DNA of 63,588 nt, counting the filler, from Neolecta irregularis DAH-3 (Eukaryota): NCBI GenBank assembly GCA_001929475.1. It is 7 parts of 7 records of this genome, joined end to end, with 100 filler letters (N's around TTAATTAATTAA, not from the genome) between each part and the next. Parts side by side here need not be neighbours in the genome. Positions count along the whole stretch, not along the records: positions 1 to 11,396 come from LXFE01002647.1; positions 11,497 to 33,633 come from LXFE01000215.1; positions 33,734 to 48,427 come from LXFE01000216.1; positions 48,528 to 56,358 come from LXFE01000217.1; 3 more parts are not named here. One strand, written 5' to 3'. A program made the position numbers and the translations under genes. This document shows, one piece after another, positions 1 through 63,588 of this stretch (position 1 is its first letter; each line of letters opens with the position of its first letter). Under the pieces are notes generated by a model. The model searched no databases. It was given only the letters and a program-made list of their open reading frames with translations, and was not told where the DNA came from.

Positions 1-744
1 AATTGGATCGAAAAAATCTTGATTGAGATTATCGATGCACAGTTCGAGTGTGCGTAGACCTTGAGTGACCAGCTCGTGCGAACCTCGAAGAGCATACACG
101 AGAGGCTGCATTAGGTGGCTGAGCGAGGGCAGCAAATAACTGAGGCGAACAGGGACGGTGAGGCACAACTCTACATACAAATCTCGCTCGTTTGGCTTTC
201 GAGCGCATTTGAGCAATGTGCTGAGGGATTCTAGCAAAACCTCGAGAAGCGGCAGGACTTCCTTGTACAGCGACTCGTATCTCCCACCACCGATGCTTCG
301 GAAGAGGGCGCGGAGAAGAAGGAAATAGTTGAGGGGTTGTTTTGCTGTTTTGGATGTTTGAAGGGACCTGACAATGATGTTTCTGATTCTAGATTGAAGG
401 ACTGCTTCGTTCACGTCGGGGAATAAAGTGACGGCCATGAATGCGAGCTTGAAGAGTCTGATCATCACGGCTGCTTTCTTTGTATCTGTTCCGCCCAAAT
501 TTTCAAAGTTTTCCATCAAGAATGAGAGCAGGATGGCGGCAAAATTAGGGGACGTAGCTTCGCTTGCGAGGAAGAACTGGGGAATATGAAGAAGGGCGGT
601 ATTATCAAGCATTGAATCAAAGAAGAAGCTCAGATTAGAACCAAAGACTTCTTGGAATGCCGCAGGATCAATGTGAATGAACAATGTCGCAAAAGTTTCC
701 AAAAGATCTTTTTCCTCTTTCGAGCTCGGCACAACGAAATTCGT
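1..744 (-). CDS. TRA1: Internal segment of TRA1/TRRAP lying upstream of the 11396 end; misplaced by scaffolding
   Basis: Open minus frame [27 protein letters not shown]...[18 protein letters not shown]. Bases 1-66 are identical to 11331-11396, so this piece continues directly into the long TRA1 ORF. Confidence 0.9.
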
Positions 745-755
745 NNNNNNNNNNA

Positions 756-872
756 ACCAGCTCGTGCGAACCTCGAAGAGCATACACGAGAGGCTGCATT
801 AGGTGACTGAGCGAGGGCAGCAAATAACTGAGGCGAACAGGGACGGTGAGGCACAACTCTACATACAAATCT
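756..872. repeat. Gap-flanked 117-bp duplicate of 68-184 (TRA1 coding sequence) with one substitution
   Basis: Identical to 68-184 except G118/A806 (AGC/AGT, synonymous Ser). Bounded by N gaps; likely an alternate allele or assembly artifact. Confidence 0.85.
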
Positions 873-882
873 NNNNNNNNNN

Positions 883-1430
883 CTTTGGACGAAAGAGTCG
901 AAGCACCGATAACGATCCCGGGTATTCTGATCAGCATCGAGATATGGCTGGCCTGTTGCATGTTACTAAGATATGAGGCTGCAGTACATCAAGATTGCGG
1001 ATAGCGATAAGATTCGCATCTGAGCCAAGAGTGACCTGGCAGTCTGGAAATGACCTGGTCGCATCTGAACCTGGATAGACTATTCTGCGCGCAATGCCCT
1101 TTACCGCGGATTCAAACTGGCAGTGAGAATAGTCGCATATCGCCGGTTACGCACCCGCGGAAGTAGTTCTGCCGGTTCGCGAACCAGGCGATGCGCCAGT
1201 TCCTGGCTGAATCCAATCAAATGGCCTACTTTCACATCCAGTAGATATCGTGCAACGAGAATATTCTCGCGCAGCTGGTCGCGGTATACATACGCATTGT
1301 CGATGCGAAATTCAGATACAAATTCTGCAAATTGGCGTTCGATTCCCGCGAGCGAGTCTTCGCTCTGATCGAGATCCGGCCGGATGCTGGAGTAGAAAAC
1401 CGACGACGAATCCCAGGCAGCGGCAGACAT
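883..1430 (-). CDS. MCM5: DNA replication licensing factor MCM5, 5' part (truncated by gap)
   Basis: YRDQLRENIL...HLIGFSQELAHRLVREPAELLP|FESAV...IRNLD|ASHISMLIRIPGIVIGASTLSSK. Two short GT-AG introns, the first at 1117-1154. Confidence 0.92.
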
Positions 1431-1515
1431 CGTGGGTGGTTTGTCGCACCTGATCCGCCATTTATCTCCTGCCATAATATCTGATCTCCTGCAATAACAA
1501 TATCATCGATCCGCC

Positions 1516-2304
1516 ATGTCTGAACGCAAGGAACACACCCACTCACGTCGGTTTATTCTAATTCTCTAGGTCCTGAATAAATACTATCCCCCAAACTTTG
1601 ATCCCACAAAAATCATCCGCAGAAAAGGCGGCGTCTCCAAAGGCCCAAAGCAACAGACCGTTCGTCTCATGACACCCTTTAGTATGCGCTGTAACTCTTG
1701 CGGCGAGTACATCTACAAGGGAAAGAAATTCAACGCTCGCAAGGAACATTCGGGGGAAGCCTACATGTCTATCTCCATCTTTCGTTTCTATATTCGCTGT
1801 ACTCGTTGCTCTGCCGAAATTACCTTCAAAACAGACCCAAAAAACGCAGACTATACTGCAGAACGCGGTGCTTCGCGTAATTTCGAGCCATGGCGTGAAC
1901 AGCAAAAAGAAGAAGAAGAAGATAAACTCGCCCGTCTTGCAGAGGAAGAAGAAAATGCAATGACAAAACTCGAAAATAAAACTACAAATACAAAACGTGA
2001 AATGGAAATCATGGATGCTCTAGACGATATCCGGACCAGAAATGCACGCAACGAAAGAATCGGTGTCGAAGGTGCTGTTCGCCACCTCGAATCAGAAACT
2101 CAAAGATCTGCCATAGAGACAGAAGAGGATCGTTTAAATCGCCAGGATGCAGAAATCGCCAAAACAGTATTCGACAAAACCATCAAAACTACAATCACGC
2201 CAACCCCTGCCAAATCTTCTATTGCATCATTCAAGAAACCAAAAGCGAAAAAACCAAAGCAAAACGGCGTGGCTCTTGGTATAGTTTTAAAGAAAACAGT
2301 TTAG
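1516..2304 (+). CDS. YJU2: Splicing factor Yju2/Cwf16/CCDC94
   Basis: MSERK|VLNKYYPPNFDP...MTPFSMRCNSCGEYIYKGKKFNARKE...FYIRCTRC...ITFKTDPKNADY. Intron 1531-1569 begins GA. Confidence 0.95.
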
Positions 2305-2356
2305 CGTTAATGCATTAAAGTTTTGTAATATGTAGTATCCATTCCAATAATCCTAT

Positions 2357-5300
2357 TTATATCCTATTATACATGACCATAAACGACCGAATCAAGCGAC
2401 CCAACTCATCCATAAAGGGTCCATCCCAGCAAGAGACTTTGGGTTTACTGCAAGAGAAATCAAATCGATGATTGTTTGATTAGCGGGAATGTTTGGTTTC
2501 GCCACTTGGGAAAGAGAAACAGCCCTCCGAACAACCATATCCACATTCGTCGCCACGCAATCACGGAGCTGTGGGCTATCGGCTACCGGACGGTGCTGCT
2601 GAGTGAACCAGGTACTATAAAAATCAACTGAAGAGTTTTAAATGATGGACATACATCAATTCATCCCGGACAAAGATGCAAAGATACTGGTCAAGCTCAA
2701 ACTAGAAGTGTTGGTGAAGAATCTTTGAAAATGATCATACTTGAGGTTCAGTCAAACATTTGGCGATTGCCATCAAGGCAAACGAAAATATTCCTTCAAT
2801 TCCCACAGGTCCCATGAAATTTTGGACATTTGATGTAAATCGGAATGGAACCGCTTCCGAGAGATGAAATACCGGATTGTTGGGTGCCATAGCTACTTGT
2901 AAGGAACTATAGCTTGTCCGCATACATGGCAACAGCTCTGATGTCCAGATATTTCCGGTGGCTCTTGAGACAGAAATCTTGTGCGGAAACCGATTGCCGA
3001 TATGCATGACGTAGCACATAAAGGTGAAAGTGGCATATTGATAACAAAACTGCTTTCTAAATAGCCAGTAGTCTTCAAAATGTCCATATGTCCGCCGTAC
3101 GTACTAATCGTTAACGCCAATAATCGAGGCAAGTTACATCTGTCAACATGCTTGAAGAGACCATTGACTTTTGTATTTCTTCCAGGATCTCAATCTTCTC
3201 AAAGATGAGATCTTGAGGCTAAGAATCAGTACAAGACCCTCAGGACGAACAAACAGCTTGTTCGTTGGTGAACGCATTGACTTTCTGAGTGTAAAACTTG
3301 AGAGGATCATCTTTATGCATGCCGGTTTTGTGGCAATATTCTTCGTAAATTCCTTGAAACGAAACAAACGATAGATCATCTTGAATGATTCGAATATGGG
3401 GAGCGAGTGGTACTGCTGTTGGGAGATTGTACTGAAGGTTTCGACGACGGCTTTCTCTTTTCGATGACAAAGCGCTAGCCATATTAGAGGAAAATAACTA
3501 GAGAGCAGTTACCTATTAAGGATCCGGAAAAATTGTACTATTCGTTCCTCCCTCCTGCAATGACGTGCTGCAGGATACTGGACATGAAATGGATGTTGAC
3601 TTCCATCGTGCCCTCGAATCGTAAGTCGACGATAGCAAATGCCGTTCCCCCGAACAACTTCCAATGTAGGTAGAAACCTCAAGATTTTGATGAAGTCGTT
3701 ATTGTTATCCTTGTGCTATGACAATAAGCCCTGGAACTAGCAAACGATCTTGACCAAAAGGTATTGTCCAGGAACTTCAATGTCGTCAAATTTCTGGTAT
3801 TGGAATTCTGTCAAGTACGGACTAACTTGTTCCAGATACTGTTTGTCCTGCCGTTTATCTAAAACAAGTTCAAATCGATCGCGCCATTGACGAAGCCGTA
3901 ATATGTAGGTGTGAAGAGTAAGGTTTTGTTGTATAAAATCTCTTTCAAACGCCGACTGTACGTTTTAAATCCTTACGATCAAATAGAAATTACCTTTAGC
4001 GATTTCGGCACTACCGTTTCCGAAAAACGCACGATATTAGCTTCTGTAGCTGGCGGAAGATTTGAATCTTCAGTCAAAGTCACCGCACGGCCAACATACT
4101 AGTGGTAAGAACAGAGGCTTTAATGTCAAATACTTGAATTGCATCGTTGAGAAGAGCAACCGTCAAACGATATGCATCTTCGTCAGCTGGACACTTCAGC
4201 CGTTGTTGAATTTGATCAACCATTGTCTCCATGGATAAAGCCAATAGCGGAAATGCCGTTTTCAATATAGCCATGATCTCGTCAACATGTTCCCATGGTT
4301 GTCGGGTCTGAATTTGAACACTCTTTGAAAGGGGTGATTCTGTGCGAGCACCATTGTGCATAGCCTGTACTGCTAAATGTTAGAATTTATAGGATTATTG
4401 TGGGCCATACAATCTGAAGGGGACTGTTCGGAAGATAATTCAGCGGGATTTGGTCCATTGGTCTCGTTGCCAAGATAATTTTGATTTGATTGGACGGGGG
4501 AAGTTTCTACTTTGACTATCGGGTCACTGGTAGAACGGCCTGATCGCGCCGTTGCATTCTGCGCGGCAGCATACGCTTGCTTCTTGATTATGGTGTAATC
4601 TTCCTTTGTCGTGCGAAGTTGGAAATGCAAAGCCTGTTTATTAGCGCATCCAAAACATAGCCAATACCTGGGGATAACTTTTGGCAATTTTGATGAGAAT
4701 TTGTCTAGCATAGCGTGCTTCTTTATGGGATAGTGATGTTAGGAGTTGTGGTATGAACGTAATCCAGTACCAAACCGGCACTTCCCCTTTATAAGACTCC
4801 CATCCTTTAGCAATGTTTCCTACTTGGTCGTCGAGGCTTAGGAGCCATAATACACGATTGAGGAGTTTTCTCGACTTTTTATTCTTATAGATTCCAGCGG
4901 CTTGGAGGTAACAACTGACAGCATGACATGCCAGGGTAAGGTCCTCGGGGTTTTCTTTAAACCTACGATCATTATATCGACCCCACTCAGCCCAAGCCTT
5001 CCCAAGAGTGATATCAATTTGAATGGCCGTCGCAAAAGCTTGACTTGCTTCATCTTTCATCTTCAAAGCCGCAAGAAACATTCCTTTGAGAGTGAAAAAC
5101 TCTGCTTTCTGCTGAACACCGAAATAAACGAGATTAGTGTTACTAATCACATCAAGTCCAGTGCTTAATTCTGCAGGGTTTTGGTAGTGGCATTTGGCTT
5201 GTTCGCGGAGCTTGAGGAAAGCTTCTTGAATTTCAATGTTCGGCAGAGTGTAAATCTTGGTTAGTTGATTGATACACACTCCAGGAAGCTGATGTTTCCG

Positions 5301-8300
5301 TGCAACGTGCGCAAACCGGTTGATGATCCAAGCAGTTTCGTGATAGCCTCGATAGGCATACGAGTTTGCGTTAGAATTGGCGCTCTGAGGTAGATTGGAC
5401 ACTAATGGCATATAAGTCCTATTAATGGTTGCGAAGACCAATTGACGCCATGCCACGAGATCGCTCCAAGCCGTCATATCATCCCATGTATTGGGGAGTC
5501 GCTCCCGCCACGATTGTAAAGTACTTTTCAGCTCCTGGGATTTTGTTTCGAGATTTTGAGTCTGCGTGCTGAGAAGACCGGCATAGATCTGGGAAGCTTC
5601 TTGTAATTCAACAAATTGTTGGAAAGTTTGCAGAAGGGGGGTATGTGCTTGATTGACAAAGGCTGGCAAGTTGTTCCACCTTCGTAATGAAAGCTGCATT
5701 CCTTCCTCACAAATACGATTGAATTCTTGAGAGGAATCTCCCCTGACTTGAGCTCTTTGCAAGGCCAAAAAGGCTTCAAAGACACAGCGGCGAGGCGACG
5801 GTTGATCGCAGATGAGTTTTAAAGCAGCCTCCAACGTTTCCCTGTCGGTTGTCCAGTCTGTGATTCGCCATGCACATTCCAATAGCAGCTCGGAAAAGTT
5901 CTCATGTTTTGCAAGGTCAGTGAGGATATCCCATTGTTGAAGTTTCTGGGCACAGAGAACCCAATGATCTTCCCAAAGTTCATATTCGGATTCTGAGAAT
6001 GGGATAGCGCCGGTGCGAGCTTTGATCTGGGCATTTTCGTACATTTGCTGTGCTGCCTCCCACATTCCAATTTGCTCGTAGGATTGGGCGGTATTTGTCT
6101 CTGTAAATTTGCATCTGCGTCTCCAAAGGCCATAAAACATATCATCTTCGCTAAGCAGCGCGTATAGTTCCGCCAGGGCATCAAGGTAGTTGTCTCTTTT
6201 CCCTAGTTCATCGCTGTCTCCCAAGAACGCCGTATTTTGAAGTAGCTCCAGAGCTACATACCAGGAATCGAAAGTTTTGCCAAGGTATTTGGTTAGGTGA
6301 GATGGTAAATGAATAACAGGAAAACTGCAGGAGATCGCCTCCATCAAAGTCTTGATAATATTGGGACGCTTATCCATTTGACGTATATGGTATTCGCGGG
6401 CGAGCAGGGTGACCAAGGCCTTTGTAAGCTCGGAGCGATCTGTTTTGCCGATCGCAGCCCAGCACATAGGGAATAGATCAATCCAAAACATATGAGCATA
6501 GTTAACATCAAGATGTTGTAAACGGGCGATAGGCTCAAGTAAATCACCGGCACTGACCCGAGGAATTGTTTCGACAAAATCCCGATGATGGTCTGAAAAC
6601 CTCTCGAGCGCATCGTCGACCATCATACTGCTAGATTGTGAAGATGACTCCTCAGCTAATGACGCCAGGTTGGAGATACACAGAGATTTTAATTGTACTA
6701 GTGAATCAGTCTTCACAGAGCCAGATAAAATTTGCACGGCTTGCTTGAGCCAGTAGTGTGTTGCTAGAGACTCCCAATCTTGAAGTGCAATGACATAATT
6801 GAGACGGTTGAACACATTCCTTGACATGCTACCATCAAATATTGTCATGAACCTGTTACGGATCTGATAATCCTCGGCTCGAGTACCCATCAAGAAAGCG
6901 TTTTCCAGGCGAACGGTCAATTCTGTGCGAGCCAAAGATTCATCTTCGTAGACATGAATGATCAACTCGAGAAACTGATTAATAAGAGTATGGTCGCCTT
7001 TATGTTCTAAAGTAGGGATTTTCAAAAGAACTGCAGTCTTTTCCTTGACTGTGGGAAAGGGCTCAGACTTGTCGAGCACCCATGCTTTTATCATGTCAAA
7101 GAGCTTATGACAAACAGCCAGATCTGCCGATTTCTCCAACAACTGTACGATCACAGTAAGGAAGGTCCTTCTTTGGTCACCGAGGACGCTAATACGTCGA
7201 CGTGCGATATCAATAGTCTTCAAAGTCAGCTCACTTGCAGTAAGCTTATCCAGCTCGGAGGGACCGACCGAGGCGTCCGGGTTGATCGCTGGAACATTCG
7301 AGGAAACTTGTGAGGATGTTGAAATATGATCTTTTGCAAGTTTTTGAAAGATTTTCATCAAACCAGTCACATTTGCATCGACAATATCGGGCCGGGCCTC
7401 TACTAAAATCGACAACAGCCCGACGAGAAGGGATAGATTCGTGGATGACTGCAGCAAATCTTGGACAACTGTAACGATGAATGCCTCGAAATCCCTGACC
7501 GAATTTTCGTCGACTAGCATTTGGTCTGCAAGAGTGATTTGATAAAACCTTTTTGCGATTTTAAGAACATACTCTTGTAGAGCTGGAGCTTCAATGCGAA
7601 TAACAGGCGTCAGTAGCTTTTGTATGTCCCTCAAGTTATCCAAGAGCCAAGATTCAGTTTGATTCAAACAAATAATCTCCAAGGTTTCCATCGTGCTGGA
7701 GAAAATTGGAGCAGTGGTGTCGCTATATTCTGTCTGAATGAGGTTTCGTTCAAACATGCCTAGCTTTGTGTCAGCGACCGGCCAAGTGCGGCCTTCGAGA
7801 AGGATTCTTAACAAGAATAATGCGCGCATAGTCAACGTTTTGCGATTAGCAAAGTCGGTACTTAAACAGAAATGCACGAGGTGCGTCAATATTGAATCCC
7901 GAAGGCTGTCTGAAGCACTTGATGGTGAGGTATTTGCGTTGTCTCGATTTCGTCGCTGTTCCCAGCGAATGATCAATTCGATCAAATCTAGCGACAACGC
8001 CTTGGTTTCAGTATTTGAAGAGGTCACAAATCCTAGCTTTGGCAATGACGCAACGATATGCAGAGTATATACATCTCGAAAATCGTAAAACATGTCTGCA
8101 TGTCTCGCCATGAAATGATAGATATTCATAAGCTGCGAAACACTCTGGCCGTCTTCTTGAATTAACCGAGAAGGCCATTTTGCCCAGTGGGAAGCACGAC
8201 CATCGCCACTTGCTCCCAGCCTTTGAGGAAGTACAGCAGCAAGAATGTCTAGAGCCTGTCGCACGAGTATTTTTCCATCGGCTTGGTGAGATTTCAGCAA

Positions 8301-11300
8301 GGCTACATAAATCTGAGTGACGATTTTGACCGGTGTTTCAAAGGCTGCGATGAAATAGGCGATTAATACATAAGCCGCCTGTTTCGTCATAACATCCTCA
8401 ATCTTGATATAATTCCAAGCGAATTTAATGACGTCTTTCCGGACTTCTTTTACTAAAAAGGGCCTGTTCTTGACGATCAAAGCGGATAGCTGTAACAACT
8501 CGACACGAAGAAAATCATTGGAACATAGCTTGTCCTTTCCATAGTCCGACAGCGCGGGTTCCCAGATATTACTATGAATGAGTTCGACCATTGTTTTATC
8601 CACGATGTTGCCCGCGCTACCTTCAGTGTCCAAGTTGGACGCAATCTGGGGGTTTAGAATGTAGTGAAAAACGAAATATTTGACATCATGAGACGTCGTT
8701 TCCTTTGGAAATAATTCGATACATTTCAACAGAATTTTCGCCTTGTCGGGTTGTGATGCGGTATCTGTATATTCCGTGAACAGGACACGATAAAGGTCTG
8801 CGTAATTTGGTGCGACGGACAGAATTGATTCTGCAAGCGCAAAGAGTTTGTCAATTTCATTCGGGTCAAATTCAACCAGCTGGAAGTGGAGCTTTATGAG
8901 AACTTCAAAGGCCTGTTCGATTGCGAGATGGCGGCCAGAACCATGGTATTCGGTTTGTCCTTCGAGGCGCATCGCTTGGGTAAGATTTTGCAACAGAATG
9001 TGTAAATTGTCCTTTTGATCGCCGAGACATGCTGGATTATGCTGCAATAGACTCTTGAGAACGTGAATCCCACAAATCGTAGCGCTGGCAAGATCGGATA
9101 TACAAACGGGTCCTTCCCGCTGAATTATTTCCGAGATATTTCCTCCAACTACATCCCTTAGAGGTTCACTGATCTTATGCGAGAGGGCTTGCCACAAAAG
9201 TCTCTGGTACTTGTTATCGTCAAGTCGTGTCTTGATAAACAACCACGTTTCTTCCGAATAGCGATTTAAAAATTTGTACAATGGCAAACGAAATGGACTT
9301 GTCTGGGTTCTTCGCAAGGTTTCTTCTAGCATGAGCACTTGGTCGATCAAATCCGCTAAAAACATGTTTGCAGTTGGGGGAAGGAGATGAAAAACGTTGA
9401 TGATGGCAACGACGATTTTGATGTTTTGGTGCTCTTCGAGGGGTCTCAAGGCGGCTTGATGTAGGACATTTGACTCTGCCCACGCTGGTAAATGATCCAA
9501 CAGCTTACGTCCAATCTCTACTTTAAAATAATTTGTCAGCAATTCGAGTAACCTGGCGAGACCTTCAAGCCCTGTGGTCGATAAACGCTTATGGTCTGAC
9601 AGGTTCATCAAGATTGGACGGAGACCAGCCTGAAGGAGGTCTTTTGGCAGTTTCTGGTTATGTACAAGGACCTGGCGAAGACCACAACTGGCAACCGCGA
9701 CGATGTCTGGATGTTTGGCGTACAAGGACTTGAAGAAAACTGAAATAGTCCGGCCTTTTGTTTGATTTTGTTGGGCAGAGGAATCAGGAAGGGATATTGC
9801 CGTGGACAAAAGTTTTATGCAAGCAATTCGCAGCTCGGCAAGCGATGTCTCCGTTTTATATTTAGGCAGAGAACCCCCGTCGTTAACTAGAGCAGAATCT
9901 TCAGCGTCAGCGAGAGCTAAAACTTCATGGAGGAGGCGCATCATTTCGTCGTTGAGTTCCAGTAACGGCTCACCGAGGGAGAGACAAAAGTCAACCGCGT
10001 CGATATAACCAATCTGCATTGCAAGCGGTAATGCACGGAGCGGCTTTGTAAAGATCGAGACGAAAACACGATCTTTTACTGGAATAATAAGCTCCTTGAC
10101 GGCAGTCCCACTTGATTCTGCCAGGTACAACAGGCTTGTCTGGACTGTACTTCTGACTATTGGATTCGAGTTTGACAACTCTGCGACAAGCATTCCGATA
10201 ATCGTGCTCAATCTTGAGATATCAGTACAGTAGGTTGTAGATCGTTGAAGAATGAATATAACAAGATCTTTAGCTTGATTAATGATAGCAAGAGGAGATT
10301 CTTGAGGCATGTCTTTTAGCACGAACAAGACAGCTCTGGTAAAGTCCACATGGTGTCTGAAGAACCAGTCTTCGCCGAGTTCCAGATCTTGGAGCATCAC
10401 ACGTATACCCAAACAGCCCCCAATCTTCTGGAACCAGTTTTCCTCCGCACACGCGTGACACAATTTTCGCGCAAAAGTCTGAAACATGGGGAAGCGGCCG
10501 CAATGCGCAGGGGACCCGAGGATAAGCGATACGGTATTGAATAGATGCCGTATGGCCTGCATTGCGGAATCCGAGATGCTTCCGAAATCAGATGCGAGAC
10601 CTTGAATGATAACGTCGACTATAACGTCAAAAGACATCATTATTTCCTGGCGCTCCTCGAACAAGAATTCGTCCCGTAGCGATTGCCCCTTTAGCAAATG
10701 CTCGAAACCAATTAGTGTGAAATGCTCATAAATGTCTTTGAGGAACCGGGAGGCTTCTTGCTGGAGTTCTAGAGTCTGTTCTGCAAGGAGACATCCAAAG
10801 ATTGCATCTTTTAGTACACTTCGCTGTGCTGCTGCCATCCCAGAACTTGCATGGATGTCTGCATCTGGGATCTGAGTGGACATTCCAGAAACGGTTGGTG
10901 TATCTTCAAGTGTAGACTCGCTGGCAAAGAACAGCTGGACTTTGTGTCGCAGGGAGGCGGCAAAGTCTGGAGGGAGACTCACGCTTCGCATGAGTAGTTT
11001 TACGGCAGAAATAAGCAATCGGAGTGCCTGTTCCTTGAGTTCAAGACCGATTCTCGAGTTTTGCAGCGTTCTGACGGCGAGATCGACATATTTGGCGCAA
11101 TCAATTTTCGAAATAGTTGGAGCTCCATGCAAGCTAAACTCGATCTCGAGAGTAGCGACGGGGATCAAGTGATAGCCAAGGGCTTTTGGATGCGAGAGAA
11201 AGCGCCTGTTTCGCCCGCCAAGTTTTCCAAGGATGCGAAGACTCCCGTGGCTATGCTGAGCCGAGTGGTGAGGCAGGGGTTTTAGATGATCATAGAGGGC

Positions 11301-11396
11301 GCCCATTAGATCGTCAATTACTGGAGCGATAATTGGATCGAAAAAATCTTGATTGAGATTATCGATGCACAGTTCGAGTGTGCGTAGACCTTGAGT
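2357..11396 (-). CDS. TRA1: Tra1/TRRAP PIKK-family pseudokinase (SAGA/NuA4 subunit), central and C-terminal part
   Basis: 2221-aa HEAT/FAT ORF ([35 protein letters not shown]), then PI3K-like and FATC exons joined by 11 short GT-AG introns. Stop is at 2392 if unspliced, or 2357 if a final non-canonical intron is used. Confidence 0.95.
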
Positions 11397-11496
11397 NNNN
11401 NNNNNNNNNNNNNNNNNNNNNNNNNNNNNNNNNNNNNNNNTTAATTAATTAANNNNNNNNNNNNNNNNNNNNNNNNNNNNNNNNNNNNNNNNNNNN
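11397..11496. other. Artificial scaffold linker (N44-TTAATTAATTAA-N44); also at 33634-33733, 48428-48527, 56359-56458, 61138-61237 and 62274-62373
   Basis: Six identical 100-nt spacers carrying stop codons in all six frames. Confidence 0.97.
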
Positions 11497-11497
11497 A

Positions 11498-11562
11498 GGC
11501 CCCACCCGCCAGAGAGGCTCTGGCGGGCGCAGAGATCAGATTTTTCCGGTAGGCGGCCAGCA
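11498..11562. repeat. GC-rich CCCGCC(G/A)GAG transposon-subterminal repeat family, copy 1
   Basis: Reverse complement aligns with 33398-33465. Related motifs at 12415-12460, 12750-12822 and 14120-14190. Confidence 0.7.
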
Positions 11563-11705
11563 GACTAATCCTCCCACAGTGTTGTGGAAGGACCATAGAC
11601 TTAATCCAGTCCATTAAAAGTCCATAGACTGGACTATGGAAAAAGCCCGGCCCATGGTCCATTGATAATATCTCTTGGGATAACGGAGATAATTTTCGGT
11701 AGATA

Positions 11706-11854
11706 TATTAAGAAAATATTCAATGTCTCATTAAAAGTCTTAAACAGTCAAGTCTATCAAGTCCAAACAAGCAAGTCTACATTTTAGACTTGCTTACTTG
11801 CTTATAAACATGTAAGCAAATTCTACTTGAAAGTTTTGCTTATTAGCAAGTCTG
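11706..11854 (-). mobile_element. Dispersed AAGT/GACTT-rich non-autonomous DNA transposon end (terminus CAGACT)
   Basis: Closely matches the reverse complement of 48242-48427 (with indels); more diverged match to 42151-42238. Confidence 0.7.
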
Positions 11855-12268
11855 TGTACATTGAATATCAGGTTAAAGCCTAGCCAGCTAATCTGGCTGG
11901 GCGCTACTTATGTACACATGGGCTGCTGCCTTCATATGCCTGCCCGCCTTTCCATTGATCTCCTGGGTGGCGATGCCTATGGCTGGCCCGCCTGGGATGA
12001 TCGGTGACCCTTGCTGCTTCTTGTGCTTGACCTGATACTTTGGCGGTGGCGGTGGCAAGCTGGTGGGGATTGCGACGTCGGGGTAAAGTCGTGTCCCCAC
12101 AGGCAGCTACAAGCCTACAAGACTACTTATAGATTTACGAGAATGAGCCACATCATTGTAGAAAATCAAGAAATGTACAATAATAGAAAACCTATCAGAT
12201 AACCGCTATGAATACTACGTGCATCATTTTCGCATGACAAACGTAACTACGTTTATAATCAATGTTGT

Positions 12269-12412
12269 CTATTTGCTCCTTCCTCTGAAGGACCCTTATC
12301 CGTTCCGCACATCTCCTCATTGAGCTCATTAGCTCTTCTTGTGGAGCATTCGATCGATCGCGCTGCGAGGATATTGCTCCTCTGTTTGTCCATGACGAGG
12401 TTAACCATTCTC
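12269..12412 (-). repeat. Fragment of the degenerate coding repeat also at 63412-63552
   Basis: Aligns by eye to the reverse complement of 63412-63552 (VNLVMDKQRSNILAARSIECSTRRANELNEEM vs VNLVLDTESGNILTARSIKYSARRANELNEEM). Confidence 0.75.
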
Positions 12413-12414
12413 AG

Positions 12415-12822
12415 GTGGGCAGGCGGCGGGTCAAATGTTCTCCGGCGGGCTTGCGGGTCGTTGTTTTAACAATTTATATAGGTGCAATCCTGAATTCACT
12501 AAATAATCAAAGTTGCAAATATAAAATGATTTTTATCGGGCCATTTCTTTAGTTGGTGTAAGTATGTGCAACACACTCACGAAGTTGACGACGAATCATC
12601 GGAATCACCGTGTCACGTGATCCGCGAGAAATCGTGCGAGCAGAACCAAGAGCAAAAGGCAATCAATCCACAATTAAACAACCAACCAACGGATTCAAAA
12701 TCACTCAATAGAGAGCACTCTACAGATGGGTGGTTTAGATCTCTTGGGTAAAGCGGGCGGTTTAGAAATCTGTCCGTCCAACCGCCCTCTCCTCTCCGGC
12801 GGGCGGGCGGTTGGACGCACTG
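12415..12822 (-). mobile_element. hAT-like MITE remnant with terminus CAGTGCGTCCAACCGCCCG
   Basis: The end at 12822 resembles the TIR of the element at 44633 (CAGTGTGGCCAACCACCCG). Internal 13-bp inverted repeat at 12775-12818. Left boundary uncertain. Confidence 0.55.
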
Positions 12823-13118
12823 GTTATTGCGATAACTTGCATGCTCTGAAAGGGGTTTACCTACCAAATAACTAATTTATGTAGATCTAATGTGTATAAT
12901 GTGGCTCTATCTGTTTTTGGGCCAGTTCATTGAAAATATTCAAAATATATAGTTTTCGAAAAGATTATTTAAGATACAGCGCAAGGATCGAGAGTCATAG
13001 TGATTGGCTTACTATCACAAATATAGGACAATGAACCAAGGTATGGTAATATTTTAATATGACTTGCAAAAAATAACAAAAATACTTTGCATGCACGGAA
13101 CTACGGTCTGCGTACGTC

Positions 13119-13477
13119 TTAGTTGCATTTCCCACTATAACAGTGACCACATTCCTCAGAGCCCTTTCCACTGCGAACGTTGACTCCATTTGTACCGTCC
13201 CTGTTCTGACTGCAGCACTTACCCCCATTTTTCTCACTAGATTGATCAGTCGAGAGGGATTGAATTAGGGTCACCAATTATGGAAAGAATTTTGCTTTCG
13301 AAGAAACTTTCCACTGCAATCACATTCTCGCTTTTCAAGTGCATTAAGAACTTCAAATGCGGGATTTGCATTTGCCTCAGGTTCAGCTTCTCTTGCTACA
13401 ATATTTGCAAGTTCATCTGGAATGGCGATGGCTACGAGTGCGAATGCAAGAATCAAGGAAGCAACAGAGAACTTCAT
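13119..13477 (-). CDS. Small secreted cysteine-rich peptide precursor, copy A
   Basis: Signal peptide, EAEPEANANP spacer, KR site, 38-nt intron 13237-13274. Mature peptide ECDCSGKFLRKQNSFHNCEKNGGKCCSQNRDGTNGVNVRSGKGSEECGHCYSGKCN (8 Cys). TATA (TATAAAG) about 45 bp upstream. Confidence 0.85.
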
Positions 13478-14049
13478 TTGTGGATTCGTTGAATATTTTT
13501 TGCTGAAGATTAAACAGCCCTTTATAGATCATTGAAGACGATAAGAGTTGTGGTACAATGACAATAATTTACAGAGACTGAAAGGATCATCGACTAGCGG
13601 AAGATGCGTCGAGAAAGTCAATCAATAGAGAATGATTTCGAGAGTGCTTCAATGACTTTCTAGAATAATACACAATGAGAATCTGGCAAGGCATGTGGTC
13701 GATGCGTCATTTTTTTGTCTTGTGATTGCAGTATCTCCGCCTTTTGATGGCTTGTGTGACATCAAACATTCTTGAATTAAAAGAATTTGTAATTGATGTG
13801 TCGATCTACATTGTATGTCCAGCGGCTATGATGAGGCTGGTCTCTATGGATCGGACGCTTGCGTGTCTGGGCCTGATACTTTTTGTCGTCGGGTAACAAG
13901 TGCAGGCTGACTCAGTCTAAGCTCAACCCTGAAGTGACATCACGACCAGGTTATTTCAGCCGAAAAGTTGCAACTTGGACTAGATATAGCTATATACTCC
14001 ACCTATGCCCGGCCTTTGTTGGCCGTAATATTATCCTACTCTTATAAGC

Positions 14050-14190
14050 TATACCCTTTGGGTATATCCGTACCCCGAGCAATGCGGCATTTGAACGGGT
14101 GGTGGATTTAGAACTATTTAGCAGCCTGCTGGAGAACTATTGAGCCGCCCGCTAGAGAACTGTTTACCCACCCGCCGGAGAACTATTGGT
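14050..14190. repeat. Transposon-derived repeat between the duplicated peptide genes
   Basis: ATACCC/GGGTAT palindromic motif and iterated (CC)GCC(G/T)GGAGAACTATT-like units; similar motifs at 33355-33540. Confidence 0.55.
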
Positions 14191-14650
14191 GGTTGTCTCA
14201 CTCAGTATATTGTGCCAATAAACAATACAATTGCAACGTCATTTTCGTTGACAAGTTTGAGGGTCTGGAATTTCTTATTAAGACTCGGTCTTTCTAAAGG
14301 CTGAGTGTAAACCTTGACGTAATATGGAGCCATTTCCCTCAATGGATAGGAGAATTTCGGGTAAAAAGAAGAAAAAAACAACGAGATATATTCCAGCAAA
14401 GATGGCAAGAAACAAGTGCATTATACTTACAATAGGTGGCAGGCACGTTCAAAAACATCATATACATCATAATCAAGATAGAGATGGCTCAATCAAGTTA
14501 ATTTTCTCTTTAATTCATTTACATTAGATTAGATTGGCTTGGATCTTCTTTTTACCATAGGACATGGAACAGAGGCATCGTACACGCTAAATATGCTTGC
14601 ACAATAGTAATAAATAACGCTTCTGCACACAAATATACCTTGCTTACTTC

Positions 14651-15009
14651 TTAGTTGCATTTACCACTATAGCAGCGACCACATTTCTCAGAGCCCTTTC
14701 CATTACGAACGTTAACTCCATTTGAACCGTCCTTGTTCCGACTGCAACAGCTGCCCCCTTTCTTTGCACTAGATTGATCAGTCGAGAGAGATTGAATTAG
14801 GGCCACCAATTATGGAAAGAATTTTGCTTTCGAAGAAACTTTCCACTGCAATGACATTCTCGTTTTTCAAGTGCATTAAGAACTTCAAGTGCAGGATTTG
14901 CATTTGCCTCAGGTTCAGCTTCTCTTGCTACAATATTTGCAAGTTCATCTGGAATGGCGATGGCTACGAGGGCGAATGCGAGAATCAAGGGAACAAGAGA
15001 GAACTTCAT
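14651..15009 (-). CDS. Small secreted cysteine-rich peptide precursor, copy B
   Basis: Paralog of copy A, intron 14769-14806. Mature peptide ECHCSGKFLRKQNSFHNCAKKGGSCCSRNKDGSNGVNVRNGKGSEKCGRCYSGKCN. About 350 bp of upstream sequence, including the TATA, is also duplicated. Confidence 0.85.
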
Positions 15010-15828
15010 TTGTAATTGAATGAATACCTATTTGCGGAGGACTAAAGGCTGCTTTATAGTCTTTTAGAGTGATACAATGACGATGATTTGCGGAGACCGA
15101 GGGGACCATCGACTAGCGCAAGACGTGTCGAGAAAGACAGCTAATAAAAAGGTATTACCGCATTCTTTCGAACATTTTCTAGAATAGTGCGTAATGGGAA
15201 TTGAGCAAAGTCTAATTTCACCTGTTGCTTTTGTGCCATGTAACCGTAGTATCTCCGCCAGAGGTTTATCTCCCATCCGACTTTAATATGTTTTTGAATA
15301 AACAAGTTGAAACTGCAAGGATTCTCATTGATGTGCCGGTCTATATTAGCGTGCACCGGCTTTGATGGCCCTGGCTTTGTTTAATGACTTGGCCTCATTC
15401 GATTATTTCATACAGACTACAGTCGATCTTTAACAATGACACCACCTGCATCAAGCATGTAAAAGAGAACACTTGAGAGGAACTCGTTGACTAAGAATAT
15501 ATAAGGGAACATTTAAATTGCCCATGTGGGAGTTCACGATTGACTAAAAATTCTGCGGATCAAGATAGTGGAGAGGTTAGCTGACGGTCAGTTGGCTCGT
15601 TGTGCATCAATATTAAAAGTCACGAGAATCTAAAAAGCAGCTTTGTTTTGCGGTTATTCGATTGTCGAACAATGCTGAAGGATGATTTTTCAAGCTATAT
15701 TACTGATGAAAATAGCTCGAACTAGTGATCTTCAATTTCAGTAGCAGTTCTTTTACGCATCTTAGTCTGGACTGAAACTTCATTTGACAACCTCACCACA
15801 GTCATCAGGGTTCTGTCTTACCCGCACC

Positions 15829-18800
15829 ATGCCGCCCAATTGCTCAATTCCACCGGTCTCACTGGTTACCAATGAGATTATTACCATTACTTCTGCGATG
15901 AGAAAAAATGCAAGATGGGCTGGTTCTGGTGTAGCTGCGATTCTTGGGGGAGTTGGGAACGGCGATGTTGCTGGACGATGGGGACTCCGCGGTCAGCGAG
16001 GCGAGAACAATGCCAATGTACAATGATCTAAGGAATCTAATGGGTGATTTGTAGGATAATAGCCTCCTGAATGGATTTAGCAGATTGAGGAGTGAAATCG
16101 CGGATTGCAAGGGTACAACCCACGTCTTGAGAAAGCGAAAATTAAAGCAATTAGATATAACGACGTTCGACACACCAACTCTTCTTTCGCCATTCCTTGC
16201 CGTAGTTCAGAGTAGCACAACTACAGGGGCTATTACTTCTTTATCGCTCTCTGCCCTTCAAAAATTCTTTTCCTACAAAATCATCAACTCCTTTTCGCCT
16301 CGTCTCCCAATAGCAATTCATTCACTCTCTACTGCGATAACACATTGTCGTTTCGAGGCATCGGATTCTGCCCAGGATGAGGTCGTTCTTCTCCGAATTT
16401 TGAAATTAATGGAGGAAGTGATGACTGGGTGTGCTGGAGATGTGTTGAGCGATGGAAGCGTTTGCGAGATGATGGAAACGGGGCTTTCCATGTGTTGTCA
16501 AATGCGTCTCAGCGAAATGCTTCGCAAAAGTAGTGAAATGGCGATGGTCACGATGGTTCAAACATGCTTTGAAAAACTAAAAACACTACCATTGAATGAA
16601 TCCGTCGATGAAAGCAATACTCAGAAAACTCTCGAAGTCCAGTTTGCAAAGTCAGCCCGGTGCGGTTCAGACACAACTCCTGAAAAATTCAAGTCTATTG
16701 ACAGATTACAAGATCTATCCCTCGAGAAGTCTGGTTGGTGTTTACTTTTGGTGCCCTGAATTAACGGCAGAGTTGTTCCAAAATCTTGATCCCTATGGCC
16801 TCGTTTCGATCAGAGAATTGCTTCGAGTCCTAATATCTCTTCTTGATCCATACGCAAAGCAGCACACAGATTCGATGCGAGTTATGGCTCTAAGGCTTAT
16901 AGATGTTGCTTTTGAAATCGCTGGCTCGACGATCGCTGCACATCCTTCTCTATCTTTTCTTGCCACTGACGATCTATGCCGATATTTATTCCAACTTATT
17001 AGGACAGATACGCCACATGTCCTCTCGCATTCTCTACGACTAATATCGACTTTGCTTTTCACCTTGCGTCATAAGCTCCTCCTTCAGCAGGAATTATTCC
17101 TCGGTTATGTTGTAAACTGCCTTCATCCCAAAAGCGATCTTCCCAAGGAAATTGATCCAATTTTATATGATGGCATCCCGTTATCCCCGAAAGTCAGACT
17201 GGACAACTCGGGAAGAAGTACACCTATTCCCATCAAGGAACAACGGCGATTCGGCCTGGAGGGCGGTAATAGAACTTCTGATGCCAGAGAATTAATGGTT
17301 GAATGTATGGGCGGACTGGCTCGCATTCCGAGTTTCATGGTTGATCTGTTTGTCAACTATGATTGTGTGATTGACCGGAGTGATTTATGTGAGGACATCA
17401 TTGGTTTTCTCTCCCGGGTATTCTATGAGTTTCTTAAACACCTCACTAACGAAAAGAATGCATTTCCAGATGCTGCTACATGGAGTACGCAAAACGTTCC
17501 TCCCCTCTGCCTCGATGCACTTCTAGCTTATATTGGCTTCATTGCAGATAGATTGGATTCCGGGGTATGCTAGTCTTTCGATCTTTACCTGACTATAGGG
17601 AACGCCCGACAAATACCCTAATCTTGAGGCTCTCCTTTCCCAACGAGACCGAAAACAGATTATTATCAAAGCTGCCCTGAAATTCAATGAGAATTACAAA
17701 GCAGCAATCCCATTTCTACAGGAACATGGTCTTGTAGATGATGCAGCTTCTCCACCTTCAATGGCAAAATTCTTGCACGAAAATTCTCGTCTTAACAAAT
17801 CTCTCGTTGGAGAATATCTTGGCAAACCGGCAAATATTGAAGTTTTGGAGCGATTCATTAAATTATTTAGTTTCAAAGGTAAAAGAATCGACGAGGCGTT
17901 GCGGAGATTACTCGAAACTTTCAGACTTCCGGGAGAGGCGCAACAGATTGATCGAATTGTAGACAAGTTCGCTGCCTGGTATTATGAAAGTCAAGAGGGC
18001 GAAACTGTTATTCGGTCAAGTTCTGCGGCCTATGTATTGACCTTTGCAACAGTCATGCTCAATACTGATCAACATAACCCTCAAGTAAAGGTAAATCTGC
18101 TATCAACTTCTTGTAATTAATCTCAGAAAAAAATGGAGTTCTCTGATTTTGCCAAAAATGTTCGCGGAGTAAATGATAACGAAGATTTCCCAGACGATTT
18201 CCTGCTAGAAATATACGCTGCAATTCAAACACACGAAATCATCATGCCTGAAGAACACGATAATCAGGCTTCGTTCGATCATGCATGGACGGAACTTCAA
18301 TACAAATCGACAGGTGCGGGAGATCTTACGATTTGTTCCGAGACAAACATATTTGATAGACCCATGTTTGCGAGCACTTGGAAGCCTGTCATCGCGACAT
18401 TATCCTATGTATTTACCTCCGCTACCGATGATGCCGTTTTTCATCGAGTTATCAATGGTTTCAACCAATGTGCCGAAATTTCAAGTCGCTTTGGCCTTTG
18501 TGATGCGATGGACCATATTGTCTTATGTCTTTCGCGAATCACTGGGCTCGCTACAAAGCTCACTCCTTCAACGAGATTGAACACAACTATCGACATTGAG
18601 GGAAATGGTGTTACTGTTTCTGAACTCGCTGTCCGTCTTGGCCGGGATTTCAAAGCTCAGTTGGCGATGGTAGTACTTTTTAAAATTTGCAATGGCAACG
18701 AAAAATTCATTCGAAAAGGCTGGAAACAGGTATTACAATTGACAATTATATCGCTATCAATTAGATCTTTCGAATTCTTCTTGGGTTATTTATAAATGGT

Positions 18801-20623
18801 CTTCTGCCACCCTCGTTCTCGCGTATTAACAAGCATCTACAAATCGACCCAATTCCTCTTGAACCGCTCGAACTCTCAGGAAAGAAGCAAACAAAGAATG
18901 AAGGTGGATTCATTTCCGCGTTTACGTCATATTTATCAAGTTATGCTGTTGATGAACCACCTGAACCCTCATCGGAAGAAGTTGAATGTACCCTTTGCAC
19001 CAAGGATTGCGTCAATTCTTGTCGACTGGATGAGGTTTCTGGTCATCTCATGTATGAATTTTCGAGATTTAACTTAACATTTTAGATCCTTGGATCTCAA
19101 AAGTACTAAACATCTGCTAAACATTCTACTTCCATATGCAACTACGGATCCCACCCGTAAATTCTTGTCTCAGAAGAGAACAGTTGATGTCAATGGACCA
19201 CTCCCTGTGACTTCTTCTGCCGAAACTAATTATGATGCTTCATTGGTTATGATATTCGAATTCGCAACTTGTCTAGTACTCAGAGATGAACAAAGTCTTG
19301 AGGAACTTGGGTATGTTCTTGTCGTATAATTTTACTTACATGAATAGAAATCCTGTAGTAGAAATGCTTGAAGGAGTTATAAAGAACGCTAATCGAGCCC
19401 ACTGTGTCATGATCGAACGGTGCTTTAGATATTTGATGGCCATCTTTGAAAAGGCCGGGAAAGATGTTAACTTCCTACCAATTTCTCAATTGACATTACC
19501 AGCTTGAACAAGTTTCGATTCTCGACATTTTCGATCACATCTCGAATTGGGAAGTTGAACTCCAAGTTCAGTTATGTTCTACAGTTCTTCCACTACTTCA
19601 AAAAGCGCTCACAATCAATCCGCGACTCGCAGAACATCCATCTGTCTTTATTATTTTGCGAAACCTACTTAAACATCAATCCACCGTCGATGTCGTCTTT
19701 ACACTTGTCAAGGATATTATTGCGAACAATCATGTCTTTCAAACAACTTATGTTCCGCTGGTTGAACTGTTGGATGAAATTACGACGATGGGAGAGATTG
19801 GTGCCAAACGCGAACAGCAGTTAGATACATCCCCACGAAGGAGGAAGTCCGGAAAGGTCAATGATAAGCCGCAAGTCCACACTTTTCCACATATACTGAT
19901 ATACTAGACATGGGAAGGTAATCGACCGAGCCAATCAGGCAGTTGAGCAACTCTACAATCTTCGCTTTCTACTTCCCGCCTGGATTCGATACTCAGAACT
20001 TCCACGCGATGAGGCATGGCACACATTATGGGATCCTCTTTTTGCCTCTCTTTCCAAACAATGTTTAAATCCTTGTCGTGAGGTTCGGTTTCATTCGATG
20101 ACACTTCTTCAGCGGACTCTACTATCTCCAGAACTTCTCGAACCAGAGTCAAATGCTTGGGTTTCAATGTTCGAAGATATTGTTATCTCGCTTGCTTTGG
20201 AAATGATGGAACCTAAACTGTCGAATATTGATCCGCAAGGTGTGGCTGATACGAAAGCACAAATGGTCTCGATTGTGACGAGAACTTTTCTCTGCCACCT
20301 TCACCGACTACCTGAGATGATGCCCGTATGGATGTCGGTAGTGGACACTCTGCACAGGTATGTGAGCAAAGGAAGTCATGTCTGAATCTATCAGGCTGTT
20401 GTTGAGCAGAGAAGGGAATTCTCTTCGAGAGGCCGTTATCGAATCAATAAAAAATGTCCTTCTTGTGATGGCTTCTTCGGGGTATCTGTCTCGGCCTCTT
20501 AGCGGGCAGCCTAATGTAATATGGGATAAAACTTATGAGCGGATCAATATGTTTCTTCCTGGACTTTTAGATGAATTATTCCCCGAGTCAAAGGAGGGAA
20601 CCACTGAAAAGGGAACAACGTAG
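15829..20623 (+). CDS. GEA2: Sec7-domain ARF guanine-nucleotide exchange factor (Gea1/Gea2/GBF1 family)
   Basis: AITHCRFEASDSAQDEVVL, FVNYDC, Sec7 motifs FRLPGEAQQIDRI and VMLNTDQHNPQVK, EIIMPEEH. 12 introns, one of them GC-AG (19871-19907). Confidence 0.92.
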
Positions 20624-20963
20624 ATGGTTATAAATTGCTTTCTTATAAAGATTAGGGGTTTGAAGAGTTTACATAAACTTTCAAGGTATCATGAAGCATC
20701 CTGTCGAATTCCCTTTTTGAATTTTCTTAAACTTTCATTACACTCAATCTTTGGTTACTACAAATTTAATAAAACCTTCAAAGGTATATTTGCCATATTG
20801 GCTCTACTAATTTGTATACAGTAATCCAAACCACTGAATGGAGCATGGCTAATCACATATGGTAAATGAAGTTCTCTGCAGTTCCAAATGTGACTCGAAT
20901 GACACTAAGTAACCCTATATAAATTGTGATGGTGTATCATCGTCGAATTCCTTCCAAGATTAT

Positions 20964-21001
20964 TACAACCTCAAACCTATCATACAACCTCAAACCTATC
21001 A
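20964..21001 (+). repeat. 19-bp direct tandem duplication just upstream of the NIPSNAP ATG
   Basis: TACAACCTCAAACCTATCA x2. Confidence 0.85.
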
Positions 21002-21013
21002 CGACCTTCCATT

Positions 21014-21997
21014 ATGCTTTTCCTACGTCGCTTCAGCACCTTCCCACGAAATCTTGGCAAAAAGTCAATTCCTAGCTTAGCTAATGTTCCGCTCTGGTCA
21101 AAGAACACTGTCGCCGATCCCCCCAGTTCAAGCTCAGAGAGCTCTGGAGGTCTTGTGAAATCAATCCTCTATGGCTCTACGGAAACAAAAGAAGAATCAA
21201 AGAAATTTGAGCAAAGCTATTCAACGCTCCTAGCAAGAGGAAAATATGTTCATGAAATATCAAAGCACAGAGTCAAAGCAGACAAAATCGATGAATATGT
21301 TGGCCTCATGTTATTTGTCTCTTGTCCGAAAAGGTTGACAGACTAGAAGCGAAATGTATCCTCGAATTGCCCAGGAAGAAGGAAATGAATTGCATCTAGT
21401 TGGATCATGGAGAACAGAAATAGGCGAACCCGATACATTTGTTCATATTTGGGAATATAAAGGATACAAGGGATACCATCAAACGCTGAATAGAGTCTAT
21501 AGCGATCCAGTACTATCCCTCTTCTCTTTAACTAATTCGAGTCATTCAAACATTTCCAATCGAGTCTTCTTGATTGCATCTCTTCACGAACTAATGATAT
21601 TATGCAAGAATTCGCGTTTTGGCAGACCAGTCCACCGCGAACTCTTGGGGGAATATTTGAAATGAGGAGCTACCAACTGAAACCGGGGAATCTTTTAGAA
21701 TGGGAAACGCAGTGGAGACATGGCTTAGACTGCCGGCGTCAGGTGATGGAGCCCGTCGGTGCGTGGTTCACTCAATTGGGGTAAAAGTTTTCAGCTCAAT
21801 TCGGAAGCTAACGACGAAGGCGTCTGAATACCGTTCATCATATCTGGCAATTTTCAGATTTAGAACACCGTCTCCGCTCACGGGAGAAATGTTGGGAATT
21901 AGACGGGTGGAATGAGACCGTTAAGAGTACCGTCGGTCTCATTGACAAAATGGATAGTCACATTCTTGTTGCGCTGGATTTTAGTCCATTGAAGTAG
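21014..21997 (+). CDS. NIPSNAP family mitochondrial protein
   Basis: LARGKYVHEI, LVGSWRTEIGEPDTFVHIWEY, GGIFEMRSYQLKPGNLLEWE, GAWFTQLG|RLNTVHHIW, C-terminus FSPLK. Three introns. Confidence 0.92.
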
Positions 21998-22373
21998 AGC
22001 TCGTGTATTATATCCATCACCCATTTAAACTCACCCGTCACTCAGGCTCTTGCCTTTTCCAGAGCTTTGAACTTTACAGAATATGCTTTGAGTAAGCATA
22101 CTTGAGGGCAAGGAACATTGTATCGGTCCTATATCATCATACGCTTTCCGAAAACCCAGTATATTATTGAAAATTGAACAAATGGTCAAAAGTTTACAAA
22201 ATTCCATGGCTATATTGAACTGTACAAACAGACCAGTTCCATAATTGAGTCTTCGTTCGGCCTCCCCCTTCTATAGTACGAGGAAAGAAATCTTCTTAAG
22301 ATGCGAGCGAAGAACTGTTCACTATACAACTAACAATCAGCGATTACCCCAACACTATAGGCTTACGGATATT

Positions 22374-22532
22374 TCATGTCATATATTTGGATTGACAATC
22401 AGCGCAAGGAGCTGGAACTTTTGTTACTGGAGGCGATTTTGGGATTTGGCACGTTGCACCCGCATAGCATGAATATCGAACGACAGCAGGCCGGTGTCCG
22501 CAGGAATACTCGTACTGGATAAAACTGCACAT
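22374..22532 (-). CDS. Small 52-aa Cys-rich hypothetical protein (MC...CGH...CxxC)
   Basis: MCSFIQYEYSCGHRPAVVRYSCYAGATCQIPKSPPVTKVPAPCADCQSKYMT; pattern resembles small fungal zinc-binding orphans. Confidence 0.55.
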   Translation of the reverse strand: MCSFIQYEYSCGHRPAVVRYSCYAGATCQIPKSPPVTKVPAPCADCQSKYMT

Positions 22533-23514
22533 CTCTCTTACAAGAAGGAATAGCTTGACGCATTTAAATCTATGAAAGGATTCTGCCTCTCGTGGCAAAC
22601 GCTCGGTAGACGAAACACATCGAGAGCCGAAGTGTTCTAAGGCTTCGAAAAGATTCAAGATTAAGGTGATTTTGTATACAGAAGCGCTTCGGAGCGTCCG
22701 TTTTTCCAAAACTCAGAGAATTTTTCACTTATTACAGAGTCATACATGAATCTTGATAGAGCATCAAAGATTGGTTGATGTACGTGTTAATGGGCAACTA
22801 CTACTAAGGCGGCTCCCCAAGATTCACCGCAGGACCGAGTGAGCTATGACTAGTAGTGAAAGTTTATTGAAATAAAACCCTATGCAAGCGACCTAAACTA
22901 GATCGGCCTGGAAAACACAATTTTTGAAGCGTGTCGTTCTGATAACAAAGGAAGAAGGCGATGAAAAAGTATCACGGGAACCATGAACCATGCATTGCTT
23001 AATAGATATTCTTCGAAAGGGTAGACCACCAACCCAAGGCAGCTCATTTTAATATTGTTCACCGAAAACCCTTTCCTCAACGAGCCTAGATAAACATATA
23101 TCAGAATGCTTACGAATAAGCAAATGAAAACCATCACGAATGAGACTACATTCTCAAGAATTGTATATTGTATACTTCTGTTTTTTTAGCATCAGCTTGT
23201 TGCTACATATCATATTCCACGTCGTTCGGTTTTATCAATACTGGGCATGTCAAAATTGAAACCGACTGGCAAGAATTATTCTTACGAATCAGTTGCTGAA
23301 GCAACGTAATACCAATGTCAGATATAAATAGGAAGACAAAGGACCGAATACTCTACGTCATTCAATTCAATCAAAACGTGGTGTTCGCCTTAATATCCTC
23401 CCCCTGGTCAGTGCCCCCCAAAGTCATTATCTAACAAGAACGAGATTTGATAGTTACACGATTCAAATCTGACAAGTGAGGAATAGGTCACTGCCAGATT
23501 TGGCCGCTTTTCTG

Positions 23515-23845
23515 ATGACCTCCCGGATTTCATTCCAAATTTACGGCCAAGTCCAAGGTGTATTTTTTCGAATTTCCACTCGAGATGTCGCCTCAAAGCA
23601 AAAATTGACTGGCTGGGTTCAAAATACAGGCTCGCAGTCGATCCGAGCAGTAAGCTGATCAATTAGGGCAAGGAACAGTAATAGGGGAAGCCCAAGGTGC
23701 ACCTGATGATCTGAACAAATTCAAGACATTTCTCGAGCGCGGACCAGAAGCGGCAAGAGTTGAAAAGGTTGAAATTAAAGAAATTACGGTCGTTGATGGA
23801 GAGATTGGATTTGAGAAACGGAAAAACCGAAACATGCTGTGTTAA
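23515..23845 (+). CDS. Acylphosphatase
   Basis: FQIYGQVQGVFFR and LTGWVQNT|GQGTVIGEAQG...GPEAARVEKV. Needs a GC-AG intron at 23630-23666. Confidence 0.9.
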
Positions 23846-24308
23846 GTTTTGCGCTCAAAATGAATGTCTTTCCTTTATAATACCTCCAAATTCATCAATT
23901 AGATAACTCGAACTGTCTTATATGGTTTTATGAGATTCACCTTGCCATCTGCAAACTCCTTTCGTCTAATATTTAACATCTCATAAAAAATTTGACTGAA
24001 CCCTCGATTTGTCGGTTTCAAGGTTTGCGTCCAAGTCATGCGGAACCCTTGCAGTAGCAAAGAATTCCAGGAGCACTGAATCCAGAATATATAAGGCAAA
24101 ATTAAGCGCTACGAGTGTTACTCTCGGTGGATACGATTCGTATATGATAATATATGTCTCTTGTTCACTTTCTTTTATATTATATTGTGTCTTTCGGAAA
24201 TCTGTCTAGTTGGAATTTGTACTCCTTAAGAAATCCAATCCCTCACCTCCAAAGTTTAATCCGTGGACAACTGGTCCTCCCTCTTTTCCAAATACAATAA
24301 TACCCGCC

Positions 24309-25208
24309 ATGTTTCGCATGTCCCCCTTCATTCCTCTCGGATTGCTTTTCATTATGTGCGTTGCTGGTGATAGTACATCGTATGAAGGATCAGAGGATGG
24401 GGTATGTGTGCTAATTAAAACTCAACTTCTGACACAACAGACAGGCCTGGACTCCCCCTTACATTCATTCGTGGTTTCATTAACACTCTCAATTCTTTCT
24501 GAACTTGGAGACAAAACGTTTATTATTGCCGCTCTTCTGGCTATGTCCAATCCCAGATTGTCTGTCTTTGCGGGGGCTTTCTGTTCGTTGATTATCATGA
24601 CAATTCTTTCCGCGATATTAGGACACAGCGTAACCGCTCTAATTCCCAAGAGTTTTACAAGTTCTCTCGCCGGATTGTTATTTCTTGTTTTCGCCTTTAA
24701 GCTATCCAGAGAAGCCAGAAAAATGAGGGGCGAGGAGATAATGGAAGAAATCCATGAAGTAGAACTGGAGCTTCAGGGAAGAGAAAGTTCTGATCTCGAA
24801 CATGGAGTTCAAGTTAGTCTAAGTTCAGATTCGTCATCAAAAATCTGGATATTCAACCGTGTCGCGGAAAGCCTTCGAAATCTCGCAGATATATTGTTTT
24901 CGCCGGTGTTTGTCCAGGCTTTTATCATGACGTTTCTCGGCGAATGGGGTGATCGCTCTCAAATCGCGACTATCGCAATGGCTGCAGGTCAGGATTATTA
25001 TTGGGTTATTATGGGGACAGTTTGTGGTCATGGGCTTTGTACAAGTATTGCAGTTCTTGGAGGACGATTGGTCGCGAGTAAGATCAGCGTGAGGACTGGT
25101 AGCTTTCAGTTTCTAAAACAAGTGACTCACGAGTTAGTTACGATGGGAGGTGCAGTTATGTTTGCCCTTTTCGGTATCATATACTTATACGACGGATTTT
25201 CTCTTTAA
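24309..25208 (+). CDS. GDT1: GDT1/TMEM165 (UPF0016) Ca2+/Mn2+ transporter
   Basis: Two UPF0016 motifs (SELGDKT, GEWGDRSQ). Two 39-nt in-frame introns. Confidence 0.93.
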   Translation: MFRMSPFIPLGLLFIMCVAGDSTSYEGSEDGVCVLIKTQLLTQQTGLDSPLHSFVVSLTLSILSELGDKTFIIAALLAMSNPRLSVFAGAFCSLIIMTILSAILGHSVTALIPKSFTSSLAGLLFLVFAFKLSREARKMRGEEIMEEIHEVELELQGRESSDLEHGVQVSLSSDSSSKIWIFNRVAESLRNLADILFSPVFVQAFIMTFLGEWGDRSQIATIAMAAGQDYYWVIMGTVCGHGLCTSIAVLGGRLVASKISVRTGSFQFLKQVTHELVTMGGAVMFALFGIIYLYDGFSL

Positions 25209-25914
25209 TCGCCGCGTAATCTTCAATGGTTTTTCTTCATGGTGCTTTAGCGTTCATGTATCTATATTGCATCTATGACTCAACTTCATGAATGGAATAT
25301 ATCGCATAAGTAGAGCTCCTGCAGACCATACCCTGAAACTATTAATATGGAAATCTCAATGTAAATTTGCACTCACTACAGATTAATGCTAGTGCAGCTA
25401 GTTTTGATATCGAGCTCAAGTCGTACCGTAATACAACCCTTCCGCAATGAGTCGGTTTAGCAGGATTACTGTCTTTGATATTTATGAGACGAACGGGCCC
25501 AGAACTCTGATGTCTCATTGATGATATTTGATTCGTGCCTCAAAATTCCTCTGGCTCCACGCACCTTGTAGGGCATCGTTGGGAAACATCAATTGTATGA
25601 TAGCCATTGGCCAAGTGTTGCGATGTTCCCGTCGAGATACCAGAATTACATCTTTGACAAATCAAGATTGCGGTCTGCAATTCTGTTATGTCGGTGATTC
25701 TGTTTCTTTGCAAGAGAGAAATTTGCGAGGTGTAGCAGATCGTACAAATTTAGTTCATTGCATTTCCAACCTGACTGTCAATAAACAAGTTTAAGGCAAT
25801 AGTGCCGCATGATCGCAGAGGCTCAAATTCTGGTGCATAAATGAAAAGCAACAACCCTTGTGCCAGTGTTATTACTAGTATTTGAGACATACACATTAGA
25901 CAGATATATTTATT

Positions 25915-27308
25915 TTATAACCTTGCTTGACTGACAGGTTTCTCTTGGGTTAGGTCCAAAACAATTCTTCCTGTAACCTTGGACATTTTCAAGGCATCAA
26001 TGGCCTGAGGAAGCTTTGAAAAGGGTAAAAGATGATAGTAAGGCTTTACAATTCCACGAACAACATAGTCCAAGGCTTCATTGAGATATGTAGCTGTACC
26101 TACGAGAATGCTCCAATGATTAGACATTTGAAACAAGATATCTCGTACCCTTTTGTGGTAAACGCTGAGGTGGCGTAGGTAAAAACATCAATCTGCATAG
26201 TCCCATCTGGAGGAACACCTGCAACGACAACGGTTCCTCGAGGTCGAAGATATTCAAAAACATGTTCATAGGCGCTCGCGTGAGACGAAAAGACGATTAA
26301 AGCTTGGACACCGCCTGTGCTTAAGTTTCGGACTTGAGTGATATGGTCATCCGTCTTGTAGTCGATGAAATGATCAGCCCCCAAAGAAAGCACAAACTTG
26401 AAAAACGAACTCAGTAAAGGATCCTTCAATCGAGTCAATACCTTCCTTTTCATCTCCCCACCATCGACTGCGATGACACGATATCCCAAGGCTTTTGCAT
26501 ATTGTACACCAAGATGTCCAAGACCACCACCAGCGCCTGATATAGCCACCCATTGTCCTATAATCGATCAGACCTCATCAGGATAAAAGAGACCTGGAAG
26601 AACATCTAAATCTTTCAGAGCCGAGTATGACGTTAATCCGCCACACATTACAGGGGCTCTAGGAGTAAATCTATGTCATATAAACATGGAAGGCACGCGA
26701 GTGCGAGCGGAAGCTCTTTCGGAATCCTTGCTATATATTTTGCCTCCATAAATATCTTTTCAGGTGAGGGACTCGTACCTCAGCGATTGCATATTGCTGA
26801 TGTGCTCCTCCAACATGAACTCCAACAAATTTTGCTTTGAGACAACTGGCTATATTTTTTGTGAAGCAGTAATCACAACTGTCACAGGATCAATAAAAAT
26901 CAGCATGAATTTTATATCAAGGCACAAGAGCATACGAATAAAGTATGTGGATCCCGACTGGATCCCCCATTTCAATGTCGTGTACATCATCACCAATTTT
27001 AACGACCCGGCCAACCCCTTCATGGCCTGATATCAATGGATATGCACCTTGAGGCATGCTGCAATCTCCTTCAATGATATGGATATCTATGAGTCAATTT
27101 TGAATAGCATGGGGCCATTACCAGTGTGACATAAACCAGAGTATTCAATCTTGATCAATATTTCGCCTTTGCCTGGATTCGCAACGTCGATTTCTCGTAA
27201 TCTGAGTTTTCCGGGCTGATGTGTGATCCAAGCCTGCCAGCCTCAATCATGAGGAAATCGACAGGGCCATACAAATTGCGTTTTTGGAATGGATTTTATT
27301 TCATGCAT
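25915..27308 (-). CDS. Zinc-dependent alcohol dehydrogenase (MDR family)
   Basis: GLCHT|D, SGHEGVG, CDSCDYCFTKNIASC, APVMCGGLTSYSAL, ISGAGGGLGHLGVQYA, GRIVL. Eight introns. Confidence 0.92.
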
Positions 27309-27931
27309 CCTGTGTTTTTGAAGTATCTTGGATCGTCATCTGGATTTATAGCTGTTCAGGGGTGTACGATCACTGATAAGGAAAATTTACAAACTGGTCA
27401 ATTTACTTGGTTTTTCCAAGACCATATCGCAAGCCAGCTCCTGCTCACCCCTGTATCATATTTCGTGTCAGAATGTTATGAGCATCAGTGCGCCAAGGCT
27501 TAGCTAATCTGTTGAGATCTCTGCAACTGGGATATCGATAAAGTCAAGCTGTCCCTAGTAAAAGGCGTGAAAGTTTGGCATTCTTGTACGATGTCAACAA
27601 GTGCAACGAACATTTTAATGATCTAGTGGCGATTGAGTCAAGTTTAGAGATAAGAAGCGTTCTGACTAGTGACTTCAGTTCCAGTTTCTTGATTATGATC
27701 CAAATTTCATCGAATATGAATTGTAAGCACATCTGCTTTTACACGTGTAAATATCAAAGTGCCCAGAAAAGGTTCCAAAGATGAGTACTAGGAGCACCCG
27801 CTCGCTTGTTGTAAAGGAAAGTTTATCTTAGTTTTTAGGCGCTGATCGGCGCTTCGCACTTCAAGTTGTCACGCTAGCAATGGAGTTCCAGGGTACAGTC
27901 ACTTGGAAAAACAGGAAATTTACAATTGATG

Positions 27932-27961
27932 ACGTTTCTCATACGTTTCTCATACGTTTCT
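27932..27961 (+). repeat. 11-bp tandem repeat
   Basis: ACGTTTCTCAT, about 2.7 copies. Confidence 0.75.
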
Positions 27962-28039
27962 ATTCTGTTCATTTTTACTATAATACCGAAGAAAATAACC
28001 TTATAACATGAGATAGAAGGCTGTCAAAGAGATATAATA

Positions 28040-28084
28040 TTCCTCTCCCTTCAGGAAAATCTAATTTTCCTGAAGGGAGAGGAA
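28040..28084. repeat. Perfect 21-bp inverted repeat with a 3-nt loop
   Basis: TTCCTCTCCCTTCAGGAAAAT-CTA-ATTTTCCTGAAGGGAGAGGAA. Confidence 0.95.
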
Positions 28085-28933
28085 CAATATTGAAGTTACC
28101 AGGCACTTAGACGGGTTTCCTTCTTGAAATGAACAAATTGACAGGGAAATCGCTGGTGCTATAGTTATAATATATGTTGCATGGACTGATATATCAGGAC
28201 TTTGGCAGGCAGAGGAATATTAATAATAATTGAAGGAGAGGTATATAACGAGAGCTACGAGACTGGTTTGTAAAATATACGACACGGAGCATAAGAGAAA
28301 CATGTTATATATCCGAGTAGAATCTTAACCAATTCCATAAAAGGATTCACCAAATGATCTTGAGTAACAAGGAAAACGACTTAGGCTGCGTTTTGTGGTC
28401 ACCACCAAAAAATATCATTCTATTCTAAAACAGGGAATCGTGAATTCTTTGGTGGAAATTAACATGATGTGATATTCTTTTCGTGAAAATCTATCTAATC
28501 ATAGCGATTTTGGTATCGTTCAGCTCGTCTCGTCACACCCATTCTCCTCATGTTACGCGATAAGACGCTATGTAAATTCAAACCTTAAGGACGATTTCTT
28601 CACTCAATCAAAGGATAACTGATCCGTTTTACTCCAATCACAGCGATTTTACGTGTGGGGGGGCATAGAATGGGTGTAATCGTTCATTATAATGGAGTAG
28701 TTGTAGTTGAAAAGAAGTAGGTTGGCATCAGAGAAATCATGAAAAAAATAAACTGGTCGCGTCAAATATATTTGTAAAATTACGGTGTACCAAACGCGCC
28801 TGATATTACGTAATATCATACTATGGCCTACAAAACGCAGTCTTACATAATTGTAATATCAGGGGCGTCAATATCCTACTGGAGTAAATACCTCCATGAC
28901 TTGTGCACAACTCAAAGCTTTTATCCGATTTTA

Positions 28934-31817
28934 CTATTCAATTTCCTCAACTACGACTTCATCATCGTCATCCGATGCGATATCTGTCATATCCTCATCA
29001 TCAACACTTCCTTCCCGACTCAAAACAAAATCATGGTTTGGTTTGATGTATATTCTTCCATTCCGGACCGTAATCTCTGCGGTTTCTCCGTCTCGAATCT
29101 GTCCGCGAAGGATCATAACTGCAAGAGGGTTGAGTATTTCGTTTTGAATAAGTCGATTAAGTGGACGGGCGCCATAGATGGGGCTGTAACCGGCACTTCC
29201 AAGATTATCCTTCGCAGCGTCGTCCATGGTGATGTTTACTGCTCGCTGATTTTCAGCTAGTCGTTTCTGAACTTCCTGAATACGAACTTCGACAATTTTT
29301 CGAATCTCACGTTTGCTGAGTCTGTTAAACAAACAGATTGAGCTAATTCGATTCAGAAATTCGGGCTTGAAGAATTTTCGGATTGATTCCATAACGAGCT
29401 CTTTCGTTTGAGAATCTACCTTGGCAGAGTTCGACAGAGCAAGATACTCAGCGCCGAGATTCGAAGTCATGATAATGACCGCGTTCTTGCAATTGACTAC
29501 TTCGCCTTTTCCGGACGTAAGTCTTCCTTCATCAAGAACTTGAAGAAGAATATTGAGAACCTCCGGAGAAGCTTTCTCAATTTCATCGAACAGAACTACA
29601 CAGTATGGTTTTCGACGTAGCTGCTCGGTGAGTTGACCCCCTTCGTCGTGTCCTATGTAACCAGGTGGTGCACCGATAAGTCTAGATACTGAATGTTTCT
29701 CCATGTATTCCGACATATCGATACGAACCATGGCGCCTGCGTCATCGAATAAGAATTCCGCAAGAGTCTTACATAGAAGTGTCTTTCCAGTACCCGAAGG
29801 ACCCACAAACAATAAGCTTGCGATTGGTTGATTGGAATCTGCCAGACCGGACCTACTTGTTTGCCAAGTCATACGAGAGGCATACACACCTTGAGAGTCG
29901 AATTGAATTTGCAACAGCAGTTACAGCTTCCTTCTGGCCGACAACAGCCCTTCCGAGAACCTGTTCCATGTTTAAAAGTTTATCGATTTCGGTCTGCTTA
30001 AGTCTGGTAACCGGAATACCCGTCCACTTTGCAACAATGTCACAAATCTGATCCGGCCCAACCACGTCAGTGACTAATGGCGTAACTCCTGTAATTTCCA
30101 TTTGGGCGGCTGCCTCTGCATCGATTTGAGATTTCTGCCGTTCGAGAATTTCAATTCGTTTCTGAAGGTCTGGAATGCCGTAGTATGTTAGATCGGCCGC
30201 TGTTTGGAGATCCCCTCGCCGTTCTGCATCGGCAGCTTTGACTCGGAGTTCATCGAGCCGTTTTTTGGCTTTTTGAACTTCGTCGCCTCTTTGTTTTTCA
30301 AGCTCGTACTAGGTTATTAGCCAGAATCATTTGTGATAAGAAAGACGTACTTTCTCTTTCAGTGGGCGAAGTTCTTCCTCTAGGTTGGCTGCTTCCATTT
30401 TTGCAACTTCCAATCGGTCCTTGGAGATTTTATCCTTCTCCCGTTCGAGAGCGTGTATTTCAACCAGGACTCTCCGCAGATTCCTCTCCAAGACATCTAT
30501 CTGTTCCGGCTGACTATCTCTTGCGACTCGAACGCTTGCAGCAGCCTCATCAATCAAATCGATGGCAGAATCTGGAAGTCGTCGTGAGGTAAGATATCTT
30601 CCTGCCAGCTGAGCTGAAGTGACAAGGGCGGCATCTGCAATCGTGACACCATGATGAACTTCGTACTTCTCCTTCAATCCTCGAAGAATCGAGATTGTAT
30701 CCGGGATTGAAGGTTCTTTCACTTGAACTTGTTGGAAACGGCGTTCAAATGCAGCATCTTTCTCAATGAATTTCCGGTATTCTTTGATTGTCGTGGCTCC
30801 GATACAGTGAAGTTTACCTCTCGCAAGAAGAGGTTTAAGGAGATTTGCAGCGTCCATTCCGCCTTCCCCGGAGGCTCCAGCTCCTTGAAATTCAGAGGGA
30901 GAAGTTCATAATATGACATTTACCCATAAGAAGATGCATTTCGTCGACAAATAAAATAATCATATCGCTGGAATTTTCGATTTCCTTCAATACACTCTTG
31001 ATCCGTTCTTCGAATTCGCCGCGATATTTGCTTCCTGCGACTAGAGAACCGATATCAAGACTGAGGAGCTTTGTATTCTGAAGATTCGCGGGAACATCAT
31101 TGTCGACAATTCGCTGAGCAAGTCCTTCAGCAATTGCAGTCTTCCCAACACCGGGTTCGCCAATCAAGACAGGATTGTTCTTAGTTCTAGTAATTTAATT
31201 AACGGCTCTAGTTGATTGTCTTACCTTCTTGAAAGAATTCGGATAACTCTGCGTATCTCATCTTCCCTACCGATTGTGGGGTCCAAAGCACCTTCTCTGG
31301 CTTGAGCGGTAAGGTCGACGGTATATTTACTGAGCGCTTCGAATCCTTCCTCTGCAGATTTTGATTCGACTCTGCGATTTCCGCGCGTTGAGATAATGGA
31401 TTGCTCAAGAGCCTTTGGAGTAACACCAGCCTCAGTTAAAGCTTGTTTGATAATGTTATCTTCAGCGACGGCAGCAATGATGTGATCGACCGCAATAAAT
31501 GAGTCCTTTTGCTGTTTCTGCAGCTCAGCGGCGCGACGTAGAGTTTTCAGTGATGATGGAGAGAGAGCAACGCTTTCTGGTGGAGGGTCTTGTGAGGGTT
31601 GACGAACAAGCTGTTTTTTGATATTTCTTTCGGCGACAAGAGGATCTCCTCCTGCTTTTTGGATAATTGTTTTAAATAAGGAAGACCCGTCGTCGTCATT
31701 CAGTAGACTACACGCGATGTGGACTGGCATTATTTGCGGATGAGCATAGGCGGTCGCCATGTTATGCGACTCCTGGACGACCTTTTCAGCCTTTTCTGTG
31801 AATTTCAAATTATTCAT
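28934..31817 (-). CDS. HSP104: Hsp104 AAA+ disaggregase
   Basis: Clp N-domain, [40 protein letters not shown], acidic C-terminal tail. Four introns. Confidence 0.96.
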
Positions 31818-32058
31818 GATCGAGTGGTTGATCAGAATGAGGAAGATGGTGGTAGTTGTGTAGAAATCGAAGTAGTCGGCCAATGTTCCACAACTCCCCA
31901 GAAATCCTTGGAAATGCCCAACCACCGCTATATAACGTCATAATGTCTTATATTGGGAAATAATGTTTCAGTGTAGAGGACAAGAGAAAGTCAATTATAT
32001 TTCTATGTCAACACACAGTATTCAAAGGCCCCGTCACGAATACCATGCAAGTAAATAT

Positions 32059-32770
32059 TTAATAGCATCCTTTCACCCTTAGTTGGTGAATTTTCCATAA
32101 TGCAAGTAAAAGACTGAGAAATCCAGCAAAGCCCACTGGTACAACTCCAAAAACAGCGACTTCTTTCAGGTTCAGTTGTCGTTTCCGATCAGGCTCGCGA
32201 AAGACATTCGAAGTTATGTAATCTTGAATGGTATATGCCACTGTCAGAACCTAAGAAGTAAGAGCATATAATATATATGGAGTCATTGTGTACGCAAGAT
32301 ATCCCTATCCATGAGGGCAATAGAAATTCCTCATATCCAGATGATATTGTTGTTGTGATTCCGTTGGTGATGACACAGTTAAGAGCTGTCAGCGATAATA
32401 GCCGAATGATTGTGGCCTGGGGGGAGTACCGTACAAGCCTACACGATCAATCAAGATACCATGAAAGCTTATACCAACGGTCCAGCATTCCGTTCGCAAA
32501 CATAAAAAATAGATATCCGGCAACTGAGCACTATCTCGTGTCAACTCTGGTATTTCTTAAGAAACACACCCAAAGTAACGTGGTTACAACCTCCCAGAAT
32601 CCAGAGTCCGGTCGTTCCCCAGCGACAATTCTGGTGCCAATTTGATAGCATTGAAGATAACCAAGGAGACAGGGTACGATGGATGCAGTGCGACATAGAA
32701 AAATTGGAATATACCAGTGCGGCTTTTTTAGGAGAAGCCGAGATATGCGAGGATGCCTAGGATTGGGCAT
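32059..32770 (-). CDS. EOS1: EOS1-like ER membrane N-glycosylation protein
   Basis: LLW|CSVAGYL...LDRW|LVRYSPQATIIRLLSL...WIGISC|VLTVAYTIQDYITSN...RQLNLKEVAVFGVVPVG. Three introns; start uncertain. Confidence 0.8.
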
Positions 32771-33354
32771 TTAATTGACCGCAATTAGTGATGCATGAGG
32801 CGATCAGGGAGGATTGCAGGATTGCAGGATTTGTTGGATGAGAATGGAATGAGTCAAGGGCGGGAGAAGTGGTGAGAGAAGAATCCGTCTCTTCCAATAT
32901 ATTAATTTATCCAGGTGCTTTGTACTATAATGAGGCTAACTCGCTATTGAGTCGTCCACGTTGGGAATACAAAGATGAACATTAGAAAAACTATTTCATT
33001 TGTCGCGAATTTTTCAGCTCTGTTAAGAGAATGTAGGCCAGGTAAAGGGATTATTGAGCATTCAACATTCGGACAAAAAAGAATAAAGTCTAATAAAAAA
33101 AGGAATGTATTCTACATTCAATTCATTAATACTCCGCTTTGTTCGTCGACAGAAAATCTGCGGGAAGGTTCATCGTCATCTGTGAAGTGGAGTCCATTGG
33201 TGTAAGTGTTGGAGCTCGAGTACAAAAAGATCAGGTTATATTTCCTTAATCTAAGCTTGTGGACGTGTGAGCTTAGACTAAGATATGTGAGCGTAGCCTT
33301 TATGCACATTTCTATCTAATGCCCTTATTTCTTTATCTGCCACCTACTGTATTG

Positions 33355-33545
33355 GTATGGGTATATCCAGGTAATACCCGGGTATACCCTTACAAATTGC
33401 CAGCCGCCTGCTGGAAAAATATGACATGTGCACCCGCCGGAGCCTCTCTGGTGGGTGGGGCCTCTTAGGCCGGATTTTTATGACTCCCGTCTTCACTAAG
33501 AGATCCAACTACCCACCTGGAGAATGCTCTGGCAGGCTGTTAGGT
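33355..33545. repeat. GC-rich transposon-subterminal repeat family copy at a scaffold end
   Basis: Matches the reverse complement of 11498-11562 and motifs at 14050-14190. Confidence 0.65.
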
Positions 33546-33733
33546 TGTATGGCGGTTTGTTTCCTATATGTGATGCTTCTTCAAAGGTCCCCTTTTGATT
33601 TTCTTGTATTGAATTTGTTGGCAGACCATTAGTNNNNNNNNNNNNNNNNNNNNNNNNNNNNNNNNNNNNNNNNNNNNTTAATTAATTAANNNNNNNNNNN
33701 NNNNNNNNNNNNNNNNNNNNNNNNNNNNNNNNN

Positions 33734-35753
<2,020 letters not shown>

Positions 35754-37882
35754 TTTTGGTTCTCCGTGGTCAGTTACAGAGATGAGTGGTTGGTTTTAGT
35801 AGAGTGGTAAAAACCCCCCAACACTTATTTTCACCAATACTGTCTCACTTGAAAGAAATGCCCTTAATTAACTGTCTTTTGCCACCAATTCGCAAAATAT
35901 CCCTTATCCACTTGATTATTCTTTCTTTTGTTCAAAAGTTGTTTTTAAAGATTGGGTTTTTTAGATTTTCCTCTTTTTAGATTTTGCTGTGGAATGGGTT
36001 GTGATTATTTTCGATGACGGGTTTGATTTTAGCAGGTACCCCGTCGAGTGTTCATATGAATCAAAAGCACTTCTGATTCCCGGCGCTATCTTACATTCCA
36101 AATCTTTAGTCACTACGGGAACAATGCATGTCTGTTGAACTTTGTCTGCTGAATTTTGACGGGTCAGTTACATCGATAACCTCCAGGCGGCTCAATCTCA
36201 TCTTCTGAATGTATCAGCTATTCAATCGAAATGCACATCCGACTTTTCAATTGCAAAGATGTTTTTCCCCTTGTGATGAAAACGTTCGAATAAGCACCGA
36301 GACTAGGAACATTCTTTTAATGATGAGCCATTCATCCCGGCAAAATTGGTTCCGTCGTCTCTTTGCTGTCGCCTGCTGATCTGGAAACACACTTTAAACG
36401 TGCCGTTTACCGGTACCGGCATGCCCCGAGATGCCTAATTTCACAAGATAACAGCTCTGATTCAACTAGCATCTTCTAGCTTCATCATCGTCCCACACTC
36501 GGCGTGTTTCTTGAACTTGAGTCCACGGTACCGCTACCGCTGTGTCGTTTATACTAGTGTTGGATTTAAAGTTTACACAGACAGCTACACTGCTACCACT
36601 CCAAATCTCACAGATTCACGGCTAAAACAGCTTATCTAATAGTTACTGAAACTAAAATCGTTTATAAACTACAAACATTGTCAACTCGCTCGTATCATAA
36701 TACCCAAACAAACTCGATCTTGTTGAATTGCATCAAAAAACATGGCAACGTCCCTTTCATACTTTTTTGGTATTCCTTCAGCACAACTTGAACGCGGCAT
36801 GACTAGACAGATTAAACATATGAATTCAGCACGAATAAAGTTTGACCAATTAGTTGCGTCACATAAATGCGTCTATGCTTGAGTTTTGCACAATCACTAC
36901 ACCGGCTAATACCCCACTTGAAAAATTTGGATGGTTTGTTTGTAGATCAAATAGACTGCTGTGGAAATGGGTATGGAGCAAGTCATATCGTAAATTGGAC
37001 ATGCGTGTTGCAAAGTGATACCGTTCCTGTAAGATATGAGGCTCAAGTTACAGTAAAGATCAGAATATATTTCTAGCTTGAGTTACGAGAAACCTTGGCT
37101 AGGTATTCCGGTTTTCCACCTTATTATATACTTCTTTTAAATGCCGTAAATTTCTGCCGCCTCTTGACTGCATTGGCAAGGATATCCTTACATTGCCTCT
37201 TGATCCGTTAGCGCCGTCTTCACATGTTGCTGCAGACTGTCAACGACTCATCCGTCATTCGTCTATAGGAATGCTGCCAAATAGCGCTGATGTTCCATTC
37301 TATGGAAACCCGCCTGCAACGACGAGCTGGAATTCTCTAAAACTTTATCGATTCAAGTCTAGCGATATTTCAGGCTCCAATGGCTCGCTCTTACATGATA
37401 TTTGAAAGCATGTCCACGTAGATCAGTTTGTAGATTATCTACTGGTAGAACCGCTGCCCGTGAATTCTTACATTCCTTACCTTATGAGAAGCCCGTTTTG
37501 GTACCAATATGAACCTTGATCGCCAAATTTCATTCAGCTCGTCACACCAGGTGAGCCCACGGTCGTAAAGGAACTTATCTGACGTGTAATGCAAACCTAT
37601 GGCCATGGCCTGCTTGTGACACAGTTGTACAAGCGGGATTGCCGATGATCTCACAAACATGTTCAAACCCTGCTTGAAGACGTGACATTGCGCCTGTGAT
37701 TCAAAATTGGGCAGATATATCGCTCAAGTTCTGCTCGAAAGAAATAGAATAAGAATTCAAATCACAACACCGTCTGCCGCAAGGGGATATCCGCGTCTGT
37801 CGAGAATTTTCCTGATTCATAGCCTACGCCGCCGCCACATTGTTGTCTGCCAAAACATTTCCATATTTCAATTCCATTAGCA

Positions 37883-38979
37883 ATGTCTACCACTGGATCT
37901 AACTCAATCGATCTCAATACAGTACTTCAACAATTCTCTAATACAGCAAATTATGTCTCTCTGTTTCATTGTATCAATATTTATACCAGCAGTGTTGACT
38001 TCTAGTCAATTATTATTATTACATACCATCACTTCCTGCGGCTATCATATTCTTCCTTGGCTTTACATTCGTCTTGGCAGCGCTCATAATACAGTCAGTT
38101 CGGCATAAAGTATCCTATTTATATATCATCATCCTTGGAATTCTTGGTATCTCACATTTATTGCCCAAAATCTGAGTTTGAAGGTGAAACAGTAGGTTAT
38201 CTATCGCGAATACTTGGCTCTGGAAATCCATACAGCTATAGCGGCTGGGTCTCACAGTATGCCTTGGTTGTCCTTTGTCCAATTGCTTTTGCTGCTGGTA
38301 ATTACGTTATTTTTGGCCGTCTTTTGCGGATGATTGGTAAGCAGTATTCATTTTTTCCGGCAGAAAAGGTGACAATCGCCTTTGTTGCCAGTGATATTAT
38401 ATGCTTCCTGATTCAAGTTATTGGTGCAGTAATGCTACTAAAGAAAAATGCTAGGTTGAGAAAACCAGGGTTTGAAATCACTTGCTGTTTGCATGTACTG
38501 ACTTTTCGTTAGGAGAGACATACTTCTTTCGGGACTGGTATTGAATGTCATATCCTTCATATTTTTCCTTCTTCTCGTCACTGTTTTTGAGCGTCGAACT
38601 CGAAAATTACCAAGTCGACAAAACTGGATAATGTTAGTCTGGACCCTATACTTTTCAATGTCTCTCATCTTGGTATGCCCTTTCTTGCTTTATCAAATAA
38701 AAGCTGACATCTCGATAGCTACGGGGTATATTTCGGGTAGCTGAGTATTCGATAGGTTTTACGGGATATCTCGCTGTTCACGAGGGTATATTTCCTTCTT
38801 ATTATAAACCTGACAGACTCCTAGTCTTTTGGTATGTCTTTGATGCGCTTCCTATGATTTTTGCCACAGTCGTATGGAGTATTATTCCACCATATCGATA
38901 TCTCGAGCGAATTGATCAGAAACAAGATCTACCAAGTTCAAGGCCAACTAATAATGGGGAAATTGAGACCAAGACTTGA
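37883..38979 (+). CDS. RTA1-like membrane protein
   Basis: YYYIPSLPAA, ETVGYLSR, CPIAFAAGNYVIFGR, FVASDIICFLIQVIG, LRGIFRVAEY...GYLAVHE|VFWYVFDALPM. Five introns. Confidence 0.9.
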
Positions 38980-39468
38980 GATTGTTAACATTGGAAATAT
39001 TTGTATATAATCGGACTCCAGACAATACTGGGAATCCACTTGTGTAATAGCCTGACTTAATTGCCATTACTCAGCCCCTGCATGGGAGCGTTGTGTTATC
39101 TTAACCAAGCCTGGCGTCAAATTTTGTGTATGGTGATTGCATATGCCGATTTACTTGCCTGCTTTGGATGACGTGGGTAGGGCTCGCAGGATTGTGTGCC
39201 GAAATATCTATCGAAGATGTAAGAAATGTCCGATAAAGAAATCTAGCCACATTGGGCTGACTTCGTTACTCTGAATCGGGGTGACAGTTCTCTACTTGGA
39301 GTTTTAATTTGCTTGCTCTCTTTCTAAGGTTAGGCGAAACTATGTAACTAGTAAATTCACATTTCACGATTCATCCTGTTGGTTGATACATACTACTCTT
39401 GATTAATATTTGTACAATTTATGAGTCTAGTTGGGCTGGCATAATATGAGGCTTGTGATCAGTCGCCG

Positions 39469-39489
39469 TAGGGTTAACCCTAACCCTAA
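39469..39489. promoter_or_regulatory. TTAGGG/CCCTAA telomere-like motif cluster about 45 bp upstream of an ATG; possible Tbf1/Teb1-type site
   Basis: TAGGGTTAACCCTAACCCTAA. The regulatory role is inference. Confidence 0.35.
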
Positions 39490-39533
39490 GGCAGGATATT
39501 GATGCACAACCTCCACAAATTTCGAGGACTGTT

Positions 39534-41918
39534 ATGAGTGCTCAAGCTTCAGTATTTTCTCCTCAACCGGCTGTTTGTAAGTTTTATCAATCGTCTACTG
39601 GTAGAATTGCTTACCCCGAATAATCTTATGTCTAGGTTGCAAGCGAGGGAGTGGCTGCACATTTTTACATCCCGCTGAGGGTGAACTCAAAACCCCAACT
39701 CCCAGTCGTGCGAGGGTTGATTCGAAGAAAGATTATCAACGTCAACATTCTCAGAGAGCAGATCAATCGAGAGTTGTTCCAAAACCAGTTCCAAAGTCTA
39801 TACAGCAGGTGCCAAATAGTTTTTAGATTACACTAACGATATCAGAATGATCCAAATTCAGTTCAAGAACATCATCTAGTTCGACTAAAGCGGCGATATC
39901 CCAAGATCGAAGAGAAAAAGTAAGGATTGAGATTATTTCGTTAATAACTGACGTACAAGAGCTGGAGGAAATATTACCCTTCAATTCCAGTTAATTCCAT
40001 CGGACCCTGCTTTACCTTTCGATATATCCCATCTCGATATCATACTTACAGTTCCTTCGAATTATCCAATCTCTTCTTCAGTAATCCATATCAAAAATGC
40101 GGATATACCGAGAGGCTACGCTTTCAATATTGAAAGGGCTTGGAATGAGATCAATGGAGATTTTCTGACAAAGACAAAAGAATTAGATAGGCGTCTTGAG
40201 GAATTTTTGAGCATGGGGAAAGTTGAGACCGTTAAAATTGTGAAGCCGAAGCAAATCAAATCTGAAGTGCTCTCAAAGGTCGAAATACAAAGACGTTCTC
40301 AATCAGAATTTACAGCAGAACAAATTGCAATAGCAAAGGTTCACCTGGACCAGGAAATTTCTCAGCTACAGGCTCGGCTCAGGGATCTAAAGGTGATCAG
40401 GTGTGACGACTACTGAATGAAACTAATGAAAGGTCCGTTAATGATTCTACGACTTACGAGGTATTAATAAGGCCATTAAAAACAACTGGACTTCCAGAAG
40501 AACTCCAGAGGACTGTTCCCATCCACCTCTTTATTCCTTCCTTATATCCGCTACAGTTGCCCGATCTAAAAATCCCTTCTTCCACTTCCACATATGCTAG
40601 AAATGTCGAACGTGAATTCATCCCATTGGTCAACGAACATAAGGAAAAATCATTATTTTCGATTCTGAACATCTTACAAATAAGGTTCTGCGATTTGGCT
40701 ATGACGGAAAGAAGCTACCAAGCTCTTCCTTTCTTAGATAATTTGAAAAGCATCGAAATCTCGAAACATGAAGACTTCAAATATGATCCAAACCAAATCT
40801 ATGCAATTCCTCCTATTCACGGAGAGTCGGATGAGACAATAAATGACAAGAGATCTGAGCCTAATTTTGAAGACACTACAGAAGCAGAGAACGCAATAGA
40901 CATGTCTCTTATAGATCAAGAGGTTTTGTCCGTCAAGAAAATTGTACCAGCAGTCGAAAGAGGCATATCTATATCGTTTCCAAACATCCATCTGTCCAAC
41001 ATCTCTCTTCTTGAGACATATTCGTTATCGCTTATGATAAATTGTGCCCGATGTAAAGCTGTTATGGAAGTGCCCAGGATTCTTCGGTCTCTCCCTTCAA
41101 AGATTTTGCAATGTCAAACCTGTTCCTCAAACATCTCAGTTGCATTCCGTCCAGGTAGTATCACCTGTGCGATCCCCCTGACGATCAGTCATTCTCCACC
41201 AACACGAGAGGAAGATCGGCTACTTGGATCTAGCAGGTGCCTCACCTCAACAACTTCTTCCATCTTCATTTCAATCGACATGCACTGAATGCGGAACGCA
41301 GACTGCTCCATATACGATCTCACCAGCACAAATATTGACACAGATTTGTAGGAAATGCCATGCCCGGATGGACATAAAAATTGACTCCATCAAATTCTTA
41401 AAGATTGGTGTTCCTGGCAAGGCCTTGTATACCTCTTATCCTGACTGATATTTCAAGGTGTATATATAGATAACCCCAACACAGGAGGGAAGAAAATTAT
41501 CAAACAGAATATCGGCATTAGTATAGGAAAACCACTGCCAGATTTCGGTCATTGTACTCATTACAAGAAATCGAGTCGATGGTTTCGGTATATATTTATT
41601 CTGGGCGACTGATTTCTAAGGTTCGAAGATTTCCTTGTTGTTTGAAGGTCTATGCATGCAGTAAATGCCATGATGCATTATCAGACCATCCATTTGAATT
41701 TGCAACTCGTCAAATATGTGGATATTGTTCGAAGGAGCAAATATACTCTCAGAATAAGGCTTGTGTAAATTGCGGAACACAGTAGGAACTTCTTGCTGAG
41801 AATATTTTGATCGTGTAGTCCGATTAAAAAGACCACCCCGTTTTGGGAGGGCGGCGATGGGCTCCGGGACAAAGTCCGCATGTCGAGAAAGGATAAGCGG
41901 AAATTTAAGAAAGGCTGA
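39534..41918 (+). CDS. CCCH-zinc-finger / CHY-zinc-finger protein
   Basis: N-terminal CKFYQSSTG|CKRGSGCTFLH, PSDPALPFD, CxxC pairs, CHY motif CTHYKKSSRWFR|FPCCLKVYACSKCHD, C-terminal FWEGGDGLRDKVRMSRKDKRK. Eight introns. Confidence 0.88.
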
Positions 41919-42150
41919 TCAAGCTCCACCAGTTGTATTGTTGAACTAATCGATGACGCGATTGTTATATATCTAGAACCTATCAAGACGCCTGTGATAG
42001 TCATTCACCCATTCATGGCTGATGGGTTTTTGGATCATTAAAAATTCCTCAGCTCTGAATCAATAGAGCAGGGCCAGGATTGACAAAGATTTAAATACCC
42101 GAATTCAGTGTGTCCACCCCAGACAAATCAAGCAAGTCTGGCAGACAAAC

Positions 42151-42238
42151 CTTGGCAAGTAAGCAAGTCAAAACCGTAGACTTGCTTGATTGGACTTGAT
42201 AGACTTGATAGTTTAAACTTTTAAATATTTTCTTAATA
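42151..42238 (+). repeat. Diverged copy of the AAGT/GACTT transposon-end family
   Basis: Similar to 48330-48427. Confidence 0.6.
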
Positions 42239-42923
42239 CCTCTACCAAATATTGTCTGCATTGTCCCAGGATACATTATCATATTGAAATGTCAATTCCA
42301 ATCATTAATATGGATTCCAGAATATCTCAGGATCTTACCAAAGCAAATTTTTCAATTTTTGAAGACCAGACCAGTGTTGGCAACAATATAAACGGAACGG
42401 TATTGGACCCTAACCCTAACCCTATCACCCTAAACCCGATTTCCAAACCGTTTCAGATACAATTTGGATTTCATTACTATCCTCGAGATTTATTGGAAAT
42501 CCTCAATGTATTTTGTGAATTCTTTCTTGTTATAACAGGAATTTACTGTAGAAAATACAATTATAAAGAATTGTTTACTTATTCTTCATTACCCACCTTC
42601 GCCCAGTTTGAATATTCAAATTGTTGAAAATGGGTTCAAAGTCGATTGTAGACCATCACTTTGGGTTCGCAATAACGATGGACAACTCATAGAAAACTCA
42701 GGACGGTCTTTTTGAGCTTGGGCCATAGCTGACGCCAGCTCGCTGAAATCTCAAGTCATGGACGAAAACTAAGATTGCATGGTCTGGAGCTTAGTCCTAC
42801 AGGATGCCGAAGGGTCAAATTCATATTTTTAGAATGACGCACATCACATTTTAATTATAGACCTCTACTGTTTCAGTTTTCTCGACGAACTGAACCATTA
42901 AATAAGCAAAATGCTCAAAAGAT

Positions 42924-43443
42924 TCAAAGAGCAAGAACTGCCAAGTCGACCTGAGCACTAACACTTGCGGAAATATCAACTTTTGCGTCCAGAACCTTGC
43001 CATCTGCAACTACACAAGCTTTAATGTCCGCGGCGATTTCGAGGATTAATTGTTCATGAATTTCAAGTTCGATCCCGGCCTGTGGCCTCTGATTCCAATA
43101 ATGTTTGACACAACCACACTTTCCAAGATAAAGAGCAACTTTTGCTTCAATCAAATTTTTCAGATAAAGATCGACATCGATATCGAGATCAACATTTATG
43201 CCGAGAAATCTCTAGAATATTAAACAAACAATTTTGAAGATTCATGCCTTATCCATTCCGCTAAGTGATCTTTTCGAGTCAACACTGACCCGGTCTCTCA
43301 GCCAGTGACCACCGTCTCCGCCATTCACAGCAACGGCGACAGGGCTACTAAAAACTGTCGACTTGAGCTAAACCGCTGCAATGAGGAGAGATACCAACAG
43401 GGACAGAAAACAAAAATACCAGATTGAGGAGACTTGATTTCAT
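42924..43443 (-). CDS. Secreted hypothetical protein with Kex2 (KR) sites
   Basis: Signal peptide MKSSLLNLVFLFSVPV|VFSSP, then DSKR and MDK|RFLGINVDLDIDVDL. One GT-AG intron and one GC-AG intron (43212-43247). Confidence 0.7.
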
Positions 43444-44632
43444 TTTGAATGTATTGGAGAAGTTGGAGAGAATTGCAGAGATTGAATTGGATGACGAAGA
43501 TTCGAGGGTACCCAAGCAATTTATAGATTTTACTAGTGAAATAATATCTTGTGCACTGATTCGGTTATGCAAGTTGCTTCACTTGTTCGTTACGGGATGT
43601 CTCGGCCAAACTCAAAAGGAGTACGAGTAGAACTCCCCAATGATACAAAATGCACGTTGGCGGTTCGAGAACATGAATAAATGTAACGTGGCTGTAATAC
43701 AAGTGTGTCTGATTGATCAGCGCTTTCGCGATATTGCATATTGAAATGATCATAGGGTTAGCCTAACCCACCTTGACATTATGAAAGTTCACAAGTAATG
43801 ATTCTTTCATGTTGACGAACACAGTATATAACTAAAGCTTCATCATTGCAGGGATCTGGATGGATGAATGAAGTCGTATTGTTCTTAGAAACTCTGTACT
43901 ACGGGAATCGATGGTATACGCCTAGATAATTAGTTCAGATCGGACGATCATCATACAAGTCTTTTGATTGCTACCGTTGTAAAGATATCAAAGTCTAGAA
44001 TTCGCCGAATTTGACTAAGGATGCACCAGACTGCTTTATCAAAGACTACGTTCTTGACGACCATAGACTCAGGGTCATTCATTCTTGTGAAGCATCATGT
44101 GGATTTGGTTTAATTTGTGTCATTCGGTTCTTGCCGATCGGCTTCTGATGCAATTCGTCAATTTCCAATTTCACTTTTCCAGGCTAGCCCTAGGATCAAG
44201 GACCATCTAGGTTTATTTTTTCTACTAATGGAGGCTAAGATACTGATGTCACCATTCAACAATCGTTTCTCAGGGAGTGGGATTGGTCGGCTGGTAAGAG
44301 TCGAAATGTTTAGAAATGAACAAGCTAGGGAGGGATATAGTCTATTCGAGAGAAACGAGGGAACAAATAAAGAATTTGCCAGAAAATAATGTAGGCACTT
44401 TTAATAGTAGTTCTCAAGATGCTGCAGTCTCTACTTTGTACTCAGAAAAAGGAGTCACAGCTGATTTCTCTAAATATCCAGGCTCGGTTTCAACACCTCA
44501 AGAATTTGGTTGAAACTAGCAATCATCAACCGCGTTTGATATTGGGATGGTCCATTTGCATTTCACGAACTTGCGCTGGGTAAGAGAGGCACCGATTCTG
44601 CGTGCGCGCTTCTTGCACATGGCAGACTCGAC

Positions 44633-45230
44633 CAGTGTGGCCAACCACCCGACGGATGGCACCCGGTGGGCCGCCGGCTGGATTAGTAATCCACCCACCC
44701 ACCTACCGGAGACAGTGGAAGTAACCGATACCGGTTCTCTCTCATCAACACCTACAATTGCAGTCCAGCAACTCGGCCAAGATGCACTTATTCAGATCCA
44801 TCCAGGCGGCATCCGGTATATCCGCGCTGACGGAAAAATGGTCGACTGGAAAACTCCAGCTCAATAAACTATCCAACAAGCTACCAAGAATCAAAGACAA
44901 GTCGCGATCTCATTGAGCAGTGGAAAATTAATATACTTTGAATTGGACAGCGCAGAGTTACAAGAATATCGGGAACGGAAAACTGACGCCATCATTGCAT
45001 TGAGCATTGGCGAAGTTCCAGAAGGAAGAGCAAGGAATAACTTGATGGTTTATTGATCCGAGAACGATGTTGATTCTCAGGCTGTTGCGTGAGAATCAGT
45101 ACTGTTCGAACCATTTCTCTAGATCCTTCGAGCACTCTTGATTCTTTTAGCATACAAGCTCTCAGTGCACCTGCAAGCTCACTCGTAATCATGGTGATAG
45201 GTGGGGTCGGTCGGGTGGTTGGCCACACTG
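44633..45230. mobile_element. Non-autonomous hAT-type DNA transposon carrying a captured host gene fragment (Pack-type)
   Basis: Perfect 21-bp TIRs CAGTGTGGCCAACCACCCGAC (44633-44653 and 45210-45230). 8-bp TSD GACTCGAC/AACTCGAC with one mismatch. Confidence 0.9.
44708..45195 (+). pseudogene. RSE1: Decayed internal fragment of splicing factor RSE1/SF3B3/Prp12
   Basis: [90 protein letters not shown]. Premature stop at 44865-44867, frameshifts, and a retained 33-nt intron at 45048-45080. Confidence 0.88.
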
Positions 45231-45884
45231 AACTCGACTGCAACCCTTCTCTCAGTAACCCTGTGCCCAACCGAAATAATCCCTAAGGTCAAACAACTGC
45301 GGATACAGCTAGATTGAAGATATTGCTAGTGTACGACCTTGAAACGAGGTATATATTCCACAAGGTCGTCTCAGTTGCACGGTATGAAATCTGATATTGT
45401 GTTTATTTCTCAATGATTCTTTTTTAATTGCTATCGTGATCTATGTATTCTAAACAGATACTCAGAGATGTATAGATTGATAACTTGAACTCTTCATAAT
45501 CAGCCCAAAATGAGAAAAGGTAAATTAGTTATAATAAAGACCGGTCATTGTGCATAGAATATCATCTTCATTGTGAGATTAAAATGTCATAGTTTCTCCG
45601 CAGTTAAGGGAGTATATATATAACTAAGATTGAAAGAGTTCATTCTCGAAGTATGATTCAAAAAGTTTATCGTTGTAAGAGTGCGCTGATGATGAAGAAC
45701 GCAAGGACCTTCAATTGACAGGAAAATGTTGTTAGACAGACATAGAAAAGTGACTTAACAACTTTCTCAAGCTCATTGCAAAATACCCGAACAATCTTCT
45801 TTTTAGGCTTGTTGTCTTCACATGAACTTAAATTTATTCTTCGCATGTGCTGTCATTCTATCGAATGCAAGGATTTGATGATAG

Positions 45885-47826
45885 TCATTCGCATTGCTCC
45901 AACAAGCGAGCTTCAACAATATCAGCCCAAACAACTTCCTCAATTCCCTCCATCGAAAGATCTTCCTCGCCCGTCTCAAATCTTCCCAGTATTCTCTCGC
46001 CAGTTTCCGGGTTATACTCTCGTTTGGGAATGTCTCGCTTTGCTAGTCGCACCATGACAGAGCCAGGTTGTTCATCCACTCTAATTACGCGGCCGGTTTT
46101 CCAAGTAGAGAGTCTTGGTTCGTATTGGGGCGTCATAGTCAAGTGTTTAAAGACCACGATCGAATTTACCTTGGGAAGAGCTGCTTGGAGTCGAAGGGTT
46201 GTCGGATCGGAGGGAAGAGGTGGAAAATCTTCGAACTGGTCACCAGAGTGGTGTAATTCATCAGAGAAGGTATTAGTAGTTGCAAATTCATCTATAGTTG
46301 CAATTCGTCGCCGAAATGGGAAGGTTGGGATGTTGACTTGAACATTTGGATCTCCGCATTCAATTGCTCGAATACTGCAGCGAGACTTCCAATCTCCCAC
46401 TGCACTCGATCTATCTGCATAGACAGGATTACTGAAGTTTTCAAAATTTATGCTTTTTGAAGTGGTAAATGTTTCCGTAGGCTTTGACGTAGTTGAATCA
46501 CTTGTCTTCAACAGCTCCCCAGTCTCAGTCTCTAGCCTTTTTGTTTTTCGAAGATTCCTTGTTTTTTGTCTGGTTCGAAAAGCCTCTTTTGCAAATGTCC
46601 AATCTTTTGTCACTGGCTCGGCAGCAGGAGTGATTTCGATTCGTGATGGAGGAGGTGGAAATCTTTGGCTATTGGGGATACTGTTTGATATAAACCTGGT
46701 AATAGCCGGTATATCGGGTATCAAAGTCCCTATCAGTCAGATGATATCTGAAACAATTGGCCTGAGGTACGTTGTTCGGGGTCAACATGAGCCTGTTCCA
46801 TCACTACATCGTTTGACGATAAATCTTGTTGATTCTTATTCAAACGCTCGGCATCTTCCCATGATCCATCCTTAGGAATCATACCCTCGCTCTTGAACTT
46901 TTGAAGCAATCTGGATTTTTTCTTTCGTAGATTCCGACTTTTAGTTTGAGGCTTGCCATGACCAGGTGGTATGTATGTTACTTTCGGGGGGGAAAGTTGT
47001 ATTTCTTCATCTTCATCATCGCCATCAGAGGAAGAAATGGATGATGAAGAAGTTGAGGATTCGGACGATGACGAAATTTCCTTTAAATATTCCTGTGTGT
47101 AATGAGATTTCTCTTGTGCAGCTAATTCCGAACCGGCCGCTGAATCAGAAGACTCACTTTCTTCTGAGCTTGACTCTGCCGACTCAAGATTTCTTTCCGT
47201 AGGGGGAGACTGAGATTTTGATGGAACAGATCTCTCGCTTTTATTTACCTTTAATTTCTTCAAGACACGTCCCTCATCAACCTCTTCATCTTCAGACAAT
47301 GAGGGGTTTCCGCTTTCCTCTCCTTTCTGTCTCTTCGGAATCTCGATTCCATTTCCAAAATTGGAGCGACGACCGTCCGTCCCGGTTGCTCTTATACAAC
47401 GGCCAGAGAAACCATCTTCTCTAGAAAGTCAGTTGTGTCTCGAAACAGATCGCAACACTTCTAGTATCTTGATTTCCCCATTTCTAGAGAGTGTAGATAC
47501 TGAGCCATCGAAGCCTGGGCGCCGCCTTTTCCGTTGTGGTCCAGGAATGTTACACATCTTTGCTCTAGCATGTCGGTTCTTGTCCCGAGCCTAGAGTATT
47601 ACGATACCAAATCTCCATCTCTTATGACACCTTCCACAATCGAATCTCGGAGCAAATCAAAACCATCAACTTGTAGAGACACATGGAAATTTCCGTCAAT
47701 CTGCTTTCGAAGGTATGATGCTATCCGACTCTCCAAATCTGCAATGGGAAATAACTTCAGATCAGAGACTTCCAGCCAGAACTTGATAATCGGAAGTGGG
47801 AGCTGTGTTGAGACACGTATCCGCAT
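45885..47826 (-). CDS. Coilin-like (Mug174-like) protein
   Basis: Ubiquitin-like N-terminus MRIRVST..LP...LQVDGFDLL.DS..GVIRDGDLV, Ser/Glu-rich middle, PPGHGKPQTKSRNLRKK motif, IRAIEC...PFRR, Tudor-like C-terminus. Two introns. Confidence 0.7.
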
Positions 47827-48241
47827 GGGAAAGTAGACGACTTCGGAGATGTAAAAACAGGCAGAAGGGTAAAGTTCAACACGTGAAATATAAATTTGAT
47901 TTGACGATGTCAAATTCCTGAAGGTCTGTTGCATCACTGACGCAACTTTCATTTATGAACCCAGGGACAGAAATAGAGGAACCGAGACGGCTGGGATAAT
48001 GAAATTTCTGGAGGAATGATGAGAACTAAAACTTGGACAAAGGAACAAGATGGGAACAAGGAATACAGAGGCCGGGCGCTATATTTTTCAAACATGCGTT
48101 AACAGCGTATGTATATTACATGTAACACGCAGGATGCAGTTGTAGAGCTTTTTATACTTTAACTTGAATAAAAACCCCGAAAAAAACGGTTGTTCGATTC
48201 CTTTGCTGAATGAATGAAACAGTATTCACCAGTCCTACAAG

Positions 48242-48427
48242 CAGACTGGCTAATAAGTAAAACTTTCAAGTAGAATTTACTTACTTACTTGCTTTGTAAG
48301 CAAGTAAGTAAGTCCGGTGGACAAAAATTAGTAAGTAAGCAAGTCCAAAAACCTAGACTTACTTGTTTGGACTTGATAGACTTGACTGTTTAAGACTTTT
48401 AATGAGACATTGAATATTTTCTTAATA
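48242..48427 (+). mobile_element. AAGT/GACTT transposon end (terminus CAGACT), cut by gap
   Basis: Matches the reverse complement of 11706-11854. Confidence 0.7.
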
Positions 48428-48813
48428 NNNNNNNNNNNNNNNNNNNNNNNNNNNNNNNNNNNNNNNNNNNNTTAATTAATTAANNNNNNNNNNNNNNNNN
48501 NNNNNNNNNNNNNNNNNNNNNNNNNNNGATCGACGGCCGGGGAGCAGCAGCCATGGCGGTGCGGCGGCGGCGGCGGACGGCAAGGTCATATCTAGCGAGC
48601 AGATGCGATTCTAGGCGGGCCGAGGCGCGCTAGAACCGTTCTGCGGCTTCAGCCACCGCAGCCACTCCCGCATTAAGCGAGTTTTACGCTCCCAACCCCA
48701 CAACCCGCCCCTCGCCCAGGCCCGTGAGATGCCGGGCATGCACTCGATATCCCTGATATCTCATGGATAACTCATGCTATTGTACTCCGCAACATTACTC
48801 GTTTATGCACCAA

Positions 48814-50596
48814 TTAGACAAACAGCTTCCCGCCCGCGCTATGCAGCCGCCGCACCGGTCGCACCCCCCACATCGCATCCTCCTCCGTCTCATCCTCCAA
48901 AACCTTTTCTCGGATCCCGCCAACCATAGACACAGGCCGGTATCGTCCAGGCAGTTTCGACCGGTCAGTCGCAAACGAGCGGATGCTCATCGGCCGGCCA
49001 CTTGGAATCTGGCCCAGGAGTGAGTGTCCAGAGAGAGATGCAGGGGGAGGCGCCTCGAGCGTTTGCTGCTTAATCCTGTTTAGCAAGTAAATCTGCTGCG
49101 CAACCATCTGCTGCAGCATCAAATTTTGTTGAGCGTTGTCCTGGTCACTGTTGAGCACCGACTCCGGGACAAGACTACTCTTGCGACCAGCAGATTGAAC
49201 AAGATTATACCGCGTCTCCCGCTTCATTCGATCCTTTAATCCTTCAATCTCATCATGCATCCGAATACGAGGTGTCTCCATCCGGCCGATCGACAAATCA
49301 TGTGGCCCTGTCTCCACTTGGTCTTTCCCCCCTATTTCGTCGATCGACGCCAACAAATTCCCCGCAGAGGAACTCCTCGCGCTCGATCGACTAGTGATAC
49401 ATTGTCCAAAGTACGGATCGCGGGGAAGAGGTACATTGCGCAAATTAGGGTGACTGGCAAAACTCTTCAATTCGCCTATATTCCGTTGTCGGCCTTCGCG
49501 AGGGAATTGGTGTGCTTTCAGCACTTGAAGGGGAATGCTCTCTTGTTGGTCATCTTTCAATTCACACCAACTGTCTTCTTCCCTAAATACAGGCGGTCGT
49601 GGCGTTGTCAGTCCCGTGACCCGTTGGATCTGCTGCCGGTAAACGTCTAATCGAGCTGCATGTCTGGCGCGCTGTCGAGAAATTTGGCGACGGTACTCAT
49701 CCTCTTCGTCAGAGGATGAGAACGAGTCGCTGTCTGAATTATCGAGTTGGGCTTGCATGGTTTCTGTTTGCAGTTCTAATGTGGAGACTACTCTTTTAGA
49801 GCCATGGCGGAGGGGACCTCCTCCACGGAGATTAGTTTGTTTGGTGTCCGCGGCTGAAATATCGGGGGTATCTATTGTATCGGGGTCGGTATCTGGGAGC
49901 AATGACGTTTCTGCGCGGTCCGGAATATCCTGTCGAATATCATCCAGAATATCCTGTTGAATATCATCCGGAATATCCTGTCGAAAATCTTCCAGAGTAT
50001 CTTGTCGAATGTAATCTCGCGTGTCCTGGCCCATTCTGGTCATAGACAACAGTTTGAATCCCTGGTCCAAGCGGAGGGGAGAGGGGTCGTCTGGTGATTA
50101 GTATTTGAAGCAAGGCAGAGCGAGGCGCATCCCTGTCTCTCTTGGCTCAGATGACAGGGTGACACTCCGGGCGGGCAAATATACCTTTTAGATCGTCCTC
50201 TTCAAATCCGCTGTCTCTGTTCTTTGCAAAGGCAGGGGGGAGGGCCTTCAGGAGGGTTGAGGAGCGGACTGAGGAGCGCGGCAGGGGCTTTTTTGTGGGG
50301 GAGAGCTGTGAAAGACGGGCTCTGTAGAGATCTGGTTCTGATTTCTGGGGACTTGTTCTGGAGAGACGATGCTGTGGTATATACGGACTGGCTGGATCGA
50401 TCTGTGACTTGACGAGATTGCCGTCTGATTTCTGGGGACTGACACTGCGGGAAAAATCGAGACGCGGCGGCTCCCACTGGGGCGTGCTGTAGCCCCCGTC
50501 ATAGCGGGCAGACAACAGTTTGAAGGAGGAATCGGGCGAGGGGGCCGAGTCGATGGAGAGCTGGCGGGAGCGGCGGTGGAGAAAGGCCAGCGGCAT
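48814..50596 (-). CDS. Low-complexity hypothetical protein
   Basis: Two long ORFs joinable by a phase-1 intron at about 50091-50184; Ser/Pro/Arg-rich; no recognised domain. Confidence 0.65.
49921..50029 (-). repeat. 24-nt coding minisatellite (QDIPDDIR-like 8-aa units)
   Basis: QDTRDYIR QDTLEDFR QDIPDDIQ QDILDDIR QDIPD. Confidence 0.85.
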
Positions 50597-50742
50597 GGCA
50601 GAGAAACAGAGAACAGGCAGCCAGCGTCTCCGCGCAGTCAGGCGCGCTAGCACCAAGGGGGCTAGCGCCGTGTTCTATAAATAAACACGGCGCTGTTTGC
50701 ACCCGCCGCCCAACAAAGTCACGCTGCGTCATTTCACAGTAC

Positions 50743-51914
50743 ATGGACATTGCCCCGCTGCACGTCCCCGTGGCCCGCAGGCTGCAGACGCTGGTAAGCG
50801 CCGCGCTAGCCGCTCCCGGCTAACCCCTGCTCGGCCGTGGTGTGGCACGCCGTCGCGCTCGCCTTCTTCGCAAGCCTCTTCTTCGTCTGCTGCGCCAATC
50901 CCCTCCTCTGGCCCGTACCCTAACCCTAACCCTAACGACCCTCGCTAACCCCAGGCCCTCCTCCTCTACCTCGTCCGTCCCTCCTCGATTCTCTGCTCAC
51001 CCCAGATCTACTGCGCCAGGGACGATGCCTTTGAGACTGGCCGTCTCCGCAGAATTGCATGGCTGCGCGCACTCCCGCTGTGGTCCTGCTACGCCCACTA
51101 CTTTCCTCTCACCCTCCTCAAGTCAGCCCCCCTTGATCCAAATCATATTTATATACTCGGCTACCACCCGCACGGCATCATCTCCCTCGCTGCCTTTGGC
51201 AATTTCGCCACAGAGGCCACCGGCTTCAGCTTGCTCTTTCCCGGCATCACAAACACTCTCCTCACCCTCGCCTCAAACTTTCGCATCCCGTTCTACAGAG
51301 ACTATATCCAGTTCCTCGGCATTGCTAGCGTCTCCCGCTCCTCCTGCGAAGCTCTTCTCCAGCGCGGACCTGGAAACGCAATCACCATCGTCGTGGGCGG
51401 TGCTCAGGAATCTCTCCTTTCCAAACCAGGCACTCTCAATCTCGTCCTGCGCAAGCGCCGCGGTTTCATAAAACTCGCTATCCGCACTGGCGCCTCCCTC
51501 GTCCCTGTTTTGAGCTTTGGCGAAAATGGTAATCTTTCAGCTTCTCCAAATCTCACCCAAGAACTCTACACACAGGCAGACAATTCCCCAAACTCTTGGG
51601 TCTACTGCCTCCAAACATCGATGAAAAAACTCTGCGGCTTCACTGTCCCCCTTTTTCACGCCCGCGGGGTATTCAACTACGACTACGGATTAATGGTACC
51701 TTTTATTCAAACATCATTAACCATGCAGCCCTGGAGACACCCTGTCACCACTGTTGTTGGCAGACCCATCCCCGTCCAGAAGGCTGATCGGCCAACAGAA
51801 GATATGGTCAACCAGGTCCAACAACTCTATATCGCTGAACTCGTCCGTATCTGGGAGGATGGCAAGGATAAGTACGCTCCTGGTTATAAAACAGACTTGC
51901 GCATCGTCGAGTAA
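50743..51914 (+). CDS. DGA1: Diacylglycerol O-acyltransferase (DGAT2 family)
   Basis: APLHVPVARRLQTL|AVVWH, YFP, GYHPHG, VVGGAQESL, RRGFIKLA, VPVLSFGEN. Five introns (the first ends in CG) and an 18-nt microexon at 50955-50972. Confidence 0.93.
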
Positions 51915-51947
51915 AGAAGAAATATATAGATTGATAAATAGCATCTA

Positions 51948-52913
51948 TTATCCATCCTCTTGCACTGTAATGTCAACAACTTCCATCTCAACCTGTGGCA
52001 ACAAGGCCGCAAAACAAAGATAACTAGTATGGTTCTTTACATTTTGTTCCATTCGACTGACCTCCTTCAACACACCCGTCCCCCTCTCAATCTTCTCCTC
52101 CTTGCCTTCATTCCGTCGCTTTCTCTTAATCTTGCGAAGCCGCTCAATACTCGAATTCAAATCCCGCAACTCCACTTTGCGAGACTCCCAGTTTCGATAA
52201 GCAATTTCTACAAGTTGGATATTACTCCATTGCTCAAGTTGTAATATTTGAATCGTCCGTTGAACTTGCTCGAGACATGGAGAAAAGGTACATATACGTA
52301 CCATCTCTTGTGTATTCGCCACAGATTTGACATGGGGAATTGCGTCCCATGGTGCCGGGAGATCGAGAAATACCGCATTCACATCAGAATTAATCTCTTT
52401 AATCTCAAACCCATGTTTACATACATCGCGATGAGTGAGGGTGACGATATTCGGTAGTAATCCATGATCCTCCAATTCTTTCTTGGCTGCAAGAAACCGC
52501 AGCAAATGGTACTCATAACTCCAAATTCGTCCAGTTTCGCCCACCGTCCGTGAAAGACTATGCGTCAGACTCGCACTGCCACAGCCTGCTTCAATAACTC
52601 TCGAACCGGGCCCAATGCCCAGTTCCCCGGTAATATAACTCGCGTCTGGCGAATAGACAATCTGTGTACGGTGAGGCAGCGATAAACTCCAGAGCTCAGG
52701 CGACGGGTGCAATATATGGATAAATCCTCTGCCGTTCAAAGACTGTATCTGTGATCCGTACGGTTTTCCAAGAAGCAAGTTGTGTGGGTACGACCCGAAT
52801 TTATTATCAAATCGAGCGTCTCGAGTAATTTTCAGCGGGATAATCGAGTCTCGAGATAACCAAGCGAGCACCAAATCACCTTCTTCGACATGAGTTTTCG
52901 ACCGGGTAAACAT
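51948..52913 (-). CDS. TRM61: tRNA m1A58 methyltransferase catalytic subunit Trm61/Gcd14
   Basis: PELWSLSLPHRTQIVY, EAGCGSASL, FLDLPAPW, FSPCLEQV, HTSYL. Intronless. Confidence 0.95.
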   Translation of the reverse strand: MFTRSKTHVEEGDLVLAWLSRDSIIPLKITRDARFDNKFGSYPHNLLLGKPYGSQIQSLNGRGFIHILHPSPELWSLSLPHRTQIVYSPDASYITGELGIGPGSRVIEAGCGSASLTHSLSRTVGETGRIWSYEYHLLRFLAAKKELEDHGLLPNIVTLTHRDVCKHGFEIKEINSDVNAVFLDLPAPWDAIPHVKSVANTQEMVRICTFSPCLEQVQRTIQILQLEQWSNIQLVEIAYRNWESRKVELRDLNSSIERLRKIKRKRRNEGKEEKIERGTGVLKEVSRMEQNVKNHTSYLCFAALLPQVEMEVVDITVQEDG

Positions 52914-53054
52914 CCAATGAAGAGAATATTTTCTCTATCTTGGTTTTAGGGGGAGTTCCGGGATTCGCCGAGTATATTTGATGTCCGGGCTGTTCGGTCT
53001 CCACGATCGCCTGTAATTGCCGCTCCTTACTTTTGTCGCCGCCACGGATATACA

Positions 53055-54945
53055 ATGAGTGCATCGCCGTTTAAAAGGAAACAATCTGTTTTGTTCCATC
53101 CGTCGTCGTCTTTATCAGCGTCAATGGCCCGGCCTACGTCTTCTGCCAGCTCAAAAAGCACCATCTTGACCATCCCAACACCGACACCGACAGCAGACAA
53201 TATTTCTGTCGCAGTGCGCATTCGGCCAAACGAGAATGCATTCCAGACGTCGTGTTGGGAGGTGGATTGTGTAGAGGGAAGAATCAGGGCCCCGCAGATG
53301 CCAGAGTTCAATTTCGGTGAAATCTGGAGATAGGCCTGCGGCTGATGACAGATTCCGTGTTTGACGATACAGTCTCCAACAAGCAAGTTTATCAAAATGT
53401 TGGACAGCGGATCGTGCAGAGCGTGGTCGATGGATACAATGGTGTGTTGATCCCTCAATTGGCTGACAACTCATCTATCTCTAGGTACCATATTCGCCTA
53501 CGGGCAAACCGGTTCAGGAAAGACTTTTTCTATGTGCGCTTGAGTTATTCATCATGCACTTATATTAAGGCAGGGAAACAGTAGCGATCCCGGAATCATA
53601 CCCAACGCGTGTCAAGAAATCTTTGACTTTATCGCCGTTGTATGTACCCGTATTACCCAACAGACTCACTAGTCAAGACTACAGACAGGGCATTCGCGAT
53701 AAAAGTATCCTACCTAGAAATCTACAATGAACAGATCCGGGATCTGTTGGCTGATCCATGCTCGTCATCCGAAGAAATCAAACTCCGAGAAGACAGAAAG
53801 GTACCTGATGACCCAAAATGCTCCCCGGTACTGATCCTCAAGAGAGGCGTCTATGCTACTCCGTTGACTGAAATCCAAGTCTCTTCCGCCGATCAAATAA
53901 TGGCAATCCTCGAACGTGGCCAAAGTTCACGAAGAACAGCTGCGACAACTCTGAACGATTTATCTTCGCGGAGTCATGCAATTTTGAACGTCCTTATCGA
54001 GTCCCGTGAAGCTAGTATTGGGAGCAAGCGAGGCGGGATGGTTACTTCTGGCTTGAGGACCTCGGTGTTGGTTTGTATGTCTTTGCAACGAGGGAACTGA
54101 GTGGTAGAGTCTAATTGATTTGGCGGGCAGCGAGCGAGCGGATAAGAATGAGGAAAGAAGGAAAGAAGGAGCATACATCAATAAAAGTTTACTGACTCTC
54201 GGGACCGTCATCGCCAGGTTATCGTCCCCAAACAGGTATTTCTCTCATCTCTAAATGCTAACTTTACCCAGTACAAACCATATTCCATTTCGAGATTCCA
54301 AGTTGACTCGATTACTCCAATATTCTCTCTCCGGCAATGGTCTAATTTCAGTCCTAGCAACAATGTCCGATTCTCCACCTTCCGTCACTGAATCCTTCAA
54401 CACCCTTAAATTCGCCTCGCGGATAAAATATATCCCAACAAAACACCTGGAGAAGGATGAACAACATTTCGACTCGAGTCAGTTTTCCATGGAAAACCAG
54501 CTGCTTAAAAATAAAATCGAACAACTTGAACAAACTCTTGAACTCGAACGACAACAGTTTCAAGAAAATCTCTCTCTCCTTTCGATTTCCCAGAACTCTT
54601 ACCAACTTAAAATAGCATTCTTGGAAAGCGGAGATACAATCCACTCTCAAGATCTCTCAGCAGTGAGCCACCGCATTCCCTATACAGTTCTAACCCCAGC
54701 GTATATCAGAACTAGAAGACCAAATAATATCATATCCATCACCAAATCTACTAAAAGAAAAAGATTTAGAAATCGCGGAATTGAAAGCAGAGTTGGATGA
54801 TAAAGATACAATTATCTCGGCTCTACGAAGAGCTAATCGGAAGAGAGAAGTAGCTGAATTAACTAGTGTCGAAAGATTATTCTCGCCAGACAAGGATTCA
54901 AAGAAACGTCGGTATTATCTTGTCGAAAGGAGAAGTGTCTCCTGA
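53055..54945 (+). CDS. KIP2: Kinesin motor, Kip2/Tea2 (kinesin-7-like) type
   Basis: [51 protein letters not shown], and C-terminal [16 protein letters not shown]. Eight introns. Confidence 0.85.
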
Positions 54946-55068
54946 TCATTAACTCACTCATTCACTTCATTTATCGATTATATTCTATCTTCCTGTTTCT
55001 TGTAGATTTGTACACTCATCTGTATGTGTGGATTTCGACAGGTAGGAGGCGCGCTATCCTGGTCTTTA

Positions 55069-55122
55069 TTCCTTCCTTCTTTCCTTCCTTCTTTCTTTCG
55101 TCGGCTTTTGCTTGCTTGCTTT
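55069..55122. repeat. (CCTT)/(CTTT)/(GCTT) microsatellite
   Basis: TTCCTTCCTTCTTTCCTTCCTTCTTTCTTT...GCTTGCTTGCTT. Confidence 0.8.
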
Positions 55123-56266
55123 GATTCCTTTTCGTTCGGTAGGAGTAGGTATTCGTTCATTCTCCATCATTTGGCTTTTTTAGGCTACTTTCCTTTTTTA
55201 TTGTTCTGTTGTCTTGGGGTCGATTGCATATCCTGATTATTTGACAAATTTTATGCTTGGAGGAAAGTTCTTTGATTAACCATGTCTTTTTTCATAAATT
55301 TGCCCAGCTTCATCGACCATGAAATTTCAACTATTGGATGGAAATTTTCAAAATTGACAAGCTCAATTAAACTGCCTTATTCTGTACATCTGATCAAATC
55401 TTTTTCAAGTTGCTTTCTGTAAACCCTGCAAGAGTTCTCTTTGGAATTGTTTAGATTGAGCAGGATAAAAGTTCACGAATAGTTGGAATCATTCACTGCT
55501 TATAACTTTCTATCTGAATGTATCTACCACGACTACGTGAACGTCCCAACATCATGTCTTATATTATAGCATGACCGGACATTATCTAATGAGTTCTCTT
55601 CGGAATCTCTTGCTGGGATTCACAAAGTGGTAGCTGTGTCAGATCCTGCTGCCTGGATATTGAGGTTGCATCTACTACTTTCAACTCTTTCCGACTGATC
55701 TCACATTCACTTTGTACACCTATGGAAAGCACCTGTACTTCGATCTCACAGTTGTCAATGGTTGCAAAAGCCTGAGAGGGGATTGACATTTTCGATGTTA
55801 TTATATGTTTTTTCTCATATTATCAGACTGAACAGTGCTGATTTGTTTTATCTTACATTTGACGGGTGTCTTAATGTGTTGCGGTGATGCTTTACTGATA
55901 ACAGACCAATCTACAATTCCAGGAGGTCGCATATGTTTGAACGGAAAGGGAACTGAATAGGGTCGCACTTTTTTCACAAGAACTTCCTCAGCCCAATTCT
56001 TTGGCGAAGAAGACCCCGCCTGCAATGCGAGCTCTTCAATCATTTCCAGTGCTTTCCTTTCATATTTTGAAGGGTTTTCTGTGGAATACTAGTGGGTAAG
56101 CATGGTTGGATCAACTCGTTGTTCACCAATCGCTCCAACGATACTCTAATGCGCACCTGACGATTCCAGTAGGAATTCGATGATATAACAGGTTTGTAGG
56201 ATTGGACCGGCTCGCAACCATCAAGTAAAATTGCAATGACTTTGTAGCATCGCCCATATATTGTGG

Positions 56267-56358
56267 GGGTTCCGGGAACCCCCACAGCCACCGCGGACGG
56301 ATAACCACCGCCACCGGCAAACGAACCAAGGACATCCTCAAAGCGCGATCGACCTTTC
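56267..56358 (+). repeat. Copy of the repeat at 63190-63281 (degenerate transposon coding sequence), cut by gap
   Basis: GACGGATAACCACCGCCACCGGCAAACGAACCAA is identical in both copies. Confidence 0.85.
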
Positions 56359-57973
56359 NNNNNNNNNNNNNNNNNNNNNNNNNNNNNNNNNNNNNNNNNN
56401 NNTTAATTAATTAANNNNNNNNNNNNNNNNNNNNNNNNNNNNNNNNNNNNNNNNNNNNGGCGGGTCCAGTTCAGGGGCAGGGGCGAGCCGTTGTAGTCGG
56501 TCTTGGAGGCGCGGACGGAGAGGCAAACGGGATGCGGCAAGGCAGCTAGCTGCAGGCTGGTGGACGAGGCAGGAGGGACTCGCGGGACAGGTGAGGCGGG
56601 AGGGGAGAGGAGACAAAGTCGCGGGGGCTGGAGGTGGAGGAGAGAGAATTGACCCCTGACACTGAGTTCTCATACCACATCATGAAAGGCACGTTGGAAC
56701 CCAAAGGAATGGTATTTCTTCGACATTGGGCAGCTGGTCGCTTAGAACTGGCGGCTGGAGGTGCTTGTGCAGAGGATACAAAGAGGATGTGTGGCGAGGA
56801 CAGCAGGTGAGTGCGGTGTCAAAGAGCAGAGTGCAGTGGAAGGTAATAGGTGCGGCGTAATGCAGGCTCAGACTCGTCCTCCACCTCTCACTCGTCTCCA
56901 TCTACCTGTCCCTGCTCGATGCCCCGCCCCAGCAGCAGTACTTTGTCCCGCTCACAGAGTCCTCATCCTTGGGAGCCCTGCCTCTGAAGGCTATCTCGTC
57001 TGCCGCCCGCCCGATGTCGCCTTCAGGCTCTCCCTGGATCTCATCCGCTGTCCCAGCACTCCCTTGCCTCTTCCACTGCCACACAAAGTCCCGCGCTTCC
57101 TGTCTCGACTTGGACCCTTTGCACCAGAACCATGCTGTGTCCAGATGCTCGTCTTTGCCATAGTTGCATTGTGGGCACTCCGTCCTCATGTTTAGGATTT
57201 GCTTCTCTCCGGCCCTGGCTTGCTCGCATCCTCCTTGTATACCTCTTTGGCTCAAAGTGGGAGATTCGCCACTGCTCCTTCCTCCAGCTTCGGCTACTAC
57301 ATCGCAGACATCATTGTCATCCCAATCTGCGAAAGCGCTACCCAGACCCTTGCAGCTTGCTTTACACACCTCAACCTGGTCTCCATCAAACTCTCCTACA
57401 CAGATGTCATTGATGTGTGTATTGCTAAGGATGCAAATATGCAGAATTGGGGATATAATAAGATGTATGTATCCTTTTACCAATAAGGCTAATATATTAG
57501 AGGGTTTGGCGGCATGGATTCTTTATGAGTGAAGGGAATTAACATCCCTGATGCGATCTCTGAACAGTGCAACTGTAATAGTGAATTTTCAATATGTCAT
57601 TAATGTCATAGGCATGGTGTGCTATACTCAAATGGATCTTGTCCCAGAAATTCAGAGCGAGCAGATGGGGATATGGTTAGTTGTGGTGGGCAAGGTGGCG
57701 GAGGAGTGCAGCCAGGCCAGGGAATGCAGCGACGCAGGTGAGGCATTAGGGGGCAGCCGCCTGGTGCTGACAGAGATGCCCAATAAATTCAACTGTCATA
57801 ATAGAAAATGGGAATATGGTCTTATGTTGGTCAAGTTTGTCTTTTTGGTTTAATGTTTGGAATATCAAACTACTTTACATTTCCCCACTTGTTTAAGCTC
57901 CCTCTTTTCTCGTCATACTTTGCTACCTGGCAGACCATCCTATTCTTGCTGCAATCTTGTCGAAGCAGTTGCA

Positions 57974-60900
57974 ATGGAAACCGTTGAACCTACTGTACCA
58001 TTGAACACATGGACACAAATATTTACTTTTCTTCCCGAATTCGGAGTCCTTATCTGTCTTGAGCACCACTGTGCCATTCGCCTGTCGAGTCTAGATCGTC
58101 ATATCAGCGCTGAACATAGTATCTTCAGGAAGGAAAAGAAGCTCCTTCTCAAAGAGCTATCCCATCTTGAGATCAGGAATCCTATTGATGTAGTTCACCC
58201 GGGAAGAATTACAAGTGTTATTAAGGAATTGAATATTGTTAGTAAGAATGCATTTCAATGCTTGGTAGAAGAATGTAACTACTGTTGTTTAGGATTGAAA
58301 AAGATGCAATCCCACTGCCGATCAGAACACCAGTGGAAGCATGAGCTGAATCCAAATCCGATATGGGAAGCAGCGCATTTGCAAACGTTTTTTACACACA
58401 AAAGCTATATCAAATATTTTCGTGTTGCTATCACTGAGAGCAGAGTCATCGATAGTGTATCAATAAATGACAGAACCCTTCAAGCCTTTAGAGAGTCGCA
58501 AACGCTTCTTGTTAAATGCCATACATCAATCCAACCGATAGAACATAAGTCTGAGAATACGCCATGGATGACAAAGACTGGCTATCGCGAATATCTACAA
58601 GGTCTTCCCTGTGTTGATATTATCAAGTCCTATCAACTCCCAAAAGGAAAAAATAATGAAACCTGTTTGGAAGGTGTTTGCAAGAGCCTGGATCGAATAC
58701 TCAATAAGGCGCTCAAGTCAGCAACAAATGAAAGAGGTAATGGGCATCTTACATTAGCAAATGCGCGAATTCTTAATACCTTCCAATCTGGGACACTAAG
58801 TCAAAAACCGTTTAAAGCATTACAAAACCAAGAAATGGCAAAATCCTATTTTAGTGTATGGAAAAAGCTGATTTACTATATTTACCGGATACACTATAAT
58901 AATGCCTTTCCAGAGATCACCATATTCAAACTCACAACTCAACAATTAAGTCATATTAATACATCATTTTCCCAACTGAATAATGAAGAAAGCTTGGATA
59001 ATTCCTGTCTATCAATGAGTTACAGTCTTATTGAACATCCTCTCGAGTTTGATTCATTCGAATCTCCGATTATCAGTTTTTCTGCGGCACTCTGTCTCAA
59101 TTCAACTGGTAGCAGCTTTCTTGAACCACATCATTTTACACCATTTCTTTCGAGATTAATATACTGCATACAACTTATTACTCTTGAATATAATCTTGTT
59201 AATTATGAAATAAACAAGGAAGATAATCAGTCATTTCAAAATTATTTTAAAATCGCATGCGACAAATGGATTCTGAATACAACAGTAGGACCTATGTCAG
59301 AACTTTTAAGTACAAGATTATATGGAATGGAAATTGGTCGGAACACTATTGCACCAATGACGACTTATTGGGACGAAGCTAGGGAAGTAGTGACATACCG
59401 ATCTACAGAGCTAGCGATATCAGACCTCCGGCGGTTTATGAAAGAACAATTATTTGTGGCAAAACAAATATTATATGAAAAACTACTATTTTTCTATAAT
59501 CCTGAATTGAAGTTCAATTTTTCAGGTATTTTGCTATTTATTATAACAAAGATTAATATTCTAGTTATTAAAGATGACTTTGGACAAAAAAACGTCGGGG
59601 AATCATTTTTAACCAACAAATGCAATGGATTTGAAGGATCTGGCGAATGGTTATTCCAGGCTATCCTCAATGATCAAAAACTACTTAATACAATGGCAGA
59701 TTGTATTACTGATGGTAACCTTGTATGGAAGCTACATATTATCCTGCAATACGAACATCAAATCCAGAGCTTTCTCAATCACTTGCTTATTCTTATTCAC
59801 ATGGGATCTGGTTAACCAGGCAGGGGTGCAGAAATCCTTGGTACAAGATATTGTAATACACATGAAAGAAGAAATTTGTTTATTCACGATGGCTTAGTTA
59901 TGTTTGCAATGCCATATCACAAATCGCAAGCAGTAACAAATACATCAAGGTATGTTAATCTAAAACTATAATATATTTATACTAATATTATTGTAGATTT
60001 GTTTGTTGCTTTTTACCTGAGGAGGTTGGGATTTTGCTCGTTACATATCAAAGTCTAATCCTACCATTTCGAAACTATTTGAATAATGAATCAATTGGGA
60101 AAGACTGCTCCTCTGCATTTATTTGGACTACTCAATCTGGCATTTGGGAAACCGATTATATGACAACATTATTAAAGAAACAGACAGAAGCATCTAAACT
60201 TCAATCTCTAACAGTTTCCACATGGCGCCATATTGCCTCAGCTATTCTGAAAGAAAAGTTTATGGGCCTGAATCTCCAATTGGATTACGAAAATGACGAT
60301 GATTTCAATAAAGAAACAAATTCATTTGCATTTCTGCAGGCTTCGCATACAGCTAGGATGAGCAATATTCATTATTCCAATACCCTTGAGTTTGATGGGC
60401 AATTAACAGCTGGTGCACTTCTGGAATACCGAAAAGTTAGCAAAGCTTGGCATACTTTTCTGCATTTTGGAACCAATACAATATTGAACTCAAATAAGCG
60501 GATACAAGACATTTTAGAAGAAAGAGAAAACCCACCACTAAAGAAGGTTTTATTAGAACCTCAGTGGGTAACTCGCCAAAAATTAGGTCGTCGAACTATT
60601 TGGTCAGCTGAGGAAGTCGATATCGCGCTTTGTAAGCTATACGGAAAAGATTCCAACTTCAAGTCATATGGACAGAAGCAAGCATTAATGGAAATTGTAT
60701 CTGGAACAAGCCAGATTATCGTGATTCTTCCTACTGCTGGTGGAAAAAGCTTGTTATTTATACTTCCATCAGTTTTGCACGGTTCTGGAACTACAATTCT
60801 TATATTACCACTAGTCGCACTTCGCCAGGATATGGAAAGACGATTGAAAGAACTCGAGATTCCCTATGCATTTTGGTCACATGAGCAACAATACACTTCA

Positions 60901-61137
60901 TCACTTATTATCGTAACTATTGAACAAGCCTCGACAGATTCTTTCAAATCATATTTATTAAAGCTCAGTAGTCAAAATCAACTCGACAGGATCGTTATGG
61001 ATGAATGCCACTTAATCTTCACTGCAAGTGATTACAGACCAAGTATAGGGCTTTTAAAGGAGCTACGGATACTGAAATGCCAATTCCTATTTCTATCTGC
61101 AACATTTCCACCATCAATGGAAGATGATTTTAATCGG
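57974..61137 (+). mobile_element. DUF3505-like zinc finger / tyrosine-recombinase-like / RecQ helicase fusion (telomere-linked-helicase-like); one nonsense codon, 3' end in gap
   Basis: VLICLEHHCAI..RHISAEH, CLVEECNY..HCRSEH, TPWMTKTGY; HMGSG*PGRGAE, YHKS, TWRHIASA, QASHT..IHY; Walker A PTAGGKS, ILPLVAL, DECH, LSAT. Introns at 59526-59564 and 59950-59996. Confidence 0.75.
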
Positions 61138-61799
61138 NNNNNNNNNNNNNNNNNNNNNNNNNNNNNNNNNNNNNNNNNNNNTTAATTAATTAANNNNNNN
61201 NNNNNNNNNNNNNNNNNNNNNNNNNNNNNNNNNNNNNAAGAGTAACAACGGTAACATCCTCACCGCCAACCCACTTATTTCCATGTCCATCTTCCCAAAT
61301 CCCGTCTTCAAAATCGGTAGCGGTCATTGCGCACGCACGACAACGAACTTTAGAATCAAAACCCAAATCGAATTTTAAGCGCGCGTTTGATGAGCTCCAT
61401 ATTTTATAACATTTGGCTCGCCCGTCTTGCCCACACACTCCCTGTTGCGGCCCTGCCTATCACTGCCGCTGTCTACCTTCGTGGGTCCTGCGAGGGTGTC
61501 TGCATCACCGCCTGCTGGGCACCGCTGTAGTAGGCGGTGAGATGCAAGTGATACTGAACAACTGCTTCACGAAGCTGTTGGGCTTGTATGCCAGGCTGGC
61601 ATTATGGCTGTCGGAGTCTGGCGAGCCCCTTGCACGGTGGCCCTCCATCTCGTGGTAGGAAGTTGCTGCTGACCCTGCTCCAGCTGTTCCCATCACATAC
61701 CTTGCTACCCCTGCTGTAAGAGTGTCCTCGCTGCCACCAGCCGCTACACTGCATATTCCCCGACAAAGGGTACTGCCGCCTGCTTCGTCAGACAACCTG

Positions 61800-61868
61800 T
61801 CTTGGGGAGGGCCAAAGCCCATGGGATTTTCAGAGGGCTGGGCTGGCCCATGGGCCCAGGCAACACTA
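61800..61868 (-). mobile_element. Probable hAT-type terminus (TAGTGTTGCC) with GCCCATGGG subterminal motifs
   Basis: Minus strand reads TAGTGTTGCCTGGGCCCATGGGCCAGCCCAGCCC. Partner end not visible. Confidence 0.4.
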
Positions 61869-62207
61869 TTCAGACCACTTATTCCAAAGCGTTAGCGATT
61901 GAAATACTATCTAGACTTTATAATAGCAGATTGTAGAGTACCAAATGTTCCAGATGGGTTAAGTGGGAATAAGTATAGTCTTTTATAAAAGTTCTCCACC
62001 AATGTCTTCATCTGACATATGTTCTGCGCGAATAAAAAAACCCGCGAAATAACAACCGCCACCACTACCACTCCAACGCTTTGTTATACCCACCTAGATG
62101 CCTAATTATCTTGCAACCGCTGCTTCTCCACCTTAAGCCATACAATTTATTTGATTCACTTTACATTAAACCTACAGAATTCTGCTTGATTGAATGCTGC
62201 AAACTTC

Positions 62208-62273
62208 TGCCCGCCTCTCCCGCTTGCTCTCCCGCCCGCCTGTCCCGCTCGCTCTCCCGCCCGCCTGTCCCGC
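62208..62273 (+). repeat. GC-rich minisatellite (CCCGC-based, about 24-nt period) at a scaffold end
   Basis: GCTCTCCCGCCCGCCTGTCCCGC repeated. Confidence 0.75.
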
Positions 62274-62373
62274 NNNNNNNNNNNNNNNNNNNNNNNNNNN
62301 NNNNNNNNNNNNNNNNNTTAATTAATTAANNNNNNNNNNNNNNNNNNNNNNNNNNNNNNNNNNNNNNNNNNNN

Positions 62374-62722
62374 CGAGGGAAGGACGCTCGTCAAACAAGT
62401 AGAAGAAACCCTCTTTGGGCGATTGAGGATCAAAGGGAGATTCCATTAGCCCAAATTGTTTAAACTCGTTAGCTGCGACGATCGAGCTTATCTTTATTTC
62501 AGGTGGACCCTGACTTGACAACCTATTCCTGCTTCGAGGGGGTGTAACGACTTCCTTTATAGATCCGCTCTTTTTGTCAGAGTGAACAATTGTCGAGATT
62601 TTCATTACTTCAGGACTTGTAAACAAACTCCTGCTTCCAAGGGTTTCAACTTCAAGGCCTTTTGTGCTAGCTGCAACGAGTGCAACCATGCATGAGAAAA
62701 CAGTGAGTAACTTTGAAACCAT
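62374..62722 (-). CDS. Secreted hypothetical protein, 5' part (truncated by gap)
   Basis: Signal peptide MVSKLLTVFSCMVALVAAS; internal repeat (SR..PEVMKISTIV / SR..PEIKISSIV). Confidence 0.55.
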
Positions 62723-63189
62723 GTTTGTATTGGTTAAGGGACACGCAGGTTGTATTTGTATCGTTCTTGATCTTACTATTGTTGATTGCTGAGCTCGGTA
62801 GTATGGGCTGCCGCTGTCTCAAGACTTACAAAAGGAAAAGGTAATTAACTAGACGTTGGACAAGAACTATCCATTTTATAGAGGAAAGACGGGTAAATAG
62901 CACGGAAACGGAAGAGAGGCGAAACCCGGATGCAGCCAAAATGTGCTCAGCCTCCAGAAAGCCCACCCCGGTAGGAAATTGTGAGACACATCCGTGCGCG
63001 CCACCGTCCGGTCATCTGACTGATCCATGTGGAACACTATCCGCAAGGGGATCCAAAGTCCTGGACTGGGAGGGCGCCCACAGCTTGTGGCGTCCCTTAT
63101 GTCTGACTTGGTGAGTACCGTTGTGTGGGGGCGATGGGACTTGATAGTCCCCACATCAAATGTCAGAGGAACACTAGGAGACCAGCTGA

Positions 63190-63552
63190 GGGGATTCCCG
63201 GAACTCCCACAGCCAGAGACGGATAACCACCGCCACCGGCAAACGAACCAATGACGTCCTCAAGGCGCAATCGGCCTCTCCATCCGCAAGTAGAGCTAGG
63301 AAGCTCAATAGGGATGTTAGCCGCTTCCTTATCAATGGGAGTGGCCATCCCATTGACCGGCAATCGAACGCGATACCCGCAAGAGGAGCGGGAGCGCGGC
63401 AGCTCAAAGGAGAAGTCAATCTCGTCCTGGACACCGAGAGCGGCAATATCCTCACGGCCCGATCGATCAAATACTCCGCAAGAAGAGCGAATGAGCTCAA
63501 TGAGGAGATGTACGGAACGGACGAGGCTCCGTAGAGGAAGGAGCCAATAGGC
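63190..63552 (+). mobile_element. Degenerate multicopy coding element (possibly Ty1/copia-derived)
   Basis: Homologous pieces at 12269-12412 and 56267-56358 on other scaffolds. LVLDTESGNILTARSIK weakly recalls the copia post-integrase SH3 motif. Confidence 0.5.
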
Positions 63553-63588
63553 AGCAGCGAAGCGCGCCTCAAGGAATTACTATATAAG

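Follow-up and report, generated by a model that had tools for sequence, protein, structure and literature searches.

Splice-site use in Neolecta irregularis appears to be relaxed: on balance we favor a reading in which ordinary tiny introns of the U2 type, a minority of them with a nonstandard base at position +2 or -2, are removed at these nonstandard ends. The anatomy of the odd-ended candidates is intron-like, and in four of the six conserved protein sequence is restored by these boundaries only. That the RNA would be cut at the odd ends, and that this tolerance would be a property of the whole genome, we infer from the sequence of a window of 63,588 nucleotides (the whole stretch of DNA analyzed, filler included) made up of draft contigs of N. 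irregularis DAH-3, which was chosen because the effect was seen in it. The GT-AG rule, and above all its 3’ AG, ranks with the most invariant traits of nuclear splicing.

The intron set of the window

Introns were curated by hand in part of the window, relying partly on family motifs (TRA1, kinesin), and the resulting 52 GT-AG introns form the denominator for the intron counts of the window. An earlier note on this DNA had described almost all introns as 32–47 nt long, which agrees with our set: 51 of the 52 measure 32–45 nt and the remaining one 259 nt. Among the short introns 41 of 51 carry a CTRAY-like branch motif 5–12 nt from the 3’ end. Beyond the GT the 5’ consensus is weak, with a G at +5 in 24 of 52 cases. 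Degenerate donors had also been described; GTCAAG, GTCTCT, GTCCGT and GTGACC were found again, but GTTTGA could not be located. Three acceptors reading GAG were recovered as described and belong to GT-AG introns with a G at -3:

21510..21541, plus strand: intron of a NIPSNAP-family gene, GT-AG with GAG acceptor, 32 nt
26111..26148, minus strand: ADH intron, GT-AG with GAG acceptor, 38 nt, its junction present in annotated protein P0121
26744..26778, minus strand: ADH intron, GT-AG with GAG acceptor, 35 nt, its junction present in annotated protein P0121

A GG boundary that had been considered possible in TRA1 was not found, and all ten introns reconstructed in the 3’ part of this gene are GT-AG. 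One scaffold in the window is permuted and carries a terminal repeat of 66 nt. No snRNA gene was detected in the window, where an Rfam search returned no RNA family at the gathering threshold.

Ab initio gene finders were run in a strict and a relaxed form. The strict one overlooked short exons and the relaxed one invented odd-ended and in-frame introns; their counts were therefore not used as a census. From the relaxed run, for example, GA-AG introns in kinesin and HSP104 and a GT-GG intron in DBP2 were wrong on inspection of the reading frames and were discarded, showing that relaxed rules easily yield false positives. An unbiased screen for junctions lacking a canonical solution, insensitive with its requirement of at least 25 codons on each side, returned noise only.

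Six candidate introns with odd ends

Six candidates deviate from GT-AG: one GA-AG, three GC-AG, one GT-CG and one GT-TG. All six begin and end with G, are 36–45 nt long and carry a CTRAY-like motif 8–10 nt from the 3’ end, so that size and branch distance fall within the range of the curated GT-AG introns. The earlier note had counted six non-GT-AG introns. Four of them, in YJU2, acylphosphatase, DGA1 and ADH, are present and in each case the odd boundary is the best supported one; those in GEA2 and in a gene for a small secreted protein have GT-AG alternatives. Among the 52 curated introns and the six candidates we count two odd-ended introns as required, four as favored and six as possible.

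In YJU2 the relevant features are:

1516..1530, plus strand: mini-exon 1, start codon and four codons encoding the conserved five-residue N-terminus
1531..1569, plus strand: GA-AG intron of 39 nt, with the branch motif CTAAT lying 8 nt from the 3’ end
1570..2304, plus strand: exon 2, beginning where solved structures of human YJU2 have residue 6

The five residues absent from exon 2 are encoded 39 nt upstream, and they form the N-terminus in four of the five relatives compared, with one residue different in the fifth. Only with GA-AG are the mini-exon and the conserved beginning of exon 2 both preserved; the GT-AG alternatives of 72 and 81 nt remove the conserved N-terminal segment. Across the donor the sequence reads AAG/GAAC. 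We also scanned metagenomes with the YJU2 protein for a close relative of Neolecta, the best match being 73% identical. An intron at the same position occurs in 31 of 80 related metagenome loci, 28 times as GT-AG and three times as GC-AG.

The acylphosphatase gene contains a GC-AG candidate:

23630..23666, plus strand: GC-AG intron of 37 nt with the branch motif CTGAT at 8 nt

Its donor is GCTCGC. Among 1960 in-frame junctions enumerated, no GT-AG intron of 18–130 nt joins both exons in frame, and the spacing in the joined product agrees with solved acylphosphatases. For YJU2 and acylphosphatase the odd boundaries are, judged from homology, required, as no GT-AG solution was seen that would keep the conserved residues.

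An ordinary splice code could accommodate these two genes. According to this alternative, GC-AG and perhaps GA-AG introns are real and stay within the normal fungal range, and the two non-AG acceptors have been misread. Two strictly required cases in about 58 introns are indeed not clearly above a fungal baseline of 1.3%, as given in the consulted part of PMC7072748 (Poisson P(≥2) about 0.17). Moreover, three of the 31 other loci with an intron at the YJU2 position have GC-AG there, which indicates that such variation is common. We regard this alternative as rather unlikely. The first of the two genes with non-AG acceptors is DGA1, a member of the DGAT2 family:

50743..50793, plus strand: exon 1, ending in a conserved RRLQTL-type motif
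50794..50833, plus strand: intron 1, GT-CG, 40 nt, with donor GTAAGC and the branch motif CTAAC at 10 nt
50834..50914, plus strand: exon 2, a membrane segment absent from the public annotation
50915..50954, plus strand: intron 2, GT-AG, 40 nt, containing three CCCTAA repeats
50973..51005, plus strand: intron 3, GT-AG, 33 nt, GTCCGT donor

Between the branch motif of intron 1 and exon 2 there is no AG. With an ordinary code exon 2 would have to be skipped, an alternative intron of 40–46 nt used, or the allele of the sequenced specimen be damaged. Two GT-AG alternatives do keep the frame and have normal lengths (40 and 46 nt), but they swap the conserved motif for unrelated residues, and the canonical alternatives have no branch motif. 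The GT-CG model outscores each of three canonical models against all seven homologs compared (summed scores 1961 versus 1742, 1726 and 1193).

The second gene is ADH, with the following features:

26891..26935, minus strand: GT-TG intron of 45 nt with the branch motif CTGAT at 9 nt
26879..26890, minus strand: 12-nt segment, exon if TG is the acceptor and intron if the annotated AG is, encoding one of four zinc-site cysteines

Here the ordinary code would splice at an in-frame AG 12 nt downstream of the TG, leaving a protein four residues shorter. This site is used by the public annotation and gives a GT-AG intron of 57 nt, longer than any of the 51 short curated introns. However, the 12 nt in front of the AG encode in frame exactly the zinc-site cysteine that is otherwise missing. 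A C-x2-C-x2-C-x7-C pattern is found in all nine ADH homologs and is restored by the TG model only, which also outscores the AG alternative against each of the nine (sum 1269 versus 1069). The GT-CG boundary of DGA1 and the GT-TG boundary of ADH are therefore strongly favored from comparison with homologs; in both genes the canonical models lose conserved residues.

For the remaining two candidates the choice of boundary is optional:

19871..19907, plus strand: candidate intron of GEA2, GC-AG, 37 nt, with donor GCAAGT and a branch motif at 8 nt
43212..43247, minus strand: candidate intron of the small secreted-protein gene, GC-AG, 36 nt

Both putative GC-AG introns match the local intron pattern better than their GT-AG alternatives, which measure 43 and 61 nt in GEA2 and 72 and 78 nt in the secreted-protein gene. 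In the 43-nt alternative (19875-19917) the branch motif lies at 18 nt. The GEA2 junction is not conserved with yeast Gea2, and structures of yeast Gea2 do not align across it. Homologs of the secreted-protein gene were not found, and Pfam gave a sub-threshold match only. The availability of canonical alternatives in ADH, DGA1, GEA2 and the secreted-protein gene speaks for an ordinary code, as does the public annotation, which has canonical sites throughout. Yet the annotation truncates YJU2 by 43 residues of its conserved N-terminus, indicating that it could not model odd ends.

Unlikely alternatives: assembly errors and other splicing routes

Every odd site is a single substitution or a single missed base away from a canonical site. 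This fits an explanation by sequencing or assembly errors, i.e. substitutions or single missed bases inside introns of a genome that in truth has GT and AG; an intronic mistake would leave no frame break. The assembly is moreover a fragmented draft with an N50 of 16 kb, as stated in the consulted part of PMC5309816, and linker-joined contigs as well as a permuted scaffold are present in the window. The same source gives a coverage of 199-fold, however, and the exon sequence curated, about 13.8 kb with one open frame of 6.8 kb among it, is free of frame breaks and premature stops. Four to six mistakes in about 2.2 kb of intron sequence correspond by simple arithmetic to a rate that should wreck the exons. 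In addition, the odd sites are all away from contig ends and outside homopolymers. Assembly error is thus an unlikely cause of the odd ends, and we assign this explanation only a small chance overall.

Termini can vary in introns of the U12 type, and fungi are known to have nested introns. This would allow for removal by something other than the major spliceosome, either by U12-type splicing or through nested “twin” introns, in which a first excision restores a canonical site. The candidates share variable terminal dinucleotides with U12-type introns, but none of the six has the 5’ and branch motifs that define this class: the 5’ motif TATCCT occurs in none, the branch box is absent in five, and the sole CCTTGA match is located close to the 5’ end of the ADH intron. 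With 36–45 nt the candidates are too short to hold two introns, and their CTRAY branch motifs are ordinary and sit at the usual distance. Both readings were rejected on motifs and length and seem to us extremely improbable.

Comparison with known systems and possible consequences

The very narrow length distribution in Neolecta resembles that of ciliate and chlorarachniophyte nucleomorph introns; the tiny introns of these organisms are not known to depart from GT-AG ends. Oikopleura introns are also short. GC-AG introns of the U2 type are a common minor class in all eukaryotes, and the candidates in acylphosphatase, GEA2 and the secreted-protein gene are similar to them, GEA2 even with the classic GCAAGT donor. 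In GC-AG donors a strong consensus usually makes up for the C at +2; the acylphosphatase donor differs in having no strong compensating consensus. The share of GC-AG introns, with one required and up to three among about 58, would lie at or above the fungal norm of about 1% found in the consulted part of PMC7072748.

In the GA-AG introns that the same part of PMC7072748 describes for Oikopleura dioica and Eurytemora affinis, the GA has an AG upstream and an A downstream. The context of the YJU2 donor, AG/GAA, is the same. Both species are animals in which GA-AG introns with transcript support number in the thousands, whereas Neolecta is a fungus with one putative case. Furthermore, that part of the source describes no non-AG acceptors together with the GA-AG introns, unlike the candidates in Neolecta. 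In human U2-dependent introns, TG 3’ splice sites located close to and in frame with an AG serve as alternative sites in 36 genes, according to the consulted part of Szafranski et al. 2007 (PMC2374985). The ADH TG resembles these in lying 12 nt upstream of an AG. In contrast to the human alternative sites, it would have to be the main site for a normal enzyme to be made, and the CG end in DGA1 has no nearby AG partner.

We propose that the introns are ordinary U2-type spliceosomal introns, almost all of about 32–45 nt with a branch site 5–12 nt from the 3’ end, and that the cleavage sites would be positioned by the tight intron length together with a branch point placed at a short, fixed distance from the 3’ end. 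Odd ends would be used at least in YJU2 (GA-AG) and acylphosphatase (GC-AG), very probably in DGA1 (GT-CG) and probably in ADH (GT-TG), the first and last G being retained. The first and last G of an intron pair with each other in the catalytic center at exon ligation. If length and branch geometry set the cuts and the terminal Gs are kept, the neighboring base would be less constrained than in most eukaryotes. That introns may be defined mainly by length and branch distance had been suggested in the earlier note. In favor of this suggestion, all six candidates are G-ended with canonical-like anatomy, and four of six restore colinearity with homologs; canonical alternatives exist for two or three of the six, and the rule that no more than the first and last G is required is based on six sites.

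A more far-reaching version is conceivable, and we put it forward tentatively: N. irregularis may routinely splice introns of the form G-N...N-G, with about 5–10% of its tiny introns lacking GT or AG, constitutive CG and TG acceptors of conserved genes included, and with the branch-point distance rather than the AG setting the 3’ cut. If true, N. irregularis would be the first fungus, and among very few eukaryotes, to commonly break the AG rule of major-spliceosome introns. More generally, if conserved genes depend on GA, CG or TG ends, this species (cultivable-free, sequenced) would be a natural system for weighing geometry, meaning intron length and branch point-to-3’ end distance, against base identity. 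An RNA-seq set of N. irregularis exists (GSE300630, as listed in the consulted part of PMC13263728); should RNA data agree, the odd ends would mean unusually tolerant splicing in this organism.

Neolecta serves as a key taxon in work on how multicellularity arose in fungi (PMC5309816). Exactly where the sites are most unusual, in the three genes YJU2, DGA1 and ADH, the public annotation breaks. It thereby loses 43 N-terminal residues, the DGAT2 membrane segment and the ADH zinc-site cysteine, respectively, and comparative studies built on the Neolecta proteome consequently inherit systematic errors.

Length and splice-site composition of curated introns

Introns were curated by inspecting three frames per gene by eye, together with homologs where these were on hand; for TRA1 and kinesin the curation leaned on family motifs. 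This yielded 52 GT-AG introns, spread over ten genes (TRA1, 10; GEA2, 8; kinesin, 8; ADH, 5; a zinc-finger gene, 5; HSP104, 4; DBP2, DGA1, a coilin-like gene and a NIPSNAP-family gene, 3 each). Fifty-one of them are 32–45 nt long, and 41 of these 51 carry a CTRAY-like branch motif 5–12 nt from the 3’ end. The donor has a G at +5 in 24 of the 52 introns. A G at acceptor position -3 occurs in three of the 52, the same GAG acceptors that the earlier note had named. Given these counts, its description of short introns with degenerate donors holds. We found no GG boundary, proposed as possible for TRA1: all ten introns placeable in the 3’ part of this gene are GT-AG.

A single one of the 52 introns is long, the 259-nt GT-AG intron within the helicase core of DBP2 (34025–34283, - strand). 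In yeast DBP2, a comparable position is occupied by a long intron with a regulatory role.

Candidate introns with unusual ends

For YJU2, a 39-nt GA-AG intron (1531–1569) had been proposed, and homology bears it out. The first residue of exon 2 (1570–2304) aligns with residue 6 of human YJU2, known from solved spliceosome structures, and exon 2 is short of exactly five N-terminal residues. These are encoded at 1516–1530 (start codon plus four codons) and form the N-terminus in four of the five relatives fetched, the fifth differing in one residue. The only GT-AG options for joining an upstream ATG to exon 2 are 72–291 nt long and all cut into the conserved N-terminal segment; the GA-AG intron alone retains it completely and has a CTAAT motif 8 nt before its TAG end. 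Of 80 related loci from metagenomes, 31 share an intron at the same position (28 GT-AG, 3 GC-AG), 20 are intronless, 5 are without an upstream exon within 400 nt, and for 24 the motif search gave no call. The position is therefore old. Since the GC-AG cases (L076, L078, L079) are three unrelated, fungal-like loci, the donor of this first intron varies across lineages.

Both acylphosphatase exons match solved acylphosphatases. Among 1960 in-frame, stop-free junctions of 18–130 nt none was GT-AG, and the proposed 37-nt GC-AG intron (23630–23666) gives the spacing of the solved proteins, in agreement with the earlier assignment.

The GT-CG intron proposed for DGA1 (50794–50833) is strongly favoured by comparison with homologs. 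The terminal motif of exon 1 is conserved in all seven homologs fetched, where the membrane segment encoded by exon 2 follows directly. The intervening 40 nt start with GTAAGC and contain CTAAC 10 nt before the end, with no AG downstream of this branch motif. The frame would also be preserved by two GT-AG alternatives (40 and 46 nt), but these exchange the conserved motif for unrelated residues and contain no branch motif. Over the seven homologs, local alignment scores summed to 1961 for the GT-CG model, against 1742 and 1726 for these alternatives; the annotated model, in which exon 2 is skipped, reached 1193. The GT-CG model was ahead in every homolog.

The proposed GT-TG intron of ADH (26891–26935) has the donor GTATGC and CTGAT 9 nt ahead of its terminal TTG. 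All nine homologs fetched share a four-cysteine motif with 2-2-7 spacing, which the TG model regains exactly, whereas one cysteine and three further residues are missing under the AG model. The TG model scores 1269 vs. 1069, ahead in nine of nine homologs, and the 57-nt intron of the AG model exceeds all 51 short curated introns. This case is nevertheless weaker than the preceding three, because the first AG, 12 nt beyond the TG and used by the annotation, is in frame.

The GC-AG candidates in GEA2 and the secreted-protein gene are of typical length (36–37 nt), and in both the branch motif lies at 8 nt; the GEA2 donor is a classic GCAAGT. However, GT-AG alternatives are present in GEA2 (one of 43 nt whose branch motif lies at 18 nt, another of 61 nt) and in the secreted-protein gene (72 or 78 nt). 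Homology decides neither, and both boundaries are candidates. The observation of odd-ended introns is largely real.

Chance, error and alternative readings

At the fungal baseline of 98.7% GT-AG introns (PMC7072748), a set of 58 should contain about 0.75 odd ones. By our own Poisson arithmetic two would be unremarkable (P ~0.17), with ~0.04 for three and ~0.008 for four, and for types other than GC-AG (expectation ~0.2) two or three cases give P ~0.01 to 0.001. All of these values flatter the effect, because the window was picked for showing it. A relaxed gene finder freely produced false odd-ended introns; we therefore counted only homology-backed cases.

No frame breaks or stops occur in ~13.8 kb of curated exon sequence. 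Assembly error is an unlikely cause of the odd ends, since an error rate sufficient for four to six sites in ~2.2 kb of intron would damage exons. The genome paper (PMC5309816) gives a coverage of 199-fold, a size of 14.5 Mb, an N50 of 16 kb and 44% GC and mentions RNA sequencing; the word intron is absent from its main text. A full-text literature search on introns and splicing in Neolecta listed no paper on splice sites of this fungus; RNA-seq data exist for the species (GSE300630; PMC13263728).

U12-type splicing and nested introns were excluded for the six candidates on motifs and length. All six have G at both ends and share the length and branch distance of the introns around them. The retained end Gs fit the pairing known to form between the two terminal bases of an intron when the exons are ligated. 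The candidates, few as these sites are, are consistent with geometry, rather than the +2 and -2 bases, fixing the cut sites. A relaxed splice-site code, as the earlier note had proposed, is the best-supported reading and, judged from sequence and homologs, somewhat probable. Under its main rival the code would be ordinary: a few GC-AG introns and a single GA-AG intron would occur, and the odd 3’ sites would be misread or damaged. The in-frame AG of ADH and the unremarkable chance of two odd introns would suit this rival, the DGA1 and ADH homologs less so, and we consider it rather unlikely.

Annotation departures and further features

The public annotation parts from the homologs exactly at the odd introns in three genes.

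Annotated proteins departing from homologs
1516–2304, + strand: YJU2, P0241 starts 43 residues late
50743–51914, + strand: DGAT2-family gene (DGA1), P0001 skips 50794–51005
25915–27308, - strand: ADH, P0121 takes the downstream AG

P0121 also retains an in-frame 45-nt GT-AG intron (26397–26441), removal of which scores better in nine of nine homologs (2498 vs. 2296). Matches of 100% to annotated or window-own proteins were obtained for the ADH and YJU2 genes, and the DGAT2-family gene has its best database match in the annotated Neolecta irregularis DAH-3 protein.

The 63,588 bases comprise several draft contigs, with N runs and the TTAATTAATTAA linker at the joints. Bases 1–66 repeat 11331–11396, and 1–744 (- strand) encodes the TRA1 portion upstream of the contig end at 11396. 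An MCM N-terminal exon (Pfam MCM_N, 883–1502) is situated between them, after two 10-N gaps. This scaffold looks permuted or mis-joined.

The telomere-like CCCTAACCCTAA occurs four times at three loci (39478–39489, 42408–42419, 50918–50935), with none expected from shuffles. Two loci lie inside predicted short introns (39455–39494, 50915–50954), where the repeat also provides CTAAC branch motifs.

Other genes and fragments
12950–13560 and 14480–15090, both - strand: tandem pair of small genes for secreted cysteine-rich peptides, 86% identical, each with one short GT-AG intron at the same place (donors GTGACC and GTGGCC)
44520–44864, + strand: short fragment matching the second RSE1/DDB1/CPSF1 beta-propeller; no full gene surrounds it
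45888–46736, - strand: gene with a coilin C-terminal Tudor domain, adjoining the RSE1/DDB1/CPSF1-like fragment

Follow-up and report, generated by a model that had tools for sequence, protein, structure and literature searches.

The YJU2 locus of Neolecta irregularis

The window, meaning the whole stretch of 63,588 nucleotides of Neolecta irregularis DAH-3 sequence that was analyzed, carries a gene for the splicing factor Yju2 whose neighbors are TRA1 and the divergently transcribed MCM5. The features discussed here are listed below with the evidence for each; X1 and X2 are two sequencing runs that are described in the following section.

1431..1515, no strand: spacer of 85 nt that separates the start codon of YJU2 from that of the divergent MCM5 (minus strand, ATG at 1430)
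1516..1530, plus strand: YJU2/CWC16 coding exon 1 (MSERK, ending in AAG), from sequence, homologue N-termini and the X2 joint
1518..1519, plus strand: rival GT donor within the start codon, unused; removal of 52 nt would leave Met-Ser-stop
1526..1527, plus strand: rival GC donor, unused; removal of 44 nt would shift the frame and leave 6 residues
1528..1536, plus strand: 5' splice site AAG/GAACAC, with 4 of 9 possible U1 pairs and no +5 G
1531..1569, plus strand: phase-0 GA-AG spliceosomal intron of 39 nt, from the X2 joint and the lack of a variant in X1
1547..1552, plus strand: two internal GTs, giving introns of 23 and 19 nt, out of frame
1557..1562, plus strand: predicted branch site TCTAAT, whose A at 1561 occupies position 31 of the intron and leaves 8 nt to the 3' end
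1567..1569, plus strand: TAG acceptor, an in-frame stop after 17 residues upon retention
1570..2304, plus strand: second coding exon of YJU2, with 244 residues plus the stop and the Pfam domain Saf4_Yju2, from a profile and the alignment to human YJU2
1684..1686, plus strand: downstream ATG, the start of the public protein P0002 (206 residues), from which 43 residues are absent

Exon 2 encodes a member of the Saf4_Yju2 family (Pfam E 2.4e-71), and its product matches human YJU2 (E 1e-54) far better than Saf4/YJU2B (1e-14), which bears out the gene identity given in an earlier note on this DNA; the role in the first splicing step that was ascribed to Yju2 there likewise agrees with the accessible text of PMC8022279. 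The alignment to human YJU2 starts at human residue 6, so that exon 1 must provide five residues, and among the best 119 of 5207 homologues 113 start with M[SA]ERK. Removal of the GA..AG segment yields a 249-residue Yju2 with this conserved N-terminus. The public gene model is thereby corrected: the 43 essential residues with which Yju2 begins are missing from P0002, whose start at 1684 lies downstream of a further in-frame ATG at 1669. A paralogue or processed copy of YJU2 was considered and rejected, since the assembly gives one match only and the gene is single copy.

Three side observations were made. The first residues are changed or missing at the exon 1-exon 2 junction in six public Yju2 proteins (P0071, P0110, P0120, P0103, P0104 and P0077), which suggests that first introns have been mis-called in other fungi. 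One X2 transcript contig bridges the 85-nt MCM5-YJU2 spacer and covers both genes, and their 5' UTRs therefore abut or overlap. Finally, window positions 745-882, between two 10-base N gaps, repeat positions of about 70-180 and are probably a gap-filling artefact.

DNA and transcript contigs at the intron

Both runs, which come from one study, were compared with the assembly over 883-4900. X1, which is DNA-like, forms a single gapless contig over 883-3975 with 7-8 differing letters, none of them in 1531-1569, and base 1532 is therefore A. X2 contains 14 intron-sized joints of 33-41 bases and X1 none, for which reason X2 was taken as RNA, though labelled 'DNA?'. Thirteen of these joints are GT-AG introns of MCM5 and TRA1 on the minus strand, and the fourteenth omits 39 bases, connecting 1530 to 1570. 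Three bases at this joint are ambiguous (repeat AGG) and allow four registers, AG..CT, GG..TA, GA..AG and AA..GG, of which only GA..AG has a G at +1 together with a YAG end; the other registers, as well as a minus-strand intron in the MCM5 5' UTR, were rejected because their ends are not sensible.

The depth of X2 over the intron drops in two bins by an amount that matches 39 uncovered bases, so no X2 contig keeps the intron. No retained or alternative YJU2 form was found among the X2 contigs, which drop rare forms, and X2 thus documents the presence of the spliced form at contig level rather than the efficiency of splicing. Within about 4 kb, 5 listed positions distinguish X2 from the assembly and 3 covered sites distinguish it from X1; it is a third haplotype, of which only the spliced sequence is seen and the donor letters are not visible.

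YJU2 therefore contains a real, spliced GA-AG intron, one of several in the Neolecta genome, as the earlier note had maintained for this gene: the genomic A is present in X1 and exactly 39 bases are skipped in X2. An assembly error at 1532 was rejected on the strength of X1, which reads A and not T there, and the joint between 1530 and 1570 places the MSERK exon in the mRNA, ruling out, for the spliced form, a transcript start downstream of exon 1.

Donor choice in the YJU2 intron

The donor is strong on its exon side (AAG|G) and weak on its intron side (GAACAC), and a predicted U2-type branch site lies at the distance that is usual for this genome, judged against 406 predicted introns. The two upstream rivals, GT-1518 and GC-1526, pair slightly better with U1 (5 of 9) than the GA donor (4 of 9), and their joints are absent from those listed for X2. 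Counted from each candidate donor, the branch A would fall at position 31 with GA, at 15 and 11 with the two internal GTs, and at 36 and 44 with GC-1526 and GT-1518 respectively. The previous survey of rival donors had rightly set aside the internal GTs as too short and out of frame, the resulting 23 and 19 nt being below the shortest predicted intron of 30 nt, but had overlooked GT-1518 and GC-1526.

The GA cut gives 249 residues, and the alternatives only short peptides: 2 residues for GT-1518, 6 for GC-1526, 13 and 13 for the internal GTs, and 17 for retention, where translation ends at the in-frame TAG (1567-1569) that had correctly been noticed at the end of the insert. Every failed outcome thus stops early and the UPF1 family is present, a pattern expected by chance for a TAG-ending phase-0 intron. 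Since TAG ends 189 of the 406 predicted GT-AG introns of the Neolecta genome, the in-frame stop is unremarkable. Folding revealed no RNA structure that bridges the splice sites; 195 of 200 shuffles folded better than the region itself.

GA and GC donors elsewhere in the genome

Two further GA-AG introns, in genes outside splicing, are supported by homology. In the eIF3c gene (G000:C955:27080-27117, plus strand) the two exons meet at residues that are consecutive in the yeast protein, and an alternative GT 4 nt further on would lose residues, with the alignment being weak downstream. In STE11 (G000:C955:16247-16288, plus strand) reading through the intron corresponds to an exact 14-residue gap in the SAM domain. 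Both lie on one contig, 11 kb apart, and read AG|GAAAGT. The context AG|GAA is therefore shared by all three GA donors, in non-splicing genes too, and the intron side of YJU2, GAACAC, is weaker than the GAAAGT of the other two. We read GA donors as a trait of this genome rather than a one-off.

A simple ab initio gene model was run on 410 kb, comprising the window and fetched contigs partly picked for named genes; it was trained on GT donors and gave one equal low prior to 14 other dinucleotides. It called 430 introns: 406 GT-AG, 18 GC-AG, 2 GA-AG (YJU2 and eIF3c), 2 with decoy donors and 2 with non-AG ends. The interval 1531-1569 was chosen by the model unaided. Its ends were exact in 10 of 13 RNA-shown introns, the STE11 GA intron was read through, and a GA-AG intron suggested for HOP2 was not among its calls. 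Outside the two pre-selected cases none of 428 calls had a GA donor, and with at least one known miss (STE11) the census gives no unbiased GA rate.

The predicted introns are tiny (median 37 nt, shortest 30, with 3 of 408 at 50 nt or more), and donors are degenerate throughout the genome, a G occupying +5 in 40% of 408. Pairing with U1 is no better than that of the YJU2 donor in 68 of 406 donors, and 26% of the GT donors are preceded by AG. For 368 of 406 introns the predicted branch A falls at position 25-34, and the minimum is 16. GC-AG introns make up 4.2% (18/430), set beside shares of 1.0% reported for fungi (PMC7072748) and 1.85% for Ganoderma (PMC11590231) in the accessible parts of those papers. 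Five other splicing-factor genes contain 14 predicted introns, of which 12 are GT, one is GC (SLU7) and one is doubtful and low-scoring. The predicted GC-AG intron in SLU7, which encodes a second-step factor, lies at G000:C164:10882-10916 on the plus strand. Predicted GT-GG introns were also observed on the plus strand at G000:C3081:20195-20228 and, in HOP2, at G000:C4284:1067-1100, and in DGA1 (window 50794-50833) the predicted intron is GT-CG or GT-TG, depending on the prior.

The YJU2 intron position in other species

Metagenomes were scanned with a pattern that requires Ser as TCN and an insert of 31-91 nt, to which intronless genes, MAERK starts and other lengths are invisible. The scan identified 99 loci with an intron near the YJU2 junction, none with a GA donor and none from Pneumocystis, Saitoella, Schizosaccharomyces or another Neolecta; the same kind of scan of viral contigs gave no matches. 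At 88 loci (65 distinct) a phase-1 intron lies one base further, with GT in 63 of the 65 and GC in 2, and the best matches of these loci, among the 119 homologues only, are mushroom-forming basidiomycetes (Agaricomycete-like). At one fungal locus, L005, an intron occupies exactly the Neolecta position with a GT donor. The remaining 10 of the 99 were set aside: 8 have the intron three codons later (animal-like by eye) and 2 are one base short. The one-base offset between the 88 loci (within L004-L102) and the introns at 1531-1569 and in L005 may possibly reflect an intron slide or parallel gains at AAG|GT. A weak donor is accordingly not seen to be conserved in this sample, which contains no close relatives, with GA in 0 of 99 loci and GT in L005. 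The annotated Yju2 proteins of Pneumocystis and Saitoella have the full N-terminus, in a list in which truncated models would rank lower, and this suggests a GT or GC intron, or none, in those genera.

Splicing machinery and a degenerate Prp18 loop

In U1, U2, U5 and U6 the motifs by which splice sites are recognized are normal, and no variant snRNAs were seen among them; there is one U1 match with a normal 5' end (41 of 209 candidates were scored, so that a second U1 is possible). Loss of Prp18, Slu7, Isy1, Cwc25, SNRNP27, Fyv6 or UPF1 was rejected, as every family is present, and one 116-residue piece of Prp8 looks ordinary in comparison with human Prp8. Some fungi have introns in U6, and the Neolecta U6 snRNA gene (G000:C1963:269-417, minus strand) was observed to contain an mRNA-type GT-AG intron with a branch motif, situated between the ACAGAGA box, which it follows directly, and the catalytic AGC. 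PRP8's RNase H-like domain occurs in several stop-ridden partial copies (G000:C1324, C4326, C1195, C171) in addition to an intact piece (C2136).

At the single PRP18 locus found (G000:C702:2495-3682, minus strand; protein P0122) the loop of the conserved region is degenerate, with N190, W193, V197 and T198 of yeast changed. In a set of 50 homologues, Neolecta Prp18 retains 10 of 18 near-invariant loop columns and 25 of 26 elsewhere, and Saitoella retains 17 of the 18 loop columns. A full-length homologue, P0169, has an equally degenerate loop that represents a separate degeneration, and four low-scoring homologues are truncated or frameshifted at the loop. A wider set, in which 140 of 149 representatives cover the loop region, places Neolecta lowest of 141 with 8 of 15 conserved loop positions; the residues replaced include a Trp and an Arg that are each present in 140/140 and a His present in 139.

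In the accessible text on yeast, deletion of this loop activates non-YAG acceptors (PMC10711555), and loss of Prp18 lowered alternative 5' site use. No paper that links the Prp18 loop to GA donors was found in the literature, nor, with subscription papers largely beyond reach, an account of a divergent Prp18 conserved region in Taphrinomycotina. As a candidate cause the loop suits the non-AG acceptors better than the GA donors, and its decay could just as well be a consequence, short introns having relaxed the need for it. That loop loss underlies the odd splice sites is a tentative idea that we are inclined to doubt. A wild-type Prp18 without its near-invariant loop nevertheless offers a testable cause of relaxed splicing fidelity and may matter more than the YJU2 intron itself.

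Discussion

An essential gene of Neolecta relies on a GA donor with a weak intron side that is preferred over a nearby GT and GC. We think it likely that this donor drifted from GT to GA in an intron whose cut is set by distance and exon pairing and passed by a lax second step, with no regulatory job. The intron would then be an ordinary U2-type intron at an old position, its altered donor being tolerated. Introns this small would be defined across the intron, with the 5' cut set largely by a branch-point distance of about 25-34 nt and also by pairing of the exon-side AAG|G with U5 loop 1 and U1, while the intron-side letters would contribute weakly. Such geometry would rule out the internal GTs, which lie too close, and disfavor the upstream GT and GC. 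The pair between U(+2) and U6 A51, by which the +2 base would be checked at exon ligation, could be dispensed with, and the 8-nt branch-to-acceptor distance probably helps the second step.

The accessible parts of the yeast literature bear on this point: U6 A51 is the partner of U(+2) during exon ligation (bioRxiv 10.1101/212811), mutation of U(+2) mainly impairs this step and not branching (PMC8022279), a U2A reporter is second-step limited (PMC10578475), and Slu7 and Prp18 are dispensable with a branch point close to the acceptor (bioRxiv 10.1101/212811; PMC10711555). In 260 of the 406 predicted Neolecta introns the branch point is 8 nt or less away from the acceptor. We infer a generally lax second step in the lineage, with the degenerate Prp18 loop as a candidate cause. 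The location in a splicing gene would be a coincidence. What counts against drift is that GA is rare even in Neolecta (0/428 beyond the pre-selected cases), that its location in YJU2 could be non-random, and that the intron side in YJU2 is weaker than in eIF3c and STE11.

The earlier note had proposed that the weak donor could form a feedback sensor of spliceosome permissiveness. This regulatory sensor reading is unsupported, given that no listed contig retains the intron (rare forms would be dropped), GA occurs at 0 of 99 metagenome loci, none from a close relative, and is also found in non-splicing genes, and the TAG is unremarkable; in the accessible text, yeast U(+2) mutations mainly affect exon ligation and not branching, the step that Yju2 drives (PMC8022279; PMC10578475). 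Feedback could instead act negatively on the balance of the two steps: the GA intron would stall at exon ligation, and excess Yju2, holding the first-step shape and competing with Fyv6, would lower ligation of its own intron and so cut full-length mRNA, with retention, GT-1518 and GC-1526 all ending in an early stop. Arg4 of Yju2, encoded in exon 1, presumably contacts U(+2), all five alternative outcomes are peptides of 2-17 residues, and the UPF1 and Fyv6 families are present. In the available sections of the respective papers, yeast U2A reporters improve with second-step alleles and worsen with first-step alleles (PMC10578475), Yju2 and Fyv6 bind Syf1 exclusively (PMC11651659), the Yju2 N-terminus is essential (PMC8022279), and less Cwf16 leads to exon skipping in fission yeast (PMC4547733). 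Yet the 99 metagenome loci include no GA, eIF3c and STE11 have GA donors in the same genome without being splicing genes, GT donors begin 12 of the 14 introns predicted for the five other splicing-factor genes, X2 lists no retained contig (contigs drop rare forms), and the rival GT sits in the universal ATG-TC start, where no selection is needed; we regard this feedback as improbable. The fuller proposal, in which an exon-ligation checkpoint naturally loosened through loss of the Prp18 loop and a GA intron behind the five active-site codons of Yju2 together balance steps 1 and 2, seems to us quite improbable; were it true, Yju2 supply would fall when the spliceosome leans to step 1 and rise as it leans toward step 2.

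There is little probability, too, that the weak donor constitutively lowers YJU2 output without feedback, an effect that might be mildly favored or mildly harmful. The weak intron side and the two rival donors would suit such a brake, and the 85-nt promoter common with MCM5 could couple YJU2 transcription to that of MCM5, but the spliced form is the only one assembled, and a natural GA donor in plant SYMRK functions without loss (PMC10668435, accessible text). That the individual sampled as RNA carries GT and the GA allele is poorly spliced, whether through polymorphism or error, we consider very unlikely. X2 is indeed another haplotype whose intron is not shown, and X1 may be the source of the assembly; against this, A is read in both DNA versions although they disagree at 8 other sites, variation per site is about 0.2%, the gene has one copy, and other GA introns exist. 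A template switch of reverse transcriptase over the 3-base repeat AGG, or another non-spliceosomal event, could account for a joint with 3 ambiguous bases but is barely credible, as this is the only assembled form, it gives back exactly the conserved protein, a YAG and a branch site in a good position are present, and the region folds worse than nearly all of its shuffles.

A tolerated, drifted donor remains our preferred reading. The choice of GA over the nearby GT and GC makes the YJU2 intron well suited to the question of the extent to which distance and exon pairing may substitute for GT. Our literature search, with subscription papers and some supplements beyond reach, found no account of a non-canonical donor in YJU2; more GA-AG genes may be listed in supplements to the Ganoderma and Frey-Pucker papers and in 3 of the 15 Fusarium files.

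The following comparisons draw on the accessible portions of the papers cited. Ganoderma lingzhi has 35 GA-AG sites, or 0.038% (PMC11590231), and FGSG_10550 of Fusarium graminearum contains a GA-AG intron (PMC3577648). Like the YJU2 intron, these are U2-type, combine a GA donor with an AG acceptor and were missed by standard gene models; unlike them, the Neolecta intron is 39 nt long, belongs to a genome whose introns are tiny and whose GC donors amount to about 4%, and gates the essential N-terminus of a spliceosome protein. In Eurytemora affinis, as well as Oikopleura dioica, the flanks of GA-AG introns resemble those in Neolecta, with AG before the donor and an A after it, but GA exceeds GC there and a variant U1 has been proposed (PMC7072748), whereas in Neolecta GA is far rarer than GC (18 GC and 2 GA called among 430, with 3 GA known) and the single U1 match has a normal 5' end. 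Intron 12 of SYMRK in Trema orientalis parallels the YJU2 case in that the GA donor is confined to a lineage, is spliced and functional, and belongs to an important gene (PMC10668435); the SYMRK donor went through a stage with a conserved GC, while comparable YJU2 introns are mostly GT. The yeast U2A reporter bears the same +2 substitution, a defect in yeast and natural in Neolecta (PMC10578475). Mutants of the conserved region of yeast Prp18 show that loss of the loop relaxes fidelity at exon ligation, as demonstrated on 3' sites (PMC10711555), and this loop change is mutant in yeast and wild type in Neolecta. SUS1 (PMC3201863) and cases of unproductive splicing of splicing factors (PMC4379411), examples of autoregulation through weak or non-canonical introns, likewise have a non-consensus intron that lies near the 5' end of a gene for RNA processing and brings in a stop when retained, but in those cases retention, regulation or conservation is documented, and the likeness of YJU2 to them lies in sequence features only. 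GA-AG introns are a known rare kind, and the YJU2 case adds another.

Follow-up and report, generated by a model that had tools for sequence, protein, structure and literature searches.

A MITE-sized, probably hAT-related transposon family carrying a captured RSE1/SF3B3 fragment in the fungus Neolecta irregularis

Gene-capturing elements and the Neolecta locus

Pack-hAT elements of maize belong to the published Pack-TYPE elements (Gisby and Catoni, 2022, PMC8903248); the paper on these does not use the word "fungi" in its main text. Pack-hATs are non-autonomous elements with terminal inverted repeats (TIRs), flanked by 8-nt target duplications and with an interior of host gene DNA copied as DNA. 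These traits apply as well to the element described here from Neolecta irregularis DAH-3, the captured piece (cargo) of which keeps an intron. The Neolecta element differs from that of maize in its host, a Taphrinomycotina fungus, in its much smaller size (598 bp, with a 106-bp backbone), in holding one fragment of one gene and in the growth of its cargo-bearing form into a small repeat family. Gene fragments captured between inverted repeats and amplified likewise make up the Pack-MULEs of rice and Arabidopsis (PMC3538342), and regulatory effects on the parent gene have been proposed for them too, largely without proof.

In fungi, hAT transduplication of histone H3 has been reported in Pyrenophora tritici-repentis (PMC3538342) and in Pseudocercospora fijiensis and its relatives (PMC6710886). 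These elements resemble that of Neolecta in an inverted repeat of ~20 bp, an 8-bp duplication and a housekeeping gene that was captured, amplified and decayed; they differ in their length (2.3-9.9 kb), their hAT transposase domain, the presence of the whole H3 gene and, in P. fijiensis, decay by RIP. In contrast, the Neolecta element lacks a transposase and its cargo is no more than an internal gene fragment of 492 bp; with only 58% transitions, the differences between its copies are not RIP-like. The initial annotation of this locus had presented gene-capturing TIR elements as best known in plants, a framing that overstates the novelty since hAT transduplication is published for Pezizomycotina (PMC3538342, PMC6710886). 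Gene-capturing elements are already known in plants and other fungi, and the Neolecta case is a further fungal example.

The literature search returned no paper on Neolecta transposons, on the TIR of this element or on a captured SF3B3 fragment, and full-text queries with the first 12 nt of the TIR gave only unrelated matches. The strings "transpos" and "intron" are absent from the main text of the Neolecta genome paper, the supplements of which may bear on the subject. Another group of relatives comprises the Ds-type internal-deletion derivatives of Ac, with filler DNA, and the hAT-derived MITEs. With these the Neolecta element would share short ends derived from an autonomous element, an interior that gap repair has removed or replaced, and movement in trans; it differs from Ds-type derivatives in that no autonomous parent is known for it, its mechanism being deduced from its anatomy and from a sister form with 10 nt in place of the cargo.

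Anatomy of the element and superfamily assignment

The window, that is the whole stretch of 63,588 nt (filler included) that was analysed, contains at 44633-45230 a non-autonomous TIR unit of 598 bp with the termini CAGTG...CACTG, laid out as follows.

44625-44632, no strand: left target-site duplication copy, GACTCGAC, identical at 7/8 bases to 45231-45238
44633-44653, plus strand: left TIR, CAGTGTGGCCAACCACCCGAC, 21 nt
44654-44707, plus strand: left subterminal backbone, rich in GC and containing an imperfect inverted repeat (44663-44685 / 44687-44709)
44708-45047, plus strand: cargo piece 1, RSE1/SF3B3 fragment (~human residues 488-606), interrupted by a TAA stop (44865-44867)
45048-45080, plus strand: 33-nt GT..AG insert, putative relic intron, 5' site GTTTAT here and GTTTGT in other copies
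45081-45199, plus strand: cargo piece 2, SF3B3 fragment (~human residues 607-645), reading frame shifted by a net 1 nt between 45081 and 45098
45200-45230, minus strand: right backbone, 10 nt subterminal plus the 21-nt right TIR (45210-45230)
45231-45238, no strand: right target-site duplication copy, AACTCGAC
44619-44867, plus strand: public gene model P0056, 82 aa, which begins in the flank, crosses the TIR and stops at the cargo TAA

Over their 21 nt, the TIRs (44633-44653 and 45210-45230) are reverse complements of each other without a mismatch. Their pattern, with up to three mismatches allowed, occurs at two places in the whole window, both of them ends of the element, and at none in 100 shuffles; 100 block shuffles of the window gave no perfect inverted repeat longer than 17 nt within 3 kb, whereas the window itself has two such repeats of 21 nt, one of which is the TIR pair. 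The flanking repeats GACTCGAC and AACTCGAC match at 7/8 positions, the perfect part being the 7-nt ACTCGAC. The earlier description of a 598-bp unit with perfect 21-bp TIRs and a 7/8 TSD is borne out. The 106-bp backbone is divided into a left part of 75 bp and a right part of 31 bp, with a 21-nt TIR at each end.

The insertion site is intergenic, ~650 bp past the 3' end of a coilin-Tudor-like gene. Both junctions are spanned, without differences, by contigs of two public runs of one study (X1 and X2, the library kind of X2 not being on record), the left one by an X2 contig at 44489-44780. The cover of the flanks in X2 is patchy and looks transcript-like, and its uncovered parts are not evidence. 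Stops interrupt the 598 bp in all six reading frames, and SF3B3 is the only protein to which a coding similarity can be recognised. The left subterminal hairpin folds no better than shuffled sequence (z -0.33; 76/200 shuffles equally good), and no known RNA family was found inside the element, the sole match in 44000-45900 being a sub-threshold snoRNA outside it.

Target duplications of 8 bp and YARNG termini are typical of hAT elements (PMC3014272), and the 8-bp duplication is also given in PMC6710886. The Neolecta element agrees in its CAGTG termini, its short TIR of 21 nt and its 8-bp target duplication (7/8, single copy), for which a 7-bp reading, ACTCGAC, is equally possible because the flanking repeat matches only at 7/8. 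The target preference of hAT elements is nTnnnnAn, and GACTCGAC, one site only, has A at position 7 and lacks T at position 2. A hAT transposase consists of a DDE core and a C-terminal hAT dimerisation domain (PF05699), and work on Ac/Ds indicates that a right-end backbone of 31 nt may be short for transposase binding. Mutator-like elements, in turn, have long inverted repeats and 9-11-bp duplications, and the features of the Neolecta element fit hAT better. The claim of a hAT element put forward in the initial annotation agrees with the 7/8 8-bp TSD and the YARNG termini, while no transposase domain was detected in the 52 distinct window ORFs scanned; the element is most likely a non-autonomous member of the hAT superfamily, an assignment the whole basis of which is one 7/8 flanking repeat plus the CAGTG termini.

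The element also resembles a MITE in its size (598 bp, below ~800 bp), TIRs, target duplication, non-coding nature, multiple copies and short sister form. As in Pack-type elements, no transposase frame lies between the TIRs, the interior comes from a non-transposon host gene and cargo-bearing copies are found at other loci (the protein models P0066 and P0072, variant contigs, and changed flanks at 44633 and 45235), the TIR frame not being certain for every copy.

The RSE1/SF3B3 cargo, its intron and its copies

The limits of the cargo, 44708-45199 (492 bp), were set by a contig that joins 44707 to 45200 without it. When 44634-45047 is translated through the stop, it matches human SF3B3 residues 488-603 (E 3.3e-29), and 45083-45208 matches residues 632-663 of Chaetomium SF3B3 (E 1.1e-4) and also human residues 612-647; the whole cargo corresponds to ~human residues 488-647. 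It matches the Pfam family PF23726 (RSE1/DDB1/CPSF1 second beta-propeller; 8.9e-08). The best full-length protein-search match is the fungal SF3B3 P0003 (59-62% identity), to which piece 1 is 59% identical over 123 aa and piece 2 69%; no full-length RSE1 of N. irregularis was found among the 53 protein-search matches. The TAA stop and the frameshift are accompanied by small indels at 45086-45113 that distinguish other copies from that of the window, and by a change at the +5 base of the 5' splice site of the insert (A at 45052, G in four X1 contigs). Judged from sequence, the cargo of the window copy is dead: a stop and a frameshift interrupt it, and its splice donor is weakened. The decayed SF3B3 interior of ~490 bp reported for this locus thus stands. 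The window copy is most likely without function in the cell, and what it visibly does is to seed short false "rse1" gene models.

The 33-nt GT..AG segment at 45048-45080 is an insertion relative to the SF3B3 protein alignment, and exactly these 33 nt are skipped in one X2 contig. Candidate frame-restoring GT..AG gaps number 31 in the window, with 37 nt as the commonest length (n=5); a 37-nt intron at 29853-29889 was verified by the alignment of its two exons to Hsp104 residues 318-454 and 457-759. The insert is therefore of a length that fits local host introns (~37 nt), and the view that it behaves as an intron is supported. Since it appears to do so, the RSE1 fragment would have been copied as DNA, in line with the intron and the DNA-level capture claimed at the outset. 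An introner-type reading, in which the element itself is an intron, was rejected because local introns are ~37 nt long and the element 598 bp.

Summed contig depth per bin, which is not true copy number, was ~4-21 times that of the flanks inside the element (in X1, 1561-7663 vs 362.7 and 385.3 in the flank bins), with terminal bins, corrected for their flank part, at ~5 times the flanks vs 7-21 times for the cargo bins. Many variant contigs of the element, 80-99% alike, were found; among the 53 X1 contigs, 22 had a similarity of at least 99%, seven of 95-99%, 14 of 90-95% and ten of less than 90%. At position 44910, six variant contigs carry 3714.8 of the depth of 4139.6. Contigs identical to the window copy have depths of 424.9 and 544.1, near single copy, so there is no sign of recent movement. 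The movement after capture that had been proposed for the element is supported as multiplication of the cargo-bearing form, in several diverged copies; the ends are multicopy rather than single-copy, and the interior is SF3B3.

A cargo-free sister form of ~116 bp is present in X1 and X2, with 44707 joined to 45200 through 10 other letters in place of the cargo, the shorter side of its joint comprising only 29 letters. Other, unrelated interiors occur between the same ends, in contigs that depart from the left end after 44699 or join the right end at 45200. In X2, one contig with 204 unrelated letters adjoins 44633 exactly, that is with a different flank, and another departs from the window sequence at 45235.

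Two further proteins named rse1 of N. irregularis DAH-3 are encoded on other contigs: P0066, of 132 aa with 69-82% identity, and P0072, of 66 aa with 71% identity. By their sequences they are further decayed copies of the RSE1 fragment: both carry internal deletions, and their peculiar residues QEYQEQKQMT and RQKYCQAPAQ correspond, by hand translation, to contig loose ends at 44930 and 44825. The residues IRYI, PAQ, QQAT and LQEY are common to the copies and derived with respect to full-length SF3B3 proteins, which points to one capture followed by spread. SF3B3 homology continues upstream of the left cargo limit in some X1 and X2 contigs and, for ~34 residues, in P0066. Not every fragment copy need lie in the same TIR frame, because the terminal bins are shallower and homology (LILSIGE...) exists upstream of 44708. 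Only the window copy is readable end to end; P0056, which is 100% identical to the window and is present in NCBI, UniRef, nr and EukProt, is in our reading a spurious gene call on the element.

The exact 21-nt TIR had no match in metagenome contigs, and no empty site was seen, both runs with the locus (one study) carrying the insertion. In X1, transitions account for 48 of 83 kinds-of-change places (58%), with no C-to-T/G-to-A excess in either direction, and RIP was rejected on this ground as the main cause of decay. Among the 40 of 89 sites listed, 25 lie in exon 1, with 9, 4 and 12 changes at codon positions 1, 2 and 3, a bias that is not significant (chi-square ~3.9, 2 d.f.).

Origin of the family and competing explanations

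The account that we prefer, with a probability of roughly 0.75, is that the element belongs to an old family, present in multiple copies, of small, MITE-sized, hAT-like non-autonomous cut-and-paste DNA transposons. In a Neolecta-like (Taphrinomycotina) host, a 492-bp stretch of RSE1/SF3B3, intron included, would have been copied as DNA into the 106-bp backbone, likely by template switching while the gap left by excision was repaired. Internally replaced hAT derivatives and Pack-type elements usually arise by such template switching in gap repair. Once formed, the chimaera would have been mobilised in trans by a transposase encoded elsewhere, leaving several copies that have since diverged by ~5-20% and decayed.

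It is possible, though doubtful, that a longer RSE1 segment was captured by a larger, perhaps autonomous element, of which the 598-bp unit would be a later internal-deletion derivative. The upstream reach of the homology in P0066, the X1 and X2 contigs that read ...LILSIGETVE before 44718 and the greater depth of the cargo bins over the terminal ones speak in this direction, and the histone H3-carrying hAT elements of Pyrenophora and Pseudocercospora offer a published precedent (PMC3538342, PMC6710886). However, the cargo-free form shares its exact break points, 44707 and 45200, with the window copy, which ties the 598-bp form directly to the ~116-bp backbone; the upstream-extended sequences could equally represent the parent gene or a free pseudogene, and no large element was seen. 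Membership of the cargo-bearing TIR element in another superfamily with 7-8-bp duplications (P, Mutator-like, Zisupton/KDZ) is unlikely: a TIR of 21 nt is short beside the long repeats of most Mutator-like elements, even if the perfect flanking repeat has just 7 nt, the 52 window ORFs hold no hAT transposase and the nTnnnnAn preference is matched by GACTCGAC only by half. The termini CAGTG...CACTG also fit YARNG, and 8-bp duplications are hAT-typical (PMC3014272).

That the family is kept for a function, its transcripts, in sense or antisense orientation to RSE1 and perhaps spliced, feeding RNA silencing or otherwise tuning the U2 snRNP gene, or the fragment donating exons to host genes, is very improbable; the exon shuffling and RSE1-targeting RNAs suggested in the initial annotation are speculative. 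The three readable copies are each broken differently (a stop and a frameshift in that of the window, deletions in P0066 and P0072), the copies have diverged by 5-20% and the changes in exon 1 show no significant codon-position bias; on the other side stand the X2 contig across the left junction and the one that lacks exactly 33 nt, which would represent spliced RNA if X2 were an RNA library. Similarly, there is a very slight chance that ~ten transcribed, spliceable fragments of the essential U2 snRNP gene RSE1/SF3B3 spread by the transposon give RNAs that act on the parent gene or the splicing machinery as antisense RNAs, small RNAs or a splicing decoy; if true, spliceosome dosage would be linked to a mobile element in a fungus whose introns are unusually short (~37 nt) and numerous. 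Finally, the TIRs and flanking repeats might be put down to chance or to faulty assembly at an ordinary RSE1 pseudogene, given that a single copy is readable end to end, but this explanation is almost certainly wrong: the 21-nt perfect inverted repeat exceeds the maximum of 17 nt in all 100 shuffles, contigs of two runs span both junctions without differences, the flank changes exactly at 44633 in another contig and the same ends occur with other interiors.

As a multicopy, hAT-like family with a captured RSE1 fragment, the Neolecta element would show that small TIR transposons capture gene fragments in the Taphrinomycotina as well, a group with very few DNA transposons in one survey, in which Neolecta was not included (PMC5751038). 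At least three public gene models annotated as "Pre-mRNA-splicing factor rse1" (82, 132 and 66 aa) would be decayed transposon cargo and not splicing genes. The cargo-bearing form, a cargo-free sister that shares its break points and forms in which the interior is different are found all in one small genome, and this anatomically clean case would provide good material to study how such chimaeras arise.

Boundaries and setting of the element

The element spans 598 bp (44633-45230), its left end reading CAGTGTGGCCAACCACCCGAC and its right end being the exact reverse complement, and the bases flanking these terminal inverted repeats (TIRs), GACTCGAC (left) and AACTCGAC (right), are identical at 7/8 positions. 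Re-reading of the sequence confirmed the coordinates and counts given in the initial annotation for the unit, its 21-bp TIRs and the 7/8 flanking repeat. With <=3 mismatches allowed, the 21-mer was found at 2 sites in the window, both of them element ends, and at 0 in 100 shuffles; in 100 block shuffles of the window, no perfect inverted repeat spanning up to 3 kb exceeded 17 nt. The locus is contained in two public sequencing runs of one study, X1 (a possible source of the assembly) and X2, whose contigs were compared with the window at 80% likeness. In one contig 204 unrelated letters abut 44633 exactly and another departs at 45235, and further contigs, with unrelated interiors, diverge from the left end past 44699 or join the right end at 45200. 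These contigs show that a family with varied interiors has these ends in common and that the inverted repeat is the boundary of the mobile unit.

Other inverted repeats were noted in the window. The sole other perfect 21-nt example is a hairpin at 28040-28084 (arms TTCCTCTCCCTTCAGGAAAAT and ATTTTCCTGAAGGGAGAGGAA, 3-nt loop cta), about 850 bp past the 3' end of the Hsp104/78 gene. A GC-rich palindromic unit of 52 nt (12771-12822) carries at its right end, on the minus strand, CAGTGCGTCCAACCGCCCGCC, matching 17/21 of the element TIR, and has an 18-nt inverted partner at a distance of 17 nt; no flanking direct repeat was seen around it, and a relic or miniature member of a related TIR family may be present here. 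Alike small hairpins on CAAGCAAGTCT and AGACTTGCTTG, located on two different contigs (11764-11800 and 42121-42196), may represent another short repeat family.

The window consists of seven contigs with spacers of 44 N, TTAATTAATTAA and 44 N; as these were artificially joined, adjacency across a spacer is not genomic linkage.

Contigs of the window, in order, and the spacers between them
11396 bp, then spacer 11397-11496
22137 bp, then spacer 33634-33733
14694 bp (33734-48427, with the element), then spacer 48428-48527
7831 bp, then spacer 56359-56458
4679 bp, then spacer 61138-61237
1036 bp, then spacer 62274-62373
1215 bp

The genes of the window are fungal housekeeping genes (Tra1, a Sec7 exchange factor, kinesin, Hsp104/78, DGAT and GCD14, among others) and its GC content is 43.5%; the published Neolecta irregularis assembly is described as 14.5 Mb in size, with 44% GC and a 16-kb N50 (PMC5309816). 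Some 245 bp upstream of the element (44308-44388, plus strand) there is a full-length, sub-threshold match to the C/D-box snoRNA SNOR75 (RF02539; 29.9 bits vs a gathering score of 50, E 0.0025), with boxes unconvincing by eye. On the 4.7-kb contig, an open frame of 653 aa containing an OrsD domain (57854-59815, plus strand; PF12013, E 6e-10) is followed by a DEAD/ResIII helicase frame (59986-61137, plus strand) reaching the contig end, an arrangement that looks repeat-like or mobile-element-like.

The RSE1/SF3B3 cargo and its probable intron

The interior had been described as a decayed SF3B3 fragment, and this was borne out by protein alignment. With its one TAA taken as X, the stretch 44634-45047 aligns to human SF3B3 residues 488-603 (E 3.3e-29), as well as to the Chaetomium protein (5.5e-27) and yeast Rse1 (0.002), and lies within Pfam PF23726, the second beta-propeller of RSE1/DDB1/CPSF1. 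A second frame, 45083-45208, corresponds to residues 632-663 of the Chaetomium protein (E 1.1e-4) and 612-647 of the human one. No further RSE1-like sequence was detected in the window by tblastn with the full-length fungal SF3B3 P0003. The window copy is dead: the TAA interrupts it at 44865, its frame shifts by a net 1 nt between 45081 and 45098, and its splice donor is changed (GTTTAT vs GTTTGT in other copies).

The two pieces are separated by 33 nt (45048-45080), with GT at the start and AG at the end, that correspond to nothing in the protein. An intron of 33 nt is abnormal for most fungi. Among 31 candidate frame-restoring GT..AG gaps in the window, 37 nt was the most frequent length (5 cases).

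Candidate 37-nt introns
29853-29889, minus strand (verified)
16734-16770, plus strand
19311-19347, plus strand
20358-20394, plus strand
35231-35267, minus strand

In the verified case, the exons on either side match Hsp104 residues 318-454 and 457-759 within a single solved chain. This genome has very short introns, and one of 33 nt is therefore normal here, which argues that the cargo derived from this host lineage. One X2 contig lacks exactly these 33 nt (shorter joint side, 58 letters); as the kind of X2 library is not on record, it is either an RNA after splicing or a DNA copy lacking the intron, and in both cases the 33 nt act as a removable unit. The reading of these bases as a GT-AG intron in the initial annotation is supported.

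Copies of the element

X1 depth was 362.7 and 385.3 in the flanks and 1561-7663 in bins within the element. The 53 X1 contigs comprised 22 with likeness >=99%, 7 of 95-99%, 14 of 90-95% and 10 of <90%, and at position 44910 six variant contigs bore 3714.8 of the 4139.6 depth. Summed contig depth does not equal copy number; clearly, several distinct diverged copies exist, on the order of ten. Among 5.8 billion proteins, the nearest relatives of P0056 (the window's own 82-aa model over the element, at 44619-44867, present in NCBI, UniRef, nr and EukProt) were two models on other contigs, P0066 (132 aa) and P0072 (66 aa), both named "Pre-mRNA-splicing factor rse1 [Neolecta irregularis DAH-3]"; none of the 53 protein-search matches was a full-length RSE1 of that organism. 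P0066 and P0072 are two of the diverged copies; by hand translation, loose contig ends at 44930 and 44825 encode their peculiar residues QEYQEQKQMT and RQKYCQAPAQ. The variant contigs, these two models and the excess X1 depth support the earlier proposal of movement after capture. The copies share IRYI, PAQ, QQAT and LQEY, absent from full-length SF3B3 proteins, a pattern consistent with a single capture followed by spread.

Both runs also contain a cargo-less form, a sister element roughly 116 bp long in which 44707 joins 45200 with AAAGTGTATG between, setting the cargo limits at 44708-45199. Corrected for the flank share of bins, terminal bins reach about 5x flank depth and cargo bins 7-21x, and SF3B3 homology runs upstream past 44708 (LILSIGE...) in P0066 and some contigs; hence some copies may lie outside this frame, in a longer element, as free pseudogenes or as the parent gene itself. 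Contigs identical to the window copy had depths of 424.9 and 544.1, near single-copy, which speaks against recent activity.

Classification, origin and meaning

We give a probability of roughly 0.75-0.8 to a non-autonomous TIR transposon that took up RSE1 DNA by transduplication and then multiplied. Its membership in hAT, to which 8-bp duplications and YARNG termini are ascribed (PMC3014272), is favored somewhat less firmly, based on the 8-bp duplication (7/8) and the CAGTG termini, which fit YARNG. No transposase domain was found in the 52 distinct window ORFs scanned, and no empty site was seen in the two runs since both carry the insertion. A transposase encoded elsewhere would bind the 21-nt repeats and short subterminal sequence, excise the element and reinsert it with an 8-bp duplication. 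Capture of the RSE1 segment most likely took place in excision-gap repair, with synthesis switching to an ectopic template, a kind of event that the sister form fits, having 10 nt at the same two break points; the chimaera would afterwards have been copied several times and then decayed.

The initial annotation regarded gene-capturing TIR elements as best known in plants, where maize Pack-hAT elements are described (PMC8903248); this needs revision, as fungal capture by hAT elements is already published. In Pyrenophora tritici-repentis a gene for histone H3 lies within 5.6- and 2.3-kb hAT elements, a case termed the first fungal transduplication by its authors (PMC3538342), and in Pseudocercospora fijiensis H3 lies within hAT elements of ~9.5 kb whose inverted repeat measures 20 bp and whose duplication measures 8 bp (PMC6710886). 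By contrast, the Neolecta element resides in Taphrinomycotina, is MITE-sized (backbone 106 bp), carries an intron-containing internal piece of a gene instead of a whole gene, and its copies lack RIP-like bias (transitions 48/83 changes).

Nothing supports a cellular function for the family: codon-position changes among copies were 9, 4 and 12 (25 sites; own count), a bias that is not significant, and each of the three readable copies is disrupted in a way of its own. Regulatory RNAs against RSE1 arising from the family are a matter of speculation. The public gene models P0056, P0066 and P0072 represent decayed pieces of SF3B3 rather than splicing genes.

Follow-up and report, generated by a model that had tools for sequence, protein, structure and literature searches.

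A candidate GT-CG intron at the 5' end of the DGAT2 gene of Neolecta irregularis

The locus described here is the 5' end of a DGAT2 gene (DGA1-type) of Neolecta irregularis, in which we recognise six exons separated by five ultrashort introns that are 40, 40, 33, 33, and 33 nt long (Table 1). The first of these introns carries a consensus donor and branch site and ends in CG. Judged from the genomic sequence, it is plausible, although in our estimation somewhat short of an even chance, that this CG acceptor is used, perhaps inefficiently, which would be the sole route to the full membrane-anchored protein. A recently disabled acceptor is the main rival to use of the CG. Throughout, the window denotes the whole stretch of 63,588 nt that was analysed, and positions are counted from its first letter.

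Results

The DGAT2 gene and its surroundings

An earlier note on this DNA had named the gene DGA1, and the assignment to the DGAT2 family was borne out by the Pfam profile DAGAT (PF03982), which matched from position 31 to 293 of its 297 positions with 260 bits and an E-value of 2.9e-77. Both HYFP and YHPHG occur in the exon 4 translation, and YFP and HPHG are what we take to be DGAT2 motifs. At the N-terminus, an RRLQTL-type motif and a hydrophobic hairpin of approximately 33 residues are both encoded in the DNA, and the two would become contiguous only via the CG acceptor.

Table 1. Features of the Neolecta irregularis DGAT2 locus, with positions in the window
Feature	Position	Strand	Description
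TATA-like motif (putative)	50676..50684	+	TATAAATAA; 59-67 nt 5' of the ATG; identified by sequence
Exon 1	50743..50793	+	ATG and 16 codons, the last ones encoding RRLQTL; P0001 starts here
Intron 1 (candidate)	50794..50833	+	40 nt; GTAAGC donor, GCTAAC branch (A 50823), 3' CG
Exon 2	50834..50914	+	81 nt, 27 codons (AVVWH...LLWP); most of the transmembrane hairpin; hairpin HMM match
Intron 2	50915..50954	+	40 nt; GTACCC...GCTAACCCCAG; contains (CCCTAA)3
Exon 3	50955..50972	+	18-nt microexon, ALLLYL
Intron 3	50973..51005	+	33 nt; GTCCGT...CTCACCCCAG
Exon 4	51006..51528	+	Start of the catalytic DAGAT domain with YFP and HPHG; PF03982; X2 contig with 0 differences
Intron 4	51529..51561	+	33 nt; GT..AG, in frame; absent from X2 contig (joint 51527/51561, cut +1)
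Exon 5	51562..51695	+	X2 contig piece with 0 differences
Intron 5	51696..51728	+	33 nt; GT..AG, in frame; absent from X2 contig (joint 51694/51728, cut +1) and from P0001
Exon 6	51729..51914	+	Stop codon TAA 51912-51914; X2 contig reaches 51902

The gene sits on a 7831-nt piece (48528-56358) of the window, which consists of approximately seven separate contigs split by paired runs of 44 N around 12 bases (11397-11496, 33634-33733, 48428-48527, 56359-56458, 61138-61237, and 62274-62373). Further N positions occur at 745-754 and 873-882, and the first 60 nt of the window are repeated at 11331, so that the first piece overlaps itself end to end. The coding ends of DGAT2 and of a convergent neighbour gene are approximately 35 nt apart. 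A GC-rich island (50500-51099), with a GC content of 0.58-0.69 per 100 nt compared to 0.435 for the window, spans the DGAT2 promoter and the first three exons, and from there GC decreases towards the 3' end of the gene, where it is 0.38-0.46. Telomere-like (CCCTAA)n repeats were observed at 50918-50936, 42407-42424, and 39475-39489; the first of them makes up most of DGAT2 intron 2, where each CCCTAA unit doubles as a CTAAC branch motif.

Sequence and anatomy of intron 1

The earlier note's description of this region held at every base: the 17 codons of exon 1 (...CAG ACG CTG) extend to 50793 and are followed by GTAAGC (50794-50799), GCTAAC (50819-50824), and CG (50832-50833), with GCC GTG GTG TGG CAC beginning at 50834. 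The 40 nt have the anatomy of an intron except for the last two bases, as had been claimed; of the U2-type features, the donor GTAAGC and the YTNAY branch GCTAAC are present, whereas the 3' AG is absent. The last intron base lies 10 nt from the branch A at 50823, and the intron borders coincide with a gap-free point of the homologue alignment. By our own estimate, the chance that a random 40-mer both begins with GTAAG[CT] and has CTAAC 5-12 nt before its end is approximately 4e-6, and on the evidence of its sequence the 40-nt insert is beyond chance.

The ATG at 50743 is the only one within 50680-50960, and the AVVWH codons that follow intron 1 are in another frame than exon 1. Retention of the 40 nt was confirmed to shift the frame, meeting a TAA at 50821-50823. 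The full list of AG ends in 50743-51010 comprises 50780, 50787, 50798, 50809, 50874, 50954, and 51005, and 50810-50872 is free of any AG. The two AGs set aside in the earlier note behave as it described. That at 50808-50809, combined with the donor at 50794, gives a 16-nt intron, which we rejected as too short and as ending 5' of the branch site, and that at 50873-50874 would yield an intron of 81 nt and a reading frame other than that of DGAT2, with a stop soon after the join. Overlooked, in contrast, were three canonical options that stay in frame, namely introns of 212 nt (50794-51005), 161 nt (50794-50954), and 40 nt (50770-50809).

Some other readings of the 40 nt were also rejected. The U12 consensus consists of a donor [AG]TATCCTT and a branch TCCTTAAC, and neither the donor GTAAGCGC nor the branch region CGGCTAACC fits a U12-type intron. 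A non-ATG or upstream start for exon 2 was discarded because of stops at 50795 and 50807 and the absence of an ATG. When introns 1-3 were compared to the window by blastn-short for introner-like repeats, no second copy of intron 1 was found, the best other match being 14 nt.

Short introns elsewhere in the window

In a noisy survey of ORF junctions elsewhere in the window, a pick was obtained for 40 junctions. At 13 of these, a GT..AG intron of 32-48 nt would connect the ORFs and looks genuine, its branch motif lying 3-9 nt before the end, compared to 10 nt between branch A and intron end in intron 1. The remaining 27 picks (56-393 nt) were mostly spurious ORF pairs or artefacts of the branch filter, and long introns may exist. 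Three such introns, of 38, 40, and 42 nt, belong to a Pfam-supported ClpB/Hsp104 gene. Since the junction introns are 32-48 nt, a 40-nt intron fits the local style better than one of 212 nt. The predicted junction introns include 17565-17598, 18091-18126, 19052-19085, 20358-20394, 40401-40432, and 46730-46770, as well as 35231-35267, 31187-31224, 30884-30923, 30309-30350, 4373-4410, and others. Introns of this kind would be very short for a fungus, and relatives recovered from metagenomes show the same style (32-40 nt). Donor-plus-branch modules occur 54 times in the window, with an AG 3-14 nt after the branch A in 32 and not in 22, most of the latter being chance matches outside genes, so that this count is uninformative on the rarity of a missing AG.

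Comparison of splice models

An N-terminal HMM was built from 66 homologues, and the GT-CG model was scored against 1361 canonical stop-free GT/GC..AG models. With three introns removed, the GT-CG model obtained 86.2 bits, and the cut at the CG proposed in the earlier note thus fitted the family N-terminus better than any other model tried. Among the 1361 canonical models the highest score, 62.0 bits, fell to one that uses intron 50770-50809 and loses VARRLQTL, and lower scores were obtained when exon 2 was skipped (40.2 bits), for the deposited model (32.5 bits), and for the cryptic AG at 50874 (12.9 bits). The exon structure originally proposed, with two introns, scored 69.2 bits and had missed intron 3 (50973-51005) after the 18-nt microexon, which raises the score to 86.2 bits. 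The number of Kyte-Doolittle-19 windows above 1.6 was 22 in the GT-CG model vs 0, this being the sole model with a hydrophobic segment.

The deposited protein and the hidden exons

A search of 5.8 billion proteins returned 2726 proteins under E 1e-20, of which the best 120 constitute the homologue set. The best match was P0001, annotated as 'Diacylglycerol O-acyltransferase 2B [Neolecta irregularis DAH-3]' (308 aa) and the single member of its cluster. The next fungal proteins among the matches listed are at most 56% identical, and no second Neolecta-like protein was seen among the best 120 of the 2726. P0001 splices RRLQTL straight to IYCARDD, corresponding to one canonical, in-frame GT..AG intron (50794-51005, 212 nt) that deletes the sole hydrophobic hairpin of the protein. 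In addition, P0001 retains the in-frame intron 51529-51561 as 11 residues (GNLSASPNLTQ), whereas a contig from the sequencing run X2 skips the same 33 nt. The retained intron 4 is an annotation error and, since it was kept though X2 shows its removal, the model underlying P0001 was not strictly read-based.

The hairpin omitted from P0001 was searched for with a second HMM, covering the 33 residues after RRLQTL and built from 74 of the 119 homologues listed, P0001 being excluded; the other 45 have no RRLQTL motif in their first 250 residues, and many of these are N-terminally cut models. When the window was searched as 2060 six-frame pieces of 20 aa or more, the piece at 50810 scored 26.8 bits (E 5.9e-7) and the runner-up 6.5 bits, while the joined peptide of exons 2 and 3 reached 31.1 bits. 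Neither the reading frame nor the signals of introns 2 and 3 are disrupted, and each of the conserved residues (H, FF, C, P, LWP, Y) is in place. This indicates that exons 2 and 3 either are still used or have been lost very recently, and we estimate that any loss would fall within approximately 1% neutral divergence. With 50794-50833, 50915-50954, and 50973-51005 removed, the N-terminus aligns gap-free and at equal length with that of Saitoella P0004 and other homologues.

Exon structure in metagenome relatives

A scan of metagenome contigs yielded 77 loci, 40 of them with a hairpin match. In 13 loci (L025-27, L031, L048-55, and L069) the hairpin is broken after LWP, at the position of intron 2. 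Eight loci were read, and seven of these (L025, L048, L050, L053, L054, L055, and L069) contain an 18-nt microexon encoding F[IL]IIYL with flanking GT..AG introns of 32-40 nt; the exception, L031, has a longer intron after LWP. The transcript-like contig L001, approximately 90% identical to the genomic L048, is without the three introns of L048 (35, 35, and 32 nt) and has the microexon. Introns 2 and 3 thus belong, together with the microexon, to an exon structure that was inherited, as this spliced contig of a relative confirms. The 18-nt microexon, ALLLYL in the window, is common to the window and these soil-metagenome fungi and absent from the deposited P0001.

At the position of intron 1, an intron was found in none of the 35 assessable metagenome loci. 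A hairpin match beginning at HMM column 1-2 was present in 36 loci, of which 35 pass from RRLQT into AV... (29 matched by a regular expression and six more with RRLQTT or RRLQTG), and one, L050, is cut at the contig start. Since none of the relatives has an intron there, they do not allow the age or conservation of the CG to be inferred. The possibility that intron 1 corresponds to the relatives' own first intron was rejected, the latter being located 20 nt upstream and in another phase. In L069, the site of the relatives' first intron is occupied by 39 nt (1112-1152) that start with GC, end with AG, and are also open in frame; they represent either a GC-AG intron or 13 inserted residues.

Base 50832 and read-derived contigs

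The earlier note had asked for base 50832 to be verified in reads, and it is C in the read-derived Logan contig of run X1, which over 50500-52000 has 0 other letters and 0 gaps at a mean word depth of 381; X1 may be the source sample, its contig is a re-assembly of reads and not an independent individual, and a minor allele at 50832 could escape, as assembled contigs lose rare variants. Because the X1 contig is identical, the C is not a consensus slip of the deposited assembly.

Run X2 is labelled 'DNA?' yet is transcript-like in its behaviour, and neither run is recorded as RNA. Its contig (831 nt, depth 139.5) has 51006 as its first letter, directly 3' of the AG at 51004-51005, and this start supports an exon border at 51006 that is common to the 33-nt and the 212-nt intron models. 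X2 has no contig over 50500-51005 (exons 1-3), which says nothing on expression or on intron 1. As the contig starts exactly at an exon start while introns 4 and 5 were assembled through, a fork in the assembly graph is suggested. From this behaviour of the graph, the break at 51006 hints at several upstream forms, which would fit a compromised acceptor better than an efficient one; X2 also breaks at 51902, where there is no splice site. The X2 contigs of the two convergent genes leave a 53-nt hole (51903-51955): that of DGAT2 runs to 51902, 10 nt short of its stop codon, and that of the neighbour gene begins at 51956.

Discussion

If the CG is used, intron 1 would be a true spliceosomal intron in which the acceptor AG has C for A. 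The spliceosome would branch at A50823 and then ligate at the branch-proximal CG 10 nt downstream, with a probable loss of efficiency relative to an AG and some aberrant by-products, and the product would be a 330-residue enzyme with both the RRLQTL motif and the membrane hairpin. At exon ligation the final G of an intron pairs with the first intron base, and a CG keeps this final G, while almost all 3' splice sites have an A at -2. The change from A to C is weak-to-strong and lies inside the GC-rich island (0.64-0.69 at 50700-51099 vs 0.435 for the window), and it may therefore be a recent, mildly harmful substitution or polymorphism. We roughly estimate that introns whose acceptor was recently killed are a priori no rarer than constitutive GT-CG introns. 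We consider it quite unlikely that the CG reflects a wider relaxation, in which the spliceosome of Neolecta and its soil relatives, with introns compacted to approximately 32-48 nt and 3' sites only 3-10 nt from the branch, would select the site by branch distance and final G and tolerate a non-A at -2. The GT-CG intron would then be constitutive and the sole route to functional enzyme, and other non-AG introns might be concealed behind truncated gene models.

It is rather unlikely, in our judgement, that the acceptor is dead, that is, that a recent change of AG to CG makes splicing stall after branching or proceed to the AG at 50873-50874, with a frameshift and an early stop, leaving a null or weakened allele as an incipient pseudogene. 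In yeasts, choice of the first AG is the textbook rule, and here the first AG after the branch point is at 50874, 51 nt away, with a frame that stops soon after the join. The weak-to-strong change in a GC-rich island suits a dead acceptor as well, DGA1 is dispensable in budding yeast, and the X2 break at 51006 would fit messy upstream splicing. However, the event would have to be very recent, as neither exons 2 and 3 nor the signals of introns 2 and 3 show decay, and the depth of the X2 contig over exons 4-6 (139.5 vs 121 for that of the neighbour gene) is unlike strong nonsense-mediated decay, contig depth being a poor measure of expression. Nor is it likely that the deposited model holds, with the donor at 50794 spliced to the acceptor at 51005 (212 nt) or 50954 (161 nt) and exon 2 or exons 2 and 3 skipped, which would give a DGAT2 of approximately 297 residues that lacks the hairpin and would leave fresh relic exons in the gene. 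P0001 has exactly the 212-nt join, its splice sites are canonical, the skips stay in frame (exons 2 and 3 being 81 and 18 nt), and the start of the X2 contig at 51006 coincides with its acceptor. On the other hand, the sole hydrophobic segment is lost (0 vs 22 windows), the fit falls to 32.5 bits, or 40.2 bits for the exon-2 skip, vs 86.2 bits, and the deposited model keeps intron 4, which is removed in X2. Gene predictors are normally unable to choose a CG acceptor, and the 212-nt intron may be the forced solution of a predictor so constrained. A clean two-exon skip would not be expected, given that a consensus branch lies within intron 1, 30 nt after its donor, and that introns 2 and 3 each possess a donor; moreover, a length of 212 nt greatly exceeds the 32-48 nt of the 13 short junction introns, though the survey allows long introns, and with only the deposited form and unspliced RNA present the X2 contig would be expected to extend into exon 1.

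Two further readings would dispense with the CG acceptor altogether. A cryptic canonical intron at 50770-50809 (40 nt, GTGGCC...GCTAG) would keep the hairpin and turn VARRLQTL into PLPANPCS; it is the best of the 1361 canonical models (62.0 bits), has GT..AG ends, stays in frame, and matches its neighbours in length. Nevertheless, we regard its use as very unlikely, as it lies 24 bits under the GT-CG model, throws away a perfect RRLQTL copy in frame with the ATG, and combines a weak donor (GTGGCC) and no YTNAY in its last 14 nt, while the consensus donor and branch just downstream would go unused. The C at 50832 could also be a sequencing or assembly error, or one allele of a mixed sample in which the expressed allele has AG. 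According to the genome paper, the sample consisted of field-collected fruiting bodies, and fruiting-body RNA was sequenced as well (PMC5309816); rare variants are dropped from contigs. Against this, the X1 contig is identical over 50500-52000 with no other letters at a mean word depth of 381, and the deposited contig agrees, making such an explanation highly improbable.

Should the CG acceptor be used, the gene would offer a rare non-AG 3' splice site as the only way to a conserved protein, and a natural system for studying site choice at the second step of splicing with the branch point nearly adjacent, in introns that are among the shortest in fungi. A constitutive use would make it a natural counterpart of the relaxed 3'-site fidelity of prp18-deleted yeast. 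If, on the contrary, the CG is unused, the locus would represent a very recently killed acceptor with two skipped exons still perfect, a snapshot of exon loss. Either way, the public DGAT2 model is without its membrane anchor and keeps an 11-residue intron, and canonical-only splice rules together with a minimum exon size can conceal a conserved microexon of 18 nt, present in related soil fungi as well. Our literature search found no paper on this intron or on intron sizes in Neolecta, and supplements to the genome paper may describe its annotation and introns. In the main text of that paper the terms 'intron', 'splice', and 'RNA-seq' have 0 occurrences (PMC5309816).

Compared to fungal DGAT2/Dga1 proteins (PF03982) in general, the Neolecta gene has the same domain and motifs, and its N-terminus aligns without gaps and at equal length; it differs in having an intron exactly between RRLQTL and the hairpin. 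Its closest counterparts in exon structure are the DGAT2 genes of soil metagenomes (L025-27, L048-55, and L069), which likewise combine an 18-nt microexon with introns of 32-40 nt, one of them located after LWP and another just before an I(R/Y) codon. These loci are at most 72-80% identical to the window protein, counting the best segment only, and their first intron differs in lying 20 nt upstream, before (E/D)RRLQT, in phase 1, and in ending with AG.

GT-CG introns are a known, rare kind, and the Neolecta case, if real, is unusual as the sole productive route. In two annotation sets they make up approximately 0.02% of introns, and 19 GT-CG junctions with RNA support are listed for Ganoderma lingzhi (PMC11590231). 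For FlyBase, eight of eight GT-CG introns are supported by RNA, and all eight adjoin a similar alternative splice (PMC4528330), so that none of them is a sole route. The Neolecta intron resembles those of FlyBase and G. lingzhi in its normal GT donor, in keeping the final G, and in that only the A at -2 is replaced by C (PMC4528330; PMC11590231). It differs from the FlyBase introns in that no canonical acceptor lies within 40 nt, in that it would be the sole route to the full protein, and in that it is known here from DNA sequence. In budding yeast, branch-proximal non-AG 3' sites, ACG included, are usable mainly in the absence of Prp18, and use of an ACG site in PHO85 was confirmed by RT-PCR (PMC10711555). 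Like these yeast 'BG' (non-YAG) sites, the Neolecta acceptor is a non-AG ending in G near the branch point, at 10 nt; unlike them, which are reported as minor products in a prp18 mutant (PMC10711555), it would have to function in a wild fungus.

Follow-up and report, generated by a model that had tools for sequence, protein, structure and literature searches.

A gene copy in Neolecta irregularis DAH-3 (assembly GCA_001929475.1) raises the question of whether a protein with zinc fingers, a RecQ-type helicase and, between them, the ordered active-site residues of a tyrosine recombinase belongs to a self-integrating DNA element or to the host. The gene lies in a window of 63,588 nucleotides, which is the whole stretch of DNA that was analysed and which is made up of contigs joined by N-linkers. 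A sequence-only reading of this DNA had described the gene as a polyprotein, and its helicase as the replication module of a candidate distinct class of fungal mobile element, perhaps not yet named.

A telomere-linked helicase gene copy

The gene is almost certainly a member of the fungal telomere-linked helicase (TLH) family. The modules of the protein and the contig that carries it are as follows.

56459 to 61137 (no strand assigned): contig with the TLH gene copy, 4679 nt, with artificial N44-TTAATTAATTAA-N44 linkers on either side (N-run table)
56459 to 57082 (+): G/purine-rich 5′ flank of the gene contig, GC about 58%, highly repeated in the source run
57974 to 61137 (+): gene copy assigned to TLH (telomere-linked RecQ helicase), with its ATG at 57974 and its 3′ end lost at the contig end
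58019 to 58333 (+): OrsD (PF12013) double zinc-finger domain, residues 16–120, Pfam E 6.4e-10
58451 to 59362 (+): mostly helical middle region, residues about 160–463, confidently modelled
59396 to 60492 (+): predicted tyrosine-recombinase/topoisomerase-IB-like catalytic domain, interrupted by a TAA codon and an intron
60673 to 61137 (+): N-terminal RecA lobe of a RecQ-type helicase, DEAD PF00270 E 4.2e-16

Two C2H2-type zinc motifs, a TLH-domain region and a RecQ core are all present, and the gene copy is collinear with the full-length homologue P0003 (1685 aa; E 4e-40 and 2e-47). Its middle domain is matched by 109 proteins at E ≤ 1e-3, most of which also carry PF12013 and helicase domains and one of which is named tlh1. 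The same parts, i.e., two C2H2 motifs, a ‘TLH domain’ and RecQ motifs, are given for TLH proteins in the accessible portions of two preprints (bioRxiv 10.1101/2024.02.27.582403; bioRxiv 10.1101/2022.03.07.483234). Published TLH genes have the same two N-terminal C2H2 motifs, the same conserved domain upstream of the helicase and the same RecQ motifs; they are multi-copy, often truncated or mutated, and adjoin telomeres. The very low GC content is a further likeness, at 36.5% in the window copy by composition versus 34.7% in the Zymoseptoria TLH family, as given in the available part of that study (PMC4522978). The window copy differs from published TLH genes in sequence, being less than about 40% identical to its closest relatives among the proteins found.

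Finger 1 (58055–58117) has a His at the position of the second Cys, as seen in the alignment with P0003, and this variant is also reported for M. anisopliae in the accessible text of one of the preprints (bioRxiv 10.1101/2024.02.27.582403). Finger 2 (58259–58330) reads C-x4-C-x12-H-x4-H. The AF2 model of residues 1–613 of the window protein, which takes in the fingers and the helical region, has a pLDDT of 87.1. Searches with this model were uninformative in Foldseek (best E 0.08, unrelated helical proteins) and gave a best Z of 7.3 in VIA, where the matches were generic helical hairpins covering residues 470–613 only; the helical region 160–460 is barely sampled by either match list. In the helicase, motif I (PTAGGKS, 60730–50), motif II (MDECH, 60997–61011) and motif III (LSAT, 61093–104) are present, and the best solved relatives are RecQ5 (E 4.7e-15), RecQ1, E. 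coli RecQ, BLM and WRN. The contig ends at 61137, so that the helicase sequence stops after motif III, and motifs IV–VI would lie beyond that end.

The order claimed in the sequence-only reading, with two Cys/His fingers ahead of five recombinase-like residues and RecQ motifs I–III after them, is borne out. Its label of polyprotein gives way to one multidomain protein, and the idea of an unnamed, distinct class falls, as the architecture already has a name, that of the TLH family. In this family, OrsD zinc fingers, a helical region, a domain of the tyrosine-recombinase/topoisomerase-IB type and a RecQ helicase are combined in one chain. The recombinase-like domain is most likely the ‘TLH domain’ of the literature (about 250 residues, directly preceding the helicase), the two being equated by position. 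TLH papers, in their accessible portions, call the function of these proteins undetermined and the central domain “TLH-specific”. What is new here is the tyrosine-recombinase-type reading of that domain, the TLH family and its parts being known already: a literature search covering papers outside subscription, these being seen in part, found none that connects TLH with tyrosine recombinases. Records of TLH genes at the ends of fungal chromosomes go back over twenty years.

The domain between the zinc fingers and the helicase

The two pieces of the domain in the window match the family HMM at E 2.5e-44 (positions 2–180) and E 3.7e-40 (185–370). To gauge conservation, up to 246 homologues were aligned to this HMM, with the following outcome for the candidate active-site residues; the two interruptions of the frame are listed with them.

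59813 to 59815 (+): in-frame TAA, in the context HMGSG*PGRGAE, where the family consensus is the Gln of GQPAR
59822 to 59824 (+): candidate Arg I (R of PGRGAE), R in 211/216 homologues
59921 to 59923 (+): candidate Lys (K of YHKS), in a beta-hairpin turn, K in 222/223 homologues
59950 to 59996 (+): 47-nt spliceosomal intron, GTATGT...TACTAAT...TAG, inside the recombinase-like domain
60226 to 60228 (+): candidate Arg II (R of STWRH), R in 241/243 homologues
60346 to 60348 (+): candidate His (QASH), H in 233/246 homologues
60373 to 60375 (+): candidate nucleophile Tyr (IHY), Y in 243/245 homologues

Each of the five residues is thus conserved at 95–100% among homologues that are only 20–40% identical overall. 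The Glu after Arg I is kept as well (213 of 216 homologues), the Lys falls between strands E238–245 and E255–260 of the homologue model described below, and the spacing from His to Tyr is H-x8-Y, as in XerD. The first His of the canonical HxxR motif is absent and is not conserved in the family; position –3 of Arg II is variable (S 76, A 54, Q 47, R 30, and others), with Ser in the window. Judged from the sequence, the R-K-R-H-Y pattern is more than chance, and the set that characterises the superfamily, i.e., Arg-I, Lys, Arg-II, His/Trp and Tyr, appears to be present in that order along the chain.

To approach the fold of this region, an AF2 model was made of the first 430 residues of the homologue P0117, which is about 33% identical to the window protein, from 68 sequences (pLDDT 86.7, pTM 0.85). 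When this model was compared by VIA-align with 48,161 chains, the 11 top rows (Z 11.2–8.0) were all Xer/Cre/integrase recombinases or type IB topoisomerases, led by XerA (4a8e_A, Z 11.2, rmsd 3.4, 161 residues aligned) and including XerD (5dcf_A, Z 10.1) and Cre (Z 8.9). Foldseek placed tyrosine recombinases in all 21 rows listed to rank 31, the best with E 7.6e-3 and probability 0.89, and returned no match to the model at E 1e-3 or better. The strands and helices of window residues 464–611 follow the same order as residues 75–208 of the homologue model. As a lead only, the nearest protein-language-model neighbours are the Phage_integrase, NDC10_II and ResT-TelK clusters (scores 0.83–0.85). 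These results suggest that the part of the protein lying between zinc fingers and helicase very probably adopts a tyrosine-recombinase-type fold. We think it somewhat more likely than not that the domain is catalytically active in intact TLH copies.

Sequence profiles did not report this relationship. The window pieces matched neither Phage_integrase (PF00589) nor DUF3435 in Pfam at E ≤ 1, and none of 19 helicase-less family members matched either at E ≤ 10. The family profile found no recombinase among PDB sequences (best eIF3L, E 0.07, which is meaningless), and hhalign of the family with 13 E. coli K-12 integrase-family recombinases was not significant (E 0.32, probability 0.19). In that non-significant alignment the R, R, H and Y fall on R148, R247, H270 and Y279 of XerD, and RFLP falls on RLVP.

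Measured against Xer, Cre and lambda-Int, the TLH homologue model has the same catalytic-domain fold (Z 11.2–8.6), with an Arg at a helix start, a Lys in a beta-hairpin turn, a second Arg in a helix further on and, close to the end, His-x8-Tyr. It differs from them in having no detectable sequence-profile similarity and no HxxR His, in its large insertions, and in being part of a protein of 1500–1800 residues in which it is fused to zinc fingers and a RecQ helicase. The superfamily fold is also that of bacterial topoisomerase IB (Z 8.1), Leishmania topoisomerase I (Z 8.0) and TelK (Foldseek rank 45), which score lower against the TLH model than the Xer enzymes do.

The five residues are where the sequence-only reading had placed them, exact to the base at 59822, 59921, 60226, 60346 and 60373. 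It had proposed structure prediction as a check and named a lack of conservation in homologues as a ground for refutation; the residues turned out to be nearly invariant in up to 246 homologues, and the best matches of the homologue model are tyrosine recombinases and type IB topoisomerases. Its interpretation therefore survives as far as a recombinase-type fold and conserved residues go, and fails as to an unnamed class. The reading frame that it had drawn through the region holds for the residues and not for an open frame, given the TAA at 59813–59815 and the intron at 59950–59996. Splicing of this intron is confirmed by a spliced database product (P0112) that is 100% identical and reads TSR followed directly by FVCC across the junction, and tblastn of homologues skips the same 59950–59996.

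Relatives at chromosome ends and a possible mechanism

Relatives of the gene adjoin telomeres and are transcribed towards them. Of 79 metagenome loci, 11 end in an array of (TTAGGG)n with at least 3 repeats; in each of them the array follows the gene and reads TTAGGG on the coding strand, so that the orientation towards the telomere is constant in all 11 telomere-ended loci. The ends are thus ordinary TTAGGG arrays, unlike those on which hairpin-telomere resolvases act. At least one subfamily forms a repeat unit with an exact 5′ end that bears a palindrome and direct half-site repeats. Homology among eight related metagenome loci (L011, L013, L014, L017, L018, L019, L021 and L040) begins at one nucleotide, in CTAYCCACAAT, about 390–400 nt before the ATG; sequence further upstream is unrelated, and four of the eight have more than 30 nt of it. 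This sharp boundary comes from metagenome contigs, in which copies from one genome and orthologues from related species are indistinguishable. Of 44 loci, 10 have palindrome-plus-repeat sites ahead of the ATG, compared with 0 of 880 shuffles. The 5′ sites are lineage-specific and covary. At the 3′ side the limit of the unit differs between loci, ranging from 5187 to 6351.

TLH units can also be arranged in tandem, with degenerate telomere-like tracts between them; L011 carries a tandem pair, of which the distal unit breaks off about 225 nt short of the telomere array. No terminal inverted repeats were found in L011, L018 or L040, and the related loci showed neither target duplications nor empty sites nor circle junctions. 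In M. oryzae a discrete proximal boundary was read as a subtelomere domain by the authors, in the part of the paper accessible (PMC1635262). Mobility of TLH units is plausible: telomere-linked, multi-copy, 5′-bounded and tandem relatives fit a self-propagating terminal element, and they fit a subtelomeric host gene family equally well.

The explanation that we favour joins TLH identity, the recombinase fold and a mechanism, and as a whole it has a slightly better than even prospect of being right. As happens in type IB topoisomerases and in Xer/Cre enzymes, the Tyr would attack DNA and become joined to it by a 3′-phosphotyrosyl link. The 5′ site cluster may be read by the zinc fingers, by the recombinase-like domain or by both, and DNA would be cut and rejoined at these sites or in the telomere-like tracts, while the RecQ motor drives unwinding or branch migration of the joint. 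As a result the unit would copy or move itself between chromosome ends, like a yeast Y′-type terminal element. That the recombinase activity serves the spread of the unit itself is a narrower claim, to which we give somewhat less than an even chance.

A broader and more tentative proposal, which we hold to be rather unlikely, is that TLH units are an unrecognised class of eukaryotic chromosome-end DNA element, and that they spread by means of a tyrosine recombinase which they encode themselves and which is fused to a RecQ helicase. The targets of this enzyme would be the palindrome and the half-site repeats at the 5′ end; it would cut and rejoin DNA at these sites or within telomere-like tracts, and the unit would be added to another telomere or released as a circle or an end-resolved linear copy. 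If true, one kind of recombinase-driven terminal element would be the ancestor of the subtelomeric helicase families found in fungi through to choanoflagellates, and perhaps of yeast Y′.

Known elements resemble these units in part. Like Cryptons and Starship captains, they would be fungal DNA elements built around a tyrosine recombinase and lacking terminal inverted repeats. To our knowledge, however, neither Cryptons nor Starship captains are telomere-bound or carry a fused RecQ helicase; the TLH loci surveyed differ from Cryptons in being terminal or subterminal and not typical interstitial insertions, and from Starship captains in the missing Pfam match to DUF3435, both in the window pieces and in the 19 TLH members. 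Yeast Y′ elements are amplified in telomerase-negative survivors, and we know of no recombinase domain in them. Saccharomyces Y′ (Y′-Help1) is likewise a helicase-encoding unit between subtelomere and telomere, with tandem copies and telomere-like tracts between them, and Y′ elements are described as helicase units at yeast chromosome ends in the accessible part of PMC4522978.

The strongest alternative, which we judge unlikely, is that TLH is a host telomere-rescue enzyme and not a mobile element. Its recombinase/topoisomerase-IB-like domain would nick, swivel or resolve DNA while the RecQ motor unwinds it. The protein would do in one chain what RecQ-topoisomerase partnerships do, its substrates being telomeric recombination intermediates upon failure of telomerase, and a position at the chromosome end would allow the genes to be switched on by telomere loss. 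Consistent with this, telomere resolvases and type IB topoisomerases have the R-K-R-H-Y set without the first His, the structural matches include TelK as well as type IB topoisomerases, and the constant orientation to the telomere (11/11) fits position-dependent regulation. However, the Xer-type recombinases outscore the topoisomerases (Z 11.2–9.5 vs 8.1–8.0), and a plain host gene would need neither an exact 5′ end nor lineage-specific, covarying sites nor tandem units. Published work points both ways, each source being cited from its accessible part. The M. oryzae authors cite expression of S. pombe TLH only in telomere crisis and propose a role in telomere maintenance (PMC1635262); Borrelia ResT couples recombinase-like resolvase chemistry with RecQ-like, ATP-dependent 3′-5′ unwinding in one chain and acts at telomeres (PMC5388405), and TLH differs from it in that the helicase forms a canonical RecQ domain of its own. 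Against a host enzyme, some Botrytis strains carry TLH and others do not (bioRxiv 10.1101/2022.03.07.483234).

An improbable alternative is that the recombinase fold is real and no longer catalytic, the domain serving the helicase as a DNA-binding or scaffolding module, as domain II does in Ndc10, where the catalytic residues are lost. In favour of this, the nearest language-model neighbours include the NDC10_II cluster (0.85), there is no HxxR His, and the domain went unrecognised by every sequence profile used. Against this, R, K, R, H and Y are kept at a level that is hard to explain without chemistry in proteins so divergent overall. That the motif order is a coincidence and that there is no recombinase-like domain is very improbable, since the lack of anything significant from Pfam, HMMER and hhalign is set against residue invariance throughout the family and a confident model whose 11 best structural matches of 48,161 chains come from one superfamily, with an agreeing Foldseek list.

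If the TLH domain is an active enzyme of the tyrosine-recombinase/type IB topoisomerase kind, as the favoured explanation supposes, the telomeric position of these helicases and the hopping of subtelomeric units between chromosome ends would become testable, a helicase-fused, telomere-bound branch would be added to the eukaryotic tyrosine-recombinase elements, and there would be a bearing on telomerase-independent end maintenance.

State of the window copy

The value of these results lies in the reading of the family and not in the window copy itself, which is probably a pseudogene, an ordinary decayed family member. The copy is probably dead because of the in-frame TAA and because it has a Cys at the beta-3 Arg, which is kept in 225 of 227 homologues. 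The letters of the TAA recur in an independent contig of run X1, which shows 0 differences over 57275–60697. The window copy keeps 20 of the 21 columns with at least 90% conservation.

No telomere repeats were found on the 4.7-kb gene contig, and in the window short internal telomere-repeat tracts occur only on other contigs (42408; 50912–50935). Upstream of the window gene there is no palindrome-plus-repeat site cluster, and the recurrences found there are weak, of 8–13 nt (ATGTCATTGATGT / ATGTCATTAATGT at 57404 and 57594). RIP was considered as a cause of the low GC content and rejected: TpA/ApT (0.73) and (CpA+TpG)/(ApC+GpT) (1.46) lie on the non-RIP side of the usual cut-offs, in gene and flank alike.

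The ORFs of the 5′ flank (56459–57082) match no Pfam family. In the source run, which is available as contigs, so that depth is not convertible into copy number, the gene body is a single contig of depth 183, whereas the flank has a summed contig depth of 2756–13146 in many variant contigs. A related contig of the same run, with a depth of 1508 vs 183, covers 60668–61137 with 19 differences over 470 nt and extends about 1.6 kb further; related helicase copies are thus more abundant in that run than the window copy.

The telomere-linked helicase gene of the window

The window consists of separate contigs chained by N44-TTAATTAATTAA-N44 linkers, and one of these contigs bears the copy of the gene for a telomere-linked RecQ helicase (TLH).

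Features of the TLH gene copy
56459-61137: contig bearing the gene, 4679 nt
57974-59812: open frame from the ATG at 57974
59813-59815: in-frame TAA
59950-59996: intron, 47 nt, with fungal splice signals

Beyond the TAA, the same frame continues to 59949 and, after 59950-59996, onward to the contig end at 61137; the database product of the gene, P0112, matches the window at 100% identity and spans precisely this splice. Pfam recognises in the protein an OrsD double zinc finger (E 6.4e-10), then no family until a helicase lobe of DEAD/RecQ type (E 4.2e-16); among solved structures, this helicase part is most closely related to RecQ5, RecQ1, E. coli RecQ, BLM and WRN. The window protein aligns collinearly, fingers through helicase, with P0003, a full-length homologue of 1685 aa. 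A search with the middle part of P0003 as query matched 109 proteins (E<=1e-3), mostly of 1400-1800 residues with OrsD and RecQ domains, whose sources are Dothideomycetes, Eurotiomycetes, lichen fungi and Sordariomycetes; one of them bears the name tlh1. An exhaustive HMMER search with the last exon of the window gene returned 221 proteins with E<=1e-30; other than the gene's own product, no protein among them exceeds about 40% identity. This architecture of OrsD fingers, middle domain and RecQ is exactly that of the TLH family in the literature. Because the architecture of this already known gene family has a name, the proposal of the sequence-only reading that it represents a distinct class is unsupported.

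The GC content of the window gene is 36.5%, versus 58% in its 5' flank, and composition and RIP indices gave no RIP signature; for the family in Zymoseptoria, a passage of PMC4522978 notes a very low GC of 34.7%. In X1, the contigs of the source sequencing run and possibly from the sample of the window itself, a single contig accounts for the gene body and agrees with the window throughout, down to the stop, and the G-rich 5' flank is highly repeated. The last 470 nt of the gene are also found, with 19 differences and at ~8-fold depth, in a related, deeper contig that extends 1.6 kb beyond; therefore, more helicase copies exist in X1. The stretch directly upstream of the gene shows small-scale polymorphism of repeats or indels: the 114 nt at 57541-57654 recur with 17 differences inside a 12-kb X1 contig, and reads of both runs link 57437 to 57541 or 57619.

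Some family members in the 109-protein table carry the species labels Mycobacterium kansasii, Quercus suber and Tanacetum cinerariifolium, most likely through fungal contamination of those assemblies. About 19 shorter members (930-1115 residues; P0094-P0110 and others) comprise OrsD fingers, a helical region and the recombinase-like domain, stop 40-120 residues past the Tyr, and contain no helicase detected by Pfam. Several come from Fusarium and Colletotrichum, one of them on a 3.9-Mb contig. Either a separate branch without helicase or gene models that were truncated could account for these members.

Conserved residues and predicted fold of the middle domain

The five candidate active-site residues proposed from sequence, R, K, R, H and Y (59822, 59921, 60226, 60346 and 60373), are each found at their base. 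An HMM of the region was built from 121 motif-selected homologues and all 246 proteins matched were aligned; in this alignment the five are nearly invariant, and the first-His position of the canonical HxxR is variable.

Middle-domain residues kept among homologues
Arg-I: 211/216
Glu after Arg-I: 213/216
Lys: 222/223
beta-3 Arg: 225/227
Arg-II: 241/243
His: 233/246
Tyr: 243/245

Of the 21 columns conserved at >=90%, the window departs from the family in just one, with a Cys (TGC, 60007-60009) for the beta-3 Arg. This TGC, together with the TAA at a consensus Gln (59813), would fit C-to-T changes from inferred ancestral codons in a decaying copy, and among TLH family members the window copy is a decayed one. 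A 39-nt in-frame GT...TAG stretch, GILLFIITKINIL, at 59527-59565 coincides with a gap in the P0003 alignment and could be a second, very short intron.

Since the stop and the intron interrupt the domain in the window, a homologue, P0117, was modelled instead over its first 430 residues, with 68 aligned sequences (pLDDT 86.7, pTM 0.85). When this model was compared with 48,161 chains by VIA-align, the top rows belonged solely to the tyrosine-recombinase/type IB topoisomerase superfamily, and the next rows, at Z 7.7 and lower, were unrelated helical hairpins.

VIA-align matches of the P0117 model
XerA: Z 11.2 (best match; rmsd 3.4, 161 aligned) and 9.9
XerD: Z 10.1 and 9.5
XerH: Z 10.0
Cre: Z 8.9
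Brujita integrase: Z 8.8
IntI: Z 8.6
Staphylococcal integrase: Z 8.4
Bacterial topoisomerase IB: Z 8.1
Leishmania topoisomerase I: Z 8.0

Foldseek agreed weakly, in that all 21 rows shown to rank 31 were Cre, XerA, XerH or integrases, with a best E of 7.6e-3 and none at 1e-3. A language model placed the domain nearest to the clusters Phage_integrase, NDC10_II and protelomerase, with scores of 0.83-0.85 that fall short of the threshold at which the tool is to be trusted. The recombinase fold suspected from sequence is predicted by VIA-align and Foldseek for the homologue's domain rather than the window's own. A model of window residues 1-613 (pLDDT 87.1) has, at 464-611, the same strand/helix order as the start of the homologue's recombinase-like domain, and the helical region before residue 464 gave no informative structural match.

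Sequence methods count against the recombinase reading. Pfam assigned an integrase family to none of the 19 helicase-less members even at E<=10, the family profile matched no recombinase among PDB sequences, and hhalign, run on 13 aligned E. coli recombinases, reached E 0.32, with the two R, the H and the Y paired to R148, R247, H270 and Y279 of XerD. In our reading, the predicted fold and active-site set of the TLH middle domain are real, and the relationship goes back too far for sequence methods to see. In the freely accessible literature that was searched, we did not find the TLH domain described as a recombinase, and prior notice in subscription papers is possible; the portions seen of fungal TLH-gene papers using "TLH domain" mention no recombinase.

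Telomere linkage and unit ends among related loci

Among 79 related loci from a scan of metagenome contigs, 11 terminate in (TTAGGG)n, in every case on the downstream side of the gene, on the coding strand and 0.3-5 kb past the point where the protein match stops. Within one subfamily (L011, L013, L014, L017, L018, L019, L021 and L040; identity 80-98%), homology begins at a single nucleotide, with the motif CTAYCCACAAT ~390-400 nt before the ATG, and the four loci with any sequence upstream of this start (31-454 nt) are unrelated there. Directly inside this end, a palindrome of 17 nt and two direct copies of its right half were read by eye; in L007, L008, L011, L013, L014, L017-L019, L021 and L040, the first 130 nt of the unit hold these together with a near-terminal ACAATTGT. 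Sublineages differ in site sequence (CAATCACAT, CGATCACAT, CGATATCAT, CAATCCCAT) and keep the arrangement, which looks like a set of putative, co-evolving protein-binding sites. A blind scan found the palindrome-plus-repeat arrangement before the ATG in 10 of 44 loci, in several subfamilies, versus 0 of 880 shuffled controls. The 3' limits of the unit vary among loci, and no inverted terminal repeats were found in L011, L018 and L040. The 5' terminus of the unit is duplicated in tandem at L019:1-90, over 44 nt, and at L007:1-205, over 68 nt and in three copies.

Two TLH units of different subfamilies lie head to tail at L011:5630-10766, separated by a 1.4-kb purine-rich tract with degenerate telomere repeats. 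A palindrome of its own, AATCCACC...GGTGGATT, and repeats of GTGGATTCAG mark the second unit, the distal one, which is truncated within the recombinase-like domain, ~225 nt short of the telomere array. At other loci, a second OrsD gene stands in tandem or the genes downstream are ordinary metabolic ones.

Possible roles of the TLH protein

The most likely reading, held tentatively, is that the TLH unit is a Y'-like terminal element spread by its own Tyr-based cutting and rejoining with a RecQ motor. The TLH protein would bind the 5' site cluster, DNA would be cut and rejoined through its Tyr, and the RecQ motor would open or migrate the joint, so that the unit spreads between chromosome ends. 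Against mobility count the variable 3' limits, the lack of inverted terminal repeats in the loci compared, and that no empty site or circle was found in the contig data of the metagenome loci and X1; the window copy, on its 4679-nt contig, has no telomere repeat and no upstream site cluster. Type IB topoisomerases and telomere resolvases share the R-K-R-H-Y set. The main rival, to which we give a smaller chance, is a host rescue enzyme, a one-chain helicase-topoisomerase or resolvase for telomere recombination intermediates that is turned on in telomere crisis. Also against mobility, a similar discrete boundary is treated as a subtelomere domain by the M. oryzae authors. It is improbable that the recombinase fold is a non-catalytic DNA-binding module. 

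Elsewhere in the window, short interstitial telomere-repeat tracts (three CCCTAA units) at 50912-50935 and 42408-42425 are internal to other GC-rich contigs, not at contig ends. A 63-nt stretch occurs, 90% identical, on two contigs, at 56296-56358 (at the contig's end) and 63218-63280, and a run of 12-nt-periodic repeats, TCCGGAATATCC / TGTCGAATATCA, occupies 49919-50038 on another contig.
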